Shown: piece after piece, positions 1 to 64,000 of the stretch
Numbering within the stretch: position 1 is the first letter of the stretch
Layout: each line of letters opens with the position of its first letter
DNA from: a virus
DNA: 64,000 bases
IMG/VR virus record: IMGVR_UViG_3300005253_002057
Coordinates: 1-64,000 of that record
Reading direction: 5' to 3' (one strand)
Made by a program: the position numbers and the translations under genes
Notes under the pieces: generated by a model
The model's input: only the letters and a program-made list of their open reading frames with translations
What the model was told of the DNA's origin: nothing
The model's database searches: none

Positions 1-122
1 GTTTGATTCTCTATAGCCTGAGTATTCATCCATTTCTTTTCCGCAGTACATTCTAGCATGTTTACTTAAAGGAGCATTGCCTGGAATTATTATATCTTTA
101 TGAAGATGAATCTTCTCCATAC

Positions 123-506
123 TCACCTTTCTGTTTCTACGTCGCCTGAGTCAAAGCCTAGTTCTTTTTTGATTTCATCTATAGGCTGAACTTGGCCTTT
201 GCTTCGGGCTTCTTGTCCTAGTTTTATTTCTTCTTTTGAAAGTCCTGTGTCTGAAGCTGGAGGCTGAAGTGTTTCTTTCCCGTAGACTATAGGGGCTCTA
301 TCTTCTTTTGGAATTCTTAGTTCTAATTGAACTCTTTCATCTGTTCTGCACTCGCAGCAGTGTAGCGTTCCTGTTGCAGGGTTTACTGGTAGTATAGCTA
401 ATGACTGAATTACAGAATCGTGTCCTTTAGCACACTTGTATTTCTCATCTGGATCTGTTACTACTAGTCTTCTAAGAGGAGTCTGGGTTATGTTTTCTAT
501 ACTCAT
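123..506 (-). CDS. hypothetical protein, Cys-rich N-terminal part and antitoxin-like C-terminal tail
   Basis: CxxxH and CCxC motifs; C-terminal KGQVQPIDEIKKELG resembles antitoxin tails. Confidence 0.35.
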   Translation of the reverse strand: MSIENITQTPLRRLVVTDPDEKYKCAKGHDSVIQSLAILPVNPATGTLHCCECRTDERVQLELRIPKEDRAPIVYGKETLQPPASDTGLSKEEIKLGQEARSKGQVQPIDEIKKELGFDSGDVETER

Positions 507-847
507 TAATTCTCCCCTTCTTGAGCTAAAAGAATAGTTCCTTTACCTCCGTCTACTGTTATTAGGTCACCGTTTTTTATTAAAGTAGTTGCCTGTACGG
601 TTCCTACTACACAGGGTATTCCTAGCTCTCTAGCTATTATAGATGTGTGAGATAGAGGTCCTCCCGTATCAGTAACTACTGCAGAGGCTTTTGCCATTAG
701 GGCAGTCCATGTTGGGGTAGTCGAAGGGCAGACCAAGATGCCTTCTTTAAAGAGTTTTGCCCCCTCTTCAAGAGTGAGTATGAGGGTAGCATTTCCCTTA
801 GTCACTCCTTTGCTAGCTGCCATTCCTCGTAGGATTATATTTCCCAT
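506..847 (-). CDS. stand-alone PEP-utilizing enzyme mobile (phosphohistidine) domain
   Basis: LRGMAASKG...ILVCPSTTPTWT...AVVTDTGGPLSHTSIIARELGIPCVVG...GDLITVDGGKG is the PEP-utilizer signature, with the His intact. Confidence 0.92.
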   Translation of the reverse strand: MGNIILRGMAASKGVTKGNATLILTLEEGAKLFKEGILVCPSTTPTWTALMAKASAVVTDTGGPLSHTSIIARELGIPCVVGTVQATTLIKNGDLITVDGGKGTILLAQEGEN

Positions 848-1035
848 TTGCTTTCCTTTAAGACTTTACTATACTTATTGTATGAGTTCCATCGTCTCTG
901 TTATGTACTATAAAGTACTTAAGCATGTTAGTCTCCATAGGGCCTAGTACCCTATCTGCTACATGTACTTCAATCTTTACTTTGCAGTGTACTGACTCGC
1001 ATCTACTATCTGCGATAGAAGGGTCAGGCTTTACT

Positions 1036-1407
1036 TTAGCCATCTTCTGCCTTTCTTTCTACTGGCCTATATCTATAGTCTGGTTCTATTACTTTTATCT
1101 TACTCTTCTTCCAAGGTATCTTATGAAATAGTCTCTTGCCCCTTTTAGCTGCTGTCCATATACTAGGAATTGCTCTAGATACTAATCCTATTACTCCTGT
1201 TAGTGCTATGGCTACAAAGAAGTAACCTACTGTCTTAGGGAAGGGTCCCATAGAGATTTCTACTGGAATGCCTCTTAAGGAGGATAATCCGAACCCTAGA
1301 AGAACTACTATACCAGCTAAGAATACTGTCTCAGTTGGTAGTACTAACATTCTGGCTATTAGTAATGATATCTTTGCTATTCTATTGAAGACTAACCTTC
1401 TGTTCAT
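1036..1407 (-). CDS. membrane protein (2 TM)
   Basis: two hydrophobic stretches and a basic tail. Confidence 0.55.
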   Translation of the reverse strand: MNRRLVFNRIAKISLLIARMLVLPTETVFLAGIVVLLGFGLSSLRGIPVEISMGPFPKTVGYFFVAIALTGVIGLVSRAIPSIWTAAKRGKRLFHKIPWKKSKIKVIEPDYRYRPVERKAEDG

Positions 1408-1408
1408 A

Positions 1409-1765
1409 TTAAAAGTTTTGAAAGAGTGGTACGAACATAAGCATGAGAGGTACTGTTAGCGTGTATACTATAGTCATTGATATTCTAGATGATCCTGTTC
1501 TAGCCTGTCCTATTGCTGCCATGGAAGAAACTATAAGATAGAATGGGGGTATTGAATATAGCATGACTGTAGTTGTCGTAGAGTGAGCTGTAAAGTCTCT
1601 TGCTCCTATTGACCCAAGCATTAGAGTAGCTACTAGTAAGTTCATTATGATTATGTAGCTGTAGAATGTAAAGCTCTTTATAGTACTAAGCTTCATCTGG
1701 GTCTCCGAGTAGTTAACTTTGTTGGAATTGATAGGGATTGTTCTGAGCATTCTTTCTGACTGCAT
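1409..1765 (-). CDS. membrane protein (3 TM)
   Basis: three hydrophobic segments. Confidence 0.5.
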   Translation of the reverse strand: MQSERMLRTIPINSNKVNYSETQMKLSTIKSFTFYSYIIIMNLLVATLMLGSIGARDFTAHSTTTTVMLYSIPPFYLIVSSMAAIGQARTGSSRISMTIVYTLTVPLMLMFVPLFQNF

Positions 1766-2193
1766 GGAGACATAGTGTGAAACACGAATTTAGGATATGC
1801 TTGGCTTAGGCTATTCTGTGCATCTGCTATATCTACTGCGTCTATAGTTCCTGCTAGCAGATTGCTAGTACGCTCATTGCCATAGGTGTAGTGAAACTTC
1901 ATGCTTTAAGCCCCAGCTCACTGGCTGGAAGACTACAGTTAATAAGATTACAAGGAGTTACTAGTTTAGCTTTGTGGTAATGCTCATATATTATTTGCTC
2001 AGCTTCTTTTATGTCTTTGGCTTCTAGAGTTCTTGCCATTAGTTTTCCTGAGTGCTCAGCTATGTAGTGGAACTTCACCAGCTACCCTCTATTAGATTAG
2101 ATAGTATTCTTCCTACTATGGAAGTAACAAAAACTATTGTTATCCACTCCCAAACTTTTAGTGTAATCTTTACGTATAGAAAGGTTAGGGGCT

Positions 2194-2397
2194 TCATCTG
2201 CAATTCTCCAGATCTACTTCACCTACTAGGTTTCCATAGTGAAACTCATAGCAGGTTCCATACTTGGAAAGCTCAACAGTCCACTCAGGCTCTGTAAAAG
2301 TCTTTATGAGCATACTGAATCCTATTACTAGGATTATAGATCCTATAACTGCTAGTATGTATACTAGGGTTATTCTTTCTAGTAACCTGTTAATCAT
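2194..2397 (-). CDS. small membrane-anchored protein, paralog of 3973..4173
   Basis: TM helix followed by PEW-x8-CYE...C motif. Confidence 0.6.
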   Translation of the reverse strand: MINRLLERITLVYILAVIGSIILVIGFSMLIKTFTEPEWTVELSKYGTCYEFHYGNLVGEVDLENCR

Positions 2398-3182
2398 GCT
2401 TTTACTTCTGGAAATCTAGGGTCTATGTCTACGAACTCTACTGCCTTGTAATCTTTAAGTCCTATTACAAAGCTGTCTTCAAATATGTCCTCTCCCAGGC
2501 TATAGGCCATCATTGCTTTGTACTCTTCTAGCTGCTCGTCTGGGTTAGTGAAGGTTATGTAAAAGTTTACTCCTGCTATCTTTAATCTTTCTAGCTGGCC
2601 TAAGATCATTGTCTCGCTGTATTCCATATAGGGTCTGCGAGTGTTGGTTTCGTAGTTTTGTTTTGAGGTTCCCTTGATGCTTACTGCATATAGACAGTTA
2701 GGCCGTGCTATGTCTCTTAGTACTTCTATATCGTAGATATGCTCTGTTAAGAGAAAGTCACTGTGGAAGGGTATATCACTAAATAGGCTTAGTGCATCTA
2801 GTAGCTCAGGCCAGTGATCTAGGTAGAAGGCTGGAGCCCCTCCCATTAGATGAAATACTTCTTGTTCTGATGCTCTAAAGGATGCTACAAGATCATAGGT
2901 ATCGTACTCTACGTACTGTCCCCAGACTCCTGATCTGGTTACGTAGCAGTACTGGCAGTCTAAGTTGCAGCCATATGTCTGGACTACGAATTGCTTGTTA
3001 GGACTTCCTAGTCCAGTTCTCTTCATGAAGATGGCTGGAAACTGATCGTAACCTCCACCTCCTCTGTAGGTATCGCACTTGCGAAAGTGTCCTTCGTTTA
3101 GTATATCTTCTTCCCTTATGTCAAGTAGTTGGAACTTGCTCAGTGGGACTATCTTCCACTTGAAAGGTTGACTAGGGGACAT
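2394..3182 (-). CDS. radical SAM protein
   Basis: CNLDCQYC (CxxxCxxC) and GGAP (GGEP-like) motif. Confidence 0.85.
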   Translation of the reverse strand: MSPSQPFKWKIVPLSKFQLLDIREEDILNEGHFRKCDTYRGGGGYDQFPAIFMKRTGLGSPNKQFVVQTYGCNLDCQYCYVTRSGVWGQYVEYDTYDLVASFRASEQEVFHLMGGAPAFYLDHWPELLDALSLFSDIPFHSDFLLTEHIYDIEVLRDIARPNCLYAVSIKGTSKQNYETNTRRPYMEYSETMILGQLERLKIAGVNFYITFTNPDEQLEEYKAMMAYSLGEDIFEDSFVIGLKDYKAVEFVDIDPRFPEVKA

Positions 3183-3972
3183 TGGCTACTCCAGTTAGTT
3201 CTGGCTTGGAGAAGGGTGATCTAGATCCTATAAATGCAGGTATTAATTCTTCTAGCATAAGTTCCTTTATATCCAATTCTTCTAGCTCTGCAAGCTGCTG
3301 GCTGTTTACTGATCCTGTTTCTTTTATCTCTTGTCTAACCTTCTCCATTAAAGAATGGCCAGCATCTTCTGGGTCGTAGTCTACTTCAAAGGTTACTCGA
3401 TAACGAGACATTGTTACTCCTTACTGAAGCCACTGTCCTGGCATTAGCATAAGAGGATAAGATAGTTCATGGTAGGGTTCTATACACACTGCTATCATGT
3501 CAGATAGCCTAGACCCTAGATGATCTCTTAGTGACTTAGAAAAAGCGTCATAGATTAGGCCCTCATCTTTCTTCCAGTTCCCAGTCCATATTACTGCCTC
3601 TGTAGTATAGTACTTCCCTGAGGACTTAAAGAATTCTACTTTAACTGAGCTTGCGTCTTCTGAGTAGTGGCCCATTACTTATGGGGCTCCAGTCTTAAAG
3701 TGGCTATATATTCTTTTCTGCCACCTGGAGTGTCTAAGGTATCTATTAGCCACTGATGCAAGTCGTTTCCTAGATTAGCGTCTGATTCTGGAAATCTATT
3801 TGTTAGGGCTAGCCTAGCGTATTCCCTTAGAGCTAGTCTGGCTACTGGATCTTTATCTATTCTTAGAATGAAGTACTGGGCTTCTGGGTCTGTTTCTCCC
3901 TTGGTCTTGGTTACTGTGTAACGCTGTTTGTCGAGTCCTCTTTGATTCATTATTTCTTTACCTTTCTCTTAC

Positions 3973-4173
3973 TTATGGACAGGGGACTTGACTGTCTAGT
4001 ACTCTGCCTCTGTATACTTCATAGCATAGTCCTGAGGCATCGCTTTGTGTTATGCTCCACTCAGGTCTAGTTGGAGGGGCTAAGAAAGTTTCTTTCCCAA
4101 CTACTGTTACTACAATAATTGCTATTATTAGTAAAACTCCTAAACTAAGGCTTAGTACCTGCATCTTATTCAT
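3973..4173 (-). CDS. small membrane-anchored protein, paralog of 2194..2397
   Basis: TM helix followed by PEW-x9-CYE...C motif. Confidence 0.6.
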   Translation of the reverse strand: MNKMQVLSLSLGVLLIIAIIVVTVVGKETFLAPPTRPEWSITQSDASGLCYEVYRGRVLDSQVPCP

Positions 4174-4275
4174 CTTGGCACAATGCTTATGAGCCAGGCT
4201 AGTCCAATTGCTATGCTTACGGGAATTAGGCCTATTATTATGTAGTAGATTAGTGAGGGACTTGTGTCTCTCATC

Positions 4276-5079
4276 TTATACCTTCTTGTTCTCGAACCAG
4301 TATTCTCCTTCAGTATTATACTGTATATCTTGAAATAGATTGGGCCAGAGCTCTGTGCATATTACAGCCACGTCTTGAAAGACCATTCTGATCTCTTCCT
4401 CTGCTGCTTTGTTGGTTCTCATCTCTATGACATGTCTTAGAGCCCTTATGTTTGCAGTACCTATTATGTTTGTGGACATGCCGATAGGAAGTATTCTTCT
4501 TGCAGCTGAAGTATACTTCTTCTTGATGCTCATATCTAGTTCTTCGAAGGTTTCTACTCCTTCTTTAAGAGCAGCTGAGTCTAGCAGCTGCTTGTATTCA
4601 TGCTCTGCATTAGAGGCTATACTTCTAAAGATACTTTCTATAAATTCGTTACCTTTGAATATCTCTGGTACCCAGTATCCTAGCTCATCTGCTCTTACAT
4701 AGCGAAGAGATTCCTGTGACCAAGCCCAGCCTGCTCTATGTCTTACTACTTCGTGAGTGAATACTCTAGAAACATTTCTAAAAGCGAATGTTGCGGATGC
4801 GTGCTCTAGTACTGAGCCATGTCCTGATTCTAGTATGTTCTTTATGTGGGCGTAGTTGCCTTCTCTTACTCTAGAGATGTTTTTGTTAATCATAGTTCCA
4901 TAGGACATGTAACAGGAGCGACTGGCTATCTCAGTTAAGAGGTCTGGATCTGACTGAGTGGAAAACTCTGGGTACCAGTCTTCTTGTTCTACTCCTAGGG
5001 AGGCTAGATATGAATCTAAACCTTTTCTGTCTATAGTAGTGTGTGCTAGTAAAAATACTTCAGGCTCAGTCTCATGCAT
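4276..5079 (-). CDS. thyX: FAD-dependent thymidylate synthase
   Basis: GHGSVLEH, SRVFTHEVVRHR...SQESLRYV, ARRILP, AEEEIR motifs. Confidence 0.96.
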   Translation of the reverse strand: MHETEPEVFLLAHTTIDRKGLDSYLASLGVEQEDWYPEFSTQSDPDLLTEIASRSCYMSYGTMINKNISRVREGNYAHIKNILESGHGSVLEHASATFAFRNVSRVFTHEVVRHRAGWAWSQESLRYVRADELGYWVPEIFKGNEFIESIFRSIASNAEHEYKQLLDSAALKEGVETFEELDMSIKKKYTSAARRILPIGMSTNIIGTANIRALRHVIEMRTNKAAEEEIRMVFQDVAVICTELWPNLFQDIQYNTEGEYWFENKKV

Positions 5080-5475
5080 CTGTTACCATCTCCAAGTTCT
5101 CTGCTAGACTAACGAATACAGAATCTGGTATCATTCTTGTTGGGGGTGTTACTTCAATTAGTAGATTATCTATGTTTACTGATGTAGGTACTGCTCCTTC
5201 TATATGTAGAGTTAAAGAGCCACTCTTAAGTTCATACTTTAAGACTTCCCCTTGGTATATCCAGCCAGTCTCTCCAGTGCTTCTTATTTTTAGAATATGC
5301 CTATCTTCAAATCTAGCTTGTGCTATATCTAGGGGAATATTTAGTGCAGCTTGTAATCTGCCTCGCATCTTTAGTGTTTCACATTTATCATAGTCGCAGG
5401 CACAGGGGATTCTGTAGTCGCGGAGATAGACTTCCTGCAGAAGCATTCTGTGGATGTTCACTGGTATACTACTCC

Positions 5476-6273
5476 TTAATTTATAAGTAGCTGGAACATG
5501 GCTACTATATCGTTGAAGTCTATCCGAAAGTTATTGTTGAAGTCGAAGAAGAATGTATTCTCAGCCGAGGTTATCTCTGTTGCCTCTGCAGTGAAATTGT
5601 TGAAGAATATAACTATGTCTGCAAAGTCGTGTCTACCATTTGCATTTAAATCTTCTGCTTTTCCATCTCCGTCTATATCCCTTGCTGGGCCTGATTGTCC
5701 AGATATAGTGGGAAAGTCTCCTACTACTTTTATAAAAGTATCTACTGGTGTAGGTAGAAGAGGAGGACCGGCATTGTTAGGATCTACTGTTCTATAGACG
5801 ACAGATACTGTTGCAGTTCCTATGGCTATACCCTTGAGCTCAAGTAGACCAAGGACTATAGGTTCAGTGGGATCTGTGGGCTCAGTGGGATCTGGGGGCT
5901 TGGATAGTACTCCTGTAAAGTCTACTCCTGAGAGATGTACGAGTTTGAAAGTAGGTTGTAGTTCAATACTTGAGATGCCTAAGTTGCTTAGGTCTGCTCC
6001 TACTATGTGAACAGCGTCGACGGAGACGCCGTCATCTATTAGAACAGAGATATTGAAGCCAGCTACTCCTTCAGGAGAGTTGGTTAGTATAATTGGTACT
6101 AGATTGGTCGCTCCTAGCATGATATTAGTGGCGGCTACTTGAATAGTGAATGGTTCTACTTGAGCCTCTGCTTCCTTAGGAGTTAAAGCCCACCAGATAA
6201 AGCCTATCGTTATTACCATTCCTATTACTATAGCACTAACTATGTGGAAGGGACTCGGTGCTGCTTGCTTCAT
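5476..6273 (-). CDS. membrane-anchored cohesin-like plus dockerin-like (EF-hand pair) surface protein
   Basis: N-terminal TM; beta-rich cohesin-like region; C-terminal DIDGDGKAEDLNANGRHDFADIV...FDFNNNFRIDFNDIV duplicated Ca-binding loops. Confidence 0.75.
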   Translation of the reverse strand: MKQAAPSPFHIVSAIVIGMVITIGFIWWALTPKEAEAQVEPFTIQVAATNIMLGATNLVPIILTNSPEGVAGFNISVLIDDGVSVDAVHIVGADLSNLGISSIELQPTFKLVHLSGVDFTGVLSKPPDPTEPTDPTEPIVLGLLELKGIAIGTATVSVVYRTVDPNNAGPPLLPTPVDTFIKVVGDFPTISGQSGPARDIDGDGKAEDLNANGRHDFADIVIFFNNFTAEATEITSAENTFFFDFNNNFRIDFNDIVAMFQLLIN

Positions 6274-6416
6274 TACCTCTCCTTACCTAAAGTGATCTAC
6301 TATGAAACCTATTCCAAAGCCTATTCCTATCATGATTGCCACTGGAGGTATTAACCTAGCTAACCACCAGCCCATTCCATCTATATAGAACTCCTTCATC
6401 TCTGCCCAGTATTCTT

Positions 6417-6836
6417 TCATGGTGCTAGTATCTTCTCCTTGAGTTTTTCAGCAGGAGTTTCATAGATGAATTTGTACATTAGATTCTTTATGTTAAGTCT
6501 CTGAAGTTTAGTTACTTCATTGGTTGGAGTGTTTAGTTGTACAGCAGCTGTGGCTGTATAAAGATCTTGGTCAACTACATTTATTAACTCCATAACTCTA
6601 TCAGCACTTTCAGTGGCTCTGTTAGAGTTATATAGAATTAAGGCGAAGAATTGCACAAGCATGGTCTTCACTTCTGGGCCAGCCTTTACTGTGTTGGTAG
6701 TATGTATAAGGGGGGAAACACCAGGTCTACACCCGCACTGCAAGCAGTACAGAACGTCTGTGTAGGAGGCCATGCTCTTATCGACTTGATAGACATCTCC
6801 TCTGCATCTAGGACACGACTTTAAGAAAAGGCTCAT
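6417..6836 (-). CDS. Zn-ribbon protein fused to a PolA fingers-like fragment
   Basis: CPRC...CLQC; C-terminal DLYTATAA...EVTKLQRLNIKNLMYKFIY resembles Pol I DIHxxTAA...EVTxEQRRxAKxxNFGLIY. Confidence 0.55.
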   Translation of the reverse strand: MSLFLKSCPRCRGDVYQVDKSMASYTDVLYCLQCGCRPGVSPLIHTTNTVKAGPEVKTMLVQFFALILYNSNRATESADRVMELINVVDQDLYTATAAVQLNTPTNEVTKLQRLNIKNLMYKFIYETPAEKLKEKILAP

Positions 6837-7458
6837 GGGGCTTTCCCTTCTGTACTACATAAGTAAATGGAGTTAATATTGAGCCCTGATAGAATTGCTT
6901 TCCTATCATAAAGGCTTCATTTAAAAGCTTTCTTACTTGTTGACCAGTTGGCTCTGTTTCTACTTGCTCTTCAAGCTTAGTAGCTATGGAGCCAATTACT
7001 ATTTCTGATGGTGACCCTAAGACATAGTAAGGGGCAATAGGATCTATGACTGCGTATTTGGCATCTACTGAAAATATCTCCCCCTTGAGAGCTATTAAGA
7101 GTTCCCCCCTCTCTTCTGACTCCTCTAAAATTTCTTCAATTAGCTCTTTGTAGATCTCTATAATATCAAAGGCTACTAGTTTTATTAGCCTCTTATAGTC
7201 CTTGCTGCAGTATAATTTATCTAGTTCTTCCTCCTTCAGTAGTGGTGTGTTACTGAAGCATATCTTTTCTAGCACGTTCTGTTGTACAGCACTTCCTACT
7301 GAAGCAAATGTGACTATGTGATTTCCCTTCTCATCCTGCAAAGAACACAGCTTAGGAGTATGCGCGGCTAGAGAAAATCCTCCGTCTGATACTGAGCAAT
7401 CAGCCATTATGTGTAGGGTGCCGTTAGTCTTTTCTTTGTAAAAAGCTATTAAGGACAA
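6808..7458 (-). CDS. Ntn-hydrolase (proteasome beta/HslV-like) protein
   Basis: N-terminal MSLIA...IMAD...PKL pattern, LLIA..GEIF and YYVLGS (GSG-like) motif. Confidence 0.6.
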   Translation of the reverse strand: MSLIAFYKEKTNGTLHIMADCSVSDGGFSLAAHTPKLCSLQDEKGNHIVTFASVGSAVQQNVLEKICFSNTPLLKEEELDKLYCSKDYKRLIKLVAFDIIEIYKELIEEILEESEERGELLIALKGEIFSVDAKYAVIDPIAPYYVLGSPSEIVIGSIATKLEEQVETEPTGQQVRKLLNEAFMIGKQFYQGSILTPFTYVVQKGKPHEPFLKVVS

Positions 7459-7678
7459 TAAAGTTTCTCCTAGCCGGTTTCTTTTTTAGGCTATATATTA
7501 TCCATGTGAGTCCTATTAAGATTCCAGTTCCTATAAGGGCATACAGTATTATAGCTGGATAGAGAATTCTAGCTGTGTCTATTAAGCTAGCTAGTACTAG
7601 ACCTCCTAAGCTGAAGATTGCAGCTCCTAGTAAGTAGAATCGCTCTGGTCTCCTCAGTATCCACTTTAGTAGCTTCAT
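7424..7678 (-). CDS. membrane protein (2 TM)
   Basis: two hydrophobic helices flanked by basic residues. Confidence 0.55.
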   Translation of the reverse strand: MKLLKWILRRPERFYLLGAAIFSLGGLVLASLIDTARILYPAIILYALIGTGILIGLTWIIYSLKKKPARRNFIVLNSFLQRKD

Positions 7679-7698
7679 GTTTCCCTTCTCAAAGTCCC

Positions 7699-7743
7699 GG
7701 GCTGCAAGCTGCCGGAGGAGAGCACGTCCAATGCTTACAGCCC
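7699..7743 (-). terminator. stem-loop downstream of the acidic ORF
   Basis: GGGCTGcAAGC...GCTTaCAGCCC inverted repeat; no clear U-tract. Confidence 0.4.
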
Positions 7744-7784
7744 AGGTCTTAATACAGAATTGAGATCTTTACTACTGCCTTACC

Positions 7785-8030
7785 TTATACCGAGGCTAAG
7801 GCTGCCAGATGAGATATCTTTACCTTGAGCTGGTCGACTAGATCCTCGGCGTCCGTGATGTCCATGTCCTCCTCGTCTATACCGTTGAGGGCCTTGTCTG
7901 ACAACTCTGCCTTCCAGGTTCCTTCGTCTTCGTCTGAGTCTGAGTCCTCTTCGAAGGTGAAGATGGCGTCCAGAATGGCTAGCTCATTGCGTGAGATGTT
8001 CAATGTTACATCGGCTGAGTTCTGTTCCAT
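7785..8030 (-). CDS. small highly acidic protein (DNA-mimic candidate)
   Basis: 81 aa, D/E-rich (FEEDSDSDEDEG, IDEEDMDITDAEDLVD). Confidence 0.5.
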   Translation of the reverse strand: MEQNSADVTLNISRNELAILDAIFTFEEDSDSDEDEGTWKAELSDKALNGIDEEDMDITDAEDLVDQLKVKISHLAALASV

Positions 8031-8080
8031 GTTTTGTGTTACCTTTCTTCTTGCTGTTGAGGTGTAAGAGTTGTTACTAG

Positions 8081-9913
8081 TTAAGATACAACTGAGTATT
8101 GACTACTTTCTAATGTTACGTCTCCTTCTCTTTCCTTTATGGCTTCTTCTTTCTCGTGATCTATTATCTTTTGTCTTTCTTCCGCATACTCTTGAAGAAG
8201 CTTCTGCTTTCTACCTTTTCTATTTTCTTCTCTAGTCCTCCTCATTTGTACTAGATAATCATAGGTCATAGAAGCAGCACTTTCATCCTCGTCTCTTCCT
8301 AAGGCTCCGGCGGCAGCTGCTTTCTTGAACAGCACTGTTTGTAGTAGTGCGTAGTCCACTGTGTCCAGCCCTTGGAGCTTGGTTACGAGTACACTGTTCT
8401 CTTGTCCTATGCGGTGAAGTCGATCTTCTGTCTGTTCAATGACTGCGCTGTTCCACCAGATGTCCATGAAGACAATGTGGCTTGATGCAGTCAGGGTTAT
8501 TCCTTCTGCTATGTGAGTTGATAGCATACACAGCTTTATACTGTCTACTTCCTGAAACCAGTCTACGTGGTTTGCTCTGGTGTCTCCTTGCTCTCTTCCT
8601 GTTATTCTCACGTAGTACTTTTGATCTTCAGCATCTGTTGGTCGTCTTTGCCAATAAGGCTTCCAGCCCTTCTCCTTTAGGTCTTCCTCTAGTAGAGTAA
8701 AGTAACTGGTGAAGGTGGATGCTACTACTATCTTCTCGTCCGTGTCATCTAGCATATCTAGTAACATTTCTGTCTTGGCCCCTTTACCTAGCTTGTGAAC
8801 TCCTACTAGTCTGGGATCAAGGGCAATCTGCCTGAGTCTAATAAGAAGTGCAAGTATTCCTCCTGCTGATACTCCTTCATCCTCAAGCTCTGCCATTCCA
8901 AATTCTTCCATAGCTTCATATAGAAGCCACTGTCTTGGGTAGTCTTCTTCTATGTCTACTGCTATGGAGTTATGTATCTTATCTGGAAGCTGGGTTAATA
9001 CATCCTTCTTTCTTCTTGCTATCATTCTAGGTTCTAGAAGATCATGCAGCTCTTGCCTCATGTAAGGTTTGAGGCCTCTGAATCTTGAGGCACCGCTTGA
9101 TGTAGTCTGCATGTAACAGAAGTAGTCAGTGAACTCTTTATAGCTATTATTTATTGCTCCTACTAGTCTTAGTAGAGGCCATAAATCTGGGGGCTTGTTT
9201 ACTACAGGAGATCCTGTTGCAAGTATAAATCTTGTGTCATTCTTTGTGCCTGCTAGCTTTAGAATTCCTAAGGTCTGCTTTGCCTTTGGATTTCTGAATC
9301 TATGGGCTTCGTCTATTATTACAAAGTCCCAAGGGATGGCTCCTACTAGCTTGGCTTGATCTTCGTTACGAACCCATTCAGTGTTTACTATAAAGAATCT
9401 AGGAAATTCTGAGGTTATCCATTGTTCTACTGATCTTAGAACTGACTCACCACAGTCCTTTATCTTGTGATCCTTTTGGCCCTTGGAAAATTTCGGGCAG
9501 CACACTGCGTGTATTTCATTTCTCCAAGTTCTCATGAGTGTCTTGGGACATATTACTAGTACCCTTAGTGTAGGCTTAGGATCTAATTGTTCTGCTCGTA
9601 ACACAGTTTCTATTGCTTGTACTGTCTTACCTAGCCCCATCTCGTCGAATAGTAAAGTGCTATGTCTGTTACTCATGAACTCTACCCCTTCCTCTTGGAA
9701 AGGGAACAGTGTGTAGTTACCTAGTGTTTTATTTTCCTCTTCTATAGGTACACCTAGTAAAGAGGTGTCGTAGCGTATTATGTCAGTGGAGCTCTTAGGT
9801 CTAAAACCAAATCTCTCTAGCATCTGATTTCTGTTATAGATATCTTCCTTAGTGAAGGGCGCAGGTTCGTAAGATCCACCTACTGAGTGGGTACTCCATA
9901 TGTGCATAGGCAT
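8081..9913 (-). CDS. SNF2-family helicase/ATPase
   Basis: DEMGLGKT, DEAH, ATGSP, EGITL and QTEDRLHRIGQ motifs. Confidence 0.95.
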   Translation of the reverse strand: MPMHIWSTHSVGGSYEPAPFTKEDIYNRNQMLERFGFRPKSSTDIIRYDTSLLGVPIEEENKTLGNYTLFPFQEEGVEFMSNRHSTLLFDEMGLGKTVQAIETVLRAEQLDPKPTLRVLVICPKTLMRTWRNEIHAVCCPKFSKGQKDHKIKDCGESVLRSVEQWITSEFPRFFIVNTEWVRNEDQAKLVGAIPWDFVIIDEAHRFRNPKAKQTLGILKLAGTKNDTRFILATGSPVVNKPPDLWPLLRLVGAINNSYKEFTDYFCYMQTTSSGASRFRGLKPYMRQELHDLLEPRMIARRKKDVLTQLPDKIHNSIAVDIEEDYPRQWLLYEAMEEFGMAELEDEGVSAGGILALLIRLRQIALDPRLVGVHKLGKGAKTEMLLDMLDDTDEKIVVASTFTSYFTLLEEDLKEKGWKPYWQRRPTDAEDQKYYVRITGREQGDTRANHVDWFQEVDSIKLCMLSTHIAEGITLTASSHIVFMDIWWNSAVIEQTEDRLHRIGQENSVLVTKLQGLDTVDYALLQTVLFKKAAAAGALGRDEDESAASMTYDYLVQMRRTREENRKGRKQKLLQEYAEERQKIIDHEKEEAIKEREGDVTLESSQYSVVS

Positions 9914-9916
9914 AGG

Positions 9917-10258
9917 CTAGCGGGCTCCTATCTTATCACGTTCTTTCTTTACAACCTCTGCTACTTTCTTGGTAAGAATATAATCCTTCTTTTCATTTCT
10001 ATATACATGATATGTTGCTGGTTTAGTGGAATTGAATTGTCTTATAAGTACTAGATTTTCTGATCCTGTAGAAGTACTAGCCCCTCCTTTTAGTAATAGG
10101 TTTCTATTTACTAGCAGTCCAAAGGACTCTAGTGTTATACAAAACTCTGTTGATTCCTTTAGATGTTTAATTACAGCTCTGGTAGTAGCATCTAAAAGGT
10201 GAATATTTATTAGTGTGCCATCTTTAGTTAGTAACTGTTTGAGTAATGATTTTGGCAT
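9917..10258 (-). CDS. hypothetical protein, first gene of a leaderless transcript that includes the helicase
   Basis: ATG lies 7 nt downstream of a consensus -10 box. Confidence 0.6.
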   Translation of the reverse strand: MPKSLLKQLLTKDGTLINIHLLDATTRAVIKHLKESTEFCITLESFGLLVNRNLLLKGGASTSTGSENLVLIRQFNSTKPATYHVYRNEKKDYILTKKVAEVVKKERDKIGAR

Positions 10259-10264
10259 TGTTTA

Positions 10265-10293
10265 ATTATACACCATTTTTGATGCCCTGTCAA
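10265..10293 (-). promoter_or_regulatory. sigma70-type promoter
   Basis: TTGACA-17 nt-TATAAT on the minus strand, intergenic. Confidence 0.9.
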
Positions 10294-11393
10294 GTCGTCT
10301 TTTGATTATGATCTTATTGTTATGGCTTCTCTTCATCTTCTTTTAGAAGAGCATTTCCTGGGCTGCCAGCTTTAAGCCATCTGTAGAAGACACCGATCAT
10401 TCTGGTCTTAAAGTCTTTATTGGGTATACTCATTCTATAGGTGCTTGCTATCTCGTAGCTTGGAAAGTCTACATCCCCAGCAACTTCTAGTAATGACTCT
10501 AGGCTAGTGTTTGAATAGTATCCAGGACATTGTCTTGTAGCTTGCCCTTTTATAGGAGAGGATACTGATAACTCTGGGTCATCATCTATATGGAAGTGTA
10601 CAGGAGGGGGCAAGCTACACTTCGTTTGTAGTTTAATAAATCTCGCTTCCAGACTACGCTGCATGTTGTCAGTCATCTGCTTCTCCTAGATCATTACATA
10701 ATTCTGATTACTTTTTTCGGTATGCGTGAAAAGAAGTCTTGTCAGACCTTTTACTATCTTCCAGAGCGTCTCTGTATCCCTGTTCATGTCCTCGCTTGTA
10801 TTTTTCCTCTAGTTCAAGAGTAATGGGTCTTCTAAGTTTTATAGATATTGCTATATAGAACACTCCTGCTACGAGTACTGTGCTTACTGTTACACAGAGA
10901 GCAACTAGAACTAGAAGGGGAATGGAGATGGGCTCAATTATATACATCTACACTCCTGGCTGATCTATTAAGTCTCCTAGACCATTACATCCTTCTGACT
11001 TGCAAGTTATAAGATGTGCATCTACTCCACACTCAAATGTTTCTCCCTCTATGTTCTGTTTAATTTCTCCGCAGGAGGCTGCTGCAGATACTCTACATGG
11101 ACAGTACCCTCTGTCTTCTATTACAATTTCTTTTCTTCTTTGTCTTCTTTCTCTATAATGCCTGAACAGAGACCAGGATGTTATTAGCCAGAACAGTATG
11201 GCGCTTATGTTTACTAGACTATTAACTACTTCTTCATAGATCATAGTGCTAGTCTGTCGTTATTATGTAATTTGAAGACCATTACTTTCTCCTGTGCCAC
11301 AAGCTGTATAGATAGTCTGTTGCTGTAGTTATTATTATGCCAATTCCCACTCCTAGTAATAGAAAGCTTACTTCCCTAGACCACATATCTATA

Positions 11394-12371
11394 CTAGTCC
11401 GTTGCTAACACACAGATTGCATACGCCCATAAGTCCCACCTCTGTCCTGAGCTGCTTCCGTTGTTTACTGCCCTAACTCTCCAACCTCTACCGTCTAGTG
11501 CTGGAAAGTTCTCCAGTATACTTATGTTGGGTATATTAGCTACTAGGCCGCCTCCGGTTACTACTCTTGGAGCAGTGCACTCTGCTTCTAGTGACTTAGT
11601 AACACTCTTAGTTAAATCACTAGCTAGTACTCTTTCCCAGCCTTCTAAGGGTCCTGAGTTTCCAGTGGAGCCCTTGTCCCCTTCTTTACCTCTTAAGCCT
11701 CTAGGTCCTGTTGGTCCTCTTTCTCCTGTGTCTCCTTTATCTCCAGCAGGTCCTATCTTTCCTGTTTCTCCAGGCTCACCTCTAGGTCCTCCTGGCTCTC
11801 CAGAGTCTCCTTTGAATTGTAATCTTATTTTAGATGGTACTGAGTCTGGTAGGTCTTCCCAGGTTAAATCTTCTGGTGTTATTATCTCTGAAGGCCAAGG
11901 GCTAGGGCCTAATTCTAGGGTTGAATAAAATCCAGCATACAGCTGAGGTATATCTAAAGACTCTACTGGGTCTAGAACCTCGTACTCTACACTTTCTAAT
12001 TCTATTATTCTTGTTTGTAGAGCATATAGTTGATCTTGTAAATCTTTCTCCACGTTTGTGTTGCTGTGAGTGTGGTTCAAGATGGTGTCTTCCATAAGAT
12101 CATCCACTAAGGAATCTAGGTAGGTTAGATCTATTGCTCCTACAGCTCCAGGCACTCCTGGATTCCCTGGCTGTCCTTGAAGTCCTATGGCTCCTCTAGG
12201 ACCAGGTTCTCCTTGAGCTCCTTGAGGCCCACTTGTAGGAGACCTACTAGGTTCAGCTAAGCAAGCTCCTGTAAGCCCTACTATTGAGGTGATTAAGAAT
12301 AGTAGTGTTACTGGCCACTTGAGTTTATGGTAGTTCAATAAAAACCTCGTCCTTATCATTCCTGAGTCCAT
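11394..12371 (-). CDS. collagen-like (G-X-Y) putative lipoprotein
   Basis: hydrophobic leader ending LTGAC (lipobox-like), two GXY tracts, C-terminal C...VTGGG...W.V.A...YAIC domain. Confidence 0.8.
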   Translation of the reverse strand: MDSGMIRTRFLLNYHKLKWPVTLLFLITSIVGLTGACLAEPSRSPTSGPQGAQGEPGPRGAIGLQGQPGNPGVPGAVGAIDLTYLDSLVDDLMEDTILNHTHSNTNVEKDLQDQLYALQTRIIELESVEYEVLDPVESLDIPQLYAGFYSTLELGPSPWPSEIITPEDLTWEDLPDSVPSKIRLQFKGDSGEPGGPRGEPGETGKIGPAGDKGDTGERGPTGPRGLRGKEGDKGSTGNSGPLEGWERVLASDLTKSVTKSLEAECTAPRVVTGGGLVANIPNISILENFPALDGRGWRVRAVNNGSSSGQRWDLWAYAICVLATD

Positions 12372-12837
12372 AGTTACTTAGGTAGGTGAAGGAGTCTCTT
12401 ATCCATAGTGCGTCTTGAAGGGCGTTGTGTTTATCTTTGGACTGTTCTGGGAATCTAATATCTCCTAGTAACATAGAGATCTGTTTCAGGTCATAACAAT
12501 ACTTAGGCCAGGTTGAAGGTAGATTTAACATTCCTCCGTATAGTCTACATAGTACTACCCAGTCGTAGGCTGAGAAGTATCCATAGAATACTGGATTCTT
12601 ATCCTTCTCCATCCAGCGGTGTAAGTGGTATCTTATTTGACTAAGAGTTTCTCTAGCAACTGTAGGAGCAAGTTGAGGGATTACATTCTCCATTAGCCAG
12701 GGGTTGTTGATTGGAGGAGTGAACTCACTGGATATAGCGTAGAAGCATCTACTATCTTCTGATACTACTGCTATAGATATTAGTTCTATTCCTCCCTTAG
12801 CATGCTCGTTGAATTCCGTGTCGAAGAAATATCTCAT
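12325..12837 (-). CDS. DEDD 3'-5' exonuclease (RNase AS/Rv2179c-like)
   Basis: start re-called at MRYFFDTEF (overlaps the upstream stop); LISIAVV, AYDWV, HNALQDA motifs. Confidence 0.88.
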   Translation of the reverse strand: MRYFFDTEFNEHAKGGIELISIAVVSEDSRCFYAISSEFTPPINNPWLMENVIPQLAPTVARETLSQIRYHLHRWMEKDKNPVFYGYFSAYDWVVLCRLYGGMLNLPSTWPKYCYDLKQISMLLGDIRFPEQSKDKHNALQDALWIRDSFTYLSNYGLRNDKDEVFIELP

Positions 12838-13720
12838 CTTACATCTACTCCTAGATCTACTCTTCCCTCTTTCTCTTTCCAGTGCCAGCCGTGTTCTTCG
12901 ACTATTCCTATGGCATAAAGATGTCTGGGCTCTACTATCTTTATAGCCACAGCAACTGATATGGCTTCTTCTAAGCTTACTGAAGTAGTGAATTTTAGAT
13001 AAGGTGAATAAGCTTTGGGATCTATGTCCCCATCTGCTGCCCAAGCGGAGAAGTATATTGTGAAGATAGATTCCTCTGCCGTAGTTAGTACTGGTACTGG
13101 TCTCTCATCGTACTTCTTTATACAAGTACGACAGTTTACCTTTGATATATCTGTGGTTATATAGTGCTTGTGAACAGCTAGTCTTCTGCAGAGGGTACTT
13201 GCTCCCTTAGCATAGTGAGTTCTTGGAGTCATTGTCTTAACCTCCTCAGTCTACTTGGAATCCTTTAGAGTTCTTTAGATATAGCTCGAATTCTTCCTTG
13301 ATGTTGCAAGTGGTACAGTCTAGTTCTGCTATGTAGTCATGGTTTACTCCCTTTGCTTGGGACTTAAGTTTCCACTTAGAAGGATGTCCTTTGGAGCATG
13401 GAACTAGTTCGCTTGCCCTCTCTACTACTCTTGTAATCATTTCTATTCTTGTCTCATGCGATCTTTTATTTCTGTAAGGCCACAGTTGCATTGGCTGTCC
13501 ATAGGACAGTTGGACAAGTGGCCTCCATACTTTAGTAATGCCAGTCTTAGTTCTAAGTTGGTAGGGGGCTTAGTTTTACTATTTATCCTGTCTTCACGTT
13601 CCTGGCCTTCCCTCATTGAGTCTCTTAATTCTTTTCTGAAGACGTTCATGCTACCTCCTTCAAGACTTGGTAGGTATTGGTGGCCTGAAAATAAGTTTTC
13701 TTTTCCGTTATACCAGACCA

Positions 13721-14356
13721 TTATCCTAACAGTCTTTCTAGTTCTGCCGCCAGCTCGGGATCATCTTTCAGCTTGGCTGCTAAACCTGCAAGCTTATCTG
13801 GCATCTCTTTTTTTACTCTAGTCTTTTTCTGCTTGGACTCATGCTCTCTTAGTCTCTCAGAAGTAAGCTCATGGTATAAAGGTCTGTAGTGCATTACTAG
13901 TTCATGCTTACCATTGTTCTCTACAAAGTACTTGCACTTGTGAGCTTCGCAACTAGCTCCATCTCCAGTGGTACAGTCTGTAAAGAATAGAAGACAATCT
14001 ACGCATTGATAGATAGAGCCTCTTCCAGGCATAGTAGGGAGTTCTAAGGCTAGCTTAGATGGGTGTGGAATTCCTTTGTCGAAGTGAGGGTGTGGATTAG
14101 AAAGTATGTAAGGGCACTCCCAAGGTATTACTCTAAACATCTCAGTGTTAGAGGCTTCTACTAGCTTTACTACATCCAAGTCACTTACGGCTTGAGTAGG
14201 AAGATTCTCGTAATACTCTACTGATTCTATTCGTATGCCCCTTGCTACAGATTCTCCTTTGGAGAAAGGTTTTACTGATGCTCTAGCAGACTTAAGGCAA
14301 GGGATTGCTTGTTCTCTTCTAGTATGTACTTCAAGACACACTGGACAGCTATTCAC
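13721..14356 (-). CDS. Cys/His-rich hypothetical protein
   Basis: CPVC, CVDC and CEAHKC putative Zn ligands. Confidence 0.45.
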   Translation of the reverse strand: MNSCPVCLEVHTRREQAIPCLKSARASVKPFSKGESVARGIRIESVEYYENLPTQAVSDLDVVKLVEASNTEMFRVIPWECPYILSNPHPHFDKGIPHPSKLALELPTMPGRGSIYQCVDCLLFFTDCTTGDGASCEAHKCKYFVENNGKHELVMHYRPLYHELTSERLREHESKQKKTRVKKEMPDKLAGLAAKLKDDPELAAELERLLG

Positions 14357-14943
14357 TCAGTCCCTCCCTTGTCTGCTAGGGTCTCAAACAGGCCTGGGTT
14401 CTGCTCAAACAACTCCTCAAACTTTTCCTCAATGTTTGGATTGAGTTCTGCTATCCTTTCTATTCTCTTTGTGTTTTCCCTCATCTGTCTTCTTGCCTGC
14501 TTATCTCTTAAGGTTTGAAGCTGCTCAGGAGTTAACTGTCTTTCCCTTACTGCTTCTGCAGCTTTTAGTATCTCTATGGGTGTCCAGATGTTTGAGCACT
14601 CTAAGCACTCTCTTCTGGCTACTTCAAAGCTTGCTTTACGTTTGGAGTTTCTTCTGGCGCATTTTGGACAGAGAAATTTTGTGGCTCCTTCAGCATATAG
14701 TAGTAGTTTCTTATCTACTAGCTTGTGTACTTTACGTCCTTCTTCATCCTCAAATGGGACTGTCTCAAAGGTGAAGACGTGCTTACATACAGTGCAAATT
14801 GAATAGTGTTCGTTTGATCTATCGTCTGTATAGTTTATAGAGAAGATTTGATCTAAGGCCTCTGGGTCTTCACATACAGGGCAGGTTACCTTACCCAGGT
14901 TATAGCTTAGCGGTAGATTGGCCTCTGCCATAGTTCCCTCCAA
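14353..14943 (-). CDS. double Zn-ribbon protein
   Basis: four CxxC pairs (CPVC, CTVC, CPKC, CLEC). Confidence 0.6.
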   Translation of the reverse strand: MEGTMAEANLPLSYNLGKVTCPVCEDPEALDQIFSINYTDDRSNEHYSICTVCKHVFTFETVPFEDEEGRKVHKLVDKKLLLYAEGATKFLCPKCARRNSKRKASFEVARRECLECSNIWTPIEILKAAEAVRERQLTPEQLQTLRDKQARRQMRENTKRIERIAELNPNIEEKFEELFEQNPGLFETLADKGGTE

Positions 14944-15199
14944 GTATAGCTGCTGGCTTGTAAATTAGAAAAGTCTCGTGGGTTGAGTGTAAAGTTTGAT
15001 CTTGCTCTCCTTTATTTTTTCCAGCACTTGATCTCTTAAGTCTCTAAGCCGGGTGGCAGATATGTTTCCTAGCCTCCTCTGTCTTGTAAGTGAATTCTCA
15101 AGAGAAATTATTCTTCTTTGAAGTAGACTGATCTCGTTGTCCTTGGTAGCCACAGCCCTCTTAAGAATGCCTTCTTCTACTAGGTCCATATCATTCTCC

Positions 15200-15811
15200 T
15201 TACTGTAGGGAGCTAAAAGGTACCATTAGGTACTGGTTTGTTATGCTACAATCGGTACAGAGTATACCTCCTGAATCCATTTCTTCCTGGTAATATACTT
15301 CTGTTAGCTCAATGTTTCTTCTAGCATTGCAGTTAAGACATACCATGTCGTAGGACTTTAGTACATCTATTGTTTCAAGGAGTAACTTGACTGTGCTGGC
15401 AAAGATTCCAGGGTTACGACTTTCTCTGTTACCAGCTACATTAAGTATGTGTACAGCGTTTATTCTAAGCCAGGCCCTTAGGTTCTCTGGTGTGGGATTC
15501 TCTGTCCAAGGCTTTCCTTCTTGTATGCAATAGCGTCGTGTTAGTCTAGAGCCAGGGCTGGAAGAATTGCCTGTTAGTAATGTACCATCACTATCTTGTA
15601 CATTAAGTTTAGTTCTAATTGGATAGGTTCTGGGGTCGTAAGGTCCTGCTACTAGTCCATAGGAAACTAATAGAGGTTTCTTGTAGCCATCTTCGGTCAT
15701 CCAGTTATAGGGTGCTGTTCCTCCTGTTTCTAATTCCAGTGCTGCTGCAGCTTCTAGACCAGCCATGTCAGCCCCTGTTTGACCCCCAGATATTATCTTA
15801 CTTGGATACAT
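15200..15811 (-). CDS. SLOG-superfamily ('putative molybdenum carrier') protein with C-terminal Zn ribbon
   Basis: KIISGGQTGAD, RTKLNVQDSDGTL, LNVAGNRES motifs; CLNC...CTDC. Confidence 0.88.
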   Translation of the reverse strand: MYPSKIISGGQTGADMAGLEAAAALELETGGTAPYNWMTEDGYKKPLLVSYGLVAGPYDPRTYPIRTKLNVQDSDGTLLTGNSSSPGSRLTRRYCIQEGKPWTENPTPENLRAWLRINAVHILNVAGNRESRNPGIFASTVKLLLETIDVLKSYDMVCLNCNARRNIELTEVYYQEEMDSGGILCTDCSITNQYLMVPFSSLQ

Positions 15812-15813
15812 CT

Positions 15814-18800
15814 CTAGTATACCTTAAGCCTGAGGATGGTCTTCTGGGCTACGAACTTAGGTCCCCACCAGCCTCTCCAGGTCTTTGTCTGGCAGTATAT
15901 TTCTAGTGGGTCTTCTAGTTTTAGCACTCTTGCTAGCCAGCATGAGAAGGTGCTTAGGGCGAACTCTGGGTCTTCAAGAGCTGCATACTCTTCGTATGCT
16001 TCTCTTATGGAATCCTTGAGTACTTGAGTGGATGAATCTAGTCTTTCTTGTGCAGCATCTAGCCAGCGGGCAGAGTCATTGTGCAGCTGGTTCCTTAAAA
16101 GTACCCTCTGCCAAGGCTGCTCTATTCTAGTTGCTGTTGTAGTCATTGTACTCGTCATCGTGCTCTCCTTCAAGTAGCGCATCTATTAGATGGTCTCCAC
16201 TGTCTGGAATTCTATCTGGGAATGGTAAGTCATCCCAGTAAGTGAGCTCAGCTATAAAGGTTGCTAAGGGTCGACCGTTCACTAGAATGTCGGGATACTT
16301 TCCTTGTTCCTCCCTTCTTTGACAGTAGGCACATGAGTCATTTGCAAAGATTGCTGCTACAACTTTATCCTCTGTGGACATTTCAGACCCACACTTTGAA
16401 CAGGTCATTAGATGCGGCCCTGTCTGGCTAGTACTTCTTCGTTAACTTCTACTAACTCAGCTCGGAGCTCATCTACTGGGCATCCGAAGGACTCGGATTC
16501 TTTTACCTGCTCCTTAAGCTCCCGCTGTCTATTTAAGAGTTCTTTAACTGTTCTTTGATTAGGAGCTCTCCCTGAATAGATCACCGTGCTCTCCTCTAAG
16601 TGAGTAAAGGGCTGCTGTAGATACTTAAGTCCACGGTGGCTTACGCAACGTCGTTCTCCTTTTTACCTACTTAATAACTAATCCTACTAAGCCATGAGAT
16701 ACGGCTTAGATTCTAGGACTACGGCCCCAGAATAGGGATGAAGATCGCCGGAGACGAAGTGTGTTTATATAGCCTGGGCTGCGATGATGTACTCATATTA
16801 TGTTAACTCCTTTCCTTTCACGTGCTTAAGGGCCCCAGAATTACTTAAGAACAAGCATATTGGTTATAGACTTATTCTTACTGTAAAGCTTTTTCATTAA
16901 GAAATCATGTACTGAGCTGTATTGCTTTCTAGTCCTCTCGTCTCTACTTTCCTGGGCTTGTCTACTAGCCATCTCATCCCAGGAGCCTGCGTGAAAGGCA
17001 CTTACTGCACTTAAAGATGTAGCGTAGATTCGTCTCTTTGCTTCTAGCAGCCATTGGGCTACGTAGTGTCTATCGTTTTCTAATTTTCTTTCTTCGTGAG
17101 TCATGGTATATGAACCTCATTCATGCCTTCATTATAACACACGATGTCAAGCTTTGTTCCTGTTTCTATCTAACCTGATTTCTTCTTCTGGTAAATTTCT
17201 TCTGAGTACTTAAGCCACATTCCAATTACTGCCCATAGATGGTTTGTAAGGTGATCTACTATACCTTCCACAGGTATCTCATTCTGGGCAGCGTACTCAA
17301 AGCCTATCTTTACATGCTCCTTGAGCTCCTCTTTAGAAGGCATTATTTACTCCGTTTGAATGGAATCTTGATGCTGGTACTTTGTACACTCTTCTATATC
17401 CCCTGGAACTAGAGAGTTAATGTACCGTAGGGCTTGCTCTATGGCAGTTCTTTGGGCTAATAACTCCCCAGAAACATGTCTAGCAGCAGACTCTAATGTT
17501 GGATGAGCCCCTCTCTTGCATGATGTAAGGGCAGAAGCTAGTGCTGTAGGGTTAATGTTTTCTTTGTTAATATGGTAAGGCATATCCAGTGCTAGTCCTT
17601 TCAGTCGTTGAAGACGTGAATCTCTTGCTCACACTTCTCGCACATATAAGTGCGCTCCTCAATTCCTCCTGCATAGTCTTCATTCTTCTTGTCGCGTAAG
17701 AAGTGAGCATTGTGGCTACACTTAGGACACTTAATGTCTGAAGGCCAGAATCCTACTGGAAAGCCAAGGGTAGAAGCCTCCACTTCTATCTCGTCAGGGA
17801 CATCGCTGATTATGAATCTGCAAGTCATAGTTTACTCCAGTCCGTTAAGCTGTCTCCATTCTTTCCACGTTACTAGCTTGATGTTCTCTGACATGTGAGT
17901 TGCTTTGGGGTCGCTAGTTGATCTCCCACTTCCCCAAGCATCTGCATCTAGCTCTGCTAGTAGCTTCTGGTTGTCCTCCTCTGAGTTAGGCTCACCGGTA
18001 ACTTTTATCCAGCCACTGCCGCACTTCTCCCTGAAGTATCCGTCTGTATCATTACCTCCTGTGTACTTAACTAGCTCACGATAACCTACGAAGAATTTTT
18101 CTTCAGTCATCTAGAGCTCTCCTAACCTATCTCCAGTTGCTTATCCTGCAATTCTTCCAGCTCAAGATTAGGTTGAGGCAGAGGCTCAGGTCCGTGATGT
18201 CCTGGCTTCAGGTAGTCGTGGATTGAGTCCGCAATGGTCCTCAACTGCGCTAAAGATAGGAACACCGATATGTCTCCTAGAACTAGGAGATGAACTATTC
18301 GCTTCTCCTTTCCAACTTCCATAAGCTGGGTTCTTACTTCATCGTCCTCTTGTAGATGCGTAGTAACGCTAGTGTTGGGCATAACTACTCCTTTTAACAG
18401 ATACTCTGGTAAACTTCTGATGTCAAAAACAGTGAGTCCCCCTCTCCTTTCACTTTGACTGTTGGTAGTATGTGAAGAAATACTCTGTAGCCTCCAAGGG
18501 GTCTATCATCTGATAAACCTTCAGGGAGGAAGAAGTATGTGTTAATGAAAGGGCCTGGAAGAAGTTCTGTGTCTTCTATCTGATAGATTTCTTCGTCATC
18601 TCCCAGTATGTGGTAGATCTTGTGGAACTCGTCCTCTGTAAAGTTACTTGGAACGAAGGCTCTCTTATAGTCCTGCCAATCGTCCCAGCCTCCTAACTGG
18701 GCTTCCTCGTCTGTAAGAATCCCCTCTCCGAGACGATAGAGAGTGAGCTGCTTAGCATAATCCTCAGCTATACGCTCGTTATAGTAACGAAGGTTTGCTA

Positions 18801-21630
18801 GCTGGTCTTCAGTCAGTCCGTAGCCGGGTTCTTTAGTCATGGCTAGACCTGCACCTTCTTTATTCTTGGAGTTTTCTCCGTGTGTTCTCCATAGACTTCT
18901 CTTGAGTCCCAGCCTATGTCTGCTAGATAAATAACTGCTGGCCCTTGCCTTATTGTCCAATCAATAGTGGCTATCACCTCGCTTTCCTGCAAATTATTTT
19001 CTGCACGATAAGTCTCCATCTCCGACAGGAGCTTGTTCACTTGTCTTATTGTCCAGTTCTTCATCTATACCCCCTCGTCTGCTTACTTAAAGTGGCTAGT
19101 AGCTTAGGTCAAGAAGTGCTAAGGCTTCCAGCTCGTCGTCTGCTGTAGGAAACTCTGCCGTTCCTTCGTTTATAAGGGCCGCTACTTGATCGATAGTGAC
19201 TGGTCTTACAAAGGCTACGCTTTCCCCCAGTTCGGTGAGTCTCCTCCTAGCTTTCTCTTCATCTTCAGCTCTCACTAACCAGAAAACCTCCTCGTCCGCT
19301 CCCACTTTGTAGAACTGTAGATGAGCCTTTCCAGATTGCTTGTCTATCATTGCTTGCTCTCCTTCTTTAGACTCATTGCTATCCGTGGTGTCCGCATCCG
19401 ATGCTGCTTTCCTGCTCTTTTTCGAAGTCGAAGGAATGAAGACAGAGTAGACCTGGAGATTGCTCGGAAAGTGTCTTAAGAGTCTGCATCATTTCTTCTA
19501 GAGGTCTCTTCTTACCGTCAGCAGTTTTCTTGGCTAGATTAACGGTAAGTACTACAGAGTTATCTGTCTCAGATACGTTTACTACTAGCTCGGCGTAGGC
19601 TAGTTCCTGGTTGTTGAGAAAGATGCTTCTACAGAAGGGACACTTGCTGCTTCCCTTTTCTCCACACTTAGTGCAAGCTACCTTTGCCATCAGAGCACTC
19701 CTTTATTTCTTCCCTTTACTCAATCATGCTAAGTGTTACTGGCTCAAACCAAGCGTAGCCACACTCTCTGTCTGAGCAGTATATGACTTCCTCTCCGACG
19801 TATCCACCTCCTGACAGAAGCAGTCCTTTGCATGTAGGGCACCTAGCCTCAGGTCTTCCATGCACTCGCTGGTAGGCCTTATCGAACTGGGTCGTGGTAA
19901 GTCCTGTTATGTGCTCAAAAAGCTTGTACACGTCTTTTGATGAGTGTTCCTGTGATTCATCTAGCCTAAAAAGCTGTGCTCCTGCTTCTGTAGCTTCTAG
20001 CCACATTGCTAGTCCCTCATGTAGCGTGATCCTTCTAAGATCTACGTACATAATTCTCTCAGTGTAGCTGTAGGGATCGTGCTGAGAGCCCTCACTACCA
20101 TGCTGCATATCTAGGCTTCTCATGCTTGCTCCTTTCTACTCCTAGTATCCACCCAGTATCTCAAAGGAGAGCTTGTGAAAAGATGCTGTGAGATACTAGA
20201 GGGAGTCTTTGAGCTGAAGAGTTCTTACACTCGGCTTCTTCTCCCAAGAGTGCATAAGCTATTCATATTGTAGGTCTCCCTAAATCTACGTCATTATTAC
20301 CTCCTTTATACCTGCCCGTCTGCTTTAGCCCCTACGTAGGCCCAGGTTCTTTGAGCCTCTCTATAAGACTTTAGCATCTCATTGCACAGATGCATAAACT
20401 CCATCCACTGGTGACAGTATATGCAGTGAACTGTATATCTATTACCCAGACTAGTTTTCACGCTACTCCTTAGCTGTTTATGCAGATGAAAGCAAATTGC
20501 TCAGGGCTTTTCGTTTCCAGAATGCCTTCCATAGCTCCTTCTGAGAATTGCCCTATGAGCTTGTACTCTGTGGAGGCATTCTCCTCCATGCGCTTGCCAG
20601 CTACTAGGTCCATTAGCAGGCTATAGGCCTGGCTAGGGTCCTCAGCCTGTACAAGCCAGTCTCGCTCCCCTTCTGGGCTAAGCTCAGTTATCTGTACAAA
20701 CACTCGCTTGCTCCTTATGTCACTCGTCTGCTAGATGATTCCCCAGATGGATTCTTCTGTAGCCCCCAGCATCTCTTCTATGCCAGAGTGCACTGCTCCT
20801 GAGTCCCCTTCTTCCAGCTCGAGCTTCCAGCTCTGAAGCTGACTACGAAGAGCCTTACGAGCACCTTCGTATAGGCGGGCCCGTTCAGCAGCTTCAAACT
20901 CCCTAGCCTCTTGCTTTTCTGCGTGCTTAAGCATAGCTTCCCTGGATTTGCTACACACTTGCTTGCTCCTTTGCTAGCTGGCTGGCTATTCTTCTTCTTC
21001 TAGGTCAATGTGGGTCTCTGGGTCAAGCTCATCGAGCATGTCTGATAACCACTCAGGTGTCATTAGCGGTGACTCCTATCCCTAGCGTCTCGGTGTCTTG
21101 GTCTGTTGCTTGCTAGCTCATGCCCCTGCCGGTAGCGGTTTAGGGTTGCTTATGCTCCGATGCCGTGACTACTCGTCGTCTTCGTCTGTCTTGCGGTCCT
21201 TACCCCTGAGCTCGACGACTCCCTGCTCGACCAAGATCCGCGTGTTCGCTACAGCGTTCTCGCCTTCCTCTGCGAACTCGACTACCAGCAATTCTATGGC
21301 TGCTGACAACCTTGCTCTCAAGCCGGTGTACTGCTCGGTCTTGCGGACCTGATTCCAGGTGGTGACCCTCAGCCTACGCTCGTGGTCTCCCCCTGCTTTT
21401 GCGGCTGGTGCTATCAGCACGCGACGCATGGCGCTCTGCTTCTGGATTTGAGCTATGCGTTTCTCATCGGCCTCTTTCGTGCTGATGCTGTACTGGGCCA
21501 TAGCTACAAGCGCGTCTGGCGTCATGTGGATTGCTTCCGCTGCGGCTTGTAAAGCCTCTGGGTCGCTCTCCTGCGCTGCTAGCACTTTTTCCGCCATGTC
21601 TGCCATGTCTTGTGTCTGTACGTCTGCCAT
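15814..21630 (-). other. cluster of small early/host-takeover hypothetical genes
   Basis: about 20 co-oriented short ORFs with strong GGAG Shine-Dalgarno sites; no recognisable domains except Zn fingers. Confidence 0.65.
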
Positions 21631-21757
21631 TGTGAAACTCCTTCAAGCACAGCAGGAGCATGAGCAAGCAAGCAACATATTCAATTGTTAATGTGCGATG
21701 CACATATATGCGTTTCGCATTGTTGTGCGTTTGCGGATTTGCGTTTTCCGCATTTCC

Positions 21758-21786
21758 ATATTATTTCATTCCGAAAAATTATGCAA
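21758..21786 (-). promoter_or_regulatory. possible promoter of the leftward early operon
   Basis: TTGCAT-17-TAATAT on the minus strand. Confidence 0.4.
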
Positions 21787-22010
21787 ATTCTTGTTTTCCC
21801 ACACTTTTTTGAGAGAAATGTTATTTTTTCTACAAAAAACACACAAAAAGTTACGAAAATCGTAACAATAAATGGATTTGGTGTGTTTTTTCCACAAAAA
21901 AAATTGCTAGACGATTCTTGTTTATGTTATTTTATGTTGTTATATAACTGCTTTATGTTAAACTAGCATTGTTTGTTTTAATTTCCATATAAATTCCTCA
22001 ACTTGTATTA

Positions 22011-22080
22011 TTTAGTATTGTTTATTATTCTTTAGCATTATTTATGTTACTTTATTTTAATTTATCCTAATTTATCCTTG
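22011..22080. repeat. 7 x 10-bp phased TTTA-N6 units
   Basis: TTTA begins at 22011, 22021, 22031, 22041, 22051, 22061 and 22071. Confidence 0.8.
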
Positions 22081-22090
22081 CCCCTTTTAA

Positions 22091-22310
22091 TTCATGAATT
22101 TCTTTTCATGAAATACTTTTATGTAATCTGCTTTCATGAAAAGTAAAACATGAAATTTAATTCATGAATCATTTACAAATGAATTTTATTTCATGAATTT
22201 TGTTTCATGATTTTTATTTCAATGTTTTTTATTTCATGAAATAAGATACATGAATTTCTTTTCATGAATAAATTTTCAATAAAAGATTTTCATATTTTTA
22301 ATTTCATGAA
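22091..22310. repeat. about 16 units of 14 bp centred on the palindrome TTCATGAA
   Basis: perfect copies at 22091, 22105, 22133, 22161, 22190, 22233, 22261 and 22303, degenerate copies in the intervening 14-15 bp registers. Confidence 0.9.
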
Positions 22311-22357
22311 AATATGAATCCTATTATAATACTATATAGTCTATAATAGCTTTGAAC

Positions 22358-22404
22358 CTGTTAATAGGGTCTGTTAATAGCCCTGTTAATAGGGGTGTTA
22401 ATAG
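22358..22404 (+). repeat. 4 iteron-like direct repeats (C/G)TGTTAATAG
   Basis: copies at 22358, 22371, 22383 and 22395, with degenerate copies flanking. Confidence 0.85.
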
Positions 22405-22483
22405 CAAAATAAAAGACTGTAAATAGCTCTATGAATAGAACTATCAACAGTCTTATAAATAGCCTTACTAATTATTTTCTATT

Positions 22484-22530
22484 AAAAGAGAAAGGGTGCA
22501 AGCTGCCCTAATTGCTCGCACCCTTCTCTA
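22484..22530 (-). terminator. intrinsic terminator of 22591..22977
   Basis: GAGAAAGGGTGC...GCACCCTTCTC stem followed by TTTT on the minus strand. Confidence 0.7.
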
Positions 22531-22590
22531 TCACGGCTCCTGCAATCTCCCGCTAAAAGATATGCAGGTCTACTTGGAGGAGGTCTGTAT

Positions 22591-22977
22591 TTAGGCTGCT
22601 ACTGCTGCCTCAGCCTTGTCTGCAGCTGCCTTCCTGGCAACTTTTCTGGCCTCGGACTTCACTTTCCTGGCTGCGGTCTTGACATCCTTGAGGTCGTCTC
22701 CGGCTGCCATTCTAGCCTTGCCTGCCTCGATTGCGTCCTTCCAAGGCTGTGAGAACTTGGAGTCGTTCTGGATGAGGTAAATTCCCCAGCGCTCTGCGTC
22801 TCTGTTCTCTCTGACTGCCTTCTTCTTTGCGAAGTACTTGCCGAAGTCTTCCAGCATGCTTTCGCCGCCGAGCTCTTCCGCTATCTTGGCCCTAAGCTCT
22901 GGGGACATTGAGTCCATTATTGAGGCTCCTGTGCTTGCCTGGTTTTCGTCTGCTACTTTTTCTGCCTTGCTAGTCAT
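22591..22977 (-). CDS. hypothetical protein with K/A-rich tail (monocistronic; DNA-binding candidate)
   Basis: own consensus promoter, GGAG SD and terminator; tail KTAARKVKSEARKVARKAAA. Confidence 0.6.
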   Translation of the reverse strand: MTSKAEKVADENQASTGASIMDSMSPELRAKIAEELGGESMLEDFGKYFAKKKAVRENRDAERWGIYLIQNDSKFSQPWKDAIEAGKARMAAGDDLKDVKTAARKVKSEARKVARKAAADKAEAAVAA

Positions 22978-23030
22978 CTTCTGCTCCTGCTTTCTGCCCT
23001 TGATAGGGCCCTTGGTTTGAATGTAATTTC

Positions 23031-23059
23031 ATTATACACCCTTTTTTGGATGTTGTCAA
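23031..23059 (-). promoter_or_regulatory. sigma70-type promoter
   Basis: TTGACA-17-TATAAT on the minus strand. Confidence 0.9.
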
Positions 23060-23112
23060 TGCTTTTTTGGGTCAATTTTCCATCAATTCCCTTGATTCCA
23101 ATTTTGGTGGAA

Positions 23113-23358
23113 TTATGGACGTTTGGATGATATTGAAGGATTGAGTATTTCATTCTCCATAAGTTCTAGAGCCTTTCTAAAGCTCTTTTGCTTACCTGCA
23201 GCCCTTTCATTAGATCTTCTTACAGCCTCTACTCCAGATTCTGTTCCTCTGTAGCGTCTCTGAGATCGAAGCCCATTTCTGAACTTGTCCTCATTGTAAG
23301 AAATCTTTTTTCGTATTCTACTTCTTACTTGCTGTTCTGTAGTTACTAATCTAGGCAT
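23113..23358 (-). CDS. small basic protein
   Basis: R/K-rich 81 aa ORF with GGGGA SD, downstream of a promoter. Confidence 0.55.
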   Translation of the reverse strand: MPRLVTTEQQVRSRIRKKISYNEDKFRNGLRSQRRYRGTESGVEAVRRSNERAAGKQKSFRKALELMENEILNPSISSKRP

Positions 23359-23417
23359 ACTTTCCCCCAGCCACTAGTTTGGAGTCCCCTCAGCGTGCCT
23401 CGTATGTGTATATGTGT

Positions 23418-23446
23418 ATTATAACGTATATATAAGGTAAGGTCAA
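23418..23446 (-). promoter_or_regulatory. leftward sigma70-type promoter
   Basis: TTGACC-17-TATAAT on the minus strand. Confidence 0.85.
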
Positions 23447-23456
23447 GTTTTCAAAC

Positions 23457-23485
23457 TTGACAGTGGTGTGTTTCTGGTGTATAAT
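23457..23485 (+). promoter_or_regulatory. rightward sigma70-type promoter
   Basis: TTGACA-17-TATAAT. Confidence 0.9.
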
Positions 23486-23491
23486 GCTGGC

Positions 23492-23923
23492 ATGAGTAAG
23501 ATATCAGTGAAAATAAAATATCTAAGTCCGCAGGCAATACTACCAGTTTTAGCCACTTCAGGAAGTGCATGCTTTGATGTAAGTACACCTTATCATGTAG
23601 TTATACTAGGAAGGAGTATGGCCAAAGTAGGGACTGGGTTAGCCTTCGAAGTTCCAGTAGGCTATGAGATGGTTATAAGACCAAGGGGAGGATTATCTAG
23701 TAAAGGTATTACTATAGCTAATTCTCCTGGTACTTTAGATAGTGACTATAGAGGTGAGCTTTTTATTATTCTGCATAATACCACAATGGAGCCTTATCAA
23801 TTTACTCCTGGAGCCAGAATAGCGCAGATTGCTGTAAAGAAAGTTTTAGAGATAGAGTTTCTAGACCTGCCTTTTACTGATACAGAGAGAGGTATAGGAG
23901 CCTTTGGTAGTACAGGAGTATAG
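23492..23923 (+). CDS. dut: trimeric dUTPase
   Basis: GSACFD, RPRGG, NSPGTLDSDYRGE, RIAQ and RGIGAFGSTG motifs; start re-called at the leaderless ATG 23492. Confidence 0.96.
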   Translation: MSKISVKIKYLSPQAILPVLATSGSACFDVSTPYHVVILGRSMAKVGTGLAFEVPVGYEMVIRPRGGLSSKGITIANSPGTLDSDYRGELFIILHNTTMEPYQFTPGARIAQIAVKKVLEIEFLDLPFTDTERGIGAFGSTGV

Positions 23924-23924
23924 T

Positions 23925-24477
23925 ATGGAAATAGGTATTGCTATAGGCTTACTATTTGTTGCTGCAGTATATAGTAAGATAGCCCATAGCATAGGTCTTA
24001 CTACTTGGATAGCAGATGGGCTGCCTACAATCTTTGTATTCTTTGTTGCTATATTTATTATAATTAGAGCTCTAATTCTTATAGGGTCTGTATCTGGTAA
24101 TGGAACTTACTAGCAGCTTAATAGAGATACTCCCAGTAATATTTTCCTTTCTAGTTATTGTAGTTGCTGCAGCTGTATATGCAAGCTTCACTAAGTGATG
24201 GATGCACTAATTTATCTTATAGACTTACTTCCCTTTAATCCAGCTGTTTTTCTTATCTTTGGATTTATATTCTTAATAGTAGTAAGGATTTTATTAATTA
24301 AGCTAGTAATTGGTATATTCAAATTAGCCATAGGTGTAATAGGGGCTTTCTTTGGTAGAATTTAATTCTTTAGATACTGCATTTAGGCTACTGGGCACTA
24401 TATTTAGTTTCCCCCCTGTATTCTTAGGTATTATGTTACTTATTATATTCTTTGCTATAAGAGGACGAACTAGTTAA
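23925..24477 (+). CDS. four tandem small membrane peptides (23925-24113, 24100-24198, 24198-24365, 24352-24477)
   Basis: manually translated overlapping ORFs, each hydrophobic with an (L/F)P-hydrophobic motif. Confidence 0.55.
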
Positions 24478-24487
24478 GGCTGTGAAC

Positions 24488-24516
24488 TTGACATTTATAC
24501 CACATTCATATACAAT
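24488..24516 (+). promoter_or_regulatory. sigma70-type promoter of the replication/modification operon
   Basis: TTGACA-17-TACAAT. Confidence 0.85.
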
Positions 24517-24544
24517 GTATGGACAGTCGAAATTGGAGAAATAG

Positions 24545-25582
24545 ATGACCAGCCCTGCACCAAAGCCTCCCGCTATCAAAAAGGCCCCAGCAAAAGCAAC
24601 TTCCCTGGAAGAACTCATAACCCCCAATGATGAAGTGGAGTTTGCCCCTCGTTTACTTATGGCTAACTTTGGAGGCCCTGGCTCTTTCAAAACTAGAATA
24701 TTTGCTACGGCTTGTGAAGTAGAAGAAACCTCCCCCCTCCTTTATATCCCCTATGAACCTATACCTACTAGCATTCCAGATTTACTTGCAAGAGATGACT
24801 TTGATGTTCTTGAGCCAAGATTAAAGGCTGGTACTAAGAGTCTCTATAAATTTACTATAGAGGATATACTTCCTTTAATTGCGAAGTCTCAAGGAAAGTA
24901 TAGAGCTTACTTCTTTGATGGTGTCTGCTCCTTAATGATGGACAGTGCTTTTGCTGATGCTAGAAGAGAATGTCATATAGCTGATTTATCTGCAGCATCT
25001 AGAAATTCAAAGCCCCCCACTCATTCTGAGGACTATCCTTGTAGACAGTGCTATAACAGACTTGTTCTTAAGGCTCAGATATTTATTTCTGGGATACGAG
25101 ATTTATGGAAGTCAAATCCTGATGGTGCTGCACACATACTTATGTCCTTTAGAGAGAAGAACCATCAGACTGTTGAAGGAAAGGGCGACGCAGCTATTAC
25201 TATAAGTACCTTCAAGGCTGATCTCCCAGCAGCTACTCTGAGAATGATGACTCATGATATTCAGACATACTTTAGATTACAGTCAAGCTGGGGACCTGTT
25301 AAAGATGAGAAAGGGCAGCCTGTAAGGGGGGAAGGTGGAAGAGGCTTTGTGAGTGATTATAGACTTAATATTACTGCTGCTAGAAGTGATGCAGTTGATG
25401 CAAGGGATAACTCAGGAAAACTTAAAGGGGCTGTTAATCTAGGAGGAAGGGATATACACTTCTTCGAGATATATAATAGAATGTATCCAGGACAAGGAAC
25501 TAGAAAAGTAAAGGCAGAAGGGTTTGAGTTTTCAGTATTAGAAGAACCTGACTCAAAGGATAAGGCTGAGGCTACAGTTTAA
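24545..25582 (+). CDS. P-loop ATPase, Sak4/AAA_24-like recombinase
   Basis: Walker A GGPGSFKT, Walker B YFFDG; adjacent to an SSB-like gene, with a Cas4-like gene downstream. Confidence 0.7.
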   Translation: MTSPAPKPPAIKKAPAKATSLEELITPNDEVEFAPRLLMANFGGPGSFKTRIFATACEVEETSPLLYIPYEPIPTSIPDLLARDDFDVLEPRLKAGTKSLYKFTIEDILPLIAKSQGKYRAYFFDGVCSLMMDSAFADARRECHIADLSAASRNSKPPTHSEDYPCRQCYNRLVLKAQIFISGIRDLWKSNPDGAAHILMSFREKNHQTVEGKGDAAITISTFKADLPAATLRMMTHDIQTYFRLQSSWGPVKDEKGQPVRGEGGRGFVSDYRLNITAARSDAVDARDNSGKLKGAVNLGGRDIHFFEIYNRMYPGQGTRKVKAEGFEFSVLEEPDSKDKAEATV

Positions 25583-25609
25583 CCCCAAGAATTGTTACAA
25601 GGAGGTAAC

Positions 25610-26032
25610 ATGCTTTCACGAGACCAGATGAAAGGACTTCCCCCAATACCTCAGGGGGAACATAGGTTCACAGTTTTGAGGGCTCAGAAAAGGCCCTCTT
25701 CCACAGGAAATCCCTCAGTTGAGGTAATCTTGGCTGTACCAGAGGACACGGAGACTCTAGGTCCAGAGTTCGTAGCAAGGGATACAAAGGTTACACTCTC
25801 ACTTCAGGAGCAGGCGGCTTTCACCTTCGGAAACTTCGTAGCAGCAGTGAGTGGCTATGCCACTGTTGACGAGTACTTCGACGGAGAAGATATCGAGGAC
25901 TTCGATGCTAGCGCCTGGGATCCTGAGCCAGTAGTAGGTATGCAGATCATCGGGGTGGTCTCGCATCAGCTCTTCCAGGGTAGGACGACTCACCAGATCA
26001 GAGTCTTTAAGCCTGTCCCTGTCCCCGCCTAA
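25610..26032 (+). CDS. ssDNA-binding protein (DUF669-like)
   Basis: PIPQGEHRFTV...SSTGNP pattern; strong AGGAGGT SD before ATG 25610; follows the Sak4-like gene. Confidence 0.65.
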   Translation: MLSRDQMKGLPPIPQGEHRFTVLRAQKRPSSTGNPSVEVILAVPEDTETLGPEFVARDTKVTLSLQEQAAFTFGNFVAAVSGYATVDEYFDGEDIEDFDASAWDPEPVVGMQIIGVVSHQLFQGRTTHQIRVFKPVPVPA

Positions 26033-26088
26033 AGTTTAACACCGGTGCTGTAGCCTCAGCCCTATCTTTTGATTTAGGATAAAATTAA

Positions 26089-26805
26089 GTGAAAAGTCTT
26101 GTAATGTTAAGTGGAGGACTAGATTCAAGTACTAGTCTTGCTCGAGCTATTAGTCTTGGAGATAAGTGTGAAGCACTTTTTATTGACTATGGACAGCGCT
26201 CCTTAGTTGAGTATGAGTCTGCTGAGCTTATAGCTGAATACTATAAAGTAAGACTTGTTCCTGTAGAGTGCAGAGGGATGCTGCTTAAGTCATCTCTTAT
26301 AAAGTCTGACAGTAATGAACTAAAGGAATTCTCAGTAGATGATGAGTTTACTGCTGAGGGTGATGCTTATGTACCAGGTAGAAACTTGATGCTAGTAGGT
26401 ATAGGCTTAGCCTATGCAGAGTCAAGAAAGATGGATAGATTACTACTAGGTATAATGGGTGTTGAAGAAGAAGATGAAGACGACCCTATCTTAAAAGATC
26501 AACACCCTAAGTTTCTAAAAGCAGTTGAACAAGCTGCACTCTTTGCTAAAGATCCAGTTAAAGTAGATAGTTTATTACTTGATCTTACTTGGAGAAGGCA
26601 AGTTATAACTTTAGCAGCTGAACTAAAAGTTCCTCTAGGTTATACTTATTCTTGTTACTGGGGAAAGCTAGCACACTGTGGTACTTGTGAGGCATGTGTA
26701 ATTAGAATTTTATCTTTTAAGAGGGCTGGATATAAAGATCCATCCAGATACTCAGAAGAACAGGAATGGGAAGGATGTAAAGAATGGCCAATAGAGCTAC
26801 AGTAA
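26089..26805 (+). CDS. queC: 7-cyano-7-deazaguanine synthase
   Basis: SGGLDS, DYGQR, YVPGRN, TYSCY...HCGTCEAC. Confidence 0.95.
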   Translation: MKSLVMLSGGLDSSTSLARAISLGDKCEALFIDYGQRSLVEYESAELIAEYYKVRLVPVECRGMLLKSSLIKSDSNELKEFSVDDEFTAEGDAYVPGRNLMLVGIGLAYAESRKMDRLLLGIMGVEEEDEDDPILKDQHPKFLKAVEQAALFAKDPVKVDSLLLDLTWRRQVITLAAELKVPLGYTYSCYWGKLAHCGTCEACVIRILSFKRAGYKDPSRYSEEQEWEGCKEWPIELQ

Positions 26806-27224
26806 GTTATAGCTGGGAATTCTCAGCAGCTCATAGACTGATGAATCACCCTGGTAAGTGTAAGAGACTTCATGGTCATAACTATTATGTCACCATAGAA
26901 GTAGAAGGAGCTATGGATAGAGAAACTGGAATGGTGATTGACTTCTCTATACTTAAAGACGCATCCAGGCATGTAGACGAGATTATGGATCATATGACTC
27001 TTCTACAAAGTACAGATCCTGTAGCAGAAGCCCTTGCTACTATTCAGCTAGAGGGAGATATAGTCTTCTTTTCAGTTCCTCCTACAGTCGAGGCTATATG
27101 TGTACTAGTAGGAGAAGAGATTAAAATTGCCTTATCTAAGTACTCCCCTGCAACTACTTATCCTCGACTTACTAAGGTCATTATAAAGGAAACAGAGACT
27201 GGAGTAGCAAGCATAACATTATGA
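26784..27224 (+). CDS. queD: 6-carboxytetrahydropterin synthase
   Basis: FSAAHRL...GKCKRLHGHNY, GMVIDF, PTVE, ET motifs. Confidence 0.95.
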   Translation: MANRATVSYSWEFSAAHRLMNHPGKCKRLHGHNYYVTIEVEGAMDRETGMVIDFSILKDASRHVDEIMDHMTLLQSTDPVAEALATIQLEGDIVFFSVPPTVEAICVLVGEEIKIALSKYSPATTYPRLTKVIIKETETGVASITL

Positions 27225-28561
27225 GTTTAACAAGAACAAGATTAACATTTCTTATGGTTTTCGGTGTTCTCAGTCTAGTATTACTTACTGCATGTACTAC
27301 TGATGCTAGTAGAATTCGTGAGGCTAATAAAGCCTTTCGAGGGATAACAATTCCTGTTATTTCTACCCCTTCTATTCCTACCCCTTTTATTGTACCTTCT
27401 ACTGGATCCTCATATGTTGAAGCTTATCCTGTATTTGACAATCCTCAGTTTCCGACTATAGCTCCTTCAACCTCTATTCCTATTCCTACATCTTCCCCTA
27501 CTAGTATTCCTACATCTTCTCCTACCAGCATCCCTACACCTTTCCCTACTTCTACTAGTGTTCCTACTTTAACTCCGCCTACAGCTACTTCAGTTCCTTC
27601 TACACCTACACCTCCTCCTATAGAAGCGGATATATCTGCTACTAGTTTGGAGGATGGAGACTGTGCTCGTAGTAACTTTACTGATGATGAAATACTTAGT
27701 GGTAATACTGTTAAGTTTTATGACTTCGTGCTTCTACCGTGTGACGGTCCTTGGCAATTTCGAGTAGTTTCGTCGTTTCTAGTAGAATTAGATGCTGGTT
27801 ATATTGGTTATCCGAGCGACGAGAAGTTTATGAGTCTAGCCCAGGATAACTGCAAGCGTACGTATACGCTTCCCTTTTTCCCATTGTTTGAGAGCTGGAG
27901 GCTTGGTGATAGAACAGTTCATTGTATACAGATGGATATGGGTATAGCTCATTCTGACTTTGCTAGACTAGATAATATTATTGACCCCTACTTAGTTAAA
28001 GTAGAAGAATGCTTTAATGAGCTAGATGAGGGACTGGCTTATGAAATTCTATCGTGTGCTGGAGAATGGCAGTATCGTATAGTAGAAATTATAAGTCTAG
28101 CCTTGCTAGAAGAATTTCCAGGTGATGAGTATATTTGGACCAGAACACTTCAAGACTGTGATCGAAGAAGTTCTATGTATTTTCTTCCTACCCACGAGAC
28201 TTGGATAGATGAGGGTGCTCGTCTTATCTATTGTGCTCAGGGAGGGCAAGGTCTAAGTGGCTATAGCCTGGAGCGAATAGATCGTATTGTTGGCGAGTAT
28301 AAGCTTAATGCTGGAGAGTGCTATAATGAGGATACCAGCTATGCTTCTCCCTTAGTTGAAATAGTAGCGTGTGATGGCCCTTGGGAATATAAAATTCTAG
28401 ATAGGCTTATACTAGATAGAGATGGACTGTATCCGGAAGATTTATACTTTGATACTGAAGTATTTAATCGTTGTAACCGTTTCTATGACTACTCTTTGTC
28501 CCCTACTCAAGAACGCTGGGAAGCAGGAATTAAGTATATTCTATGTATTCAAGAAAGATAA
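27221..28561 (+). CDS. lipoprotein with Pro/Thr linker and four septum-formation-like Cys repeats
   Basis: LTAC lipobox; PTS repeats; repeated C-x-G-x-W-(Q/E)-(F/Y)...(Y/F)P...C...P...W...C units. Confidence 0.75.
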   Translation: MSLTRTRLTFLMVFGVLSLVLLTACTTDASRIREANKAFRGITIPVISTPSIPTPFIVPSTGSSYVEAYPVFDNPQFPTIAPSTSIPIPTSSPTSIPTSSPTSIPTPFPTSTSVPTLTPPTATSVPSTPTPPPIEADISATSLEDGDCARSNFTDDEILSGNTVKFYDFVLLPCDGPWQFRVVSSFLVELDAGYIGYPSDEKFMSLAQDNCKRTYTLPFFPLFESWRLGDRTVHCIQMDMGIAHSDFARLDNIIDPYLVKVEECFNELDEGLAYEILSCAGEWQYRIVEIISLALLEEFPGDEYIWTRTLQDCDRRSSMYFLPTHETWIDEGARLIYCAQGGQGLSGYSLERIDRIVGEYKLNAGECYNEDTSYASPLVEIVACDGPWEYKILDRLILDRDGLYPEDLYFDTEVFNRCNRFYDYSLSPTQERWEAGIKYILCIQER

Positions 28562-28565
28562 CGCT

Positions 28566-29243
28566 ATGACTCTTATAGACACTGAGATTAAGGTAAGCGA
28601 GTTATTTACTTCTATACAAGGGGAAGGTAACTATGCTGGCTTTCCTACAACTTTTATTCGATTATTTGGGTGTCCTCTTCGCTGTTCTTGGTGTGATAGC
28701 AAATATACTTGGGATAATAAAAGTAGATGGGAGCTATATTCTTTACAGGATATACTAAGGTATACACTCAGACAAAAGTCTAAATATGTATGCTTAACTG
28801 GTGGTGAGCCACTAGCAGACTATAATCTAGAACCTAGTAGATTAATTTGTGAAAGAATTAGTCCGCACCGCAGTATTTCTGTAGAAACTTCTGGCTGCTT
28901 CATGTTACCTGGGTGGAGAAACTTGGTAGAGAGCTGGGTCTGGGATGTTAAACTTCCTGGGTCTGGTATGTTTGAAGAGAATGAATTAGATGAATTATCT
29001 AAGCTAGGTTTTAAGGATCAAGTTAAATTTATAGTAAAGGATTCCACTGACTTTGAGCAGGCTCTAGCTATATACAAAGAGTATAAGCTATCTTCAGTTA
29101 GTGGCTTGACAATACTATGGGCTCCGGTATATAATGAGTTAGATTTAAAGTGGTTTGCAGCTAAAGTGATTGCCCTGGGAGAAAATAATAGATTAAGCAT
29201 ACAAGTTCACAAATTAATTTGGAGAGAGAAAAGGGGAAAGTAA
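28566..29243 (+). CDS. queE: 7-carboxy-7-deazaguanine synthase (radical SAM)
   Basis: ELFTSIQGEG, FIRLFGCPLRCSWCDS, LTGGEP, RLSIQVHK. Confidence 0.96.
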   Translation: MTLIDTEIKVSELFTSIQGEGNYAGFPTTFIRLFGCPLRCSWCDSKYTWDNKSRWELYSLQDILRYTLRQKSKYVCLTGGEPLADYNLEPSRLICERISPHRSISVETSGCFMLPGWRNLVESWVWDVKLPGSGMFEENELDELSKLGFKDQVKFIVKDSTDFEQALAIYKEYKLSSVSGLTILWAPVYNELDLKWFAAKVIALGENNRLSIQVHKLIWREKRGK

Positions 29244-29666
29244 TGTTAAGTTTGCTTCCAGTAGTAAGTTTTATAGGCTGGACAGTTATAGCCATAGCTG
29301 CAGTCTATACCTGGGGGAGAATGGTATCCAGACGTAGAAGGAATCCAGACTACGTAGAGTCTCTTAAAGCAGCTGGACAGTACCAGAGATATAAGCTAGG
29401 TCTATTCTTCGCCTTTATGCTGATGATGGTTGCGCTTGTATTTGCTGCAATCTCTTTATCGTTCGTCTAGCCCTTGAGGGAGAAGTTAACTAGTTGGACC
29501 TGGTGGCGTGCATGGCTTAAACGCCAGCTTTCTTTCAAGGCTGGCGTTGAGGCCTTTTTAGCCTCCTTTGTCAAGGTTAGAACTAGACAAGAAAGAGGAA
29601 TGAATAAAATAACCAAGGCATCTAAGATGTACTTAGGGATAGGACGTAGGGCTGAAAGGAGAAGGC

Positions 29667-30290
29667 TTGCTAGAAGAGGGCAAAGTAATAGAGGCACAGA
29701 TAAAAAATGAGCAATTTGCTGATAGCTATGAGAAAATAAAAAGCTCTGTTCAAGGACAATTAACTATAATGGGCTATGACTTAGCTAGTGATGGTCTAGT
29801 TGATACTCCTGATAGAGTTGCTAGAATGTTCTTTAGTGAGCTTTTTGTCACCGATATAGATCTGAAAGACGTGTTATCTGTTACCTTTGACGAAGGTGAT
29901 AGAGAAGGGACAGATGACTTAGTTGCTATGTCTAACATAAAGTTTAGTTCCTGGTGTGAACATCATATGCTACCTTTCTGGGGCGAAGCCTTTATAGCTT
30001 ATGTTCCTAGGGAAAGGGTAGTAGGAATATCTAAGTTAGTTAGACTGGTAAGAGCTGCAGCTAGAGGGCTTAATATACAAGAGAGGATAACTCATAACGT
30101 AGCTGACTGCCTGGATGAGTACTTATCGGCTAAAGGAGTCTTGGTGGTTACAAGAGCAGTCCACTCCTGTATGATAGTTAGAGGAGTCAAGGGCTTTTCT
30201 GAGCAGCTTACTGTTTCTGCAGTTAAAGGACTTATGAAAGATTCTGGCACATTAAGAAGTGAGGCCCTTAGTTTATTAGGCTTGGCTTAA
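29667..30290 (+). CDS. folE: GTP cyclohydrolase I
   Basis: TPDRVARM, CEHHMLPF, GISKL, IQER, HSCMIVRGV. Confidence 0.96.
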   Translation: MLEEGKVIEAQIKNEQFADSYEKIKSSVQGQLTIMGYDLASDGLVDTPDRVARMFFSELFVTDIDLKDVLSVTFDEGDREGTDDLVAMSNIKFSSWCEHHMLPFWGEAFIAYVPRERVVGISKLVRLVRAAARGLNIQERITHNVADCLDEYLSAKGVLVVTRAVHSCMIVRGVKGFSEQLTVSAVKGLMKDSGTLRSEALSLLGLA

Positions 30291-30292
30291 AC

Positions 30293-31309
30293 ATGGGCAG
30301 TATAGCAATAGCTACTAAAGAAAGGTTAATAGAAAAGCGGAAATCTTATAGATCAAGAAATCCTACTTCTTCCATAATATCTAGATGTGAGCGGTACATA
30401 TGGTATAACATAACTGGCGCAACTCTTTATGGATGGCAGACTTTAGAACAGATGCTTATTCTTAAAGAGGCTAAAGAAGTTCATGAAGACCATATGGTTG
30501 AAGTACTTAATGAGGCTGGATACCGTGTACATTCTAGAGAGGCTATATTAAAAAGAACTGGCTCACGCTGGGATGGGCTTATCTTCTTTCAGAAGCAAGA
30601 TTGGTTATTAGAGCTGAAGGCGTTAGGAGAATGGGCATTTACTCGTCTTAGAGAAATGGGGCTAGAAAAAGGCTTTCCCCATTACTATGACCAGATACAA
30701 GATATGTTGCGCGAAGCCCCTTACTTACCTGGGGGAATACTTTTTGTTAAGCAAGTTTATCCTCCAGATTTTGAAGATGTTATAGTAAGACATGATCTTG
30801 ATAGACAAGAAATTTTAGAAGAGAAAAGACAGAGAATTAAAGAATACTTAGCCCTAGAAGAGTCTCCCCCACGACCTTATAGTTATACTTCTTCTGAATG
30901 TCAAACTTGCCCAGCTATGTACACTTGCTGGGGTTCTATAGCCCAGACTGACGAAGGGGCAAAAATACTCACTCCTGGACTAGAACGTGAGGGTTCTGTT
31001 ATAATGTCCGAGGAGGACAGAGGGGCTTTGAAGCAGCTAAGTGATGATTATATTCTTTACAAGGCACACGTATTCAAAGCTGAGAGTATGGAAAAGTCTA
31101 TAAATGATAGAGTTATGGAGCTGCTGGAGAAATACTCATATAGAAGATTAAAGGGTTATGGCTTCAGAGCCACCTTTAGTGCTAATGCTACTAAGACTAG
31201 GATAGATTATGCAAGACTTAAGCATGTAGTTAGTCCTAGATCACTAAAACTTACCACTAGACTAGAGCCTAGTACTCGTTTAACAAAAGGACATGAGGTC
31301 TTTAAGTGA
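30293..31309 (+). CDS. Cas4-like PD-(D/E)XK exonuclease
   Basis: N-terminal Cys, WDG...ELK, YYDQIQ, CQTC...C split Fe-S motif. Confidence 0.75.
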   Translation: MGSIAIATKERLIEKRKSYRSRNPTSSIISRCERYIWYNITGATLYGWQTLEQMLILKEAKEVHEDHMVEVLNEAGYRVHSREAILKRTGSRWDGLIFFQKQDWLLELKALGEWAFTRLREMGLEKGFPHYYDQIQDMLREAPYLPGGILFVKQVYPPDFEDVIVRHDLDRQEILEEKRQRIKEYLALEESPPRPYSYTSSECQTCPAMYTCWGSIAQTDEGAKILTPGLEREGSVIMSEEDRGALKQLSDDYILYKAHVFKAESMEKSINDRVMELLEKYSYRRLKGYGFRATFSANATKTRIDYARLKHVVSPRSLKLTTRLEPSTRLTKGHEVFK

Positions 31310-32136
31310 AAATTTGCATTATTAGTCCCATAGACTATCTAGAAGAGCTAAGTGTACATACTAATAGTCAGATGATGTTAGCCCATCTAGTGCTCAAGAG
31401 TCTTAAGTATAGAAACTTCTATAGGGCTATGGTCGAGCGTGGTGACTTCATAATGATGGATAATAGCTTTCATGAGCTAAGAGAAGCCTTGCCTACTCTT
31501 GAGTTAGTTAAGGCAGTTGAATCCATAGGTAGAGTTGATGTAATGGTAGCCCCAGATGTGTGGCCTAAGAGAACTGAAACAGAAATTCTCACTAAGATGT
31601 TTCTTGATGAGCCAAGAGTGCAAAGGCTTAGGTCAGAAGGTACAAGAATAATGTATGTAGCTCATGGAGGAACTATTGAAGCATTTAGCCTAGCTGCTCA
31701 TTTTTGTAAGGCTCAAGACCTTGATTACATAGGTCTTAGTAGCGAGAATGCTAGTAGTGGGGGCTTATCCAGAGCAGAAGCTACTAGAGCTATATTAAAA
31801 GAAGGCTTTGAGGGAGATATACACTGGTTAGGTATAGGACAACCAGTTATGGCAGTTATACAGGCTGCTTGTTCTGTAGGAGTGGCTAGTATAGATGGCT
31901 CTTCTCCTATAAAGATAGCAACCAGGGGATATCCTTTTGACTTCAGAGGCTCAGTAAAACCTACAATGGATTTAGAACAAGGTGAGTATACTGAGAGTAT
32001 GATTATTAGATCAAAGGTTATTATCTCTCAGATGAAACAGATAGTTCTAGCTAAAGGTATTAGTAGTAAGGCTCAAACTGAGCATGAAAAAGTACTTAAT
32101 AATCCTAGCCAGTGTGGAAGAGGAGATCCTCATTAA
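31306..32136 (+). CDS. TGT-fold DNA guanine transglycosylase (DpdA-like)
   Basis: MMDNS, VAPD, YIGLS, IHWLG and SIDGSSP follow the order of TGT/DpdA barrel motifs; lies in an operon with folE and queCDE. Confidence 0.72.
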   Translation: MKICIISPIDYLEELSVHTNSQMMLAHLVLKSLKYRNFYRAMVERGDFIMMDNSFHELREALPTLELVKAVESIGRVDVMVAPDVWPKRTETEILTKMFLDEPRVQRLRSEGTRIMYVAHGGTIEAFSLAAHFCKAQDLDYIGLSSENASSGGLSRAEATRAILKEGFEGDIHWLGIGQPVMAVIQAACSVGVASIDGSSPIKIATRGYPFDFRGSVKPTMDLEQGEYTESMIIRSKVIISQMKQIVLAKGISSKAQTEHEKVLNNPSQCGRGDPH

Positions 32137-32139
32137 GTA

Positions 32140-34869
32140 ATGGCAAAAGCACAATGGGCTAGGCTAGATAAATCTTGGGCTTCTAGACTTGAGTTTTATG
32201 ATCTTGATAAGCGAGATCAGAAAAAGCTTGCTGGAAAGCGTAAGCATCCTTTAGCTAAGTGTGAAGAATGTCCTCTTGAAAGAAAGGTATGTGTTCCTGG
32301 CTTTGGCACAAGAAAAGCACAGATAGTTTGGTGTGGTGAGTCTCCAGGGGCGCAAGAGTTATGGGCTAGGGAGCCTTATATAGGGCCTGCTGGAAAGCTA
32401 CTAAAAGAAATACTCAAAGAGGAATCAATACCTATAGAGGACTGCTGGTTTACTAACTCCACTCTTTGCTTAATGAGCGAAGATGAAGAATGGGCTGAGA
32501 AAGAAATACAAGCATGCTCAGATAGATTATTTGATGAGATAGCAGAAGTCAATCCTAAGTTGGTAGTTGCTTTAGGAGCAGATGCTTTCTACTCCCTTAC
32601 TGGATTTGATGAAAAGATAACTTTAGTATCAGGTACTATGTTCAAAACAAAGGATGGAAAGTACGATGTACTACCTATAATCCATCCTGCTTATGTTCTT
32701 CATAATGAGGGAGAAGTGTCTAATTTTAGGCACTATGTACGTCAGGTATTTAGATTAGTTTATGCTCCCAGTCTTACCTCTAGACTTAAAGATCCAAATA
32801 CTACATTAGTATTAGATGAAGATTGGGAAGATGCTTGTAACTTAGTTCATAAGAAGGCTAGTAAGACTGGGAAATTACTTATAGATATAGAGTCCACTGC
32901 CTATGATCCTTTAAGAGAGAATTTACTTATTGTAGGTGTTTCTCCTGATGGAATTAACTCCTATCTTTTTCCTACTGCAGAATTTGATGAAGACGGAGAA
33001 TGGTTAAGACCTATAGAGGAAAATGTTCCTGAAGAAAGTATTAAATTTAAGCAACTTAATAAGTTAATTTCTGAAAGAGAAGCCTTTGAGAGAGAAGGGC
33101 ATAATGTAGACTTTGACCAGAAATGGTTGAAGAGTAGAGGCTTTGATGTATACTTTACTAGAGATACTTTTCTTGCTGACTATACAATGCATGAACAAGC
33201 TGGAGGTCATGGACTTAAGTCATTAATAAATTATCACTTTGGAAATGATGACTGGGAGAAAACTCTAAAGAAGGGACTAGGAAAGATAAAGAACTACGCT
33301 GATATTCCAGTTATTTCAATGAACGAGTATGCTGGTAAAGATGTTGCTTGGAACTGGTCTCTAGGCGAGAGTCAGCGTAATGAGTTAATGACTGATGATG
33401 ATAAGTTTGTACACGATGAGATACTCATAAAGTGTATGCACACATTCTCAGCTACTACTTTAAGAGGCTATAAAGTAGATCTAAAGAAGTCTCTTGAGTT
33501 AGTAGAAGAGCTTACTGATAAACTGGATTATCATGCCTCCACTCTTAGGGATCTAGTTGAGGATACTAGCTTTAATCCCGGCTCCAGTATTAAGGTTTCT
33601 GCCTATCTATATGATGAGCTAGGGCTACCTACTATCCTTGGAAGAAACTCTCAGGCAAAAACTCTTAGGGCTGTACAATCTTATTGTATTGATAGAGTTA
33701 CTAATGGGAATGATACAGACGGAACTCTTGCTCACGCTTTAGAGTTTATAGATTCTAAGTTGGAGTATGCTTCCCTTGCGAAAGAAGTAGGAACTTATGT
33801 AGTAGGAATAGTTAGAAAGCTAGGACCAGACTTAAGACTACATCCTAGAGTACGTTTAAGTGGGGCTGTTACTGGCCGTATTGCTATGGATGAGCCCTCT
33901 TTACTTAACTTCTTAAAGGGCTCAAGAGTTAGAGAGCAAATAGTTCCAGATAATGATGAGTGGCTAATAGCTGAGGCTGATGCTAAACAGTTTGAGCTCC
34001 GCTACTATGCCGATTACATAAAAGATGAAACCTTAACTAAAGGATTGGCCAATCCAGACTATGATCCTCATGATGAAGCTACTACTTTAATATTCAAGCA
34101 AGTAATAGAATTATGCAGAATTATAGCACGGGCTGAAGTTAAGGAGGTAGCTGAGAGAGCGTACGAGGACCTTAAGTTATTAGGTACTAAAACTGGTAGT
34201 TATCTTACTGAAGAAGCCAGAAGAGCAGTATTTTATTCAAAGCTCCCAGATAATATATCAGCAATTCCTTTTGAACAAATAACGAAAGCCTTTTCTGACT
34301 GCTGTGATATATACAGAAGAATTGCAAAGACAGTAGTATTTGGACTTCTTTATAATAGAGGGGCTCAAGCTATAGCCAGGGCATTTAGAATTACATATGC
34401 TGATGCTTTATTATGGATAGAAGCTATAAAAGGTCCTTGGGAGGGAGTTCCTAGATATGAGGACTATGTAAGAAAGTGTCTGGATGAAGATGGAAGAATA
34501 ACTTCTCAGTTTAGACGTTGGCGTAGAGCCCCTTCAGTTAATGATACTAACTGGCATGAATGGTTTAATGCTTTCATTAACTTTCCAATACAGTCTGCTT
34601 GCAATGATATAAATATGTTGAATATGAACTTGCTGTATAATAGGGAAGAGGAACTGGGAATCAAGGTAATGTGGCCTATTCATGACTCACAGATATTTCA
34701 AGTTAGAAAAGATGGATATAAAGAAAGATTAGCCTTTATTCAGACTTTACTAGAGGAAAATATACAAAAACTGGTAGGGGCAAAAGAAGTTAAGTTTGCA
34801 GTAGAGACAAAAGTGGGCCCTGACTGGTACAATGTTAAAGACGTATCAAAGTTTGAGCTGGTAGCCTAA
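32140..34869 (+). CDS. polA: family A DNA polymerase with N-terminal family-4 UDG-like domain and 3'-5' exonuclease
   Basis: UDG: CEEC, GESPG, GPAG, HPAY; exo: DIES, HNVDFD, YAGKD; pol: TGR, DAKQFELR, RRIAKTVVFGLLY, NFPIQ, IHDS. Confidence 0.95.
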   Translation: MAKAQWARLDKSWASRLEFYDLDKRDQKKLAGKRKHPLAKCEECPLERKVCVPGFGTRKAQIVWCGESPGAQELWAREPYIGPAGKLLKEILKEESIPIEDCWFTNSTLCLMSEDEEWAEKEIQACSDRLFDEIAEVNPKLVVALGADAFYSLTGFDEKITLVSGTMFKTKDGKYDVLPIIHPAYVLHNEGEVSNFRHYVRQVFRLVYAPSLTSRLKDPNTTLVLDEDWEDACNLVHKKASKTGKLLIDIESTAYDPLRENLLIVGVSPDGINSYLFPTAEFDEDGEWLRPIEENVPEESIKFKQLNKLISEREAFEREGHNVDFDQKWLKSRGFDVYFTRDTFLADYTMHEQAGGHGLKSLINYHFGNDDWEKTLKKGLGKIKNYADIPVISMNEYAGKDVAWNWSLGESQRNELMTDDDKFVHDEILIKCMHTFSATTLRGYKVDLKKSLELVEELTDKLDYHASTLRDLVEDTSFNPGSSIKVSAYLYDELGLPTILGRNSQAKTLRAVQSYCIDRVTNGNDTDGTLAHALEFIDSKLEYASLAKEVGTYVVGIVRKLGPDLRLHPRVRLSGAVTGRIAMDEPSLLNFLKGSRVREQIVPDNDEWLIAEADAKQFELRYYADYIKDETLTKGLANPDYDPHDEATTLIFKQVIELCRIIARAEVKEVAERAYEDLKLLGTKTGSYLTEEARRAVFYSKLPDNISAIPFEQITKAFSDCCDIYRRIAKTVVFGLLYNRGAQAIARAFRITYADALLWIEAIKGPWEGVPRYEDYVRKCLDEDGRITSQFRRWRRAPSVNDTNWHEWFNAFINFPIQSACNDINMLNMNLLYNREEELGIKVMWPIHDSQIFQVRKDGYKERLAFIQTLLEENIQKLVGAKEVKFAVETKVGPDWYNVKDVSKFELVA

Positions 34870-34890
34870 AGATCATAATTCATTAATTTT

Positions 34891-34931
34891 TAATGACCAA
34901 GGTTTACCATTGTCGCAGTTTCTCATATAAT
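34891..34931 (+). promoter_or_regulatory. late promoter with conserved TAATGACCAAGGTTTA element
   Basis: TTTACC-17-TATAAT; the 16-mer recurs exactly at 44889. Confidence 0.65.
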
Positions 34932-34989
34932 CAGGGTGAGTTTAAGTGTGCAAGACACTAATCTGGCTCAGAAAGTGAGGAACAGAACT

Positions 34990-35196
34990 ATGGAGATGGT
35001 AGGAGCGCTGATTGGCGTAGTTATAGCGATGGTAGTGGGAGTAGCCTTGCTTCCAGTCATTGTGAACACTATAGCCACCCTTAATACCGAGACCACAGAT
35101 GCCTCGGTAATTTCCTTGGCGGGACTTCTTCCTATAATCCTGATTGCGATCGTGATTATGGGAGCTGTGGCTTTCGTCGCCGGCGGTCTGGGCTAG
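34990..35196 (+). CDS. putative major capsid protein, spindle-shaped virus (SSV1 VP1-like) two-helix type
   Basis: 68 aa; helix 1 VVGVALLPVIV, short polar linker, helix 2 LAGLLPIILIAIVI; first gene of the structural operon; GAGG SD; distinct codon usage. Confidence 0.75.
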   Translation: MEMVGALIGVVIAMVVGVALLPVIVNTIATLNTETTDASVISLAGLLPIILIAIVIMGAVAFVAGGLG

Positions 35197-35330
35197 TAGC
35201 TGTTACGAGAATTTTCTAGCCCAGACGATAATTAGTGAGTACGGTGCTACTAGCTACGCCTAGCGTATCGGGGTACTTAATGGTGGTGATGCTTTACAAG
35301 CATCTAATGGATAGCGAGCCCACCAGCTAG
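35186..35330 (+). other. structured intergenic RNA element after the capsid gene
   Basis: 11-bp inverted repeat GTCTGGGCTAG/CTAGCCCAGAC plus further stems (GATGCT/AGCATC, TGGTGG/CCACCA). Confidence 0.55.
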
Positions 35331-35358
35331 TTATGAATATGTCTTACAGGTTTTCCCT

Positions 35359-35583
35359 ATGTCAATAAGAATGTCTGCTAGAGGAAGTGCTTGGATAGAA
35401 AAGCAGCTTCTTCGAGAAGGACCAGGAACAGTTCCAGAACTGGTCGCTGCATTTATAGTCACCTCCAAGAATCCTATAGATTCTGTTGAAGATATACAGG
35501 TTGAGCTAACTGCGCTTGACCCTGACTTGGTTGAACGTTCCTTTATAGCCCTGTCACAGCAGGGAATGGTACAGGTGACTTAG
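35359..35583 (+). CDS. small wHTH-like protein (permuted family)
   Basis: N-terminal IRMSARG and C-terminal FIALSQQGMVQV. Confidence 0.45.
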   Translation: MSIRMSARGSAWIEKQLLREGPGTVPELVAAFIVTSKNPIDSVEDIQVELTALDPDLVERSFIALSQQGMVQVT

Positions 35584-35584
35584 C

Positions 35585-38497
35585 ATGTTTAATATTGAAG
35601 AAGAACAAGAAGAAGAAAAAATCTGGGTTCTTAGTAAGAGATCTGATCAGAGAAAGAAAGACAAAAAGGCAAGTAAAGCTGCAGTAAGGGCTAGAAGAGG
35701 CGAAAGAAGAGAAAAGAGACTAAGTCTTAAGAAGGAGAAGAAGAAGAAAAAGTCTACTGCTATTCAAAGGCTTAGGGGTAAAGGGCCAAAGATAAGTTCC
35801 ACTCAGATAGTAGCTGAGAAAGCCTCTACTAGGGCTACTGCTCCTCCTTCTCCTGCTACAGCTAGTGCTAGGCCTAAGCGAGGTGTAGTAGCAAGGGAGA
35901 CACAGGCTCAGTTTAAGGCTTTTCAGGCACGAGAACAATTAAAAGCGGCCCCAGCTCTTTTAGCTGCTTTTAATAAAAAGGTTGCGGACCAGAGGGCAGC
36001 TTCAGCTAAGAAGCGAGAACAAGCAGCTAAGAAGCAAGCACAAGCAGCCCTAGTAGTTAAACTTCGAGATCAAAAGAGAATAGATGATAAGAAGGCTAGA
36101 AGTACTAGGTTTACGGCTCCAGCCATTACTGGCTCTACAACCTTTGAAGACGACGCACCTGATACTGGACCCGCTTTTGCTAGAGCAGCTACCGCTAAAA
36201 GAGGAAAAGTCGCAGGATTGGCTTCACTAAGTCTTGCTGCTGCTACTAGTACACTAGCTACAACTAGGCCAACCACTGTAGCACCTAGAGATTTTAGGGA
36301 TGTAAAACCTAGAGTTACTAGACCACCAGAGACTGAACGTTTTAGAGATGAAAAGGGACAAACAGTAATAGACTTTGCTATATCCAGATCACTAGGTAGA
36401 TTTACTAAACCTAGGCCACGATCTATTACAAGAGTTGCTAGTAAAGGAGTTGTTAGTAAAGGAGTTGTTAGTACAGGAGAAAAAATAAGGAGAAGAGCTG
36501 TAGCTATATTCAGACCTAGTGACGAAGGTAGAGGTAGACAAGATCTAGGTACTGGTAGAGGGACTAGGTTCTTTACCAAGAGAGCTATTGATCTACGGCC
36601 TGATTTTGAAGAAAGCGGACTTAGCCCAAGGCAAGGAAGATTTGTGGCCCGAGGACTAGGAGAAGCAACTAAAAGGGCAAAAGAAGTAGCCCTTACAACT
36701 CGCAGAGTTGGAACCACTTCAGAGGATATTAGACAAATTAGACTACGTGTAGGAAGGACTCTTGGAAAAGCAACAGAAATAACTGATGCTAACCGAGCAG
36801 CAATAGAACGAGGGGAAATAGAATTTTTAACTCCTGTACCTAGCACTTTTAAGAGAGCACTAATAGCTGCTGAGGTTGGTAGCCTAATACTTCCTGGAGG
36901 TGTAGTTGCTAGGCCTGCAGGCTTTGTACTTAAAACAGTAGCAAGACCAGTAATAAGTTTTGCTGCTCCTAAAGTGGCTAGACTTGCTACACCTGTAGTT
37001 ACTAGAACCACTGGTTTACTAGCTAGAGGATTGGCTAGGGAAAGAGTTATAACTGGGGGAGTAAGAAGTACTAGAGGACTGTTTCAGTCAGCAGCTCAGA
37101 GGGCAAGAGAGCTAGGTTCTTCTACCATAAGAGTAACATCCCCAGTAGCTACAAGAACAGCAGCCGTAGCTTCAAGAACTACAGCTGCTGCAGGTAGAGC
37201 AGCCACTTTAGCAGCCAAGCCTGTTAGAGCAACTGGAGAAGGACTATTTAGTGTTGTTAGAGCTACACCTAGAGTAGCTAGAACAGCAGGACAAACTGTA
37301 AAAACTCTAGCAAGAGGGGCAGATGAGGGAGTAAGAATTAGTGCTAAAGCCTCTCGTCAGTTAGCCCAAACTGCCCAGCTTCAGGCTCTAGCAGCTAAAC
37401 AAGGTGGTAGTGTAGTAAGAGTAGCTACTAGAAATCCATTTGCTGCATTTGGTAGAGGAGTAGCAGGCGCTACTAAGCTAGCTGCTAAGTCTACAGCAAG
37501 AAAAGCAGCCTCTCCAGGTAGACGTTTAGCTGCTCCAGCAGCTAAGGTAATTAAAGGAGCTAAAACAGGAGCAAGAGTTGGTACAAAGGTAGTTAAACCT
37601 GTAGCAAAGCCTGTATTACGAGGATCTGGTAGACTACTTAGAAGTCCAGTAGGCTTAGTAGCTGGGGGGCTAGGTGCAGTAGTAGGAGGAGGTTTAATAC
37701 TACAAGGACTTAAAGGTGCTCCCCTTGCTCCAGCTCAGCAAGCCCCAGCCCCAGCTGCGCCAGCTGCTCCTCAAGATACTAGAAGACCCCAGAGACAGCA
37801 GCAACAGCAGGCTGCACAAGCTGTACAAGCTGCTCCAGCCCCAGCTAGAGGACCTGCTAGGGTTACTACAGTTACTCCTGTTACTGCGCCTAGTACAGTA
37901 GTAATAGATGAAGGGGCTACATCAGCCCCAAGTAGAACCCCTGTACCTATAACTACTACTCCTGGTAAGATAGCTCAGACTATAGCGGTGCCTACTATAG
38001 GTCCTGATGGTCAACCTATTATAGACCCTATTACTGGGGAAGTAGTTACTACTGTAGTGGATATAGTAGATGTTCCTCTTGTTGAAGGTGAGCCTGATGT
38101 AAGTCCTTTACCTGCTATAGTCCCACTAGTAGCAGCTGCTGCAGGTATAGCAACTGGTCTTCTTTCAAGAGGCAGAGGTGGAGGAAGCTCTAGTCAATCA
38201 TTCTTTGGTGGAAGTAGTTCTTTTATAGGGCCAACTATATTTAGAACAGCTGAGGGACAGACTGGAATAAGAATAGTGAAGGATGGTAAAGGCACTATAA
38301 CACTAGAAGTAGAGAGAGTTCCAGTTAAGAGATTTACCATTTTAGGTAGACCTTTAGTAAAGAGACCTACCAGAATCTTAGGAGCAGCAGTACAAAGTAA
38401 AGCAATAGCTTCTGCTGGTCAATCACTGCTCAATCCTCCAGTTGTAGGAAGTACAACTGTACTGGCTAAAAGAGCTTTACAAGGAAGGCTTAGATAG
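35585..38497 (+). CDS. 970-aa very basic low-complexity protein (virion internal or nucleoprotein candidate)
   Basis: R/K/A/T-rich, two short hydrophobic segments, lies between the two capsid-like genes. Confidence 0.6.
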   Translation: MFNIEEEQEEEKIWVLSKRSDQRKKDKKASKAAVRARRGERREKRLSLKKEKKKKKSTAIQRLRGKGPKISSTQIVAEKASTRATAPPSPATASARPKRGVVARETQAQFKAFQAREQLKAAPALLAAFNKKVADQRAASAKKREQAAKKQAQAALVVKLRDQKRIDDKKARSTRFTAPAITGSTTFEDDAPDTGPAFARAATAKRGKVAGLASLSLAAATSTLATTRPTTVAPRDFRDVKPRVTRPPETERFRDEKGQTVIDFAISRSLGRFTKPRPRSITRVASKGVVSKGVVSTGEKIRRRAVAIFRPSDEGRGRQDLGTGRGTRFFTKRAIDLRPDFEESGLSPRQGRFVARGLGEATKRAKEVALTTRRVGTTSEDIRQIRLRVGRTLGKATEITDANRAAIERGEIEFLTPVPSTFKRALIAAEVGSLILPGGVVARPAGFVLKTVARPVISFAAPKVARLATPVVTRTTGLLARGLARERVITGGVRSTRGLFQSAAQRARELGSSTIRVTSPVATRTAAVASRTTAAAGRAATLAAKPVRATGEGLFSVVRATPRVARTAGQTVKTLARGADEGVRISAKASRQLAQTAQLQALAAKQGGSVVRVATRNPFAAFGRGVAGATKLAAKSTARKAASPGRRLAAPAAKVIKGAKTGARVGTKVVKPVAKPVLRGSGRLLRSPVGLVAGGLGAVVGGGLILQGLKGAPLAPAQQAPAPAAPAAPQDTRRPQRQQQQQAAQAVQAAPAPARGPARVTTVTPVTAPSTVVIDEGATSAPSRTPVPITTTPGKIAQTIAVPTIGPDGQPIIDPITGEVVTTVVDIVDVPLVEGEPDVSPLPAIVPLVAAAAGIATGLLSRGRGGGSSSQSFFGGSSSFIGPTIFRTAEGQTGIRIVKDGKGTITLEVERVPVKRFTILGRPLVKRPTRILGAAVQSKAIASAGQSLLNPPVVGSTTVLAKRALQGRLR

Positions 38498-38498
38498 A

Positions 38499-38720
38499 TT
38501 GGGAATTGTAAAAACCTTCGGAGCCTTTATAGGCACAGCCATAACACTAGTTTTGCTCTGGGAGTTTCTTCCAGTTATTCAGACTTTGTTTGATGGAGTT
38601 TCTGATAACTCAGTTCTGAGTGATAGGGAACTAGGGACTATAAGTCTACTACCTTTAATAATAGTAATAATAATACTGCTGGGCTCTGCAGCTATAATAA
38701 GATCCAAACTAAAGAGATGA
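38499..38720 (+). CDS. capsid protein paralog (VP3-like minor capsid protein)
   Basis: FLPVIQ...ISLLPLIIVIIILLG, same architecture as 34990..35196. Confidence 0.7.
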   Translation: MGIVKTFGAFIGTAITLVLLWEFLPVIQTLFDGVSDNSVLSDRELGTISLLPLIIVIIILLGSAAIIRSKLKR

Positions 38721-38833
38721 AAGTCCTTGCCTTGTTAAAAACTCATTATATAGGTCTAAGTAGCTCCTTCTCCATAGTTGGAGCTTTTATGATCTGGTGG
38801 GCCTCAAATGGTTGGGACTGTCCCTTAGGTTAA
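38717..38833 (+). CDS. 38-aa membrane peptide
   Basis: ATGA overlap with the upstream stop; translation MKVLALLKTHYIGLSSSFSIVGAFMIWWASNGWDCPLG. Confidence 0.45.
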   Translation: MKVLALLKTHYIGLSSSFSIVGAFMIWWASNGWDCPLG

Positions 38834-38844
38834 GGAGGAAATAT

Positions 38845-39927
38845 ATGCCTTACTCTCATTCTTGGATAAAGCAGTTAGGACTTTCTATTGGGCTTGCTAT
38901 AGTATTTATAGCAGGCTTTGTATATCTTACAGCCCCTCCCTGTGCCTTTGGAGCAGCTGAGTGTCCTGTAGGTTCAACTTCTGTATTCTCTGAGAATATA
39001 GGAATACAAGGTGGAACTACTTTTACTACAACTATAGATAGTACTCCTACAGGAGATAGAACATATACTATACCTGCTACAGGAGCAAATGATACTTTTG
39101 CCCTACTTGGTACAAGTAATGTGTTTTCTGGTAGTGGGGCTCTACTAGATAAGTTTGTCAACTCTGGAGATGGTATAACTATTACAGTTGAGAATACTAA
39201 TGGAACTCCAACTGGATTTAGTGTAGTAGATATAATTGGCCCTTCAAGCACCGCAAACTATGAACTTCTTACTATATCTAATGATGGGGTAGATGAATCA
39301 GGAGATGTGCTTAAGATCACAGGTAATGGAGTCGTAGATGTTACCAGTGCTCAATTTAGCGTAAGTACCGCAGTAGGGGGATCTAGTGCTGGTGCAACTA
39401 TAGCTATTCCAGCTAGTGGAACCGGAGATGCTGTAACCCTATTTAGTCAGGGCGCAGCAGATGGATCTGCTAATAATATGGGATATATAATGGGTTATGA
39501 TGGTGGTGCAGGATATTTGAAGTTAGCAAGTACAGATACTGATGGAGCCTCTACTGACGCAGATATCTGGAGAGTTCTAGATAGTCAGCTATCTATAGAT
39601 GCTAACACTACTTGGGACGAGAATGTCTTTGACAGCTATAGAGATGCAGAACTATTAGCCGCTTCTATTAGTCCTTCAGCCCCTTCTTATCAGTTTGAAA
39701 ATGGAAAAGTTTTAAGAGGAAGAGATGTTCTTATAGAAGTAGGTATTCTTAAGTCTTATGATGATGAATTCGTAGGTTATAATGACCAGCGGATGGCAGC
39801 TTTGCTGGCAGGAGGCATATATCAATCAGCTGAACTTATAGAACGAAACATGGTGCTAATAGAAGAGTTAATAAATAAAGTAAATCTTTTAGAGAATGAG
39901 ATCTGTGAACTTAAAGAAGCTTGTTAA
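38845..39927 (+). CDS. membrane-anchored fibre/spike protein with C-terminal coiled coil
   Basis: AAGGAGG SD before ATG 38845; N-terminal TM; G/T/S/D-rich body; chaperone-like coiled-coil end. Confidence 0.6.
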   Translation: MPYSHSWIKQLGLSIGLAIVFIAGFVYLTAPPCAFGAAECPVGSTSVFSENIGIQGGTTFTTTIDSTPTGDRTYTIPATGANDTFALLGTSNVFSGSGALLDKFVNSGDGITITVENTNGTPTGFSVVDIIGPSSTANYELLTISNDGVDESGDVLKITGNGVVDVTSAQFSVSTAVGGSSAGATIAIPASGTGDAVTLFSQGAADGSANNMGYIMGYDGGAGYLKLASTDTDGASTDADIWRVLDSQLSIDANTTWDENVFDSYRDAELLAASISPSAPSYQFENGKVLRGRDVLIEVGILKSYDDEFVGYNDQRMAALLAGGIYQSAELIERNMVLIEELINKVNLLENEICELKEAC

Positions 39928-42418
39928 CAAGCGATATCCTATTGCCTGGGCTATAGTATTAGTTTTTGCTTTATTATTTATAAATGTCTTTGATTCTATA
40001 AGTAATAAAGCTTGTAAGACTTATGCTAATCACGTAGTAACTGACTTCTGTAGACAAACTGACATATTTGTTACTAAGGTAAGTCCTGGAAATCTTAGTA
40101 ACTATCCAGTAGCAGTTCCTATAGATCTTAGAGCCTATGTAGATGGAAATACTCTCTCTGAATTTGGCTGGGACATTCTTCCTGTACAAGGGGCTGAAGT
40201 TCCAGCTATGATACAAGATATAGACCCTGGAGATGTAGAGAGTATCTTTTGGATTCAGGGAGACTTATTAGGCAGTGAAGCCACTGTTACCTTTAATGTC
40301 TATACAGGTAATGCAGATTTTAAGCGAGATCAGGGAATTCTCTTACATCAAGCTTCTGGCGCCGACTCTTTATCAGTACTTGCCGATGCAGTCTTTAATA
40401 TAACAGACAATATTGAAGTTATAGTACATGCAGATACTGATACACCAGATCAGAATGGAATTCTACTAGATAAGTTAAATGGAAATAATGGTTACCAGTT
40501 AGAAGTAACTACTACAGGAGCTGGTAGTATACTTGCCACAGTAGGGAGTGGTGCAGCTACTGATACTTTAGAAGTAGCTTGGACTGGTGATGAAACTATA
40601 AGAATGACCTTTGATGCAGGGGCTGTTAACGATTTAGATATATCATTTCTTAATGCTGCTGGAGTATGGGTATCTCAAGGAGATACAAATACAACCTTTG
40701 CTAGCTTAGGAACACATGGTAATGATCTTCTCATAGGCACTGGCTTTGATGGAGTTATACAAGAAGTTGAAATAAGAGATGATGTAGGTTTAGGCTCCTA
40801 TGCTAAAGTAGCCCAGTGGTCTTTTGATGCTAGAGATATAACTGAGACTCAAACTGGAACTGATGCAAATAGTTGGACTTATATAGGAACTGTAGAAGAA
40901 CTTATATCAACGCACGACGCTACTTATACCTTAATAAATGACCAGTCAGGACTTAGCGTAGCTATAGGAACTGCTCCTTTAGTAAGTGGAGCCAGTTCGA
41001 GTATACAAGGAGTTGCTTTCGCACTCTCAGCCTTAGATTCTATAGCTGGACTAGCTGGGGCTACTAATGCAGTAGAAGCTTGGCAAAGAAATACTAATAC
41101 ATGGTATATAGGAGTAGTATACGATGTTGCTCCTTTTTTCTCAATACTAGAGTGGAATGGAGATGCTCTATCAGTAAAGTCTACTGCTGGAGTAGGACTC
41201 ATAACTGGACAAGGAAATGCTATATCTTCCTGGCCGTCTAGAACTGTAGTAAGTGATAGAATTATAGCAATAGGGCATAACACAGCGCCCTTTCTAACAT
41301 TATTAAGATGGGATGACAGTGCTCAAGCTATAATAGGGGAAGATACTCCAGCTTTAGCCCCTCAGGGTAATACTTTAGATCTTGTCCACTGGACTAATCC
41401 TAGAGTGAGCACTGTAACAATAGCTGTAGCCAACGTAGTTGATGTAGAATTTTACTCCTATTCAGAACGAGAATCCAATCTTAGCTTTAAAGGAAGTCCT
41501 ACAATACCTATCCCAGAGCTAACTGCAATTACTTCTATATCCATACCTCAGGAATTTAGAAAGAGAACAGTAAATACTAATTTAGATGTAGAGGACACAA
41601 GCGTATTTATAACTCAAGCCCAGGCTTTTGGTGCTGATGTTCTTAGTTGGTTATGGATAGATAGCTCTAACGCTGACGAAGATGTAGCAGATGACGACTT
41701 TAGCCTTACTGATGACACTACTGATATAATAGTCTGGAATGATCGAGAGGGTGATGCTTCTGAGCACTTAATACTTATTGCTTATTCTTCAGGCAGTGAG
41801 TTAAGAGTACTAAGAACTAGTCATGAAAAAGGTAGTATATTATCTCAAGCCACTATAAACTCTGCTGGAACTAGTACAGCGGTAGATAGCTGGAGTACAG
41901 AAGTTGTGGCTAGCAGACTAATTGCCTCTACTTATATTACTACAGCTAGAGTAGACTTACTAACATGGAATGAGCAAGCTTTAGGAACAGTAGCTACCTT
42001 AGGTTTAGCCACCTCTCCAACTCATCTTACTTCTTGGAAAGAACCTGCAGACACTGTAGTAGCTGCAGTAGAAAGTCAAATATTAGCCATAAGCTGTGGC
42101 TCATGTAATGGAGTGTCTATAGTAAGAGCTTCAGTATCACTGGAGGAAATAATAGTAAGAGAAGAAGGGCTAGACTTTATAGAAACCTTTGCAGCTCAAG
42201 TAGGTTTAGACTCAGTGGCTGCAGCTGGTATAGTAATACTCCTTTCTTTTGTAGGTATATATATAATAGAAGGAAATCTAATAGGTTCAGGGCTAGTTAC
42301 GTCTGGCCTGCTAATATACTTTTTAGTAACAGGACTTATAGGTTTCTGGGTTGCTATACCTATAGTATTTCTAGGACTATTTGCACTGTATAGTAGATAT
42401 AGAGGAGCCTGGGAATAG
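39896..42418 (+). CDS. large membrane-anchored virion/adsorption protein (N-terminal TM, 3 C-terminal TM)
   Basis: beta-rich acidic ectodomain with LamG-like and propeller-like repeats; terminal TM cluster. Confidence 0.65.
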   Translation: MRSVNLKKLVNKRYPIAWAIVLVFALLFINVFDSISNKACKTYANHVVTDFCRQTDIFVTKVSPGNLSNYPVAVPIDLRAYVDGNTLSEFGWDILPVQGAEVPAMIQDIDPGDVESIFWIQGDLLGSEATVTFNVYTGNADFKRDQGILLHQASGADSLSVLADAVFNITDNIEVIVHADTDTPDQNGILLDKLNGNNGYQLEVTTTGAGSILATVGSGAATDTLEVAWTGDETIRMTFDAGAVNDLDISFLNAAGVWVSQGDTNTTFASLGTHGNDLLIGTGFDGVIQEVEIRDDVGLGSYAKVAQWSFDARDITETQTGTDANSWTYIGTVEELISTHDATYTLINDQSGLSVAIGTAPLVSGASSSIQGVAFALSALDSIAGLAGATNAVEAWQRNTNTWYIGVVYDVAPFFSILEWNGDALSVKSTAGVGLITGQGNAISSWPSRTVVSDRIIAIGHNTAPFLTLLRWDDSAQAIIGEDTPALAPQGNTLDLVHWTNPRVSTVTIAVANVVDVEFYSYSERESNLSFKGSPTIPIPELTAITSISIPQEFRKRTVNTNLDVEDTSVFITQAQAFGADVLSWLWIDSSNADEDVADDDFSLTDDTTDIIVWNDREGDASEHLILIAYSSGSELRVLRTSHEKGSILSQATINSAGTSTAVDSWSTEVVASRLIASTYITTARVDLLTWNEQALGTVATLGLATSPTHLTSWKEPADTVVAAVESQILAISCGSCNGVSIVRASVSLEEIIVREEGLDFIETFAAQVGLDSVAAAGIVILLSFVGIYIIEGNLIGSGLVTSGLLIYFLVTGLIGFWVAIPIVFLGLFALYSRYRGAWE

Positions 42419-42422
42419 TAAT

Positions 42423-42752
42423 ATGAGAGCTGTAATAATATTTACATTACTTTTTTACTCCTTGGTTGGCTTTATAATAACTAAGCTTCCTACTCCTGAC
42501 CAAGCAGAGGGCTTCAATATAATAACTGAAGCTGACATAGAAGAAACTGTAGTAGTAAAAGCTTCTGAGCAGCCTAGCCCAGCTACTGCCATAGTAGTGG
42601 CAGGACTAAATCTCTTTGCAGTAATAAAGACTATATATCTATTACTTAGCTTTCAATTAAGTGGAGTTCCATTTCTTATAAATCTATTGTTCTTAGTCCC
42701 AGCAAATATAACAGTCTATATGGTAGCAGTCCAGTTGGTTAGAGGGGGCTAG
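42423..42752 (+). CDS. small membrane protein (3 TM)
   Basis: MRAVIIFTLL..., hydrophobic C-terminal hairpin. Confidence 0.6.
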   Translation: MRAVIIFTLLFYSLVGFIITKLPTPDQAEGFNIITEADIEETVVVKASEQPSPATAIVVAGLNLFAVIKTIYLLLSFQLSGVPFLINLLFLVPANITVYMVAVQLVRGG

Positions 42753-44891
42753 ATGACTAAGAAACTAGCAGGGCTAGTTCTAGTCTTTATATTCTTTCTA
42801 AGTAGCTTTACTTCAGTACCAGTATCTGAAGCTTCGCATTTAGGAATAGAGTTTCTGTTTGATAATGGAGACCATTTTATAGCTGGAGAACCTGTAAGAA
42901 TTAGATTGAGAATAGACTTTACAGTAGGAGCTCTTTTCACAATACAGTTAGTAAGACTTGATACCTCGGAAGTAAAAAACATACAAACCTTTGTAGTTCC
43001 AGCAGCTATAAATGGCTTTAGTACTATAAATTATGAGTATAAGTCTGAGGCTACTGATTTCTTTCCCTTCTCTTTAGTAGCTACTGATTTAGATGCTATA
43101 TCTAGAATAGCCTTTATAGCTATTCTTCCTAATAGCATAGCTAGTTCTCAAGGTGCTTTCGATAACTTAGCTCTTGATACAGTCTATATAGTTGATGCAA
43201 GCCCAGATTTTGAGCTTAGATTAAATGACTATACTTTTAAGCAGGGGGAGTACATAGTAGTCTGGCATAGATTAGAAACAGTTGCAGAATCAGTAGCCCC
43301 TGATATAGTAGAGCATGTATCTAATCAAGATGTTAGATCGGAACTTCAGCTTTATGACGTAGCCTTTAACTCAAATGGAGTAGTACTACCAATAAATAAG
43401 CCTCCAGAGGCTACTGATAATCCACGTTATACCTTACTTGTTCCTGTGTTCGAAGGAGAAACTAGTACCCCTTTCACTGATAATACTCACGCTATCCCTA
43501 ACAGTGGACTATTTGTAATTGGATTAGATAAGTCAGATCAATCTATAGATAGATTTACTGGAGGATCTGGCACTATGGCTGCTAGGACTCCAGATAAATC
43601 TAGTGTCTTAGGAGCAACATGGACTAACCAAGTAGGAACTTGGTCAGTAGATGGTAGCGGAAAAGCTTCTCCTACTGCATCTGCTGCTTCTGGACCTTAT
43701 ACCTTTAGCGCAGTAACTACATTACAAGATGGAGCTACTGCATTTAGTAATAAGACCTTTTCTGCAGCCATAGACATAGATACAGTAGCAGCTGCTGGTA
43801 GTGTTGGGATAGTTACTAACTGGACAGATTCAAATAATCATTGGCGCTTTATAATTACTTGGGATGCTACTCCAGCTGACGCTACATTTTCTATAGGTAA
43901 TTATAATGCTGGGGTGTTGTCTGAAGTAGCTTCTGGAGCTATTACTCTTGCAGTAGATGACGTAGTTAATCTTTTTGTTAGTGTGGATAAAGAAGGAACA
44001 CAAGGAAACTGGACTATACTGGCTTTAAAAGGAGACCAGTCCCCTACGTTAGGAGATAATGTAACTGTAGTCGAGCCTTTATTAGAGTTCTCCTTTGCAG
44101 ATAATACTTTATTAGATGCTGATGGCCCAGATACTTGGGGTCTAATAGCTACAAGTGCAGTGGATGCAGCTAATGTACTTAACAGATCTGTAGAGTATAT
44201 AGCCTGGACTGCATTACTACCCTCTGTGCTAGCAGTAAATGAGCCTGACCATGCTCAAAACTTTGTAGATCAATATGGGCTAGAAAATCCAGTAGTAGGT
44301 ATAGCTATATCAGGAAAGTCTTTCGAGGTTATAGAACAGTTTAATGTAGTATCACTTAACTCAGAGCAACTAGTAAAACTAGCCCATCCAGATGCTAAAG
44401 TATTTACCAGCTTTAATAGTAAGGTACTGCAAGATACTGGAACTGCTACTAGACAAGAATTAGCCTATTCTTATAGGGATTCCAGAACTTTGAATCTAGG
44501 TACAGTTGTATGCTGCTCAGATGATACTCATCATATATCACTGGAGCTAGCATCTACTAGAGTAAATTCTAGAACTGGTAGTACTTATGTCTGGATATTA
44601 GCAACTGAGTATACTGTAGGGCAAGTAAGAAGTGTAGTGGGGGGATTAAACAGACTATCTGGAAGCTTTGGGATGGGCGATACTAAAGGACATATTGCTT
44701 TTGCTTTTATACTTTCTCTTTTAGTTACCATACTTATGCTACACTTTTCCCTAACAGGATCTATTATAGCTGGGACTACACTATGGATAGGACTTGTAGT
44801 AATAGGTTATGTACCACCTTGGACGCTGATGTTTCTAGTACTAATAGGAGGATTACTAAATGTAACAGGGCTCCTAAGTAGGGAAGTATAA
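42753..44891 (+). CDS. secreted/virion protein with signal peptide and 3 C-terminal TM helices
   Basis: signal peptide ending SEA; lectin-like beta region; C-terminal TM cluster like fusellovirus VP4-type proteins. Confidence 0.65.
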   Translation: MTKKLAGLVLVFIFFLSSFTSVPVSEASHLGIEFLFDNGDHFIAGEPVRIRLRIDFTVGALFTIQLVRLDTSEVKNIQTFVVPAAINGFSTINYEYKSEATDFFPFSLVATDLDAISRIAFIAILPNSIASSQGAFDNLALDTVYIVDASPDFELRLNDYTFKQGEYIVVWHRLETVAESVAPDIVEHVSNQDVRSELQLYDVAFNSNGVVLPINKPPEATDNPRYTLLVPVFEGETSTPFTDNTHAIPNSGLFVIGLDKSDQSIDRFTGGSGTMAARTPDKSSVLGATWTNQVGTWSVDGSGKASPTASAASGPYTFSAVTTLQDGATAFSNKTFSAAIDIDTVAAAGSVGIVTNWTDSNNHWRFIITWDATPADATFSIGNYNAGVLSEVASGAITLAVDDVVNLFVSVDKEGTQGNWTILALKGDQSPTLGDNVTVVEPLLEFSFADNTLLDADGPDTWGLIATSAVDAANVLNRSVEYIAWTALLPSVLAVNEPDHAQNFVDQYGLENPVVGIAISGKSFEVIEQFNVVSLNSEQLVKLAHPDAKVFTSFNSKVLQDTGTATRQELAYSYRDSRTLNLGTVVCCSDDTHHISLELASTRVNSRTGSTYVWILATEYTVGQVRSVVGGLNRLSGSFGMGDTKGHIAFAFILSLLVTILMLHFSLTGSIIAGTTLWIGLVVIGYVPPWTLMFLVLIGGLLNVTGLLSREV

Positions 44892-44923
44892 TGACCAAGG
44901 TTTATCCCTGCCACAGCCAAGAC

Positions 44924-44952
44924 TTGACACTTGGCGCAATCTGATGTATAAT
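44924..44952 (+). promoter_or_regulatory. sigma70-type promoter of the assembly operon
   Basis: TTGACA-17-TATAAT preceded by TAATGACCAAGGTTTA (44889-44904). Confidence 0.9.
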
Positions 44953-44961
44953 TAATATATA

Positions 44962-45504
44962 ATGATTTTAACTAATAATCCAGCTGCTATACAACTACTC
45001 CTTGTGATAAGTGTACTCTTTACTGCAGGATTAATTCTAGCCTTATACTTTGGCTTTAGAAGATGGATAGCAGCTAGAATGTTAGTATGGGTAATACACC
45101 CAGATAGAAGACTAAGCAAACATATGGTTAGACCAGAATCTGACGGTAATATAAGAATACCTAAGATAGGGTCTAGATTTCTTTTCACTCCTGCTGATGT
45201 ATTCTACTCCAGTCTTCCTTTAGTAGGGGAACCAATTCCAGCAATAATGTGTCACATAGATAAACCTGAGGCGCTGGATATAATAGGGCTAGTTCCCAAA
45301 GAAGGTATAACTTCTACTGAGTTATCAAGTGCTTTCGATAATAGAATGTTAGAGCAGTGGGTAAGAGCTACTAAAGAGCCAGGATTGGCTAGATTAAGGT
45401 CTACTTTGGTAATAGGATTAGCAGCCGTGCTGCTTGCAGTACTAGGTTCTACATACTTTATTGCTACCTCAGTATTAGGTCCTATAAGCCTACTGGAAAG
45501 ATAA
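44962..45504 (+). CDS. membrane protein with TM at each end (assembly factor candidate)
   Basis: hydrophobic helices at both termini; upstream of the ATPase. Confidence 0.6.
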   Translation: MILTNNPAAIQLLLVISVLFTAGLILALYFGFRRWIAARMLVWVIHPDRRLSKHMVRPESDGNIRIPKIGSRFLFTPADVFYSSLPLVGEPIPAIMCHIDKPEALDIIGLVPKEGITSTELSSAFDNRMLEQWVRATKEPGLARLRSTLVIGLAAVLLAVLGSTYFIATSVLGPISLLER

Positions 45505-45507
45505 AAA

Positions 45508-45987
45508 ATGGAATTCTTTTCTAAGCAAAAGACTAAGTCATCTAATAATGGAGCCACTCCTAGTGAGAACTCTTCTAGCAATAATAAAGTAGAAGCTGGG
45601 GATAATAACTTTAGAAGCGCCTTTTGGCAGAGTCTAGCTGGACAGGCACCTACTACAGAAGGGGGCCAAGGTTTAGCCTCTCTATTAGGTATAGGAGGTC
45701 TTGGCGGAGACGATAATCAAAATGCTTTAGAGTTATTTGACATTCCTACAGACTTTGGTGATCTTCATGAGCTTAGAAGACTAATAGCAAAGTCTGATAT
45801 TCCAGCTGAGTTGGTACAACCACTAATGACTTTACTAGGATTGGCTGAAAGATTTGCATCCAAGCTAGTTCCAAGCCTAGTAGGTTGGTACTTGGTAGGT
45901 AGAATAGGAAAGAATAGACTTGGACGGGAAGAGTTTATCAGAGCAACTCAACGGCAAGCCTTAGTACAGAAGGACGATGATGACTAA
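45508..45987 (+). CDS. hypothetical protein
   Basis: ORF abutting the ATPase gene. Confidence 0.55.
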   Translation: MEFFSKQKTKSSNNGATPSENSSSNNKVEAGDNNFRSAFWQSLAGQAPTTEGGQGLASLLGIGGLGGDDNQNALELFDIPTDFGDLHELRRLIAKSDIPAELVQPLMTLLGLAERFASKLVPSLVGWYLVGRIGKNRLGREEFIRATQRQALVQKDDDD

Positions 45988-46524
45988 GTGGCTATAACAG
46001 TGATAACTGGCCCTATGGGAAGTGGAAAGACTACTCTTATGACTGCAGTAGGAGTACTGGCCCATGAACTAGATGGAGTTAGGATATTCTGTAACTATCG
46101 CTTGACTGGTATAGAACATACCTTTTTTAGACCTACTGAGTTTGCCGACTTGATGGAGGCTGAGGAATTAAATAATTGCATAGTTCTATTAGACGAGGCA
46201 TATCTTCTTATGGATTCCCGTACTTCTGGTGCTAGGATAAATAGATTATTTTCCGCTTTTACTTACCAAGCAAGAAAAAGAGGAGTAGACTTACTAGTAG
46301 TTACTCATCATACAGATCATATAGATAAGCGAATAAGAAGAGCCATGTCTTATAGATGGAGGCCTAGATTTAATCCAACTACTCATGTAATAACTGTATA
46401 CTCAAAGGCTGAAGAAGTAGGGCATAGGTCTAGATTCAAGATACAAGCAGATAAGTTCTGGCCTTACTTTGACACTAATGAGATTCCTATTATAAGCAAG
46501 CAGTTAAAGAGGGTAGTATTTTAA
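45988..46524 (+). CDS. Zot/pI-like morphogenesis (genome extrusion/packaging) ATPase
   Basis: GPMGSGKT, IFCNY, VLLDEAY...DSR, QARKRGVDLLVVTH...IDKRIR. Confidence 0.85.
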   Translation: MAITVITGPMGSGKTTLMTAVGVLAHELDGVRIFCNYRLTGIEHTFFRPTEFADLMEAEELNNCIVLLDEAYLLMDSRTSGARINRLFSAFTYQARKRGVDLLVVTHHTDHIDKRIRRAMSYRWRPRFNPTTHVITVYSKAEEVGHRSRFKIQADKFWPYFDTNEIPIISKQLKRVVF

Positions 46525-46698
46525 TCAAGAAGCTGTTCCAGTACAGCTTAGTAGGGGATTGTGCTTCTGTACTGTGTAGCTAACTGCTAAGAAGGAGGTT
46601 GTCATGAGCTTTGGCCCTGGCGTAAAGATTTAGGCTATAGGCTAACTGAAAAAGATCCGGTTGAGGAAGCGTGAGATATAGGCGATCAAGTTACTACT

Positions 46699-47397
46699 GT
46701 GGTGGACTCCCCTACTAAGGAAAAGTCCCTAGATGAAATTAGGACTAACCTAGCAAAGTCCTATGTTGAGAACAGTGGTGGCTTGGTCGCTGTATATAAT
46801 AGGGAAGAAATAACATTTCTATTAAGTATTCTAACTAGAGCTCTAGAAGGTAGTACTTTTCCAGGTCAGCAAAGAATAGTTAATGAAACTAGACAACTTC
46901 TAAGTAAATGGGACTGGAGCAAGCTTCCAGCTGAACTAGAGGGTAACTTAAAGCTTTACGTCTTTAATAGACTTAAGTTAGAAAAATCAAAGACCTACAC
47001 TTTTAGAAGAGTAGAGGCTTTAATATTTGCTGACCAGAATAAGGAGAAGGGTTTGAATCAAGAAAATCAAGGAAGTAGTAGCCTAGAACAGTACGCAGAG
47101 TCTCAAGATGAAGACTCAGAAGTAATAGATTTGCAGAAAGCGGATGACGAAGAGTTCACCTACTATGTAGTTAGGGCTGAGGAATTCTCCCGCTTTGAGC
47201 TAGCTACTATTTTAATTTCGATGGGAAATCAGTCGGAAGAAGATCTACAAGTAAGACTTCACGAAGAATTACTTATAGTATCTGATGACCCTGACTTAGA
47301 AGATCATCAAGAAGAAAGTCTTGCTGTCTATATACTTGACCTAGAAAAGGATGGAGGTATTTTAGATAAGAAGGCTCTAGATGAACAAAAAGACTAG
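46699..47397 (+). CDS. hypothetical acidic protein
   Basis: long ORF with an acidic C-terminal half. Confidence 0.55.
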   Translation: MVDSPTKEKSLDEIRTNLAKSYVENSGGLVAVYNREEITFLLSILTRALEGSTFPGQQRIVNETRQLLSKWDWSKLPAELEGNLKLYVFNRLKLEKSKTYTFRRVEALIFADQNKEKGLNQENQGSSSLEQYAESQDEDSEVIDLQKADDEEFTYYVVRAEEFSRFELATILISMGNQSEEDLQVRLHEELLIVSDDPDLEDHQEESLAVYILDLEKDGGILDKKALDEQKD

Positions 47398-47714
47398 TCT
47401 GTAATGAATAAGGTTCAATATATCTTATCTCTATGGTATTATATACTAGGAGATATAACTAAAGAAATAGTAGAGTTGCTAAATTCAATAGCTATACACT
47501 ATGCTCCTGAGCCCCCTCTAGATATATCTGACAAAGGTAATCTTAATCTATTCGACTTATTACTACTAGGCACTTACGAAGGAGGCAAGATAATGGCTGG
47601 GCTTCTTAGAAAAGGCCTAGTAGCATATAGAAAAGGTATGATAATAGGGGGAAAAGCCTTAATAGCATACTCTAAAAAGAAACGCAGGGAGAAAAAGCAA
47701 AGACAGGGAGTGGG

Positions 47715-47909
47715 ATGACTAAGAAAGCAGCTACTCTAGGGGACATAAAAAAGGCGGCTAACTCCTATCATAAAGGGGTAAAGGAGGCTAGCAAAAGCTT
47801 TCATGGTACCTATGGAGGGGGCATAAAAGACTTAACTAAGCATCTAGGTAGAAAAAAGACTTCTATAAAGGGAAGAAAGGTAAGGGCTAGAAACAGTCTA
47901 AAATTCTAG
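47715..47909 (+). CDS. small basic protein
   Basis: K-rich, 64 aa. Confidence 0.55.
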   Translation: MTKKAATLGDIKKAANSYHKGVKEASKSFHGTYGGGIKDLTKHLGRKKTSIKGRKVRARNSLKF

Positions 47910-48165
47910 CGCTTAATTAATGCTTAATGAGTGAAGAATCTGAGACTGAGGATGAAAACTCTGTAGAATCTGTAGTATTGAGGTTTGCAGGTTTTATAGC
48001 TGGTTTATTCATATTCCTTCATTTCTTACAGAGAATGGAGACTAACCAGCTTTTTCTTTTTCTAGCCTTTATAGGGCTGGGCCTAGGACTGCATGTAGGA
48101 TTTACTGCTTGGCAAGGATTTGGGGCAGTAAGAAAAAAGAGGGATGAGGCTAAGGAGCGTTATAA

Positions 48166-51100
48166 ATGAAGAATCAAATGGCTTTAGTACTTATAATAAT
48201 AGCAGTAGCTGTAGGACTGGTATCTTTAGGTGGGGGAATTACATCACTGGGTGTAGTTGCCCCAATCTCTTCTACAGGAGGTACAGCTCCTACACTTAGT
48301 ATAGCCGCTTGTCCTGATGGAGAAACTTATACCTTTGATTCAGGTACTAGCACCTGGACTTGTGGAAATGCTGGACATACTATACAAGATGAGGCTGTAA
48401 GTCTAGCTACAGAACCAACTCTAAACTTCACTGGAGCTGGTGTAGTCTGTGCGGATAATCCAGGTAATACTAGAACAGACTGTACTATAACAGGAGTAGC
48501 AGGTTCAGGAGTACAGCTAGACTTAGGTAATGATGATGTAATAGAATCCACAGGCATTACAGAAATAAATGTAGATAATGACACTAATTCTATATTTACA
48601 GAAACTCCAGCAGATCAACTATTAATAGATGCTAGTCTTAATTGGCCTATATCAGATGACGTAAGCTGTACAGACTGTCTAAATGCCACAGAGATAGAAG
48701 ATATCTATGTTCTTATTGTTGGAGACACAGTAACAGGGAATATAGACTTCGATGATGGAGTAGGGGAAAGTCCTCGTGTTCTCTTTTCCCCTCAAACAGG
48801 GACAGTCTGGGATATCTACGCAGAAGACGCAACAGATGACTTACAGATAGAAGTTACTACTGCTGTTGCTGAAGGTCTTGATATTGTAAACACTGGTGCA
48901 GGTATTGTAGTTTTAAGTCTTGATTCTTTAGCCACAGGTGGGGCTTCTGAATGTGTAGAGGCAGACACTAATGGAGTATTAGCTCTAGCTGGTTCTGCTT
49001 GTGCATCAGGAGGTGGAGATTCAATAGAAGTAGAGGACGGAGATAATACTGGTACCTTTTCTACTATTGATACTACAGCTAGATTTGAAGACTCAGCAGA
49101 TATTAACTTTTCTTTAGCAGATGGTGGGCCTGGAGGTCCTGACGATATCACTGGAACTGTTAGGGCAAATGCAGTAGCCCTAGCTACAGATACTACTGGT
49201 GCCTTTGTTGCTACAGTAGCAGATTCTGGAAACACTAATATAACAGTAGCAGGCTCAGGAGCTGAGAATGCTGCTGTTACTTTAGATGTTATAGACGTTA
49301 ACTGTACTAACTGTCTTGATGCCACTGAGATTGCAGATATCTATGTTCTAGTTGCCGGAGATGTTATGACAGGCAACCTAGATATGGATGATGGAACCAC
49401 AGATTCTCCTAGAATTCTCTTCACTGTTCAAACAGGTACAGTTTGGGATATCTATGCTGAAGACACAAGTGATGATCTTCAAATAGAAGTAACTACTGGA
49501 GTAGCTGAGAATCTAGATATAGTAAATACTGGTGCTGGAACTGTAGTTCTTACATTGGACTCACTTGCTACTGGTGGGGCTTCAGAGTGTGTTCAAACTG
49601 ATACAAATGGAGTCTTCTCTAATACAGGAGGAGCCTGTGGTGGGGGCAGTGTTGATCTTCAAGGAGCTTACGATAACGAAGTTAATCCAGCTCTTATTAC
49701 CCTTGATAATACTATAGGAGGTATTATCTTTGATGGCGATGCTGAGCTTTCTGACCCCACCTTTACAATTAGAGATGATGGAGGATCTGTAGGAATACTT
49801 ATAGATAATGATGATGAAGCAGGAAATGAGGCAAGTCCTCCTTTAAGAATAGCAAACTCAACAGCAGCTGCTGGAGACACACAGTTTTCTTTTATAGTTA
49901 CAGCAACAAGTGAGTTGGAGATAAGAGGAGATGATGACGCTGCAGACTTAACGATAGAAGCTGATGGGGATCTAGATCTGGCGGCCAATTTGACTTGCTC
50001 TAGTTGTATAGATCTAGGTGGAGAGTCAGCTGGGGCTTACGTGGCTACTGTAGCTGATTCTGGTAATACTAATATTACTGTAGCAGGCTCTGGAGGAGAA
50101 ACAGCAGCAGTTACTTTGGATGTAATAGGTGTTAACTGTACCGACTGTCTTGGAGCTACAGAGATAACTGATATATACGTCTTAGTTGCTGGCGATGTAA
50201 TGGCTGGTAACTTAGACTTTGATGATGGCACTACAGATTCTCCTAGGGTTCTATTTAGACCACAAACTGGAACTCTTTGGAATCTTTATGCAGCTGATTC
50301 TGATGATGATTTTCAAATTGAAGTAAATACTGCAGTAACAGAAGTAGTTGAGTTAACTAATTTAGGCATAGGAGACGTAGACCTAACTCTAGATGGGGAT
50401 ATAAACTGTACAAACTGCATAACTTTAGCCACTGAAACTGTAGGTGCATTCGTAAATGATATCACAGGTGGAGATGGAATATCCTCAACTGGTGGAGGTG
50501 CAGAAGACTCCACACCTACTATAGCAATAGACCTGACAGATGATGCAGATGGAACTAGTGCTACAACTGCAGCTGAAAGTGGGCTGGAGTTTCTTACCAG
50601 TGAGTTATCTTTACTTAGAGGTTGTTCCAACGGGGAGATACTAAAGTGGACTCTCGGAACTGAAGACTGGGGTTGTTCAGCAGATAGTACAGGAGGCTCC
50701 CCTACCTTTGATACTATAGCTTCAGGTACAAATACCACAGCTACAATGACCATAGACGAAGGGGCTGAGATTATTCTAGCAACGGGGGGAATAAATGAAG
50801 CTTCTGAAGTTCTTAATACTGTACATAATGACTCAGGTGCTACACTCTTCCAGTGTACAGCCGTTTACCTAAACGGGTTTGATATTCCAGCTGACCTTCC
50901 AGATGTTTTAATTGCTGATTCTGATGTCTCAGGAGCTGCTATAGGTCTAATATTTTCTGATGCAGTTACAGGGTCTGACGTTTTAATCGTAGTTTCAGGT
51001 CAGATGGATGACCTAGACACAGTAACGGGGGAAGGTTGGACTGTAGGAGATACATTATATCTCAATGACTCTGGTACTTCAGCCGATAATGATTGTGGTA

Positions 51101-53091
51101 ACACTTTAACCAATGTGCGCCCTGCCAACACTGATGACATAGTACAGGCTATAGCTAAAGTAGAAAGAGTTCATGCTACTAAAGGAAGATTAGAAGTCGT
51201 AGGTGCGGGTAGAGGAAATGATGTTCCTAATCTCCCTGACGATCAAGTTTGGGTAGGTAGTGCAACTAATGTAGCTACAGGAGTAACTGTTACTGACTCA
51301 GATGCAGCAACGGAGAAGCTTCAGTACGATCAAGCTACTAATACATTTATTACTGGAACTGATGATACTGTACCGAAAGCTGGGGACTTTGCTAATGCAA
51401 CCGATCTAGATCTTAATGGAGCTATCAATTGCACTGATTGCCTTAATGCTACAGAGATTGAAGACATCTACGTTCTTATAGCTGGAGATGTTATTGAAGG
51501 CGATCTGGATTTTGATGATGGAGTCACAGACTCTCCCAAGGTACTATTCAGAGTACAAACTGGTGTAGTTTGGAGCGTCTATGCTGAAGATGGGGCTGAT
51601 GATCTACAGTTTGAAGTTAACTCAGGTACTGCGGAGACTATAGACTTTATAAATCTTGGGGCTGGTGTCATAGACATTACTGTAGATGGAACTATTACTG
51701 GAACTACTGCAGTAGCTGGACCTAATGTTACTTCGGGAGCAGACCCAGGTCACACTCACACTGGAGGTTCTCTAGGTGGCATAGACATATCTGATGATAC
51801 GAATCTGACTTGTGGAACTAACTGTACCTTAACTGACGACGAGATTTCAGTAGATGATGTCTTCGTCTTAACAGCTGGTGATACGATAGCTGGTGATCTA
51901 TCGTTTGACGATGGGGTAGGTGATACACCAAAGCTTAACTTCACTCCAGCTACAGGCGATGTTTGGAATATCTATGTTGATGATGCTTCTGGTGATCTGC
52001 AGTTCGAAACTAATACAGGTGGGCAAACTAGTTTCGATTTTGTAAATCTTGGACTCGGTACTATGGCTCTGTTTCTTGATGGGGATATTGATGCTGGGAA
52101 TCCCAGTGGTGGCAATTCGACTATAAGGTCATCGTCGTTTCTTATTACATCGACATGGACTAACTTCGATGACCAGGGGGAGATTCGTCTTAGTGAGCCT
52201 GATGGAGCTGGCACAGAATACATATCAATACAGGCTCCAGCAACCTTAGCATCCAATAGACTGTGTGTTCTTGAGGATGATGCAACTCCTTTTGACCCTT
52301 GCGTCTCAGGTGCTGGCGGCGGAGATATAACAGCAGTAGGACCAGGATATTCTTCAGGAGCAGCCTTTACTGATACAGTAGTTTCTGTAGGTACAGAGAT
52401 GCTGGTTTGGGAAGGAACAGCTTCTGATGCTAATGAGCTAACAATTAGTGCACCTGCTAACCCTGCTGTAGATCAAAACTTTGCATTTCCTGACGATCAG
52501 CTGGCTGATGACGACTTAATTATTGCTAACGGGGCTGGTACCTTTGAGTACAAGGCTACTCCAGACTGCGATGCAACTAATATAAGTAGACTTCAGTATG
52601 ATACTACTACTAATCTCTTTATCTGTGACACAGATCCAGTAGCCGCAGGAGAGTACGCAGCCGCATCTATAGATGGAGATGATGTAAATAGTAATATAGC
52701 AGGAGCACATCTAACCTTAACAGCAGCAGCTCCTGATACTTTAGATCTAGATGTTGAAATATTCACTAATACTACGGGAATCTGGTTTGAAGATCCTACA
52801 GCTGCTGATGACTTTGAATCTATATGGGTAGTAAATGGATTCGCAGTAACTATAACAAAGATCTGGTGCGAGTCTGATCAGACTGTAAATATGGATCTAC
52901 AGATAGATGATGGTACACCAGCAGATGTCAATGGAACAGATCTTGTATGCGATGGAACACCTGCATTTGACGAAGCAATGGGCGGAGATGCCACTATGGC
53001 TGACGGAGATAGACTAGATCTTGTTATTACATCAGTGTCAGGAACTCCTACTTGGGTAAGTATTATGTGGACTTATACAAAGGATGACTAG
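48166..53091 (+). CDS. 1641-aa repetitive acidic fibre/adhesin
   Basis: N-terminal TM/signal; D/T/G-rich; four repeats C(T)(D/N)CLxATEIxDIYVLxxGD...DDGxxxSP. Confidence 0.75.
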   Translation: MKNQMALVLIIIAVAVGLVSLGGGITSLGVVAPISSTGGTAPTLSIAACPDGETYTFDSGTSTWTCGNAGHTIQDEAVSLATEPTLNFTGAGVVCADNPGNTRTDCTITGVAGSGVQLDLGNDDVIESTGITEINVDNDTNSIFTETPADQLLIDASLNWPISDDVSCTDCLNATEIEDIYVLIVGDTVTGNIDFDDGVGESPRVLFSPQTGTVWDIYAEDATDDLQIEVTTAVAEGLDIVNTGAGIVVLSLDSLATGGASECVEADTNGVLALAGSACASGGGDSIEVEDGDNTGTFSTIDTTARFEDSADINFSLADGGPGGPDDITGTVRANAVALATDTTGAFVATVADSGNTNITVAGSGAENAAVTLDVIDVNCTNCLDATEIADIYVLVAGDVMTGNLDMDDGTTDSPRILFTVQTGTVWDIYAEDTSDDLQIEVTTGVAENLDIVNTGAGTVVLTLDSLATGGASECVQTDTNGVFSNTGGACGGGSVDLQGAYDNEVNPALITLDNTIGGIIFDGDAELSDPTFTIRDDGGSVGILIDNDDEAGNEASPPLRIANSTAAAGDTQFSFIVTATSELEIRGDDDAADLTIEADGDLDLAANLTCSSCIDLGGESAGAYVATVADSGNTNITVAGSGGETAAVTLDVIGVNCTDCLGATEITDIYVLVAGDVMAGNLDFDDGTTDSPRVLFRPQTGTLWNLYAADSDDDFQIEVNTAVTEVVELTNLGIGDVDLTLDGDINCTNCITLATETVGAFVNDITGGDGISSTGGGAEDSTPTIAIDLTDDADGTSATTAAESGLEFLTSELSLLRGCSNGEILKWTLGTEDWGCSADSTGGSPTFDTIASGTNTTATMTIDEGAEIILATGGINEASEVLNTVHNDSGATLFQCTAVYLNGFDIPADLPDVLIADSDVSGAAIGLIFSDAVTGSDVLIVVSGQMDDLDTVTGEGWTVGDTLYLNDSGTSADNDCGNTLTNVRPANTDDIVQAIAKVERVHATKGRLEVVGAGRGNDVPNLPDDQVWVGSATNVATGVTVTDSDAATEKLQYDQATNTFITGTDDTVPKAGDFANATDLDLNGAINCTDCLNATEIEDIYVLIAGDVIEGDLDFDDGVTDSPKVLFRVQTGVVWSVYAEDGADDLQFEVNSGTAETIDFINLGAGVIDITVDGTITGTTAVAGPNVTSGADPGHTHTGGSLGGIDISDDTNLTCGTNCTLTDDEISVDDVFVLTAGDTIAGDLSFDDGVGDTPKLNFTPATGDVWNIYVDDASGDLQFETNTGGQTSFDFVNLGLGTMALFLDGDIDAGNPSGGNSTIRSSSFLITSTWTNFDDQGEIRLSEPDGAGTEYISIQAPATLASNRLCVLEDDATPFDPCVSGAGGGDITAVGPGYSSGAAFTDTVVSVGTEMLVWEGTASDANELTISAPANPAVDQNFAFPDDQLADDDLIIANGAGTFEYKATPDCDATNISRLQYDTTTNLFICDTDPVAAGEYAAASIDGDDVNSNIAGAHLTLTAAAPDTLDLDVEIFTNTTGIWFEDPTAADDFESIWVVNGFAVTITKIWCESDQTVNMDLQIDDGTPADVNGTDLVCDGTPAFDEAMGGDATMADGDRLDLVITSVSGTPTWVSIMWTYTKDD

Positions 53092-54498
53092 ATGACTAGA
53101 TTGATTTTACTCGCAATTGCTCTCATTACTCTTGCCTTAACTGCAAATAGTGCTTCTGCATATGAGTCGATTCAAGCTCAAGCTAAGGTACCAGCTAATA
53201 TATGTCTCATTAATTGGGAGTGGGCAACAGAGGGAGACCTTTCATTCTGGCGCATTCCTAATGCTAGCAACGCTTTAGGTACGATTGACCTTCGTTCTAG
53301 GCCTCAGTACGAGCAGAAAGGAGGTCCTCCAGAAGGCTACGCTTTGGTATCTTACGATACTAGTGGACTATGCGTTGGGCCTACTATGCTCGTATCTCTC
53401 GGAAGTAGTCTTGATAGAGGTCTTCGCCCCGATGAGAAGATAGCCCTTGAGATAGGGATGGGTTATGAGTTAGGAGCAATCACTTCATTAACAACTAGAG
53501 ATGCTCTCTGGGAGATGTTTACTACCTTAAGTGATCCAACTGGACTAACTGGACCTAAGCCCGTTCGGAAGGAGAGCACAGGAGTTGTTCGGCTGATTCT
53601 GGGAGGCTATGGCGATATTCACTCTGAATCCTATAAAGATGATCCCATACACGTCGATAATATTATTGCAGTATTTCAAGCAGATTATCGACGCCATAAG
53701 ATTGATGGTATTACATCCTTAACGTCTCTCCAGAAATGGACTGGACATACTATGAAGTCCATTGAGGAAACCAGTGCATCGAAAGTCCTTCCTCCAGAGT
53801 ATGTTACTGATGGATCGAAGGATCCTAGTACGACAGCTGGAGATACCTTCGTAGAGGCAGGAGATACAGATCTTAGTGCTCATACTGCAACAGGACCTAA
53901 TGGAGGCTTCAGTTGGGATGATACCATAACTGGGGCTGGCGGAATGACTGTCATTGGCGCCAGCGATGATATTGATTCTGATAGTAATAGTACACAGGCT
54001 GCCAGAGCAGAGTCAGATTTATCTACAGATGATATGACGGTGATCTTCGATTGGGTTGCTGATGGTGGGGGTACAGGTAACTATCAAGGTGCTCTAGCCC
54101 GTCATAATAGCGCAAATCGTGAAGCCTATCTCGGGATCTATAAGCTATTCGATGGTTGGGAAGTCTATAGAATAAGTACAATTGGAGGATACACCCAACT
54201 CGGTGCAGATTTAAGTGCTGCTGATGTGCCAGACTCTACCTTACAGCTAAAGGTTGATGGCAGTAGTATTGAGCTCTTTAGAGATGGTGTAAGCCAAGGT
54301 ACGCGTACAGATACGAACATAACAGGCAATCTGAGATCTGGTATTGAAATGTCTGAGACCGGATTTACTATGGACAATTTCGAAGCAGTGGATCTTGGGG
54401 TCGCTGCGCCTAGAAGAGTAATAAGATTAACTAAACTTTATAACGATTACTTAGAGAGACACATACAAAGAATCAGGGAACTTATAAAGCCCTCTTAA
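53092..54498 (+). CDS. secreted protein with C-terminal lectin/ConA-like domain
   Basis: signal peptide ending ASA; C-terminal LQLKVDGSSIELFRDG...G..G...MDNF beta-sandwich pattern. Confidence 0.6.
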   Translation: MTRLILLAIALITLALTANSASAYESIQAQAKVPANICLINWEWATEGDLSFWRIPNASNALGTIDLRSRPQYEQKGGPPEGYALVSYDTSGLCVGPTMLVSLGSSLDRGLRPDEKIALEIGMGYELGAITSLTTRDALWEMFTTLSDPTGLTGPKPVRKESTGVVRLILGGYGDIHSESYKDDPIHVDNIIAVFQADYRRHKIDGITSLTSLQKWTGHTMKSIEETSASKVLPPEYVTDGSKDPSTTAGDTFVEAGDTDLSAHTATGPNGGFSWDDTITGAGGMTVIGASDDIDSDSNSTQAARAESDLSTDDMTVIFDWVADGGGTGNYQGALARHNSANREAYLGIYKLFDGWEVYRISTIGGYTQLGADLSAADVPDSTLQLKVDGSSIELFRDGVSQGTRTDTNITGNLRSGIEMSETGFTMDNFEAVDLGVAAPRRVIRLTKLYNDYLERHIQRIRELIKPS

Positions 54499-54817
54499 TG
54501 AACAAGGTATCATAACAGGCTAGAATGCTGATAAACTGACCAAGGAGAGATGTAACATGGTCGAAGCAATCAGTACTACTGGAAAAGTAAAAGCAGAAGC
54601 TAAGGTGGCTAGACACACAGTAGGAGACGTAGTTAGGGCCAGAAATCTTAGAGTAGGTGATGTAGTAAGTGTAATAGATACTAACTACAAGTTCCAAGTA
54701 GTTACCAAGACCTTCTTTGAGATAATAGCAGTACCTATTATCGAAAAGCAAACTGACCACAGACATCGAATTCAGTTACTAAGCTTTACACAAGTTGTGT
54801 TACTAGAGAGACTCTAA

Positions 54818-56305
54818 ATGGCTATACAGATAGTCCTTCCAAGACAAGTAGTATTTACTATTGAGTCTAATAAAGGGCTAATACAACAGTTCGAGAAAGC
54901 TGGGCGCCCTGAGTTCGCAGAGCCTTTTCTTGATGCTATAGAAGAAAATCCTAATGCTCAATCATTCATCGTAGAACTTGAGCCAACTATGGTTCTAAGA
55001 CTAAGAGACTTTCTATCCTCTAGAAGGTCTGAATCTTTTACAGTTCTCAAGACTGCACTCAAAAGTCTAGAAGCAGGGGCAAAGCCCATAAGGCAACAAG
55101 ATGTTCTTAGAGTGGCACTTGCTCAATTAGGATTTAATAGACTCGAGCAGATACAGTCAGAAGCTGATAGGGAACAATTAGCCATAGCCTTATCTAATCA
55201 AGGGGCTAAGCCACAACAAGTTACTAGAGCGCTGCAAAGGGCAGTGCAGAGAACTAGGCTCAAAGGAGACACAGATTCTAGGCAAAATATAATAGCTATA
55301 GCTAGATCCTTAAGAACCTTTGAGATAATTGGTCGAGAAGCTAAAGGACAAACTAGCCTTTTTCCTTCGTCAGAAAGAGCTGCTTCCAGACCCTTGATAG
55401 CGCCTGAAGTAGCTTCAGCCTTTACTAGTAAGAAGGATCGTCTACAGTCTATATTCGATCAAAAGCGTGCCGAATTTGCTGGAAGAACAGCTGGAATAAT
55501 AGAAGGAGCCATATCACAGTCTGAGAGAGAAGTTAGAAGAGCGGGAAAAGCCACTGCTAGAGGAGCTGGAAAAGGAGCTCTAATAGCAGGTAAAGGTGTG
55601 CTTATAGGTAGTAAAGCAGCTGTTAGAGTAGGATTACCTGCAGCAAAAAGAGGGGCTAGAAAAGGGCATGCTCTAGCCAGACAAGCTGCTGCTGCTACAA
55701 GACCTCAATTAGCCCTAGCTGCAAAATTTACGAGGGAAGAAGCTATACCAGCCGCTAAACAAGTAGCTAGTGATATAGCCACTACTATAGCAACTTCTAC
55801 ATCCATAGCTGCTGATAGGGCCATAACAAAGGCAAGAGAGATCGGAAGAGGAATACAGTCAAGGGACAGAATAGCCATAGGTAGATTCCAAGCAGTAGAA
55901 GCAGGAAGAGAAGATAAAGCTACTAAAATTGCTAATCTTCTGTTTGAAGTAGGTATAGGGCCTAAAGAATGGAATCCCCTTAAGCCAGAAGAAAGAAGTA
56001 AATTACTTAAAGAAGCTGTTACAGATGAGGAGTTTATACAGTTAACAAGACTTATAGACTTCCGCTTCAGTATTCCTTTTTCCCCCTTAACTAGAATAGA
56101 AGAACTTAATATACCAGAGCCAATACAAGTAGAGCCTAGTAAGACTCCTTCTAGATTAGCAGTAGGAGAGAGGCCTAGTCCTAGCTTAATAAAAGAGGCT
56201 AAGGAAAGAGCTCTGGAACTTGGAGCTTCTGAAGAGGTATCTGATAGTCTTGTAGCCTTTAATCAAGGCGTAAAAGAAAGACTAGAAAAGTTGGCAGAAA
56301 AGTAA
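54818..56305 (+). CDS. helical R/A-rich hypothetical protein
   Basis: 495-aa ORF, composition like 35585..38497. Confidence 0.55.
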   Translation: MAIQIVLPRQVVFTIESNKGLIQQFEKAGRPEFAEPFLDAIEENPNAQSFIVELEPTMVLRLRDFLSSRRSESFTVLKTALKSLEAGAKPIRQQDVLRVALAQLGFNRLEQIQSEADREQLAIALSNQGAKPQQVTRALQRAVQRTRLKGDTDSRQNIIAIARSLRTFEIIGREAKGQTSLFPSSERAASRPLIAPEVASAFTSKKDRLQSIFDQKRAEFAGRTAGIIEGAISQSEREVRRAGKATARGAGKGALIAGKGVLIGSKAAVRVGLPAAKRGARKGHALARQAAAATRPQLALAAKFTREEAIPAAKQVASDIATTIATSTSIAADRAITKAREIGRGIQSRDRIAIGRFQAVEAGREDKATKIANLLFEVGIGPKEWNPLKPEERSKLLKEAVTDEEFIQLTRLIDFRFSIPFSPLTRIEELNIPEPIQVEPSKTPSRLAVGERPSPSLIKEAKERALELGASEEVSDSLVAFNQGVKERLEKLAEK

Positions 56306-57342
56306 TGGCCAGACGATTTAGAAACTTTGAGCGAAGTGGAAGAGTATTTTCCTTTGAACCTGGAGTAAAGGAAAGAAAAGGCAAGGGTGCCTTAGCCAGT
56401 ATTCGTATTACTCAATCTCAGCTTACTAATAGATACAGGCTAGAAAAAGAAGAATTTGGAAGAGCTGGTTCTGGTTTAACTGAGTTAATAAAGTTAGCCC
56501 TTTTTGACAAAGCTGGGGGGCTAGCACCAATTGATGAAGTATTTGTAGAAGAACCTGCAGATATAATTCTACGATTGCAAGAGGCCAATGACTTCGCCCA
56601 GGCTCAACCAGATCTAATTCAGGAAGAGAAACGAATAAGAAGTTTACCAGTAAGAAAGACTGGTAGAGTTATTGAGACCCTAGGAAGTAACCCCAGCCAA
56701 GCGACTTTGGAGCAATTCAAGAAACAAAAGCTTTCTAGTAGACCAGATCTCCGAGCAAGACAGCTTCAAATCAGAGCCAGAGTAGCAAAGCTTGCAGAAC
56801 GAGAGAGACGAGAAGCCTTAACCAATCCCAGGCTCAAAAGAATACTAGAGGCTCAGCAAGATGGCTAGATTTCTTAAGGTCCCAGGTAGAAATAGGGGAG
56901 TAGTAATCAATACCAGCATACCTATAGGACTGGATGAAGATACTGCTGAGCAACTACGTAATCTCATAACAAAGAATGATGGAACTATATTAGGTGTTGT
57001 AGAAAGTGGTGGAGGATTAGTTATTCAAAGCAGCTTTCCTGATAGTTCTAGTGCCAACGCCTTCGTATTAGAAGCAGAAGAGTTTGGATTAGGGTAATGT
57101 TTAAGTTTAATGATGCAGAAACAGTTTCAGCCACAGGCTTCGCAGACGCAGTTATGATAAGAGATTTAAGAGGTGAGCTTAACCTAGAAATTGGGGAGAC
57201 CTTTTCTATGAGTCAAGCCATGACTGCTCTCCAGTCAATAATAGGGTTTCGTGCAAAGAATACATTCAACAGCCTACTCCGCTCCAATCTCATAATAGAA
57301 GTTTAACAGACCATCAACTTTATGAAAGGAGGTCCCGCTTAA

Positions 57343-57453
57343 ATGATTCTATCAAGAGTCTGGTCACTTCACACCAAGATGAAGGGTAAGAGAATTAAGT
57401 CTCACAAACACCCTCATGGCGGCTCGAAGCGCAAAAAGCGTAGGAAGAAGTAA
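57343..57453 (+). CDS. 36-aa protamine-like basic peptide
   Basis: AAGGAGGT SD; MILSRVWSLHTKMKGKRIKSHKHPHGGSKRKKRRKK. Confidence 0.55.
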   Translation: MILSRVWSLHTKMKGKRIKSHKHPHGGSKRKKRRKK

Positions 57454-57945
57454 GCAGGGTTTACGAGCGTTTTGAAAGCGCCGTAGGCACCGCCTACATT
57501 GAAGGGAGAGGTACCTTTATAAGGTTGCTTGAAACGTCTTATAAAGGCTACTAGGGAGGGACTGAAATGGACTCATATGGTTAAAAAGGCCCCTGCTAAG
57601 GGAAAGAAATAGCGAGCAAAGCGTAAGAAGATGAAGAACAGAAAGAAGAAGTATCAAAAGTAATGGCTGGACGATTCAATAATGTCAGAGACTTTTTTAT
57701 GGTTACCGATAAAGGAGTTGACTGGATACTTGAAACTGCAGATGAGCAATCTGCGCCATCCATCTCAGCATTTAGACTCTTCGACTTTTTAGCCTTTGGA
57801 GTAGGGAGGGAAGTCTTTGAAAATAGAAGGCCCTTTAACTTAACCCTAGTTAAGCACAATTTAGTTAATGGGCCTAATGATGATGCCAGTCTAGAAAAGA
57901 TGATAAGTGAAGCCTTAAACAGAGGTTTCGTGGCAAGACTTTAAG

Positions 57946-58332
57946 ATGGCTCATCAACCCTTAAATTTACTTGATAGAGAAGTAGCTGAAACCTTTTTTG
58001 ACATAGCCCAAGGACAGGAAGTTGAAATAGATTCAGTATCAAGAGAGATAGCTGACATACTTGGCATAACTAAAGGAGAAGCGACTAGATCTATTTCAAG
58101 ACTAGTAAATGCAAAGATACTCACAGTCTTTGGAGTAGTAGGAATGGTAATGGTATCAGCAGCTGGTACAGCAAATGTACTAAGTATTCCTACCAAGGAG
58201 TTTGACCAAATAGAAATAAGTAAGATGAGAATTCTAGGCAGCATGAAAGAGGGAAGGGCGCCTAGAATTGCTAAGGGAAACAAAGGAAACTTTACTGAGT
58301 TAACTGACCCTAGTACAGGATATAGGCAGTAA
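57946..58332 (+). CDS. HTH DNA-binding protein
   Basis: SREIADILGITKGEATRSISRLVNAKIL. Confidence 0.7.
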   Translation: MAHQPLNLLDREVAETFFDIAQGQEVEIDSVSREIADILGITKGEATRSISRLVNAKILTVFGVVGMVMVSAAGTANVLSIPTKEFDQIEISKMRILGSMKEGRAPRIAKGNKGNFTELTDPSTGYRQ

Positions 58333-59461
58333 TATGACATCACAAAGAATAGTATCTAGAGAAGAAGCCATTATAATAGTAGCAGAAGAACTAGAGTTAG
58401 ATCCTGATAGACTATTCTTTTTCGGAGCCCTACAAAGCCCTGGACAATATGCTAGAATAGTAACAGATGGAGTAGCAGCTAGTAGAAGTAAAGGCTTTGA
58501 TGCAGATAGTAGGGCAACTGCTTTCATAAATCGGGCCTTATTTTCATTAACCAATAACAACCCAGTAGACTTAAGTAAGCAAGAAGTAGGAGAAGCAAGA
58601 AGAAGGGCCAAGGCTAGAATAACTTTTCCAGAATAAGAAGTACAAAAGAAAAGAGCGGTAACATGGTAATAGCCAGAAAAGAAAAAGTGAGCTAGGTCTC
58701 CAGTAATGGCAGAACCTAAATTAAAACTTACCCCTGAAGCTAGTCACTTTAATAGAGTGATGCGTAACAAATTTGGGTGGGTGCCAGGAAGTCCCCCAGA
58801 TACTATCCCTAAGGCTGTACTAGAGCAAATGATGACTGTAAATGCTATGAGAGGAGCTAGCTTTGGCTCCTCAGGAGTAACTGAAGCAGAGATAAGAAAA
58901 TCTATTAGATCTATAGCTGAAGAAATGAGGGAAGCAAGACCTCTAGACACAAACATCTTTGAAGGTCTATTAAAAGAAGGCCAACTTAGAAGAGTATTAA
59001 GGCTACTCTTTGAGCAAGGAATTATTGAAGGTGCTGATTCTGAGGACGATGATGAATTAGAGGCTAGAAATGAAAGAGCCTCTAGTAGAATGCCTCAATC
59101 AATGAGGGCTGAGCTAAAGGACATTAGAGGCTTCTAGTGGCTCAAGCATTTAGATTAAATCAGGTGCAAGGGAAAAAGCTATTTAATAGTCTATCCAGTA
59201 GGCAGAAAGTACTAGTAAATATAATAGCTAATCTTGAAGTAAATAGAGGGTCACCTTCTTCCCTAGAAGATATAGCAGATACAATAGATGCTTCTAATAT
59301 AATTCTCAATACTGAAAGTCCTATGCTAGGAGTTACAAGAAGAAAAGATCCATCAGCCCCTAGATTCTCTATAGAAGTAGAGGAACTAACAGATGTATCA
59401 GTACTAAGAAGAGAACTAAAAGGGCTATTCGAAGCTAGAGTACTAGATCAAGTAGAAAACG

Positions 59462-59713
59462 ATGGCTAAAAGAAAAAGAAAACGTCCTCCCTTAAACATA
59501 ACTGCCGAAAGAGCCCTCGATGAAGGTATCAAGTTTACTAAGAATGTTGTAGACTATAGACAAGCAGGAAGATCAAGAAGACGTTGCTACAACTGCATAT
59601 ATTTTGAAGAAGGACCTAACAGAAGCGCTGTTGGTACTTGCGAAGTAGTAGAAGGACCGATAAAGGGCTACATGGTAAGCGATATCTTTGAAGCAAGACA
59701 GGAGTTGATGTAA
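59462..59713 (+). CDS. HiPIP-like small protein lacking the fourth Cys
   Basis: KxTKxxVDYR...CYNCIYF...CEVVEGPI...SDIF. Confidence 0.6.
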   Translation: MAKRKRKRPPLNITAERALDEGIKFTKNVVDYRQAGRSRRRCYNCIYFEEGPNRSAVGTCEVVEGPIKGYMVSDIFEARQELM

Positions 59714-62044
59714 TGGCTTCCCTTGAACTAGAACCTGTTCAAGTAGGTATTATACTAGAAGTACTAGAGCAGAGCCTACAGTCTAATAAAGTTAAAAGAC
59801 AGCTTGGTACCCACTTCTTTGCAATGATTCCAGAGTTAATAGCTAATATAAAGACTCAGTCTAGGCAGTAACTAATGGCCAAAAAATCATTTCTTACCAT
59901 TGCTAAAGAACAAGGAAAGGCTACGTTCTCCATCAGAGGAAGTAAAGCAGCTAAGAGTATAGCAAAGAAAAGACCCTCTGTAAATCTTAGGGATAATCGC
60001 TTTCTTAGAAGTATGGGGGAAGGATTCATAGACGTCTTCAGTGGAAAGAGCAGGGACAGAACCAAGAAAAGGCTTGTAAGAAAGTAGTGTCTAAGAAATT
60101 TAGATTAACAGAGAGTGGCTTAGATGCAGCTAGCGATTTAGCCATAAGATTTGATAACTTTCTAAAGGCTGGAAAACACGCAAATATTCTAAATGCTACT
60201 CAAGAAGATCAAGACATGGTAGGACTAGCCGCTCTACTAGCTACAATAGAAGTAAAAGACCCCGAAACTTCGTCTGATAGAGGATTAACTTTTAGAACTA
60301 TAATTAGATCTATGGGAGCAGATTCAAAGATCTCGTTATGGAAAGAAAATGATATACGAAGATTCATGAGGCTAGCCGCAGAGGCTGGCTGGCTAGTGGA
60401 ATCAGATGATGATGAAGATTTAGCCCCTAGACCAAGAAGAAGATCAGGCAGAAGGTTGTTTACAAGATGATGGGAAGAAGTCCTAAAAGACGTACAAAAA
60501 GAAAGTCCATGAGACCCAAGAAGCTTAGCATGAAAAATGCCTTCAAGGGAATCAGAACTGTAGGAGCACCTTCTGGTAGGGCAATGAAGAGAGTAGGAGA
60601 TGCTATGGCGGCTGGTACTAGAATAAGAAAAAAGAAGGGCTCCAAGATGATGAAGACTCCTAGGTTCATATAGAAAGGATTATCTAAGATGAAATTCTAT
60701 CGACTAACTGGAAAAACAGAGACTAAGAGCCCTACAGATCCTGGAGTAGCTGCAGTAGTAGGGGCAGTAATAGCTGATGGACTGGCTCACGGAGAAGACA
60801 GTGTAAGCTTCAGTGATGTCTCTAAACAGCTGCGACACCATGATCTTAGCGACACTGAAATAAGAAGGCTACTAAATCTAGCTGACAAGCAAGGTTTTAT
60901 CTATGAAGACGACAATGATTAGGTTAATCTAATGCCAGAAGTTACGGCAGAAGTTTTCTACAGAGGAACAATAAATCAGGAAAAAGATAACCAGCTTCTA
61001 GCCATAGCCAAACGCTTCAGTGGGGAATGGATAGGGTCTGGAGTTGACACCCCTATGAAAGGAAAGCAACAAGACAGGAACAATCAGTTTGAGTTCCCTT
61101 CTAGAGGTAGGGCCTTAGGATTCTTTAAGGCTGTAAGAAAGAAAATAAAAGGCATAGGAAAAATGTTCGTAAGGAAAGATAATGGCTGAGCCAGTATTTA
61201 GACTAGCCACAGAAGTGGACGTAGGAAACGTTCAAGGTAACATAAAGTCTGTTGACTTTGAGTCAATAAATAGGCTAGAGAATGCCTTCGGACGAGAAGC
61301 TTTCACGTTAACCGAAGCCTTAGATATGACTGGGGATAGACAGTCTATAAGAAGGCTTAGAAACGTAAGGCTTATAATTTCTGCTGAGAAGTGAAATGGG
61401 AAGAAAAAGAAAGCCCCCATCACCTGTAGAAGAAGAAGTACTAAGAAGAGAAAGATTTAGAGAAATAAAGGCTCTAAAAGCAAAGCTTTCTCGTCTAGTA
61501 ACTAAGGAAGATAGAGTAGACTTTCTAGATGATACTCTTAGAGAGGTACTTAAGGGAGCTACACCTGACGATGACGTACAGGTACTTCAAATAGTGGCAA
61601 AAGAATTTAGATTACTTCCTGAGCTAAGTGAGTTAGTATCTAGATTTGACAGAGAGGCACAAAGATTAGTAAGGACTGGAAACCTCACTATACTAGAAGG
61701 AGTAAGGGAAGGAGAACTTAGACCTGAACCTTTAACTTCTTCTCAGACAAAGACTAGAGCCCAAGCTTTAGAAGACAGAAAAGCGTTCTTGCGTAGGTTA
61801 CAGGAAAATCCTAGACTCAAGAGAGAGTTAGCCGAAGCTGCAGGGGCACCTAAAGTAGATATAGACAATCCTGTATCTGATATAGCAAGAATAATGACTG
61901 AGAGAAGAATAATAGAAGAACTAAGAAAGAAAGAAAAAAGACCTGTAGGTCCACTAACTGGAGTAGATGTGGAAGGAATAAAAGAAAGGGTAAGAAAACT
62001 AAGAGGTCTAAGAACATTTAGAAAGGGACCTTTCGATAAGTAAC

Positions 62045-62073
62045 TTGACATTATCATCAAGATGATGTATAAT
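62045..62073 (+). promoter_or_regulatory. sigma70-type promoter (leaderless ATG at 62080)
   Basis: TTGACA-17-TATAAT. Confidence 0.9.
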
Positions 62074-63321
62074 GTAATTATGAACATTTTCACATCCGTA
62101 AGCAAAATAGAATCAGCCACAGGGCTATGGAATGAGGTAAGAAATTCTAGTAAGTGGTACAGCTTTATAGTACTAGGGGAAGAAACCACAGCATTTTCTC
62201 AAACCATAAAATATTCCCCTCTAGTAAGATTGGAGTTTAGTTGTGAGGCTGCAGATCTAACCAGCATCATAGTAAGCAAACAGCTAGGAAGTCAAATAGA
62301 CTGTGAGCTGTATGCAAAACGTCTATTGTATCATTACACCAGAAAAGACTAGGAGGAGAAGATATGGCCAAGCTCAAGAGAAATACACTAGCACGACCAG
62401 CCCCTAACTCTGTAGTGGGAAGCTCCTTCAGAGCAGCAGGCAATGCTCTTCAGCCCAAGAAAATGAAGACTGGGACCGGCTCCAATAGGGGCTCCTTAAC
62501 CAAAGCAAACAAATTAATAGTGAACTCCTTCGGAAACGCTGGAAAGCATGCTTTCAAGCCTGTTAAAAAGGTTAAGATGGGAAGAAAGTAGTGCTATGGC
62601 CCAGCTACTAAGAGGAAGTCCCAGTAATAAAGGCTTTGCCTCAGTACAACCCTTCTTCCCCACAGAAGGATCTGGAGATCGCTTTGCTCAATGGGCTGTA
62701 GAAGTATCTGACTTTCTAATAGCATCAGGGGCACAAGAATTAGGGCAAGTAAGATCTGGTAAGACTATAGAGTCTTCCTTTGACTTTCAAGGGGGACTAA
62801 TTAAAATAAAGGCTAGTCTTCCAGAAGCTGAGGCAGAGTTTGCTGAAGTTCTAATAGCTACTAAGCATCCAAACAAGAGAGCAGTGGCTGAAAGATTAGC
62901 CTCTCTTGCCAACCCTGCTAGCGCACTCACTACTACTAGTACAGAAGCCATACCTCTTCCAGCTACTAATCTAGAGCCTACCTTAGATGAACTAGAGACT
63001 GATATAGATTCTCAAGAGTTAGAACTAGAACCCGCACAAGCAGGTCCTACTAGAAGAGGGTTCTTCAGTCTTTCAGGCTTTAGTAGCGGAAGGGGATTTA
63101 GCGTTGCTCCGAGACAGTAGGGTCTTCTAAGTGCGTCACTGCAACAACAAAGACTGTAGACACATATTCGCAAAACCCAATATAGTACTAGACAAGCTAT
63201 CCGTAGCCATACGTGGTCCTGTCCCCTTAGAAGATTCTACTGCCGAACTAGAACTCTTACCTAAAGATAAACAGCAATTTTGCTCCTCTAGATGCCTAAT
63301 AACTGAGCTAGAAAGGGCTAT

Positions 63322-63657
63322 ATGTTAGAACTGCCTAGGCTAATGAGGGGGGAAACTACAGTAGAAAGAACCGGACACGGTAATGCTTATATAGTAGTAT
63401 CCTTTATAGATAAAAGTAACTACCCTATAAAAATACATTGCTATATGGGAAAGACTAGTTCCTGCGATAGAGCTAATTCTGAGGCTATATCAATAATAGT
63501 AAGTATTCTACTACAGAATAAAGCTGACCCTAGTGAAATACTAGCCCACTTAGTAGGTATAGAGTGCTGTCCAGTAGCTGGAGGGGCTAAGTCAGTTCCA
63601 GATGCTATGGGTAGAGTACTAAGGAAATACTTACAGCCTTTTATAGACAAGCAGTAA
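63322..63657 (+). CDS. stand-alone TSCPD domain (class II ribonucleotide reductase C-terminal/NrdJb-like)
   Basis: LRGxT...TGHGNAYI...GK..SC..A.SEAI...L.GI.C...SVPDA. Confidence 0.8.
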   Translation: MLELPRLMRGETTVERTGHGNAYIVVSFIDKSNYPIKIHCYMGKTSSCDRANSEAISIIVSILLQNKADPSEILAHLVGIECCPVAGGAKSVPDAMGRVLRKYLQPFIDKQ

Positions 63658-63661
63658 GATA

Positions 63662-64000
63662 ATGAATATTCTTCTGGAAGACAACGAAGTAAGTAACAGT
63701 GTAGTTTCTTTTCTACGACAACAAGGCTACACTGTATTCAATAAGCTTCCTAAAGCTACTAGACTAGACTATGCTATATCTACTAATGGAATAAGTACTC
63801 TATACAAATGGAGTCCTAGAAGAAACTTATTCAAGAAGACACCTATAGCTAACAAGATAATACTTTGGCAAACTAAAGAACTAATAAAGAATATAAGCAA
63901 GTTGGATAAGTTAGATGATGTATGGTACATAACTCATCCAGCTCAACTAGAAGGAGTTTTACCCCTATCTCCTAAAGTATTACCCTTACTTCTAAAGGAT
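63662..64000 (+). CDS. hypothetical protein (truncated by window end)
   Basis: open frame MNILLEDNEV... running to the end of the window. Confidence 0.5.
   Translation, partial: MNILLEDNEVSNSVVSFLRQQGYTVFNKLPKATRLDYAISTNGISTLYKWSPRRNLFKKTPIANKIILWQTKELIKNISKLDKLDDVWYITHPAQLEGVLPLSPKVLPLLLKD

Follow-up and report, generated by a model that had tools for sequence, protein, structure and literature searches.

The 64,000-nucleotide stretch of DNA analysed here (the window) comprises the left-hand 64 kb of a possibly incomplete 88-kb contig, giving a virus genome of at least 88 kb with a GC content of 41%. Both the source and the partial holders are marine or sediment metagenomes. Beyond the features collected in Table 1, the virus encodes an SNF2 helicase and a 20-kb glycan cluster at 64-84 kb, while Pfam lends no support to a PolB-like ORF located beyond the window. 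In the 88-kb contig we found no terminase, portal, HK97-type capsid, lysin or integrase. The genes of the 7-deazaguanine pathway flank the lipoprotein gene, with the queE-like gene probably starting at Met49 of ORF 28422. Judged by its predicted genes, the contig is that of a dsDNA virus from marine sediment which combines a spindle-type capsid protein with bacterial gene signals.

Table 1. Predicted genes and promoters discussed in the text (window positions)
Feature	Position	Strand	Basis or remarks
ThyX thymidylate synthase	4276..5079	-	Pfam Thy1, E 2.8e-43
Surface protein, 265 aa	5476..6273	-	N-terminal membrane anchor, cohesin-like beta-rich middle, dockerin C-terminus
Zinc ribbon (CPRC...CLQC) fused to PolA-fingers-like fragment	6417..6836	-	sequence read
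Promoter, perfect TTGACA-N17-TATAAT, TG extension	10265..10293	-	leaderless, ATG 6 nt downstream
Perfect sigma-70 consensus promoter, leftward arm	23031..23059	-	
Perfect sigma-70 consensus promoter, rightward arm	23457..23485	+	back to back with 11/12 promoter 23446(-)
dUTPase	23492..23923	+	Pfam dUTPase, E 9.8e-21; leaderless from promoter 23457-23485
queC and queD	26089..27224	+	Pfam QueC E 7.6e-38, PTPS E 2.4e-29; 7-deazaguanine pathway
Lipoprotein	27221..28561	+	lipobox LLTAC, Pro/Thr/Ser linker of ~80 aa, three Septum_form-like repeats
queE-like radical SAM gene and folE	28566..30290	+	Pfam Radical_SAM, Fer4_12, GTP_cyclohydroI E 4.2e-52
Perfect TTGACA-N18-TATAAT site	29106..29135	+	inside queE region
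UDG, 3'-5' exonuclease and family A DNA polymerase fusion	32140..34869	+	Pfam; directly upstream of capsid gene
Major capsid protein, spindle-virus type, 68 aa, two hydrophobic helices	34990..35196	+	homology to VP1
Perfect sigma-70 promoter	44924..44952	+	precedes assembly operon (44962 onwards)
Two small assembly-module genes (180-aa membrane protein, 159-aa protein)	44962..45987	+	tblastn
Assembly ATPase, Zot/pI-like P-loop	45988..46524	+	Pfam AAA, Zot; phrog_1979, Zot-like and M13 protein I families
Perfect sigma-70 promoter	62045..62073	+	leaderless, ATG 6 nt downstream

The putative capsid protein, counted from Met19 of ORF 34936-35196, recovered VP1 of SSV19 (PDB 7xdi_A; structure described in PMC9351363) in a phmmer search with E 3.8e-5, and a profile of its family matched the same protein over nearly its full length (E 1.2e-9) as the sole match under E 1. 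It further matched phrog_11172 (E 4.9e-5) and reached 22 bits against the Pfam His1_capsid model, whose gathering score is 27 and which matches 10 of the 29 family members. These comparisons establish the homology of the predicted capsid protein to SSV19 VP1 and His1 VP21. Together with the Zot/pI-like ATPase, this protein forms the core of the predicted virion module. We found 26 related capsid-gene loci on metagenome contigs. The order of PolA followed by the capsid gene is common to L189, L191 and L194, and tblastn places the two small assembly genes next to the ATPase gene in the relatives L184, L190, L192 and L195 too. The UDG-exonuclease-PolA fusion shows at most 27% identity to deposited phages.

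Perfect TTGACA-N17/18-TATAAT promoters occur seven times on coding strands of the 88-kb contig (six within the window), against 0.03 expected from dinucleotide shuffles. Five of the seven have a TG extension, and in five an ATG lies 6-9 nt past the -10 box, which confirms the leaderless genes noted in a preliminary description of this DNA. The promoter preceding the assembly operon is kept in the near-identical metagenome contig L179, and AAGGAG ribosome sites are frequent in the viral genome. The motifs thus establish a predicted mode of expression from canonical bacterial sigma-70 promoters, with many leaderless mRNAs and others carrying AAGGAG sites. Pfam searches additionally identified Trans_reg_C (OmpR-type), GerE (LuxR-type), Bac_transf, Wzy_C and PolA among the viral gene products. 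Together, the promoters, the ribosome sites and these encoded proteins indicate that the host is most likely a bacterium.

The lipoprotein is the strongest host marker. It has a signal peptide with the lipobox and, as previously described, a PT linker and septum-formation-like repeats; the three repeats match Septum_form (PF13845) with E 3.4e-9 and 37 bits, above the gathering score of 25. Only seven homologs were recovered among 5.8 billion proteins, the sole named one coming from a Chloroflexi MAG (53% identity). A cellular homolog in the Dehalococcoidia MAG G001 (E 1.7e-59) has the same lipobox and three-repeat layout and is surrounded by housekeeping genes. Of the 101 relatives of G001 searched, six gave matches with E <1e-15, a set that overlaps the relatives of the SAR202 MAG G002, and cellular homologs are present in G001, G411, G494, G470, G415 and G423. 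There were no domain-level matches in 400 other Chloroflexota, 251 Actinomycetota and 101 CPR genomes. This distribution, of a rare family confined to the relatives of SAR202/Dehalococcoidia MAGs, supports a host of that kind. Because identity to the cellular copies is only 35-38%, any transfer would be old. At 57-67%, the GC content of the best-matching genomes exceeds the 41% of the virus, which counts against this host; the copy in G423, also in a cellular context, lies at 42.5% GC.

The C-terminus of the surface protein at 5476-6273 contains a pair of DxDxDG-type repeats, for which Pfam returned only Dockerin_1, below threshold (E 0.042). Residues 182-262 of the protein align with the C-termini, likewise dockerin-bearing, of three surface proteins from Dehalococcoidia (E 4e-11 to 2e-9), of which the partner in G119 contains CARDB, Big_13 and Dockerin_1. 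Among 201 genomes each of Dehalococcoidia and CPR, this module was detected in three of the former and none of the latter; such a subtype, found in Dehalococcoidia and absent from the CPR sample, supports the same host class. Of the cohesin+dockerin make-up noted earlier, the dockerin half is thus solid. The proposed cohesin part has softer evidence: there is no Pfam cohesin match, but an ESM Atlas feature search places the protein among small cohesin/dockerin proteins (score 0.96, 200/256 features), and its structure neighbours there contain cohesin domains (TM 0.43-0.68).

The zinc ribbon and ThyX are less informative as host markers. The protein at 6417-6836 does start with the reported KSCPRC Zn ribbon (MSLFLKSCPRCRGD...CLQCGC), and gives Lar_restr_allev (E 0.002) and DNA_pol_A (E 1e-5) in Pfam, both below cut-off; a Zn_ribbon_IS1595 match (E 1.3e-4) came from a pooled ORF set and is not tied to a particular ORF. 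Neither this ribbon nor the leaderless genes carry any taxonomic weight as host clues. The nearest relatives of ThyX are unnamed metagenome proteins (56-72% identity). Its best match among species representatives is indeed from a Dehalococcoidia MAG (L001, MAG G001; 49%), by a narrow margin, as identities are almost level at 43-49% across several phyla, archaea included; on its own ThyX does not discriminate between phyla. In a quick tree the virus clade falls on the Chloroflexota/CPR side, apart from Actinomycetota, Desulfobacterota and archaea. The marker families, earlier described as common in Dehalococcoidia, proved to be rare there, yet restricted to this class. The host assignment holds partly on grounds other than those given originally.

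In searches of Dehalococcoidia genomes, the capsid and ATPase profiles matched adjacent genes of IME1 in Dehalococcoides (G101) and of an integrated element beside hflX/miaA in another Dehalococcoidia genome (G119). The predicted capsid protein aligns with the small membrane proteins of IME1 with a probability of 94.9% (hhalign, E 4.7e-8). The similarity is distant, with ~32% ATPase identity over 104 aa and capsid scores of 16-23 bits with high composition bias. We take these alignments to establish that both putative proteins are homologous to morphogenesis genes of IME1 integrated in Dehalococcoides and in this second Dehalococcoidia genome. Counting against a Dehalococcoidia host, the capsid profile gave a single marginal match in 301 Dehalococcoidia genomes. 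A bioRxiv preprint of October 2026 describes IME1 elements as VP1-like and pI-like budding or filamentous dsDNA viruses, so far restricted to Chloroflexota (10.64898/2026.09.15.751708). Those of Dehalococcoides mccartyi and Dehalogenimonas share with the present virus a pI/Zot-like ATPase, two-helix small membrane proteins of the SSV1 VP1/phrog_11172 kind, large secreted or membrane proteins downstream, the absence of tailed-phage hallmark genes and of a lysin, and Dehalococcoidia as the proposed host class. They differ in their size of 21-28 kb, tyrosine-recombinase integration, serine resolvase and archaeal-type primase-helicase, whereas the present virus, of at least 88 kb and without a recombinase, has its own UDG-PolA, SNF2 helicase, ThyX, dUTPase, 7-deazaguanine pathway and 20-kb glycan cluster. 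Its capsid protein is closer in sequence to archaeal VP1 than are the "structural matches" reported for IME1.

Since neither a CRISPR spacer match nor a close provirus turned up (DNA search of window positions 1-20000), we infer the host from genes. Four independent lines, namely the lipoprotein, the dockerin subtype, the position of ThyX in the tree and the homology of capsid protein and ATPase to IME1, support the Chloroflexota host of the Dehalococcoidia/SAR202 kind originally proposed, and the best matches did not point consistently to any other phylum or to archaea. The virus is best read as infecting a bacterium, probably a low-GC, peptidoglycan-free, S-layer-bearing member of Dehalococcoidia, near or within the marine SAR202-related radiation. 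The PBP transpeptidase (PF00905), found in 10 control bacteria, gave no match in five linked Dehalococcoidia genomes (G001, G411, G119, G797 and G101); each has one gene of the Mur ligase family, which is also found in the two archaeal controls. Peptidoglycan loss has been reported in Dehalococcoidales, the marine radiation and SAR202 isolates (PMC10284905, PMC10444878). When essentially every ORF of at least 50 aa in the 88-kb contig, save three crossing locus borders, was scanned with Pfam, no peptidoglycan hydrolase family appeared, which bears out the earlier remark. All this is consistent with the idea that a peptidoglycan-free, archaea-like envelope could permit a budding spindle-type virus in a bacterium. 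The capsid protein would accumulate in the host membrane, and the ATPase would power assembly and extrusion or budding through an envelope of membrane and S-layer; with no murein sacculus there, no lysin would therefore be needed. Remodelling or mimicry of the host surface might be the role of the host-like lipoprotein, the glycan cluster and the cohesin/dockerin protein, e.g. in excluding superinfection, in attachment or in glycosylating virion proteins.

The Dehalococcoidia-like genes could instead be old horizontal acquisitions, uninformative on the present host, which would then belong to another phylum (Actinomycetota, Desulfobacterota, Bacillota etc.). This is unlikely: although Septum_form is mainly actinobacterial, the lipoprotein has no match in the 251 Actinomycetota genomes, and although many ThyX matches at 44-47% are from Solirubrobacterales and Desulfobacteraceae, the quick tree splits the virus clade from Actinomycetota/Desulfobacterota (96 SH-aLRT). 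For the UDP-GlcNAc dehydrogenase, identity is 51% to an actinobacterial (Solirubrobacterales) copy versus 44% to that of G423, and identities to Dehalococcoidia genes reach only 35-49%; the sugar genes, including Bac_transf, do not discriminate between phyla, and four unrelated genes (lipoprotein, dockerin, capsid and ATPase) all point to Dehalococcoidia. In a walled host a lysin-less virus would also need another exit route. A host among sediment CPR/Patescibacteria (Minisyncoccota) we regard as quite unlikely. Peptidoglycan is generally retained in CPR bacteria, a poor match for a virus lacking a lysin. They are small low-GC cells with frequent small cohesin/dockerin surface proteins, and Minisyncoccota is the commonest phylum in the two ESM Atlas clusters nearest to the 5476-6273 protein, contrary to a Dehalococcoidia host; ThyX proteins of Vogelbacteria (48%) and Saccharibacteria (46%) lie on the virus side of the tree, and the GC of some loci (0.40) fits the virus. 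However, the dockerin query found nothing in the CPR genomes, the lipoprotein only a single weak match to its PT linker in 101 of them, and the sole match to a CPR genome in the DNA search of window 1-20000 is a chance 32-bp similarity without a CRISPR repeat.

An archaeal host (e.g. an Asgard, Bathyarchaeia or DPANN lineage living in marine sediment) would be in line with every known virus that has such a capsid protein. It is highly improbable in spite of the otherwise archaeal capsid family (SSV19 VP1, His1), its pairing with a Tubulavirales-like ATPase in Asgard spindle viruses (10.64898/2026.08.12.739948) and archaeal ThyX proteins at 45-48%. The bin of an "uncultured archaeon" MAG includes contig L003, probably a relative; this is weak evidence because the bin holds several virus-like contigs, including another of 111 kb. 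The perfect sigma-70 promoters, with an ATG at a distance from the -10 box that does not allow for a TATA box near -26, and the virus-encoded OmpR- and LuxR-type regulators, Bac_transf, Wzy_C and PolA speak for a bacterium, as do the bacterial nature of the lipoprotein's cellular homologs and the separate archaeal ThyX clade.

Viewed against known spindle-type viruses, the proposed Dehalococcoidia virus shares with Fuselloviridae (SSV1, SSV19; PDB 7XDI, PMC9351363) the homologous major capsid protein, a membrane-based virion module and the absence of lysis genes. The hosts of Fuselloviridae are archaea of the Sulfolobales. Their genomes of ~15-17 kb encode an SSV-type integrase, whereas the present virus has bacterial promoters, PolA replication and a genome five times larger. 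His1 (Halspiviridae), Thaspiviridae and the Asgard spindle viruses are linked to it by the His1_capsid signal, and NMV3 and the wyrdviruses (Asgard) by the reported combination of an AAA/Zot-like ATPase and a capsid protein of the spindle type, but these have archaeal hosts. His1 and thaspiviruses, with genomes of 15-30 kb, replicate by a protein-primed PolB, unlike the present virus with its intact PolA. Inoviruses (Inoviridae/Tubulavirales) also combine a Zot/pI-type assembly ATPase with small hydrophobic coat proteins, although inovirus genomes are ssDNA of 4-11 kb and their coat protein is unrelated. Plasmavirus L2 of Acholeplasma (Plasmaviridae), with a 12 kb genome, is the textbook example of budding from a wall-less host by a virus of bacteria.

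The ORF directly after PolA matched the PDB entry 7xdi_A, annotated as VP1, in a search with the single sequence (E 3.8e-5), and a profile of 29 relatives recovered this SSV19 VP1 chain with E 1.2e-9 and no other PDB entry under E 1 (the SSV19 structure paper, PMC9351363, cites entry 7XDI). The protein also matched phrog_11172 (E 4.9e-5), which includes SSV1 VP1 (10.64898/2026.09.15.751708). Against the Pfam His1_capsid family (PF25665) it scored 22 bits, below the gathering score of 27 (E 1.6e-4), and 10 of the 29 family members matched that family at E <=0.01, the best at 2.1e-5. The 29-member alignment displays the family trait of about 65-90 residues with two hydrophobic helices separated by a short polar loop, in the pattern LIG..IA.VVGV.L.P...loop...LLPI.. 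Judged by its sequence similarity to SSV19 VP1 and phrog_11172, together with the sub-threshold His1_capsid signal, the 68-aa protein belongs to the spindle-virus capsid superfamily (SSV1/SSV19 VP1, His1 VP21). An exhaustive search recovered 54 relatives, and since nearly all of these are 64-72 aa long and align from Met19 of the window ORF, the gene probably starts at that residue.

Related capsid loci were found at 26 places on metagenome contigs, mostly SDBT/SDBU/SDBV and Ga0114919/Ga0114925 records; SDBT01000286.1 is one of the relatives. The contigs of these relatives are 39-77 kb long, including one of 76.8 kb and one of 39 kb, and keep the gene order, either as PolA followed by the capsid gene or as capsid-ATPase-membrane protein. 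In the window, 10.8 kb separate the capsid gene from the Zot/pI-like ATPase gene downstream of it; the two are adjacent in the relative L184. Searches of IMG/VR with a 712-aa protein, PolA, the capsid protein or ThyX (identity above 50%) recovered no relatives, and the alignment of 29 capsid proteins diverged too far to serve in a pattern search; deposited phages were only distant (ThyX <=45%, PolA <=27%) and gave no match to the capsid protein.

The virus record is a single contig of 88,157 bp, of which the window is the first 64 kb, with a GC content of about 0.41 and genes directed leftward to about 23.4 kb and rightward beyond. Its right end is an assembly artefact, with the last ORF running into a Nextera adapter; given this adapter and the absence of a terminal repeat in the 88,157-bp contig, the genome is possibly incomplete and may continue. 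Two small sequencing runs from 2015, both labelled marine sediment metagenome, contain the full-length DNA, and other sediment and marine metagenomes contain parts of it. Neither the contig nor its relatives contain tRNA genes. Pfam scans of essentially all contig ORFs of >=50 aa recovered a UDG-exonuclease-PolA fusion; families for terminase, portal, HK97 capsid and integrase did not appear. No Caudoviricetes hallmark, tail genes included, was recognized, and apart from the Zot-like ATPase nothing in the structural block (35-57 kb) matched Pfam or PHROG.

Features of the virus contig and of related loci (positions are those of the contig unless another locus is named)
Feature	Position	Description
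PEP-utilising-enzyme mobile domain	506-847	stand-alone, 113 aa; Pfam E 5.3e-28; no catalytic partner nearby
ThyX	4276-5079(-)	
Dockerin protein	5476-6273(-)	membrane-anchored, 265 aa
Zn ribbon	6417-6836(-)	CPRC...CLQC at protein start
Lipoprotein	27221-28561(+)	lipobox LLTAC; Pro/Thr/Ser linker; three Septum_form repeats (37 bits, above Pfam cut-off)
Capsid ORF	34936-35196	
Capsid protein, probable start at Met19	34990-35196(+)	68 aa
Zot/pI-like ATPase	45988-46524(+)	178 aa
Likely TSCPD carrier	63322-63657	111 aa
ORFs with a common conserved C-terminal motif	63662-64534, 66751-67707, 82914-83921	in or adjoining the glycan cluster
Glycan cluster, beyond the window	64000-84000 (L081)	20 kb; two UDP-sugar dehydrogenases, epimerase, two FkbM methyltransferases; Bac_transf domain fused to large membrane domain; Wzy_C protein; glycosyltransferase-family signals Glyco_trans_4_4, Glyco_trans_1_4
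652-aa ORF, beyond the window	75783-77741 (L081 11783-13741)	no Pfam match at E <=0.01
UDP-GlcNAc dehydrogenase	78895-80157 (L081 14895-16157)	
Nextera adapter	88128-88157	CTGTCTCTTATACACATCT...
Intein-bearing Zot-like ATPase, 39-kb relative	L195 18922-20181 (Ga0114919_10000247)	420 aa; PT-HINT E 2.4e-7, Intein_splicing E 5.6e-6
IME1-like element, Dehalococcoidia MAG G119	L216 (G119:C42:20000-39999)	two VP1-like proteins, 151 and 158 aa; ATPase 282 aa; two secreted proteins, 1033 and 1148 aa
111-kb contig, MAG G1212	C1 84000-111280 (L221, L222)	ThyX, DpdA-like, UDG-PolA, RNR-like, RecA-like genes

Perfect TTGACA-N17/18-TATAAT sites occur seven times in the contig, each on the strand that carries the genes of its arm, as against 0.03 expected from dinucleotide-preserving shuffles. 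The -10 box has a TG extension in five of the seven, and in five an ATG follows it by 6-9 nt; the leaderless genes of the preliminary description are therefore real and have the geometry of bacterial leaderless mRNAs, a spacing that an archaeal TATA box near -26 does not allow. The start codons of many internal genes are preceded by AAGGAG at a distance of 6-10 nt, and Pfam recognized OmpR-type Trans_reg_C and LuxR/GerE regulators, a Wzy_C protein and a sugar transferase of the Bac_transf family. Taken together, the sigma-70-type promoters, leaderless geometry, AAGGAG sites, Trans_reg_C, Bac_transf, Wzy_C, GerE and the UDG-exonuclease-PolA fusion establish that the host is a bacterium. In 138 kb of the relatives there is no clear promoter excess (six 11/12 matches and one perfect site, the latter in the near-identical contig L179). 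An archaeal host is very improbable. A pointer to one is L003, a 13-kb contig in the bin of an archaeal MAG (G1212, 'uncultured archaeon binchicken_co85_74', 4.1 Mb), which gave the top tetranucleotide correlation to the virus (r 0.78), has ThyX and SNF2 in common with it, encodes small acidic proteins resembling those of the window and is probably its relative. However, this binning is of little weight because another virus-like contig, of 111 kb, sits in the same bin; holding at least two such contigs, the bin looks contaminated with viral sequence.

Among bacteria, we consider the Dehalococcoidia the likely host group, and the lipoprotein is far more telling in this regard than ThyX. The PT linker and septum-formation-like repeats previously ascribed to it are present, as is a lipobox, and just seven homologs were recovered among 5.8 billion proteins searched, the sole named one (IIC83_07265) coming from a Chloroflexi MAG (53% identity). 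A whole-genome search found a homolog in the Dehalococcoidia MAG G001 (E 1.7e-59) that shares the lipobox, a conserved motif following the cysteine and the three repeats, and that is flanked on both sides by ordinary metabolic genes. Six genomes among 101 relatives of G001 matched at E <1e-15. The relatives of G002, a SAR202 MAG, coincide with these for the most part and include G001, so that the family belongs to a SAR202-related part of the class. One carrier, G423 (42.5% GC), has its copy among purA, dapA/B, pnp and rpsO; the best carriers are GC-rich, which counts against a Dehalococcoidia host. There was no domain-level match in 400 evenly drawn other Chloroflexota and none in 251 Actinomycetota control genomes, and 101 CPR genomes gave one weak match, to the PT linker only. 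The surface protein at 5476-6273 had been described as containing cohesin and dockerin; its C-terminal repeat pair is indeed dockerin-like. Pfam returned solely Dockerin_1 (E 0.042) and no Cohesin match, and the nearest ESM Atlas entries, by features and by structure, are cohesin/dockerin proteins of small size. Residues 182-262 resemble C-terminal segments of three large surface proteins from Dehalococcoidia (E 4e-11 to 2e-9), one of which carries CARDB, Big_13 and Dockerin_1, and matches occur in 3 of 201 Dehalococcoidia genomes versus 0 of 201 CPR genomes. In these genome searches both the lipoprotein and the dockerin protein had their nearest cellular relatives confined to Dehalococcoidia; ThyX is weaker on this point. 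The Zn ribbon too was found as quoted earlier.

A host in another bacterial phylum, CPR included, is unlikely by our reckoning. For the cohesin/dockerin clusters, CPR heads the ESM Atlas listing. The nearest ThyX relatives are unnamed metagenome proteins (56-72% identity), and homologs of 56% and 51% lie on contigs of 70-73 kb; among species-representative genomes the single-sequence query gave no match, and the alignment query placed G001, the source of the lipoprotein homolog, at the top with 49%, followed by near-tied matches across phyla at 43-48% (several archaea as well as Desulfobacteraceae, Solirubrobacterales, CPR and SAR202). A quick maximum-likelihood tree puts the viral sequence and its unnamed relatives on the side with all Chloroflexota, CPR sequences and Hydrogenedentota, parted by a branch with SH-aLRT 96 from Actinomycetota, Desulfobacterota and the archaeal clade. 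ThyX, one of the checks proposed earlier, fits a Dehalococcoidia host without settling the matter. The sugar genes (UDP-GlcNAc dehydrogenase, Bac_transf) do not discriminate between phyla: below close viral relatives of 82-88% identity, the dehydrogenase reaches a plateau near 50%, where the taxon-bearing names are an Anaerolineae MAG and an unclassified 'bacterium', and an actinobacterial copy is closer than that of G423. The relatives of 88% and 82% identity come from two ENA contigs (15 kb and 4.8 kb), indicating close strains of the virus in other assemblies. Tetranucleotide correlation, for which G423 was the best cellular locus (r 0.50), is only suggestive as host evidence. A DNA search of window positions 1-20000 against five genomes gave only one match, of 32 bp, to a Saccharibacteria MAG; as a CRISPR spacer it was rejected as a chance similarity, with no CRISPR repeat nearby, so that this search yielded no spacer link.

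The Dehalococcoidia host favoured here also agrees with the budding argument, which requires a host lineage without peptidoglycan. The PBP transpeptidase domain PF00905 was found in none of the five linked Dehalococcoidia genomes (G001, G411, G119, G797, G101) and matched in ten wall-bearing control bacteria; each of the five has a single gene of the Mur-ligase family, which is present in two archaeal controls too. SAR202 isolates encode no peptidoglycan synthesis, have an S-layer-like coat and encode archaella (PMC10444878), and the loss of peptidoglycan is also reported for Dehalococcoidales and the marine radiation (PMC10284905, PMC10444878). The earlier suggestion of a candidate host lacking peptidoglycan is consistent with both genomes and literature, and the reported lack of a peptidoglycan hydrolase held in Pfam scans of essentially all contig ORFs of >=50 aa. 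The host is most probably devoid of peptidoglycan and covered by an S-layer.

VP1-like budding viruses in Dehalococcoidia have already been proposed in the form of IME1, elements of 21-28 kb, integrated or present as circular episomes in Dehalococcoides and Dehalogenimonas (10.64898/2026.09.15.751708, October 2026). These have a pI-like ATPase gene and, downstream of it, genes for small membrane proteins best matching SSV1 VP1 and phrog_11172, are abundant in viromes, and were interpreted as budding or filamentous dsDNA viruses restricted so far to Chloroflexota; their preparations contained filaments and vesicles, not spindles, and mis-binning like that suspected for L003 was reported for them (10.64898/2026.09.15.751708). 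Within Dehalococcoidia, an ATPase profile made from the window sequence and two relatives matched 4 of 301 genomes. Three identical matches lie in G101, a single contig of 1,469,720 bp that we take to be D. mccartyi 195, the strain with three IME1 copies according to the preprint. At its IME1 locus the ATPase profile scored E 3.4e-9 and the capsid profile E 5.2e-5 on a nearby 89-aa membrane protein. The same ATPase/VP1-like arrangement recurs in an integrated element beside hflX and miaA in G119, with a capsid profile match of E 2.6e-7; this MAG (1.5 Mb, GC about 41-43%) also carries one dockerin match. No close provirus was found, the capsid profile giving one marginal match in 301 Dehalococcoidia genomes; the proviruses recovered are distant and of IME1 type only. 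Comparison of the window capsid family with four IME1-type proteins by hhalign gave 94.9% probability (E 4.7e-8, 73 columns), a kind of score that hydrophobic composition inflates, and the relationship is distant. Both systems combine a pI/Zot-like ATPase with VP1-like small membrane protein(s) as one virion module. In contrast, the conserved tyrosine recombinase, serine resolvase and archaeal-type primase-helicase of IME1 are absent from the 88-kb contig in Pfam scans, and the window virus, at 88,157 bp, is three to four times larger than the 21-28 kb elements; it thus departs from IME1 in three defining features, namely recombinases, primase-helicase and size. It further differs in having its own PolA, 7-deazaguanine pathway and glycan genes. 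Its capsid protein, moreover, is directly homologous in sequence to an archaeal spindle capsid protein of known structure.

The bacterial transcription and translation signals, spindle-type capsid protein, Zot-like ATPase, lack of a lysin and host-like surface genes form the basis for a proposed mode of release. The capsid protein would insert into the cytoplasmic membrane, and the ATPase would power assembly and extrusion or budding through an envelope of membrane and S-layer without a murein sacculus; the lipoprotein, cohesin/dockerin protein and 64-84 kb glycan cluster may change or mimic the host surface. We regard as evenly poised the proposal that the contig and its 39-77 kb relatives, with the same capsid/ATPase/PolA order, constitute a family of their own, namely large dsDNA viruses that bud as spindle-shaped or pleomorphic particles, infect peptidoglycan-free marine Dehalococcoidia and share capsid ancestry with the archaeal Fuselloviridae and Halspiviridae. 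If this is true, the morphogenesis module of spindle viruses has passed between domains and reached bacteria with a convergent envelope of archaeal type (membrane and S-layer, even archaella), where it was joined to a bacterial-style toolkit for replication and DNA modification. The spindle shape is regarded as an archaea-only morphotype, with the archaeal envelope as the usual explanation. Going by its genome sequence, the virus is a bacterial one with a detectable fusellovirus-type capsid protein; together with the probably wall-less host, this renders the envelope explanation testable, under which host envelope architecture and not domain membership would decide the possible virion types. 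The virus also widens the newly proposed IME1 lineage of 21-28 kb integrative elements to large, apparently autonomous genomes that bring a polymerase of their own as well as genes for 7-deazaguanine DNA modification and for glycan synthesis. Concrete markers for tracing the hosts of this group are now at hand in the lipoprotein and dockerin genes; in marine sediments Dehalococcoidia are plentiful, yet have almost no viruses on record.

Several further genes deserve mention. A TSCPD-domain match (E 5.5e-12) came from a pooled Pfam scan of the late ORFs that does not specify the carrier; this is likely the 111-aa ORF, since it aligned to the C-terminal part of a 684-aa ORF on the 111-kb G1212 contig, which is probably ribonucleotide-reductase-like. 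No reductase gene was seen in the virus contig. The 20-kb glycan cluster is unusual for a non-tailed virus. Finally, the intein in the ATPase of the 39-kb relative lies behind the P-loop domain, and the same contig codes for a GerE/LuxR regulator.

Follow-up and report, generated by a model that had tools for sequence, protein, structure and literature searches.

Probable host-read sigma-70 promoters and mostly leaderless first cistrons in a marine-sediment virus

The genome of an uncultured marine-sediment virus carries six exact copies of the motif TTGACA-17-TATAAT that probably act as strong promoters for the housekeeping holoenzyme (sigma-70/SigA-type) of the host, mostly with leaderless first cistrons. 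The virus is represented by an 88-kb contig, with about 45% of the genome missing by the CheckV estimate, and the window analysed here is a 64,000-nt stretch of that contig. The promoter set is real and statistically overwhelming, but its mechanism is ordinary and textbook, and knowledge of that mechanism is left unchanged.

Inventory of the promoter sites

A motif scan of the window recovered five exact copies, at 10265(-), 23031(-), 23457(+), 44924(+) and 62045(+), just as listed in an earlier note on this DNA, and a sixth was located outside the window at contig position 75074(+). The chance expectation for the window is about 0.04, and none of 100 shuffled sequences reached five, so the shuffling check proposed in the earlier note came out clearly in favour of the motif. 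The intergenic DNA of the contig (8.9 kb) holds six exact motifs against 0.003-0.005 expected, far from the chance frequency named there as contrary evidence. All six are intergenic and run in the same direction as the genes; together with their excess over chance, this is the placement expected of sigma-70 promoters. The promoters start 1-32 nt past the stop codon of the preceding gene. By hexamers and spacing they belong to the sigma-70 (group 1 sigma) class, with six sites at 12/12 and 17 bp and one further site at 18 bp. Promoter-like matches scoring only 9-10/12 are found at or below the frequency expected by chance.

Pairwise identity among the six sites is 1.00 in both hexamers and 0.81 over the last five bases of the spacer, while the rest of the spacer and the flanks fall to the random level of 0.27-0.35. 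Since conservation is limited to functional positions, the sites are best regarded as selected promoters and not as repeats; invariant hexamers set in spacers and flanks of random-level identity likewise indicate conservation by function, not by descent. It is highly improbable that they only look like promoters and are in fact repeats bound by proteins or used in recombination, such as operators, packaging signals or replication signals. Such sites could account for the extra bases shared outside the hexamers and for the position of two copies within a strand-switch and repeat-array region near 22-23.5 kb. A pair of exact sigma-70 hexamers, set the optimal 17 bp apart by spacers that are not conserved, is, however, unlike an operator, every site is directed at genes, and no further operator-like repeats were found around the divergent promoters.

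On the minus strand, the perfect promoter at 10265..10293(-), with TGGTG abutting the -10 box, is separated by 6 nt (TAAACA) from the ATG at 10258. The leaderless ORF that follows (9917..10258(-), 113 aa) has no family match and heads an operon containing an SNF2 helicase (8081-9913); the ORF is preceded by an in-frame stop at a distance of 6 nt, and its first 60 codons contain no second start codon. The perfect promoter at 23031..23059(-), where GGGTG abuts the -10 box, is the leadered exception. It faces the gene 22591-22977, whose ATG at 22977 lies 53 nt past the -10 box behind a leader of about 47 nt and an AGGAG Shine-Dalgarno sequence. Two sites with one mismatch, both reported in the earlier note, also have leaders. 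The first, TTGACC-17-TATAAT at 23418..23446(-), serves the Arg-rich gene 23113-23358 (81 aa), whose leader is about 55 nt long and includes a Shine-Dalgarno sequence, the ATG being 59 nt past the -10 box; the second, TTGACA-17-TACAAT at 24488..24516(+), is followed by an ATG at 24545 that has GGAGA as its Shine-Dalgarno sequence.

Back to back with the 23418(-) site is the perfect promoter at 23457..23485(+), again with TGGTG abutting the -10 box, which lies 6 nt (GCTGGC) from the ATG at 23492 of a leaderless dUTPase gene (23492..23923(+), 143 aa). Further along the plus strand, an exact TTGACA-18-TATAAT at 29106..29135(+), without the TGRTG element, is situated within the 3' end of a QueE-like gene and is possibly an internal promoter for the genes from 29219 onward (FolE, a Cas4-like exonuclease and PolA). 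In the gap after PolA, TTTACC-17-TATAAT at 34903..34931(+) is a weak candidate (10/12) that overlaps the box AATGACCAAGGTTTA. The perfect promoter at 44924..44952(+), with TGATG abutting the -10 box, is 9 nt from the ATG at 44962 of a near-leaderless ORF (44962..45504(+), 180 aa; predicted leader 0-3 nt). This ORF encodes an N-terminal membrane helix, has an in-frame stop 9 nt upstream and heads an operon containing a Zot-like ATPase (45988-46524). The perfect promoter at 62045..62073(+), where TGATG likewise abuts the -10 box, starts 1 nt past the stop codon of the preceding gene and lies 6 nt (GTAATT) from the ATG at 62080. Its leaderless ORF (62080..62352(+), 90 aa) has no family match and heads a transcription unit running into glycan-synthesis genes. 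The perfect promoter at 75074(+) is near-leaderless, with 7 nt to the ATG at 75110. By their arrangement, the promoters would split the virus genome into transcription units that diverge from a control region near 23.4 kb, two of them running leftward and several rightward.

The exact sites had been described as sharing an extended -10. A shared element is present, as G(G/A)TGTATAAT is common to 6/6 exact sites and the bases abutting the -10 box read (T/G)G(G/A)TG in all six, but the name does not hold: the TG is at -14/-13, and no exact site has the canonical extended -10 (TGnTATAAT, TG at -15/-14). The canonical form is present in 62/115 other viral perfect promoters versus 0/6 here, and among those others a TG at -14/-13 is a minority variant (14%). 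A literature search for TGTATAAT returned unrelated papers only. The sequence TGNTATAAT is not enriched (6 versus 3.5 expected) and does not occur at the exact promoter sites.

The host group 1 sigma (sigma-70/SigA-type) RNA polymerase holoenzyme would read the perfect promoters. The invariant, non-canonical TGRTG and an AC before the -35 box suggest a specialised recognition surface, and roughly 45% of the genome is unseen, so that a sigma factor encoded by the virus, or its own polymerase, might be considered in place of the host housekeeping holoenzyme. This is very unlikely in view of hexamers and spacing that are the exact group 1 sigma consensus, the lack of any Sigma70 or RNA polymerase family match in the approximately 90 ORFs scanned, and the occurrence of the same TG element in unrelated T4-like contigs.

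Spacing between promoters and start codons

At five of the six exact promoters, the ATG follows the -10 box by 6, 6, 6, 7 or 9 nt (chance, ~3e-6), which corresponds to a leaderless layout, in which the -10 box precedes the start codon by about 12 nt and leaves no space for a Shine-Dalgarno sequence. The earlier note had recognised the three cases at 10258, 23492 and 62080, where six bases intervene, the A of the ATG is the seventh base past the -10 box and TATAAT begins 12 nt before the ATG; it had missed the near-leaderless starts at 44962 (nine bases between) and 75110 (seven between). The seventh base after the -10 box is a purine in 6/6 exact sites. As the modal start position, it would be the first base of the start codon itself at three sites and fall 1-3 nt before the ATG at two. 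Judging from sequence, transcripts from five of the six perfect promoters should therefore begin at, or no more than 3 nt upstream of, the start codon, leaving the first cistron with a 5' untranslated region that is absent or at most 1-3 nt long.

These proximal ATGs are the true starts of real genes. All five leaderless or near-leaderless ORFs start with ATG and have positive in-frame codon scores (0.11-0.28) with negative out-of-frame scores. Three of the five have in-frame stops 6, 9 or 18 nt upstream and no alternative start led by a Shine-Dalgarno sequence. Homology fixes the N-terminus of the dUTPase, whose residues 1-142 align with the solved dUTPase 8y1q_A from the first residue onward. 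No leaderless gene with a -10 box only was found in this genome; every one has a perfect -35 and a perfect -10.

Elsewhere in the genome, Shine-Dalgarno sequences of at least 4 nt precede 61% of 135 genes, compared with 18% at random positions, and genes internal to operons carry ordinary TAAGGAG-type sites. Since no Shine-Dalgarno sequence is possible at the first-cistron starts, translation of these genes would take the leaderless route, with the ribosome binding the 5'-terminal AUG of the transcript. Intrinsic terminators are not above chance, so these genes must also be present inside longer read-through transcripts. A related possibility is that the promoters are real but that the first cistrons are translated mainly from such longer transcripts, with no need for a Shine-Dalgarno sequence, by way of an unstructured A/U-rich region and protein S1; the closeness of ATG and -10 box would then reflect only genome compaction. 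The scarcity of terminators, the short distances of 1-32 nt from preceding stop codons and the A/T-rich surroundings of the ATGs are all compatible with this proposal, which is nevertheless unlikely. The spacing peaks tightly at 6 nt in 3/5 cases, exactly at the modal start position, which is occupied by a purine, and compaction by itself would not fix the distance between promoter and ATG. Other genes of the genome do have Shine-Dalgarno sequences, and translational coupling is disfavoured because the preceding stop codons, 36-70 nt upstream of the ATGs, are too far away. Under the preferred reading of leaderless first cistrons, the lack of terminators combined with promoters placed 1-32 nt past a stop would make these cistrons efficiently translatable mainly from the transcript of their own promoter.

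Host domain and viral lineage

The promoters together with bacterial-type gene content support a bacterium rather than an archaeon as the host. The virus encodes Bac_transf, a bacterial-type sugar transferase; Wzy_C, an O-antigen-ligase-like protein; and Trans_reg_C, an OmpR-type regulator. The nearest cultured PolA and SNF2 relatives among the matches listed are all bacteriophages, and Septum_form-like domains hint weakly at Actinobacteria. Perfect hexamers, a fixed 17-bp spacing and co-directional intergenic sites argue for transcription by bacterial RNA polymerase, as the earlier note had proposed, and its view that leaderless mRNAs are translated is consistent with the bacterial-type geometry and the predicted transcription starts. 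The same note took the promoters as evidence against an archaeal host, which gains support from the distance between -10 box and ATG and from the bacterial-type genes.

For the host to be archaeal, TATAAT would have to serve as a TATA box and the preceding bases as a BRE. Many archaea do have leaderless operon-first genes and internal genes with Shine-Dalgarno sequences, a pattern typical of this virus as well, but an archaeal host is exceedingly improbable. Where a TATA box would be expected, the sequence is TTGACA and a spacer without A/T richness, and archaeal initiation has no use for an invariant TTGACA placed 17 bp upstream. Were transcription to start about 24 nt past TATAAT, the N-terminus of the dUTPase and the sole start codons of three ORFs would be lost. 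In a check for archaeal BRE-TATA signals at operon starts, TTTAWATA (at most 1 mismatch) was found 24-40 nt upstream of 2/37 operon-first genes versus 1.15 +/- 1.03 in shuffles, which is no enrichment. In bacterial leaderless genes TANNNT lies about 12 nt before the start codon, and archaeal TATA boxes lie 25-37 nt before it (PMC3160421); here TATAAT precedes the ATG by 6-9 nt.

No lysin family was found among the ORFs scanned, and no tRNA gene was found. Structural genes are all but unrecognisable in this virus, with no capsid, portal or terminase identified in the 88 kb, and its promoters are therefore of particular value for assigning a host domain to a virus that otherwise defies classification. 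They provide the cleanest evidence in the sequence on the domain of life infected, namely bacteria, and point to host RNA polymerase transcribing the whole visible genome. The leaderless design is a weak guide to the host, favouring lineages in which such mRNAs are translated well, and the sites offer ready-made promoter-ORF cassettes that can be tested.

A more far-reaching but doubtful suggestion is that the TG element (6/6) and the leaderless first cistrons (5/6) form a transcription and translation signature of a sediment bacterial lineage, and that the viral lineage is new. A low-GC Actinobacteriota- or Chloroflexota-like bacterium would then be a candidate host, in which sigma region 3 might read the shifted extended -10 and ribosomes might favour leaderless mRNAs, and the virus might represent a previously undescribed lineage of large bacterial viruses wholly dependent on host RNA polymerase. 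No close relative carrying the 712-aa protein or PolA was found in IMG/VR, nor one of the 345-aa protein in the JGI metagenomes searched, and a literature search for a described lineage returned nothing. A profile search of genome contigs with the ATPase alignment gave a Vibrio Zot-like protein as its sole match. Sequencing-run matches to 20000-29900 were sediment-metagenome DNA contigs only, with no RNA run; four DNA runs contain relatives 80-95% alike, including a contig spanning 23050-23526. The distant relatives G002, L007, L009 and L010 have no perfect promoters; in G002, two TTGACA-17 promoters carry the canonical TRTG element. That neither G002 nor L007 has the leaderless layout or perfect promoters counts against the preferred explanation of strong host-read promoters with leaderless first cistrons.

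Comparison with known leaderless and strong phage promoters

Bacterial leaderless genes are abundant in Actinobacteria and Deinococcus-Thermus (Zheng et al. 2011, PMC3160421). The virus shares with them the 12-nt distance from T to ATG (three sites), the lack of a Shine-Dalgarno sequence and the ATG starts; they mostly have TANNNT alone with no clear -35, whereas each leaderless gene of the virus has a perfect -35 and -10. Archaeal leaderless transcripts, with a BRE/TATA about 26 nt upstream, show the same combination of leaderless first genes and internal Shine-Dalgarno sequences, but the promoter element differs in position and sequence, and the virus has no TATA box at -26. Leaderless mRNAs are also known for phage repressor and controller genes, for example in telomere phages (PMC4488713), and for restriction-modification C proteins (PMC2275141). 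At lambda PRM-cI and similar promoters, the phage transcription start coincides with the A of the first gene's AUG, as predicted here. Those promoters occur singly, are weak and regulated, and drive regulatory genes, whereas in this virus leaderless starts are the rule at the strongest promoters (5/6), with a dUTPase and a membrane protein among the products.

Canonical extended -10 or '-16 region' promoters (TGnTATAAT, TRTGnTATAAT) likewise have a conserved TG-containing element upstream of the -10 box, the TG being one base nearer to the -10 in this virus. Near-consensus strong early promoters are a feature of the lytic phages T5, T7 (A1-A3), SPO1 and the T4 type, where they drive leadered mRNAs. 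These phages and the T4-like contig L028 resemble the virus in having multiple near-perfect sigma-70 copies, better than typical host promoters, and extra conserved bases adjoining the -10 box. The six cassettes of L028, however, are conserved whole, spacer included, whereas the promoters of this virus combine unrelated spacers with predicted leaderless mRNAs.

Perfect promoters and their genomic setting

The IMG/VR record is linear and 88,157 bp long (completeness 55% by the CheckV estimate), with the window covering its first 64 kb at a GC content of about 41%; the runs containing the window in full are marine-sediment metagenomes only. ORFs up to 23,358 are nearly all on the minus strand and those from 23,468 to the end nearly all on the plus strand, and the switch in GC skew coincides with this strand switch at about 23.4 kb. 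Recognizable genes encode a dUTPase, an SNF2 helicase and a UDG-exonuclease-PolA fusion (all in the window), ThyX, radical-SAM enzymes, cpYpsA, a 3'-5' exoribonuclease-like protein, QueC, QueD, a QueE-like enzyme, FolE and a small Zot-like ATPase. Outside the window are nucleotide-sugar dehydrogenases, an epimerase, FkbM methyltransferases, a Bac_transf sugar transferase, a Wzy_C protein and an OmpR-type Trans_reg_C protein. Nothing recognizable as a capsid, portal or terminase gene turns up across the 88 kb, and six large right-arm proteins (970, 840, 712, 1641, 468 and 495 aa; 35585-56305 (+)) are without a match in Pfam or PHROGs.

Beside the queuosine-precursor genes, the ORF at 30293-31309 (+) gives a hit to 'Cas4-domain exonuclease' among the PHROG families (E = 8e-17) and none to a TGT/DpdA family; therefore, the DNA-insertion enzyme of a 7-deazaguanine pathway is not identified at this ORF. 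A 446-aa protein (27221-28561 (+)) carries two Septum_form-like (PF13845) stretches, a family matched among 14 control genomes in Corynebacterium glutamicum only. In other sediment runs, contigs of relatives lack this gene, with joints (27215->28599 and 27218->28564) a few bases from its ends, so it is a recent insertion or deletion.

The earlier note placed five exact TTGACA-N17-TATAAT sites in the window, at 10265-10293(-), 23031-23059(-), 23457-23485(+), 44924-44952(+) and 62045-62073(+). All are present, against an expectation of 0.04, and none of 100 shuffles of the sequence reached five in the motif scan. Its two one-mismatch copies were also recovered, as TTGACC-17-TATAAT at 23446(-) and TTGACA-17-TACAAT at 24488(+). 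A sixth perfect promoter lies at 75074(+) in the rest of the contig, and at 29106(+) an exact TTGACA is followed by TATAAT after an 18-bp spacer. The distribution of match scores is bimodal, with enrichment of 12/12 matches (7 observed, 0.07 expected) and 11/12 matches (5 versus 2.1). Two-mismatch sites (33 versus 38) and the class of at least 9/12 (28 versus 32.6, 34 versus 39.6 and 36 versus 43.9) are at or below chance.

All six 17-bp sites fall in intergenic DNA, roughly 10% of the contig, and are co-directional with genes; within intergenic DNA alone, 0.003-0.005 would be expected. In pairwise comparison of the six, identity reaches 1.00 across both hexamers and 0.81 over the final five bases of the spacer, and drops to 0.29 over its first 12 bases and to 0.27-0.35 in the flanks. 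The sites are therefore not repeat copies but functional sites maintained independently. Such sites might in principle be non-promoter binding sites, a reading that is very unlikely beside their exact sigma-70 hexamers, unconserved spacers and co-directional placement.

Two local arrangements accompany these promoters. The -35 hexamers of the divergent pair 23446(-) and 23457(+) stand 10 bp apart within the palindrome GTCAAGTTT-TC-AAACTTGAC (23438-23462), an arrangement in which binding of one polymerase probably competes with binding of the other. There are two exact copies of the 15-nt box AATGACCAAGGTTTA, at 34892-34906 and 44890-44904 (+), each opening a mini-ORF that starts MTKVY (22 and 17 codons). 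One overlaps a weak promoter at 34903, the perfect promoter at 44924 has the other 19 nt upstream of it, and the role of the box may be that of a regulator site or of a leader peptide.

Leaderless geometry of the first genes

Position 7 after the -10 box is the usual transcription start. Five of the promoters have A there and one has G, and three times this base opens an ATG: as the earlier note had it, the start codons at 10258, 23492 (dUTPase) and 62080 closely follow the -10, with 6 bases between TATAAT and ATG in each case. The distance is 7 bases at 75110 and 9 at 44962. An ATG thus falls within this 4-nt range at five of six sites, for which chance is about 3e-6. The remaining promoter, 23059(-), is leadered, its ATG lying 53 nt past the -10 and preceded by AGGAG.

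The five ORFs are coding, as judged by a codon-usage model trained on the long ORFs of the genome (log-odds +0.11 to +0.28 in frame, -0.5 to -1.07 out of frame). Ahead of 10258, 44962 and 75110 the reading frame is closed by stops 6, 9 and 18 nt upstream, respectively, and the first 60 codons offer no other start led by a Shine-Dalgarno sequence. Residue 1 of the dUTPase (MSKISVKIKYL) aligns with residue 1 of the solved dUTPase 8y1q_A. The 180-aa membrane protein at 44962 and its positional homologue in L007, a distant relative, align weakly (E = 0.047), from residues 12 and 11, respectively. No further gene has just a good -10 at 4-10 nt, with the perfect -35 missing, which ties the leaderless layout to the perfect promoters. 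Across 135 genes, 61% have a Shine-Dalgarno match of at least 4 nt (random positions, 18%), with a TAAGGAG core and a modal spacing of 6-7 nt.

It is likely that the housekeeping holoenzyme of the host binds the perfect promoters and that transcription would start at, or no more than 3 nt from, the ATG; the first cistron would then be read by ribosomes as a leaderless mRNA, with Shine-Dalgarno sites serving the cistrons downstream. Transcription units probably overlap by read-through, since the distance from a stop codon to the promoter that follows is 1-32 nt. Hairpin-plus-T-run terminators are at chance level over the whole window (19 versus 16, 20 versus 14.9 and 13 versus 11.7 in shuffles). 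With promoters so placed and no terminators seen, the first genes should also lie inside read-through transcripts, there without a ribosome-binding site. Translation from those transcripts without a Shine-Dalgarno sequence is a rival account that we regard as unlikely, the ATG standing so regularly at the expected start. Without a ribosome-binding site on read-through transcripts, first cistrons would rely for their translation on how active the promoter directly before them is.

The element abutting the -10 box and its distribution

The sequence (T/G)G(G/A)TG directly abuts TATAAT in all six promoters, and AC precedes TTGACA in five. TGRTGTATAAT has four matches in the window (0.08 expected), confined to these promoters. 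The label 'shared extended -10' given to the element earlier is wrong: the canonical TGnTATAAT has its TG at -15/-14, here it is at -14/-13, and the scan marks no canonical TG at any exact site. Canonical TGnTATAAT is not enriched in the window (6 versus 3.5 expected; 0 at perfect promoters). Its sole intergenic, co-directional instance, TGTTATAAT at 17131-17150 (-), has a 26-nt leader before gene 16841-17104 and a TTGACA 8 nt upstream of TATAAT, too close to be its -35.

A scan of IMG/VR for TTGACA-N12-TGRTGTATAAT gave at least 116 loci, and other perfect promoters in those loci, not selected for TGRTG, served as a control (115 distinct among the matches listed). Among the matches listed, the control has TG at -15/-14 in 62/115, the full TRTG in 35/115 and TG at -14/-13 in just 16/115 (14%), which makes six of six here unusual (p ~7e-6). 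An ATG-led ORF follows such a promoter in other viral contigs in 13/125 cases with TGRTG and 4/117 without it, among the matches listed; five of six here against that 13/125 gives a Fisher p of 1.6e-4. The shifted TG is not unique to this virus, being also present in the T4-like marine myophage contigs L018 and L028. L028 (IMGVR_UViG_3300048593_000196) carries six almost identical cassettes TTGACATTTGTTCTGAAATGATGTATAAT within 9 kb, a typical early-promoter array.

IMG/VR and the JGI metagenomes hold no close relative; distant ones were found by aligning homologues of the Zot-like ATPase. G002, a 109.6-kb record (GC 40.7%), has nine proteins in common with the virus at 27-50% identity, including SNF2, QueC, QueD, FolE, PolA and the Zot-like ATPase. 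Perfect promoters are absent from G002, which has its own box: two 11/12 sites, 1679(-) and 28700(-), share AGTTGAGC-TTGACA-GT and a canonical TRTG, and both are leadered, with short dead-end ORFs and then Shine-Dalgarno-led genes. Synteny between L007 and the window covers 35.6-46.5 kb of the latter, and in L007 GGGAGG precedes the positional homologue of the 44962 gene. The sigma-70-type reading therefore covers the lineage, and the perfect consensus, shifted TG and leaderless layout are particular to this virus. That a virus-encoded sigma factor reads the sites is very unlikely beside hexamers and spacing that are exactly the group 1 sigma consensus and the absence of Sigma70 or RNA polymerase family hits among about 90 ORFs scanned.

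Bacterial or archaeal host

In bacterial leaderless genes a TA-like signal resembling a -10 box is found some 12 nt ahead of the start codon; in archaeal ones the signal is about 25-37 nt upstream (Zheng et al. 2011, PMC3160421). Here, three sites have the first T of TATAAT 12 nt ahead of the ATG, and the region 24-40 nt upstream of the leaderless ATGs is taken up by TTGACA and a spacer not rich in A/T. The archaeal BRE-TATA was sought at operon starts: for 37 operon-first genes, the stretch 24-40 nt upstream has 2 TTTAWATA-like octamers in all, versus 1.15 +/- 1.03 in shuffles. Were TATAAT itself a TATA box, transcription would start about 24 nt downstream, within the ORFs and beyond their only start codons.

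Bacterial-type genes include the Bac_transf initiating sugar transferase, the Wzy_C protein and the OmpR/PhoB-type DNA-binding domain. The best cultured matches of PolA are Bacillus phages Nachito and SP-10 (23-27% identity), and for PolA and the SNF2 helicase alike all matches listed are bacteriophages. Gene content (glycan genes, the Septum_form-like protein, PolA and SNF2 matches) agrees with a bacterial host. The 16S rRNA tail ending in CCUCCUUA is the bacterial form, and the Shine-Dalgarno bias to TAAGGAG fits it, a weak pointer in the same direction. Terminator-like hairpins, not being enriched, support neither domain. A 179-aa protein outside the window (contig 78167-78706) has the OmpR/PhoB-type Trans_reg_C domain without a receiver domain, which makes it a candidate activator, encoded by the virus, of bacterial RNA polymerase.

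The earlier argument for bacterial RNA polymerase and leaderless mRNA against an archaeal host thus appears to hold on the bacterial spacing of -10 and ATG, the lack of TTTAWATA enrichment and the bacterial-type genes, and an archaeal host is extremely unlikely. Its value lies in evidence on host domain for a virus otherwise hard to place, and the shifted TG raises a small question of promoter recognition. Sigma-70 promoters and leaderless mRNAs are themselves textbook, both long known in phages, and occur here in an unusually clean and consistent form.

Follow-up and report, generated by a model that had tools for sequence, protein, structure and literature searches.

The region between positions 34,990 and 46,524 of the analysed DNA presumably represents the morphogenesis module of a large dsDNA virus which combines a hairpin capsid protein of the SSV1/His1 type with sigma-70-dependent transcription and which most likely infects a bacterium, a reading to which we assign a probability of roughly 0.6. 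The analysed stretch, in the following referred to as the window, comprises the first 64,000 nucleotides of IMGVR_UViG_3300005253_002057 (G000), a contig of 88,157 bp from marine sediment that is classed as a virus in IMG/VR.

The contig lacks end repeats, no inverted ends were seen, and it may be incomplete. CheckV estimated the completeness at 55% for the contig and at 82% for its 110-kb relative G001, such estimates being unreliable for viruses without close references. The junction between the PolA gene and the capsid gene is bridged without any difference by independent Logan contigs of 25.8 and 34.7 kb, and variants of 90-95% identity from two other studies span this junction as well as the promoter at position 44924. 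The contig that unites the PolA arm and the capsid module is not chimeric.

The following features were assigned to the module and its surroundings, all of them on the plus strand (+):

34895..34906 (+): element GACCAAGGTTTA, copy 1, ahead of the promoter of the capsid operon (exact match)
34903..34931 (+): sigma-70-like promoter of the capsid gene, TTTACC-N17-TATAAT, 10/12 consensus positions, in the gap between PolA and the capsid gene
34990..35196 (+): MCP1, candidate major capsid protein, 68 aa, hydrophobic alpha-hairpin of the SSV1/His1 type (profile, AF2, Foldseek)
35359..35583 (+): acidic protein, 74 aa, pI 4.5, possibly winged-helix (weak HTH_9 match, E-value 0.0048)
35585..38497 (+): very basic low-complexity protein, 970 aa, pI 11.8, with weak hydrophobic segments (composition)
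38499..38720 (+): MCP2, paralogue of MCP1, 73 aa, two hydrophobic helices (alignment, hydropathy)
38797..39927 (+): acidic protein, 376 aa, pI 4.2, N-terminal anchor, no Pfam or PHROG family (topology)
39896..42418 (+): acidic protein, 840 aa, N-terminal signal or anchor, large outer domain, two to three C-terminal hydrophobic helices
42381..42752 (+): protein of 123 aa with about four hydrophobic helices, no PDB match (hydropathy)
42753..44891 (+): acidic protein, 712 aa, signal peptide, outer domain, C-terminal cluster of hydrophobic helices (topology)
44893..44904 (+): element GACCAAGGTTTA, copy 2 (exact match)
44924..44952 (+): perfect sigma-70 promoter TTGACA-N17-TATAAT located within the structural module, next ATG 9 nt after the -10 box
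44962..45504 (+): basic protein, 180 aa, hydrophobic helix at both ends, opening the assembly operon with almost no leader
45508..45987 (+): soluble acidic protein, 159 aa
45988..46524 (+): morphogenesis ATPase of the Zot/pI type, 178 aa, without membrane segment (Pfam, PHROG, PDB)
46699..56868 (+): probable continuation of the structural arm (same strand as the module)

The 68-aa hydrophobic protein with two helices and its paralogue, which had been noticed in the sequence-only reading, were both recovered by hydropathy analysis, AF2 modelling and alignment. Capsid proteins of the SSV1/His1 type are small (about 65-90 aa) and consist of two hydrophobic alpha-helices connected via a short loop. 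The hydropathy profile of MCP1 shows two peak segments, its AF2 model (pLDDT 92.4) places the helices at residues 2-29 and 38-66, and a ribosome-binding site (GTGAGGA) is located 8 nt 5' of the gene. Since the single sequence matched the Pfam family His1_capsid (PF25665) with an E-value of 7.6e-4 and 19.8 bits, under the gathering score of 27, the assignment of MCP1 to this family rests on the family profile; 18 of the 80 members of the MCP1 family matched His1_capsid, the best of them with 4.4e-10. According to a profile search against the PDB, the best hit for the family was VP1 of SSV19 (7xdi_A), with an E-value of 2.4e-5 when seven sequences were used and of 1.2e-12 with 80 sequences, while the next match followed at 0.041. 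The same chain ranked first in a fold search of the PDB with the MCP1 model (TM 0.82/0.81, rmsd 2.0 Å over 68 columns, 29% identity), the Foldseek E-value being merely 0.074 due to the shortness of the protein; every other fold match in the PDB had a TM of 0.67 or less.

The seven capsid strands in the structure of SSV19 (7XDI) consist of VP1, a curved hydrophobic alpha-hairpin (PMC9351363). MCP1 and the fusellovirus proteins VP1/VP3 have the motif VG-x-x-LLPVI in common, and MCP2, which shares 30% identity with MCP1 and has a known relative (P0042), retains the motifs LLPV and LLP(I/L). The resemblance to SSV1 VP1 proposed in the sequence-only reading is mirrored in profile and fold matches to SSV19 VP1 and His1-type capsid proteins. 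Based on these comparisons the MCP1 family is homologous to fusellovirus VP1, and MCP1 is predicted to be a candidate for the main shell component of the virion. No match of the small hairpin proteins to pilins or to inovirus pVIII was obtained in sequence and fold searches of the PDB; the comparison with VirB2/TrbC and pVIII that had been proposed as a check yielded a viral capsid protein as best match.

Searches in other collections were less productive. The single MCP1 sequence found no relative in the species-genome collection, and a tblastn search against the phage collection returned nothing, a result that says little as the low-complexity filter is its probable cause. The family profile does not reach the capsid proteins of the Asgard viruses. 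It gave no match in five bacterial genomes and 401 Chloroflexota genomes, which is no argument against any host.

The Zot/pI-like ATPase that had been proposed for this region is present at its 3' end. The P-loop protein matched the Pfam families AAA (7.7e-9) and Zot (8e-6; 25.9 bits, above the cut-off of 20.3) as well as the PHROG families 1979 (2.6e-13), “Zot-like toxin” (6e-10) and “protein I of M13” (2.6e-7), and its best match in the PDB was 2r2a_A (E-value 5.6e-12), presumably the N-terminal domain of Zot. Across the aligned homologues neither the Walker A motif GxxGSGKT nor the DE of Walker B varies. A search of IMG/VR with the single sequence revealed nothing, but the alignment-based search did find homologues. 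ATPase homologues are located on contigs of 88.7, 97.4 and 113.4 kb, among others. The nearest named relatives were those of Muninn virus (1e-10) and of the Lokiarchaeota virus WyrdV1 (1e-8) with 31-32% identity, the latter being annotated as an AAA+ ATPase related to morphogenesis (pI) proteins of filamentous phages. With regard to its relationships, which the sequence-only reading had left to be checked, the ATPase groups first with those of Asgard spindle-shaped viruses and then with inovirus Zot/pI. It belongs to the same P-loop family as inovirus pI, which however has a membrane segment and a periplasmic domain, whereas the 178-aa protein has neither a membrane segment nor a C-terminal or periplasmic domain. 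The virus is not an inovirus, as the genome is about ten times larger and neither a pVIII-like coat protein nor a rolling-circle Rep was found.

The module is arranged in the same order as in the Asgard spindle viruses WyrdV1 and Muninn: the capsid gene(s) come first, then a small ORF, the gene of a protein of about 970 aa, genes of small membrane proteins and finally that of a pI-like ATPase. In WyrdV1 two capsid protein genes are followed by a small ORF and the gene of a 974-aa protein, with the ATPase further on, and the 970-aa protein described here occupies the position of this “adhesin” of WyrdV1. The Asgard viruses differ in their linear genomes of 12.7-15.6 kb, the protein-primed PolB of Muninn virus and the TFIIB-like gene of WyrdV1; no proteins are shared besides the ATPase, the capsid proteins being undetected by profile.

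The 970-aa protein, for which no Pfam or PHROG family was detected, is a candidate DNA-condensing or internal virion protein. The large ectodomain proteins with C-terminal transmembrane clusters described earlier correspond to the 840-aa and 712-aa proteins, each with an N-terminal signal or anchor, and both are candidate spikes or adhesins. No Pfam, PHROG or PDB sequence match was obtained for the 840-aa protein, and querying the PDB by sequence with the proteins of 123, 712, 840 and 652 aa yielded no informative hit; for the 712-aa protein the ESM Atlas provided sub-threshold leads to lectin-like beta-sandwiches (scores 0.80-0.83). In fuselloviruses VP4 and B210 join the capsid via a helical bundle (PMC9351363), to which the C-terminal helices of the large proteins may be parallel. 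Downstream of the ATPase, positions 46699..56868 encode secreted or anchored acidic proteins of 1641 and 468 aa (N-terminal hydrophobic segments, pI 4.1-4.6) and small basic proteins, none of them with a Pfam or PHROG family, which probably belong to the structural arm and the virion as well. The element GACCAAGGTTTA occurs in exact copies only at 34895 and 44893, in both cases with a stop codon directly in front of it and a structural operon following, and is possibly the site of a late-gene regulator.

Parts of this organisation are conserved in related contigs. G001 shares genes of both arms, encoding SNF2, QueC/D/E, FolE and PolA together with the capsid protein and the ATPase, and a 9-kb relative has the gene order QueE, QueD, FolE, two ORFs, PolA, MCP, MCP. 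The linkage and order of capsid protein and ATPase are kept across relatives with 37-45% identity. The relative L118 carries a protein-primed PolB-like gene of the type typical of archaeal spindle viruses. In G002, a “provirus” according to IMG/VR, no host flank could be recognised; further along, the parent contig carries more viral-looking genes as well as a PolB-like gene.

The genomes of fuselloviruses are circular, measure roughly 15-24 kb and encode an SSV-type integrase; their promoters are archaeal and their hosts belong to the Sulfolobales. The virus described here resembles these viruses in family and fold of the capsid protein (VP1/VP3) and in the possession of two paralogous capsid proteins. 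It differs in its size of at least 88 kb, the PolA-based replication and the sigma-70-type promoters, and no integrase family was detected in any scanned ORF. Its size, its promoters and the integrase missing from the scanned ORFs place the contig outside the Fuselloviridae.

The sigma-70 promoters assumed before proved to be real. Seven perfect sites (12/12; TTGACA-N17/18-TATAAT) were detected in the contig as compared to 0.13 expected from shuffled sequences. All seven are co-directional with the local genes and six are intergenic. At five of the seven an ATG stands 6-9 nt downstream, a spacing that agrees with a bacterial start site, and opens an ORF of 90-180 codons, one of which encodes a dUTPase that is covered by Pfam from residue 15. 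Upstream of genes both TATAAT and TTGACA are enriched, but the archaeal TATA box TTTAWATA is not, nor is the stretch from -30 to -24 at the perfect promoters, where an archaeal TATA box would be positioned, rich in AT. Intrinsic terminators were not enriched in the window, a point that speaks against a bacterial host.

Further signals of a bacterial host come from the gene content. The predicted PolA was confirmed; it is fused to a UDG and a 3'-5' exonuclease domain, its nearest relatives are those of Bacillus and Gordonia phages, and it is common to the three related contigs G000, G001 and G003. Linear spindle viruses (Halspiviridae, Thaspiviridae, wyrdviruses) are characterised by terminal inverted repeats and a functional protein-primed PolB. 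A divergent PolB-like ORF outside the window (contig positions 75783-77741) showed a weak PHROG match (1.1e-5), the clear polymerase being PolA. DNA_pol_A and Trans_reg_C (OmpR-type) were matched in ten of ten bacterial and in none of four archaeal control genomes, and Bac_transf exceeded the cut-off in nine control genomes, all or nearly all of them bacterial, with a match also in one of the four archaea. For the viral nucleotide-sugar dehydrogenase the best 80 genome matches were all bacterial (42-56% identity). Together with the promoters, PolA, the OmpR-type domain and the dehydrogenase make the bacterial signals stronger than the sequence-only reading could see. Of the lipoboxes which it had listed, a single one is convincing, namely LLTAC in a lipoprotein with a Septum_form domain that is encoded outside the module (27221-28561); the plural did not hold. 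Likewise, its statement that lysis genes are missing means no more than that no peptidoglycan hydrolase is recognised by Pfam. The exit from a walled bacterium is thereby left without explanation, which counts against a bacterial host. Since perfect consensus promoters for the bacterial sigma-70 RNA polymerase head its operons, we infer that the host is most likely a bacterium.

It seems unlikely that the contig instead represents a spindle-type virus of an archaeon living in marine sediment, with PolA, the OmpR-type regulator and the glycan genes acquired from bacteria and the promoter-like sites either acquired likewise or due to chance. The capsid protein and the clade of this ATPase are otherwise known from archaeal viruses only, and all isolated or CRISPR-assigned viruses with such a capsid protein infect archaea (PMC10866085, PMC12042106). 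The nearest ATPases are those of Asgard viruses, and marine sediments also harbour the large spindle viruses predicted for ANME-1 archaea by CRISPR linkage (Itzamnaviridae, Tepeuviridae; up to 72.6 kb), which are alike in having a structural and an enzymatic arm, ThyX, Que genes and, in the Itzamnaviridae, two capsid proteins (PMC9894754). These viruses employ an RNA-primed PolB and archaeal replication proteins, whereas the virus described here has PolA, bacterial promoters and at least 88 kb; they were absent among the ATPase matches, in a collection that may not include them. An archaeal host would also be in line with the lack of an excess of consensus sigma-70 promoters in the distant relatives G001, G002 and G003 and in 437 kb around the ATPase homologues. 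However, chance or acquisition would have to account for seven perfect sites of variable spacer, six of them confined to the intergenic 9% of the contig, with their uniform orientation and the bacterial spacing of five start codons. In addition, searches of G000 and G001 revealed no gene for TFIIB (TFB), nor one for a sigma factor, and PolA is not a peculiarity of a single contig.

The shape of the virion is a separate question. To our knowledge every isolate with an SSV1/His1-type capsid protein is spindle-shaped. The hydrophobic alpha-hairpin of APBV1 (Clavaviridae) nevertheless builds a rigid rod (PMC9351363); the fold alone does not fix the shape of a virion. A bacterial virus built on the SSV1/His1-type capsid protein could accordingly form bacilliform or rod-like, pleomorphic or thick extruded filamentous particles, and the ATPase of the inovirus pI/Zot family and a genome of at least 88 kb, exceeding the 72.6 kb of the largest predicted spindle virus, would fit to such a virion. 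We regard this as improbable, as the sequence kinship is specifically to SSV19 VP1 and the Pfam family His1_capsid and the gene order matches that of the spindle-shaped wyrdviruses. The spindle shape, a non-lytic release and extrusion, all part of the sequence-only reading, are predictions; that reading holds for the capsid family, the ATPase, the missing tailed-phage and T4SS genes and the bacterial signals, but not for the several lipoboxes.

Still less probable is an origin of the contig from a large tailed phage, with the head and tail genes in the missing part and with the hairpin proteins and the ATPase serving another membrane function such as superinfection exclusion or a holin-like role. 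PolA with its nearest versions in Bacillus and Gordonia phages, SNF2, dUTPase, ThyX and the 7-deazaguanine module are typical of tailed phages, and at the estimated completeness of 55% (82% for G001) the head and tail genes could still lie in unassembled DNA. However, the absence of terminase, portal, HK97 capsid and tail genes noted for the 64 kb extends to the whole 88,157-bp contig, in which no such family was found by Pfam and PHROG among the ORFs of at least 250 aa. Six-frame searches for Terminase_6N, Phage_capsid and Phage_portal likewise revealed nothing in G000 or G001 while the control genomes matched, so that these genes are missing from 88 and 110 kb of two divergent relatives. The conserved linkage of capsid protein and ATPase and the stretch of over 11 kb and probably some 22 kb encoding membrane-anchored proteins on one strand, as in a structural arm, also argue against a tailed phage. 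A conjugative or secretion element with VirB2/TrbC-like pilins, suggested superficially by the pairing of small two-helix proteins with a P-loop ATPase, has a negligible probability, as no match to VirB4, VirD4, a relaxase or any further T4SS family came up among the scanned ORFs of the full contig, the PDB searches were topped by a viral capsid protein and not by a pilin, and IMG/VR lists the record as a virus.

In the favoured reading, a module of the SSV1/His1 type in a virus of bacteria, the hairpin proteins would insert into the cytoplasmic membrane of the host and polymerise as helical strands, which would form a spindle-shaped or related bacilliform shell around the DNA. The 970-aa basic protein may condense the DNA, the C-terminal helices of the large proteins would anchor them in the shell, where they would serve as spikes or adhesins, and the ATPase may power the assembly or the loading of DNA at the membrane. 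Transcription would be carried out by the bacterial sigma-70 RNA polymerase from perfect promoters heading at least five operons, one of them within the module, most of which would give leaderless mRNAs. The virus would represent a spindle-virus-type lineage outside the Archaea with a PolA-type replication module that is common in phages of bacteria.

Spindle-shaped viruses are stated to be restricted to archaea in papers from 2022 to 2025 (PMC9351363, PMC10866085, PMC12042106), and no bacterial spindle-shaped virus was reported in the literature searched. On balance we lean slightly towards the contig and its PolA-encoding relatives of 110 kb and 9 kb being the first lineage of bacterial viruses with the capsid protein of archaeal spindle viruses and a pI-like ATPase, with genomes of 88-110 kb or more that exceed those of any described spindle-type virus. 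A bacterial virus with this capsid protein and ATPase would break the rule for spindle-shaped viruses, the textbook case of a virus type confined to archaea. The capsid type would then not be specific to archaea, having either crossed between the domains or predating their split, and host calls for metagenomic viruses that are based on such a capsid protein alone would be unsafe. It would furthermore become possible to test how far this capsid type depends on the archaeal cell envelope, how its particles exit from a bacterium and to what extent a shell of sliding hairpin strands can be scaled up as the DNA increases from 15 to about 100 kb.

The window covers positions 1 to 64,000 of one 88,157-bp record classed as virus, on which no terminal repeats were found; genes at positions 1-23,000 lie on the minus strand and every later gene on the plus strand. 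The sequence-only reading had described the structural module accurately: the genes it listed for the small proteins, the large membrane-anchored proteins and the ATPase are all present on the plus strand.

Genes of the structural module
34990-35196, plus: 68-aa protein MCP1, with a good ribosome-binding site upstream
within the module, plus: 74-aa acidic protein
35585-38497, plus: 970-aa protein of pI 11.8 and low complexity, rich in Ala, Arg, Lys, Thr and Pro
38499-38720, plus: 73-aa MCP1 paralogue MCP2 (30% identity; LLPV and LLP motifs conserved)
within the module, plus: 376-aa acidic protein
within the module, plus: 840-aa and 712-aa acidic proteins, each with an N-terminal signal/anchor and C-terminal clusters of hydrophobic helices
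within the module, plus: 123-aa protein with about four hydrophobic helices
within the module, plus: 180-aa protein with one hydrophobic helix per end
within the module, plus: 159-aa soluble protein
within the module, plus: 178-aa P-loop ATPase

A long shadow ORF (36070-37011) antisense to the 970-aa gene is probably a by-product of that gene's composition.

MCP1 alone produced a sub-threshold match to Pfam His1_capsid (E 7.6e-4; 19.8 bits, cut-off 27) covering nearly the whole model, and two PHROG matches annotated 'virion structural protein', both at about 1e-3. A profile of MCP1, five close homologues and the paralogue detected 7xdi_A, the VP1 protein of fusellovirus SSV19, at E 2.4e-5, pairing VGVALLPVIV of the window with VGIVLLPVIT of VP1. 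Searched exhaustively by profile, a set of 1.84 billion representative proteins yielded 161 MCP1 relatives at E <=1e-3; the larger profile built from 80 of them reached 7xdi_A at 1.2e-12, the second PDB sequence following only at 0.041, and 18 of these 80 matched His1_capsid on their own (best 4.4e-10). The AF2 model of MCP1 is a helix-loop-helix hairpin (pLDDT 92.4), whose top fold match across the whole PDB was again 7xdi_A (TM 0.82, rmsd 2.0 A, 29% identity); the remaining matches had TM values <=0.67, and neither a pilin nor an inovirus coat protein, the two alternatives named beforehand, was among them. In the SSV19 structure (7XDI) the spindle has seven helical strands built by stacking of VP1, a curved hydrophobic alpha-hairpin (PMC9351363). 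The small hydrophobic proteins of the window are candidate spindle-virus capsid proteins, MCP1 belonging to the SSV1/His1 superfamily; the likeness to SSV capsid proteins proposed earlier is borne out in both profile and fold.

The 178-aa ATPase scores above threshold for Pfam Zot and AAA; it also matched PHROG 'Zot-like' and 'protein I of M13', in agreement with its earlier designation as Zot/pI-like. Its family profile detected in the PDB 2r2a_A (5.6e-12), which we take to be the N-terminal domain of a Zot protein. The best matches among named viruses were the ATPases of two spindle-shaped viruses of Asgard archaea, Muninn virus of Odinarchaeum (1e-10) and Lokiarchaeota virus WyrdV1 (1e-8), with inovirus Zot proteins ranking after them at about 4e-5. 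Both Asgard viruses encode His1-like capsid proteins, and the WyrdV1 ATPase is annotated 'AAA+ ATPase related to morphogenesis (pI) proteins of filamentous phages'. The WyrdV1 genome has the order MCP, MCP, small ORF, 974-aa protein, small proteins and then ATPase; the module of the window is this layout, enlarged. Thus, ATPase and gene order point the same way as the spindle-virus reading of the capsid proteins. The kinship is nevertheless distant, since the capsid profile of the window fails to detect the Asgard-virus capsid proteins; no further proteins common to the window and the Asgard viruses were found. In most ATPase relatives (P0160, P0161, P0164, P0166 and P0170 in the family alignment A5) the sequence is interrupted by about 50 Cys-rich residues with CxxCxG repeats, an insert that is absent from the ATPase of the window and from a homologue 67% identical to it.

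Genes common to the record and a 109,607-bp relative (28-50% identity) are those for SNF2, QueC/D/E, FolE, PolA, capsid protein and ATPase, plus two others; in the relative, 21 kb separate capsid gene and ATPase. A 9.2-kb IMG/VR contig preserves the series QueE, QueD, FolE, two ORFs, PolA, MCP, MCP. Metagenome contigs with ATPase homologues reach 119 kb, and in some relatives 6-9 kb separate the ATPase from a pair of capsid genes. One of the latter (L118, part of a 48-kb contig) runs on into a protein-primed PolB-like gene (18505-19842, metagenome contig Ga0209323_10000104). Since the pairing recurs across these relatives, capsid protein and ATPase form a conserved module in several genome types, PolA being the marker of the group that includes the 88-kb contig. 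The L118 capsid proteins are identical to those of a 13.2-kb IMG/VR 'provirus' record, which is therefore probably a trimmed piece of the 48-kb contig; the rest of that contig, in the part retrieved, is viral in appearance.

A chimeric assembly can be dismissed: independent Logan contigs assembled from the source sample (25.8 and 34.7 kb) run through the junction of enzymatic genes and capsid gene with zero differences, and 90-95% identical variants from two other studies span both this junction and the promoter at 44924. The junction is sound and the contig is not chimeric. With regard to a tailed phage or a secretion system, a Pfam scan of every ORF of at least 250 aa on the 88-kb contig (many ORFs were also compared with PHROGs) revealed no terminase, portal, HK97, double-jelly-roll, tail or T4SS families, and Terminase_6N, Phage_capsid and Phage_portal gave no six-frame match in either the record or the 109,607-bp relative, while control genomes were positive. 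The absence of head and tail genes noted for the window thereby extends to the full 88 kb, within the limit set by CheckV completeness values of 55% for the record and 82% for the relative; as far as the DNA at hand extends, the virus is not a tailed phage.

The proposed sigma70 promoters proved strongly over-represented: the contig has seven perfect TTGACA-N17/18-TATAAT sites versus 0.13 in Markov shuffles, and 12 sites matching at least 11 of 12 positions versus 2.4 expected.

Perfect promoters and the ATGs that follow them
10293, minus: ATG at 10258
23059, minus
23457, plus: ATG at 23492
29106, plus
44924, plus: ATG at 44962
62045, plus: ATG at 62080
75074, plus: ATG at 75110

All seven are oriented with the local genes and six are intergenic (intergenic DNA being 9% of the contig). 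Their spacers vary except for RTG directly before the -10 box, so the sites are not copies of a single repeat. In five cases an ATG 6-9 nt downstream opens an ORF of 90-180 codons, a spacing that, judged from the sequence, is the one expected of leaderless bacterial transcripts; of these ORFs, one encodes a dUTPase whose Pfam coverage begins at residue 15, which fits the predicted ATG as the true start. Positions -30 to -24, the required place of an archaeal TATA box, are not AT-rich, and TATAAT and TTGACA are enriched upstream of genes, with no enrichment of TTTAWATA. The promoter at 44924 lies within the structural module; the capsid gene's own site matches 10/12. At the gene-orientation flip (23031-23485) the perfect promoters 23059(-) and 23457(+) and an 11/12 site at 23446(-) stand back to back, the plus promoter driving the predicted leaderless dUTPase. 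The structural operons starting at 34.9 and 44.9 kb are both headed by an exact 12-nt element, GACCAAGGTTTA (34895-34906 and 44893-44904), with a looser copy, GACCAAGGAGAG, near 54540. At 75074-77741 (13074-15741 of L001, a piece of the same contig) a perfect promoter precedes a leaderless 113-aa ORF and a 652-aa ORF whose resemblance to PolB is weak (PHROG DNA polymerase, 1.1e-5) and which aligns with the L118 PolB-like gene over motifs B and C (E 0.013).

A 909-aa protein (32140-34869) fuses uracil-DNA glycosylase (UDG), 3'-5' exonuclease and family A polymerase; its closest isolates are Bacillus phages Nachito and SP-10 (23-27% identity, UDG part included). A 139-aa ORF (6417-6836, minus) begins with a zinc-ribbon-like N-terminus and resembles family A polymerase in the fingers region alone (Pfam 9.7e-6, six-frame 4.5e-7). 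Positions 26089-31309 hold a 7-deazaguanine module of QueC, QueD, a radical-SAM QueE-like gene and FolE, then a Cas4-domain exonuclease (PHROG 8.4e-17); the Que and FolE genes are common to the window and the 110-kb and 9-kb relatives. The early arm, on the minus strand, encodes an isolated PEP-utilising mobile domain (506-847, 5.2e-28), a collagen-repeat protein (11394-12371, 1.6e-13) and a circularly permuted YpsA SLOG protein (15200-15811, 2e-29). Mostly past the window, about 20 kb (63662-83921) form a glycan-synthesis arm that comprises two nucleotide-sugar dehydrogenases, an epimerase, Bac_transf, Wzy_C (O-antigen ligase/polymerase family), FkbM and other methyltransferases, and glycosyltransferases. 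The genome also contains many small winged-helix-like ORFs and one OmpR-type protein.

Gene content, including the nearness of the PolA to Bacillus phages, is in line with a bacterial host. Among control genomes DNA_pol_A and OmpR-type Trans_reg_C were positive in 10/10 bacteria and 0/4 archaea; Bac_transf exceeded its cut-off in nine controls, which are all or nearly all bacteria, and was positive in one of the four archaea as well. When the viral nucleotide-sugar dehydrogenase was compared with 185,579 species genomes, the best 80 matches were all bacterial, with Chloroflexota on top. Of the host markers suggested earlier, PolA is thus upheld, being confined to bacterial controls, and the lipoboxes only in part: a canonical lipobox occurs in one protein, together with a Septum_form domain (27221-28561, within the 7-deazaguanine cluster). 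Several points weigh against a bacterial host: no direct tie to any cell was found, the relatives have no excess of consensus promoters, terminators are not enriched and no cell-wall hydrolase was recognised. We put the probability of a bacterial host at about 0.8; a host lacking peptidoglycan would be a speculative answer to how virions leave a walled bacterium.

In the mechanism we infer from the parts list, homologies and promoters, the host sigma-70 polymerase would fire the consensus promoters, and both GACCAAGGTTTA-headed operons may need a viral regulator. MCP1 and MCP2 would insert as hairpins into the cell membrane and form polymeric strands enclosing the DNA to which the 970-aa basic protein binds. 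C-terminal helices would tie the large acidic proteins into the lattice, by analogy with VP4 and B210 in SSV19, and these proteins would act as spikes, the ATPase presumably powering assembly at the membrane. The glycan arm may glycosylate virion proteins or change the host surface.

The virus falls outside Fuselloviridae and probably also outside Halspiviridae, Thaspiviridae and the wyrdviruses, from all of which it differs in genome size, polymerase and promoters; no integrase was found in it. No bacterial spindle-shaped virus is known according to PMC10866085, PMC12042106 and PMC9351363, and our literature search found no report of one; the claim of a bacterial spindle virus is based on indirect host evidence and an incomplete genome. 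Since large spindle-type viruses with an enzymatic arm, up to 72.6 kb, have already been described for ANME-1 archaea (PMC9894754), the size and arm structure are an extension and not a first, and it is the host domain that would be new.
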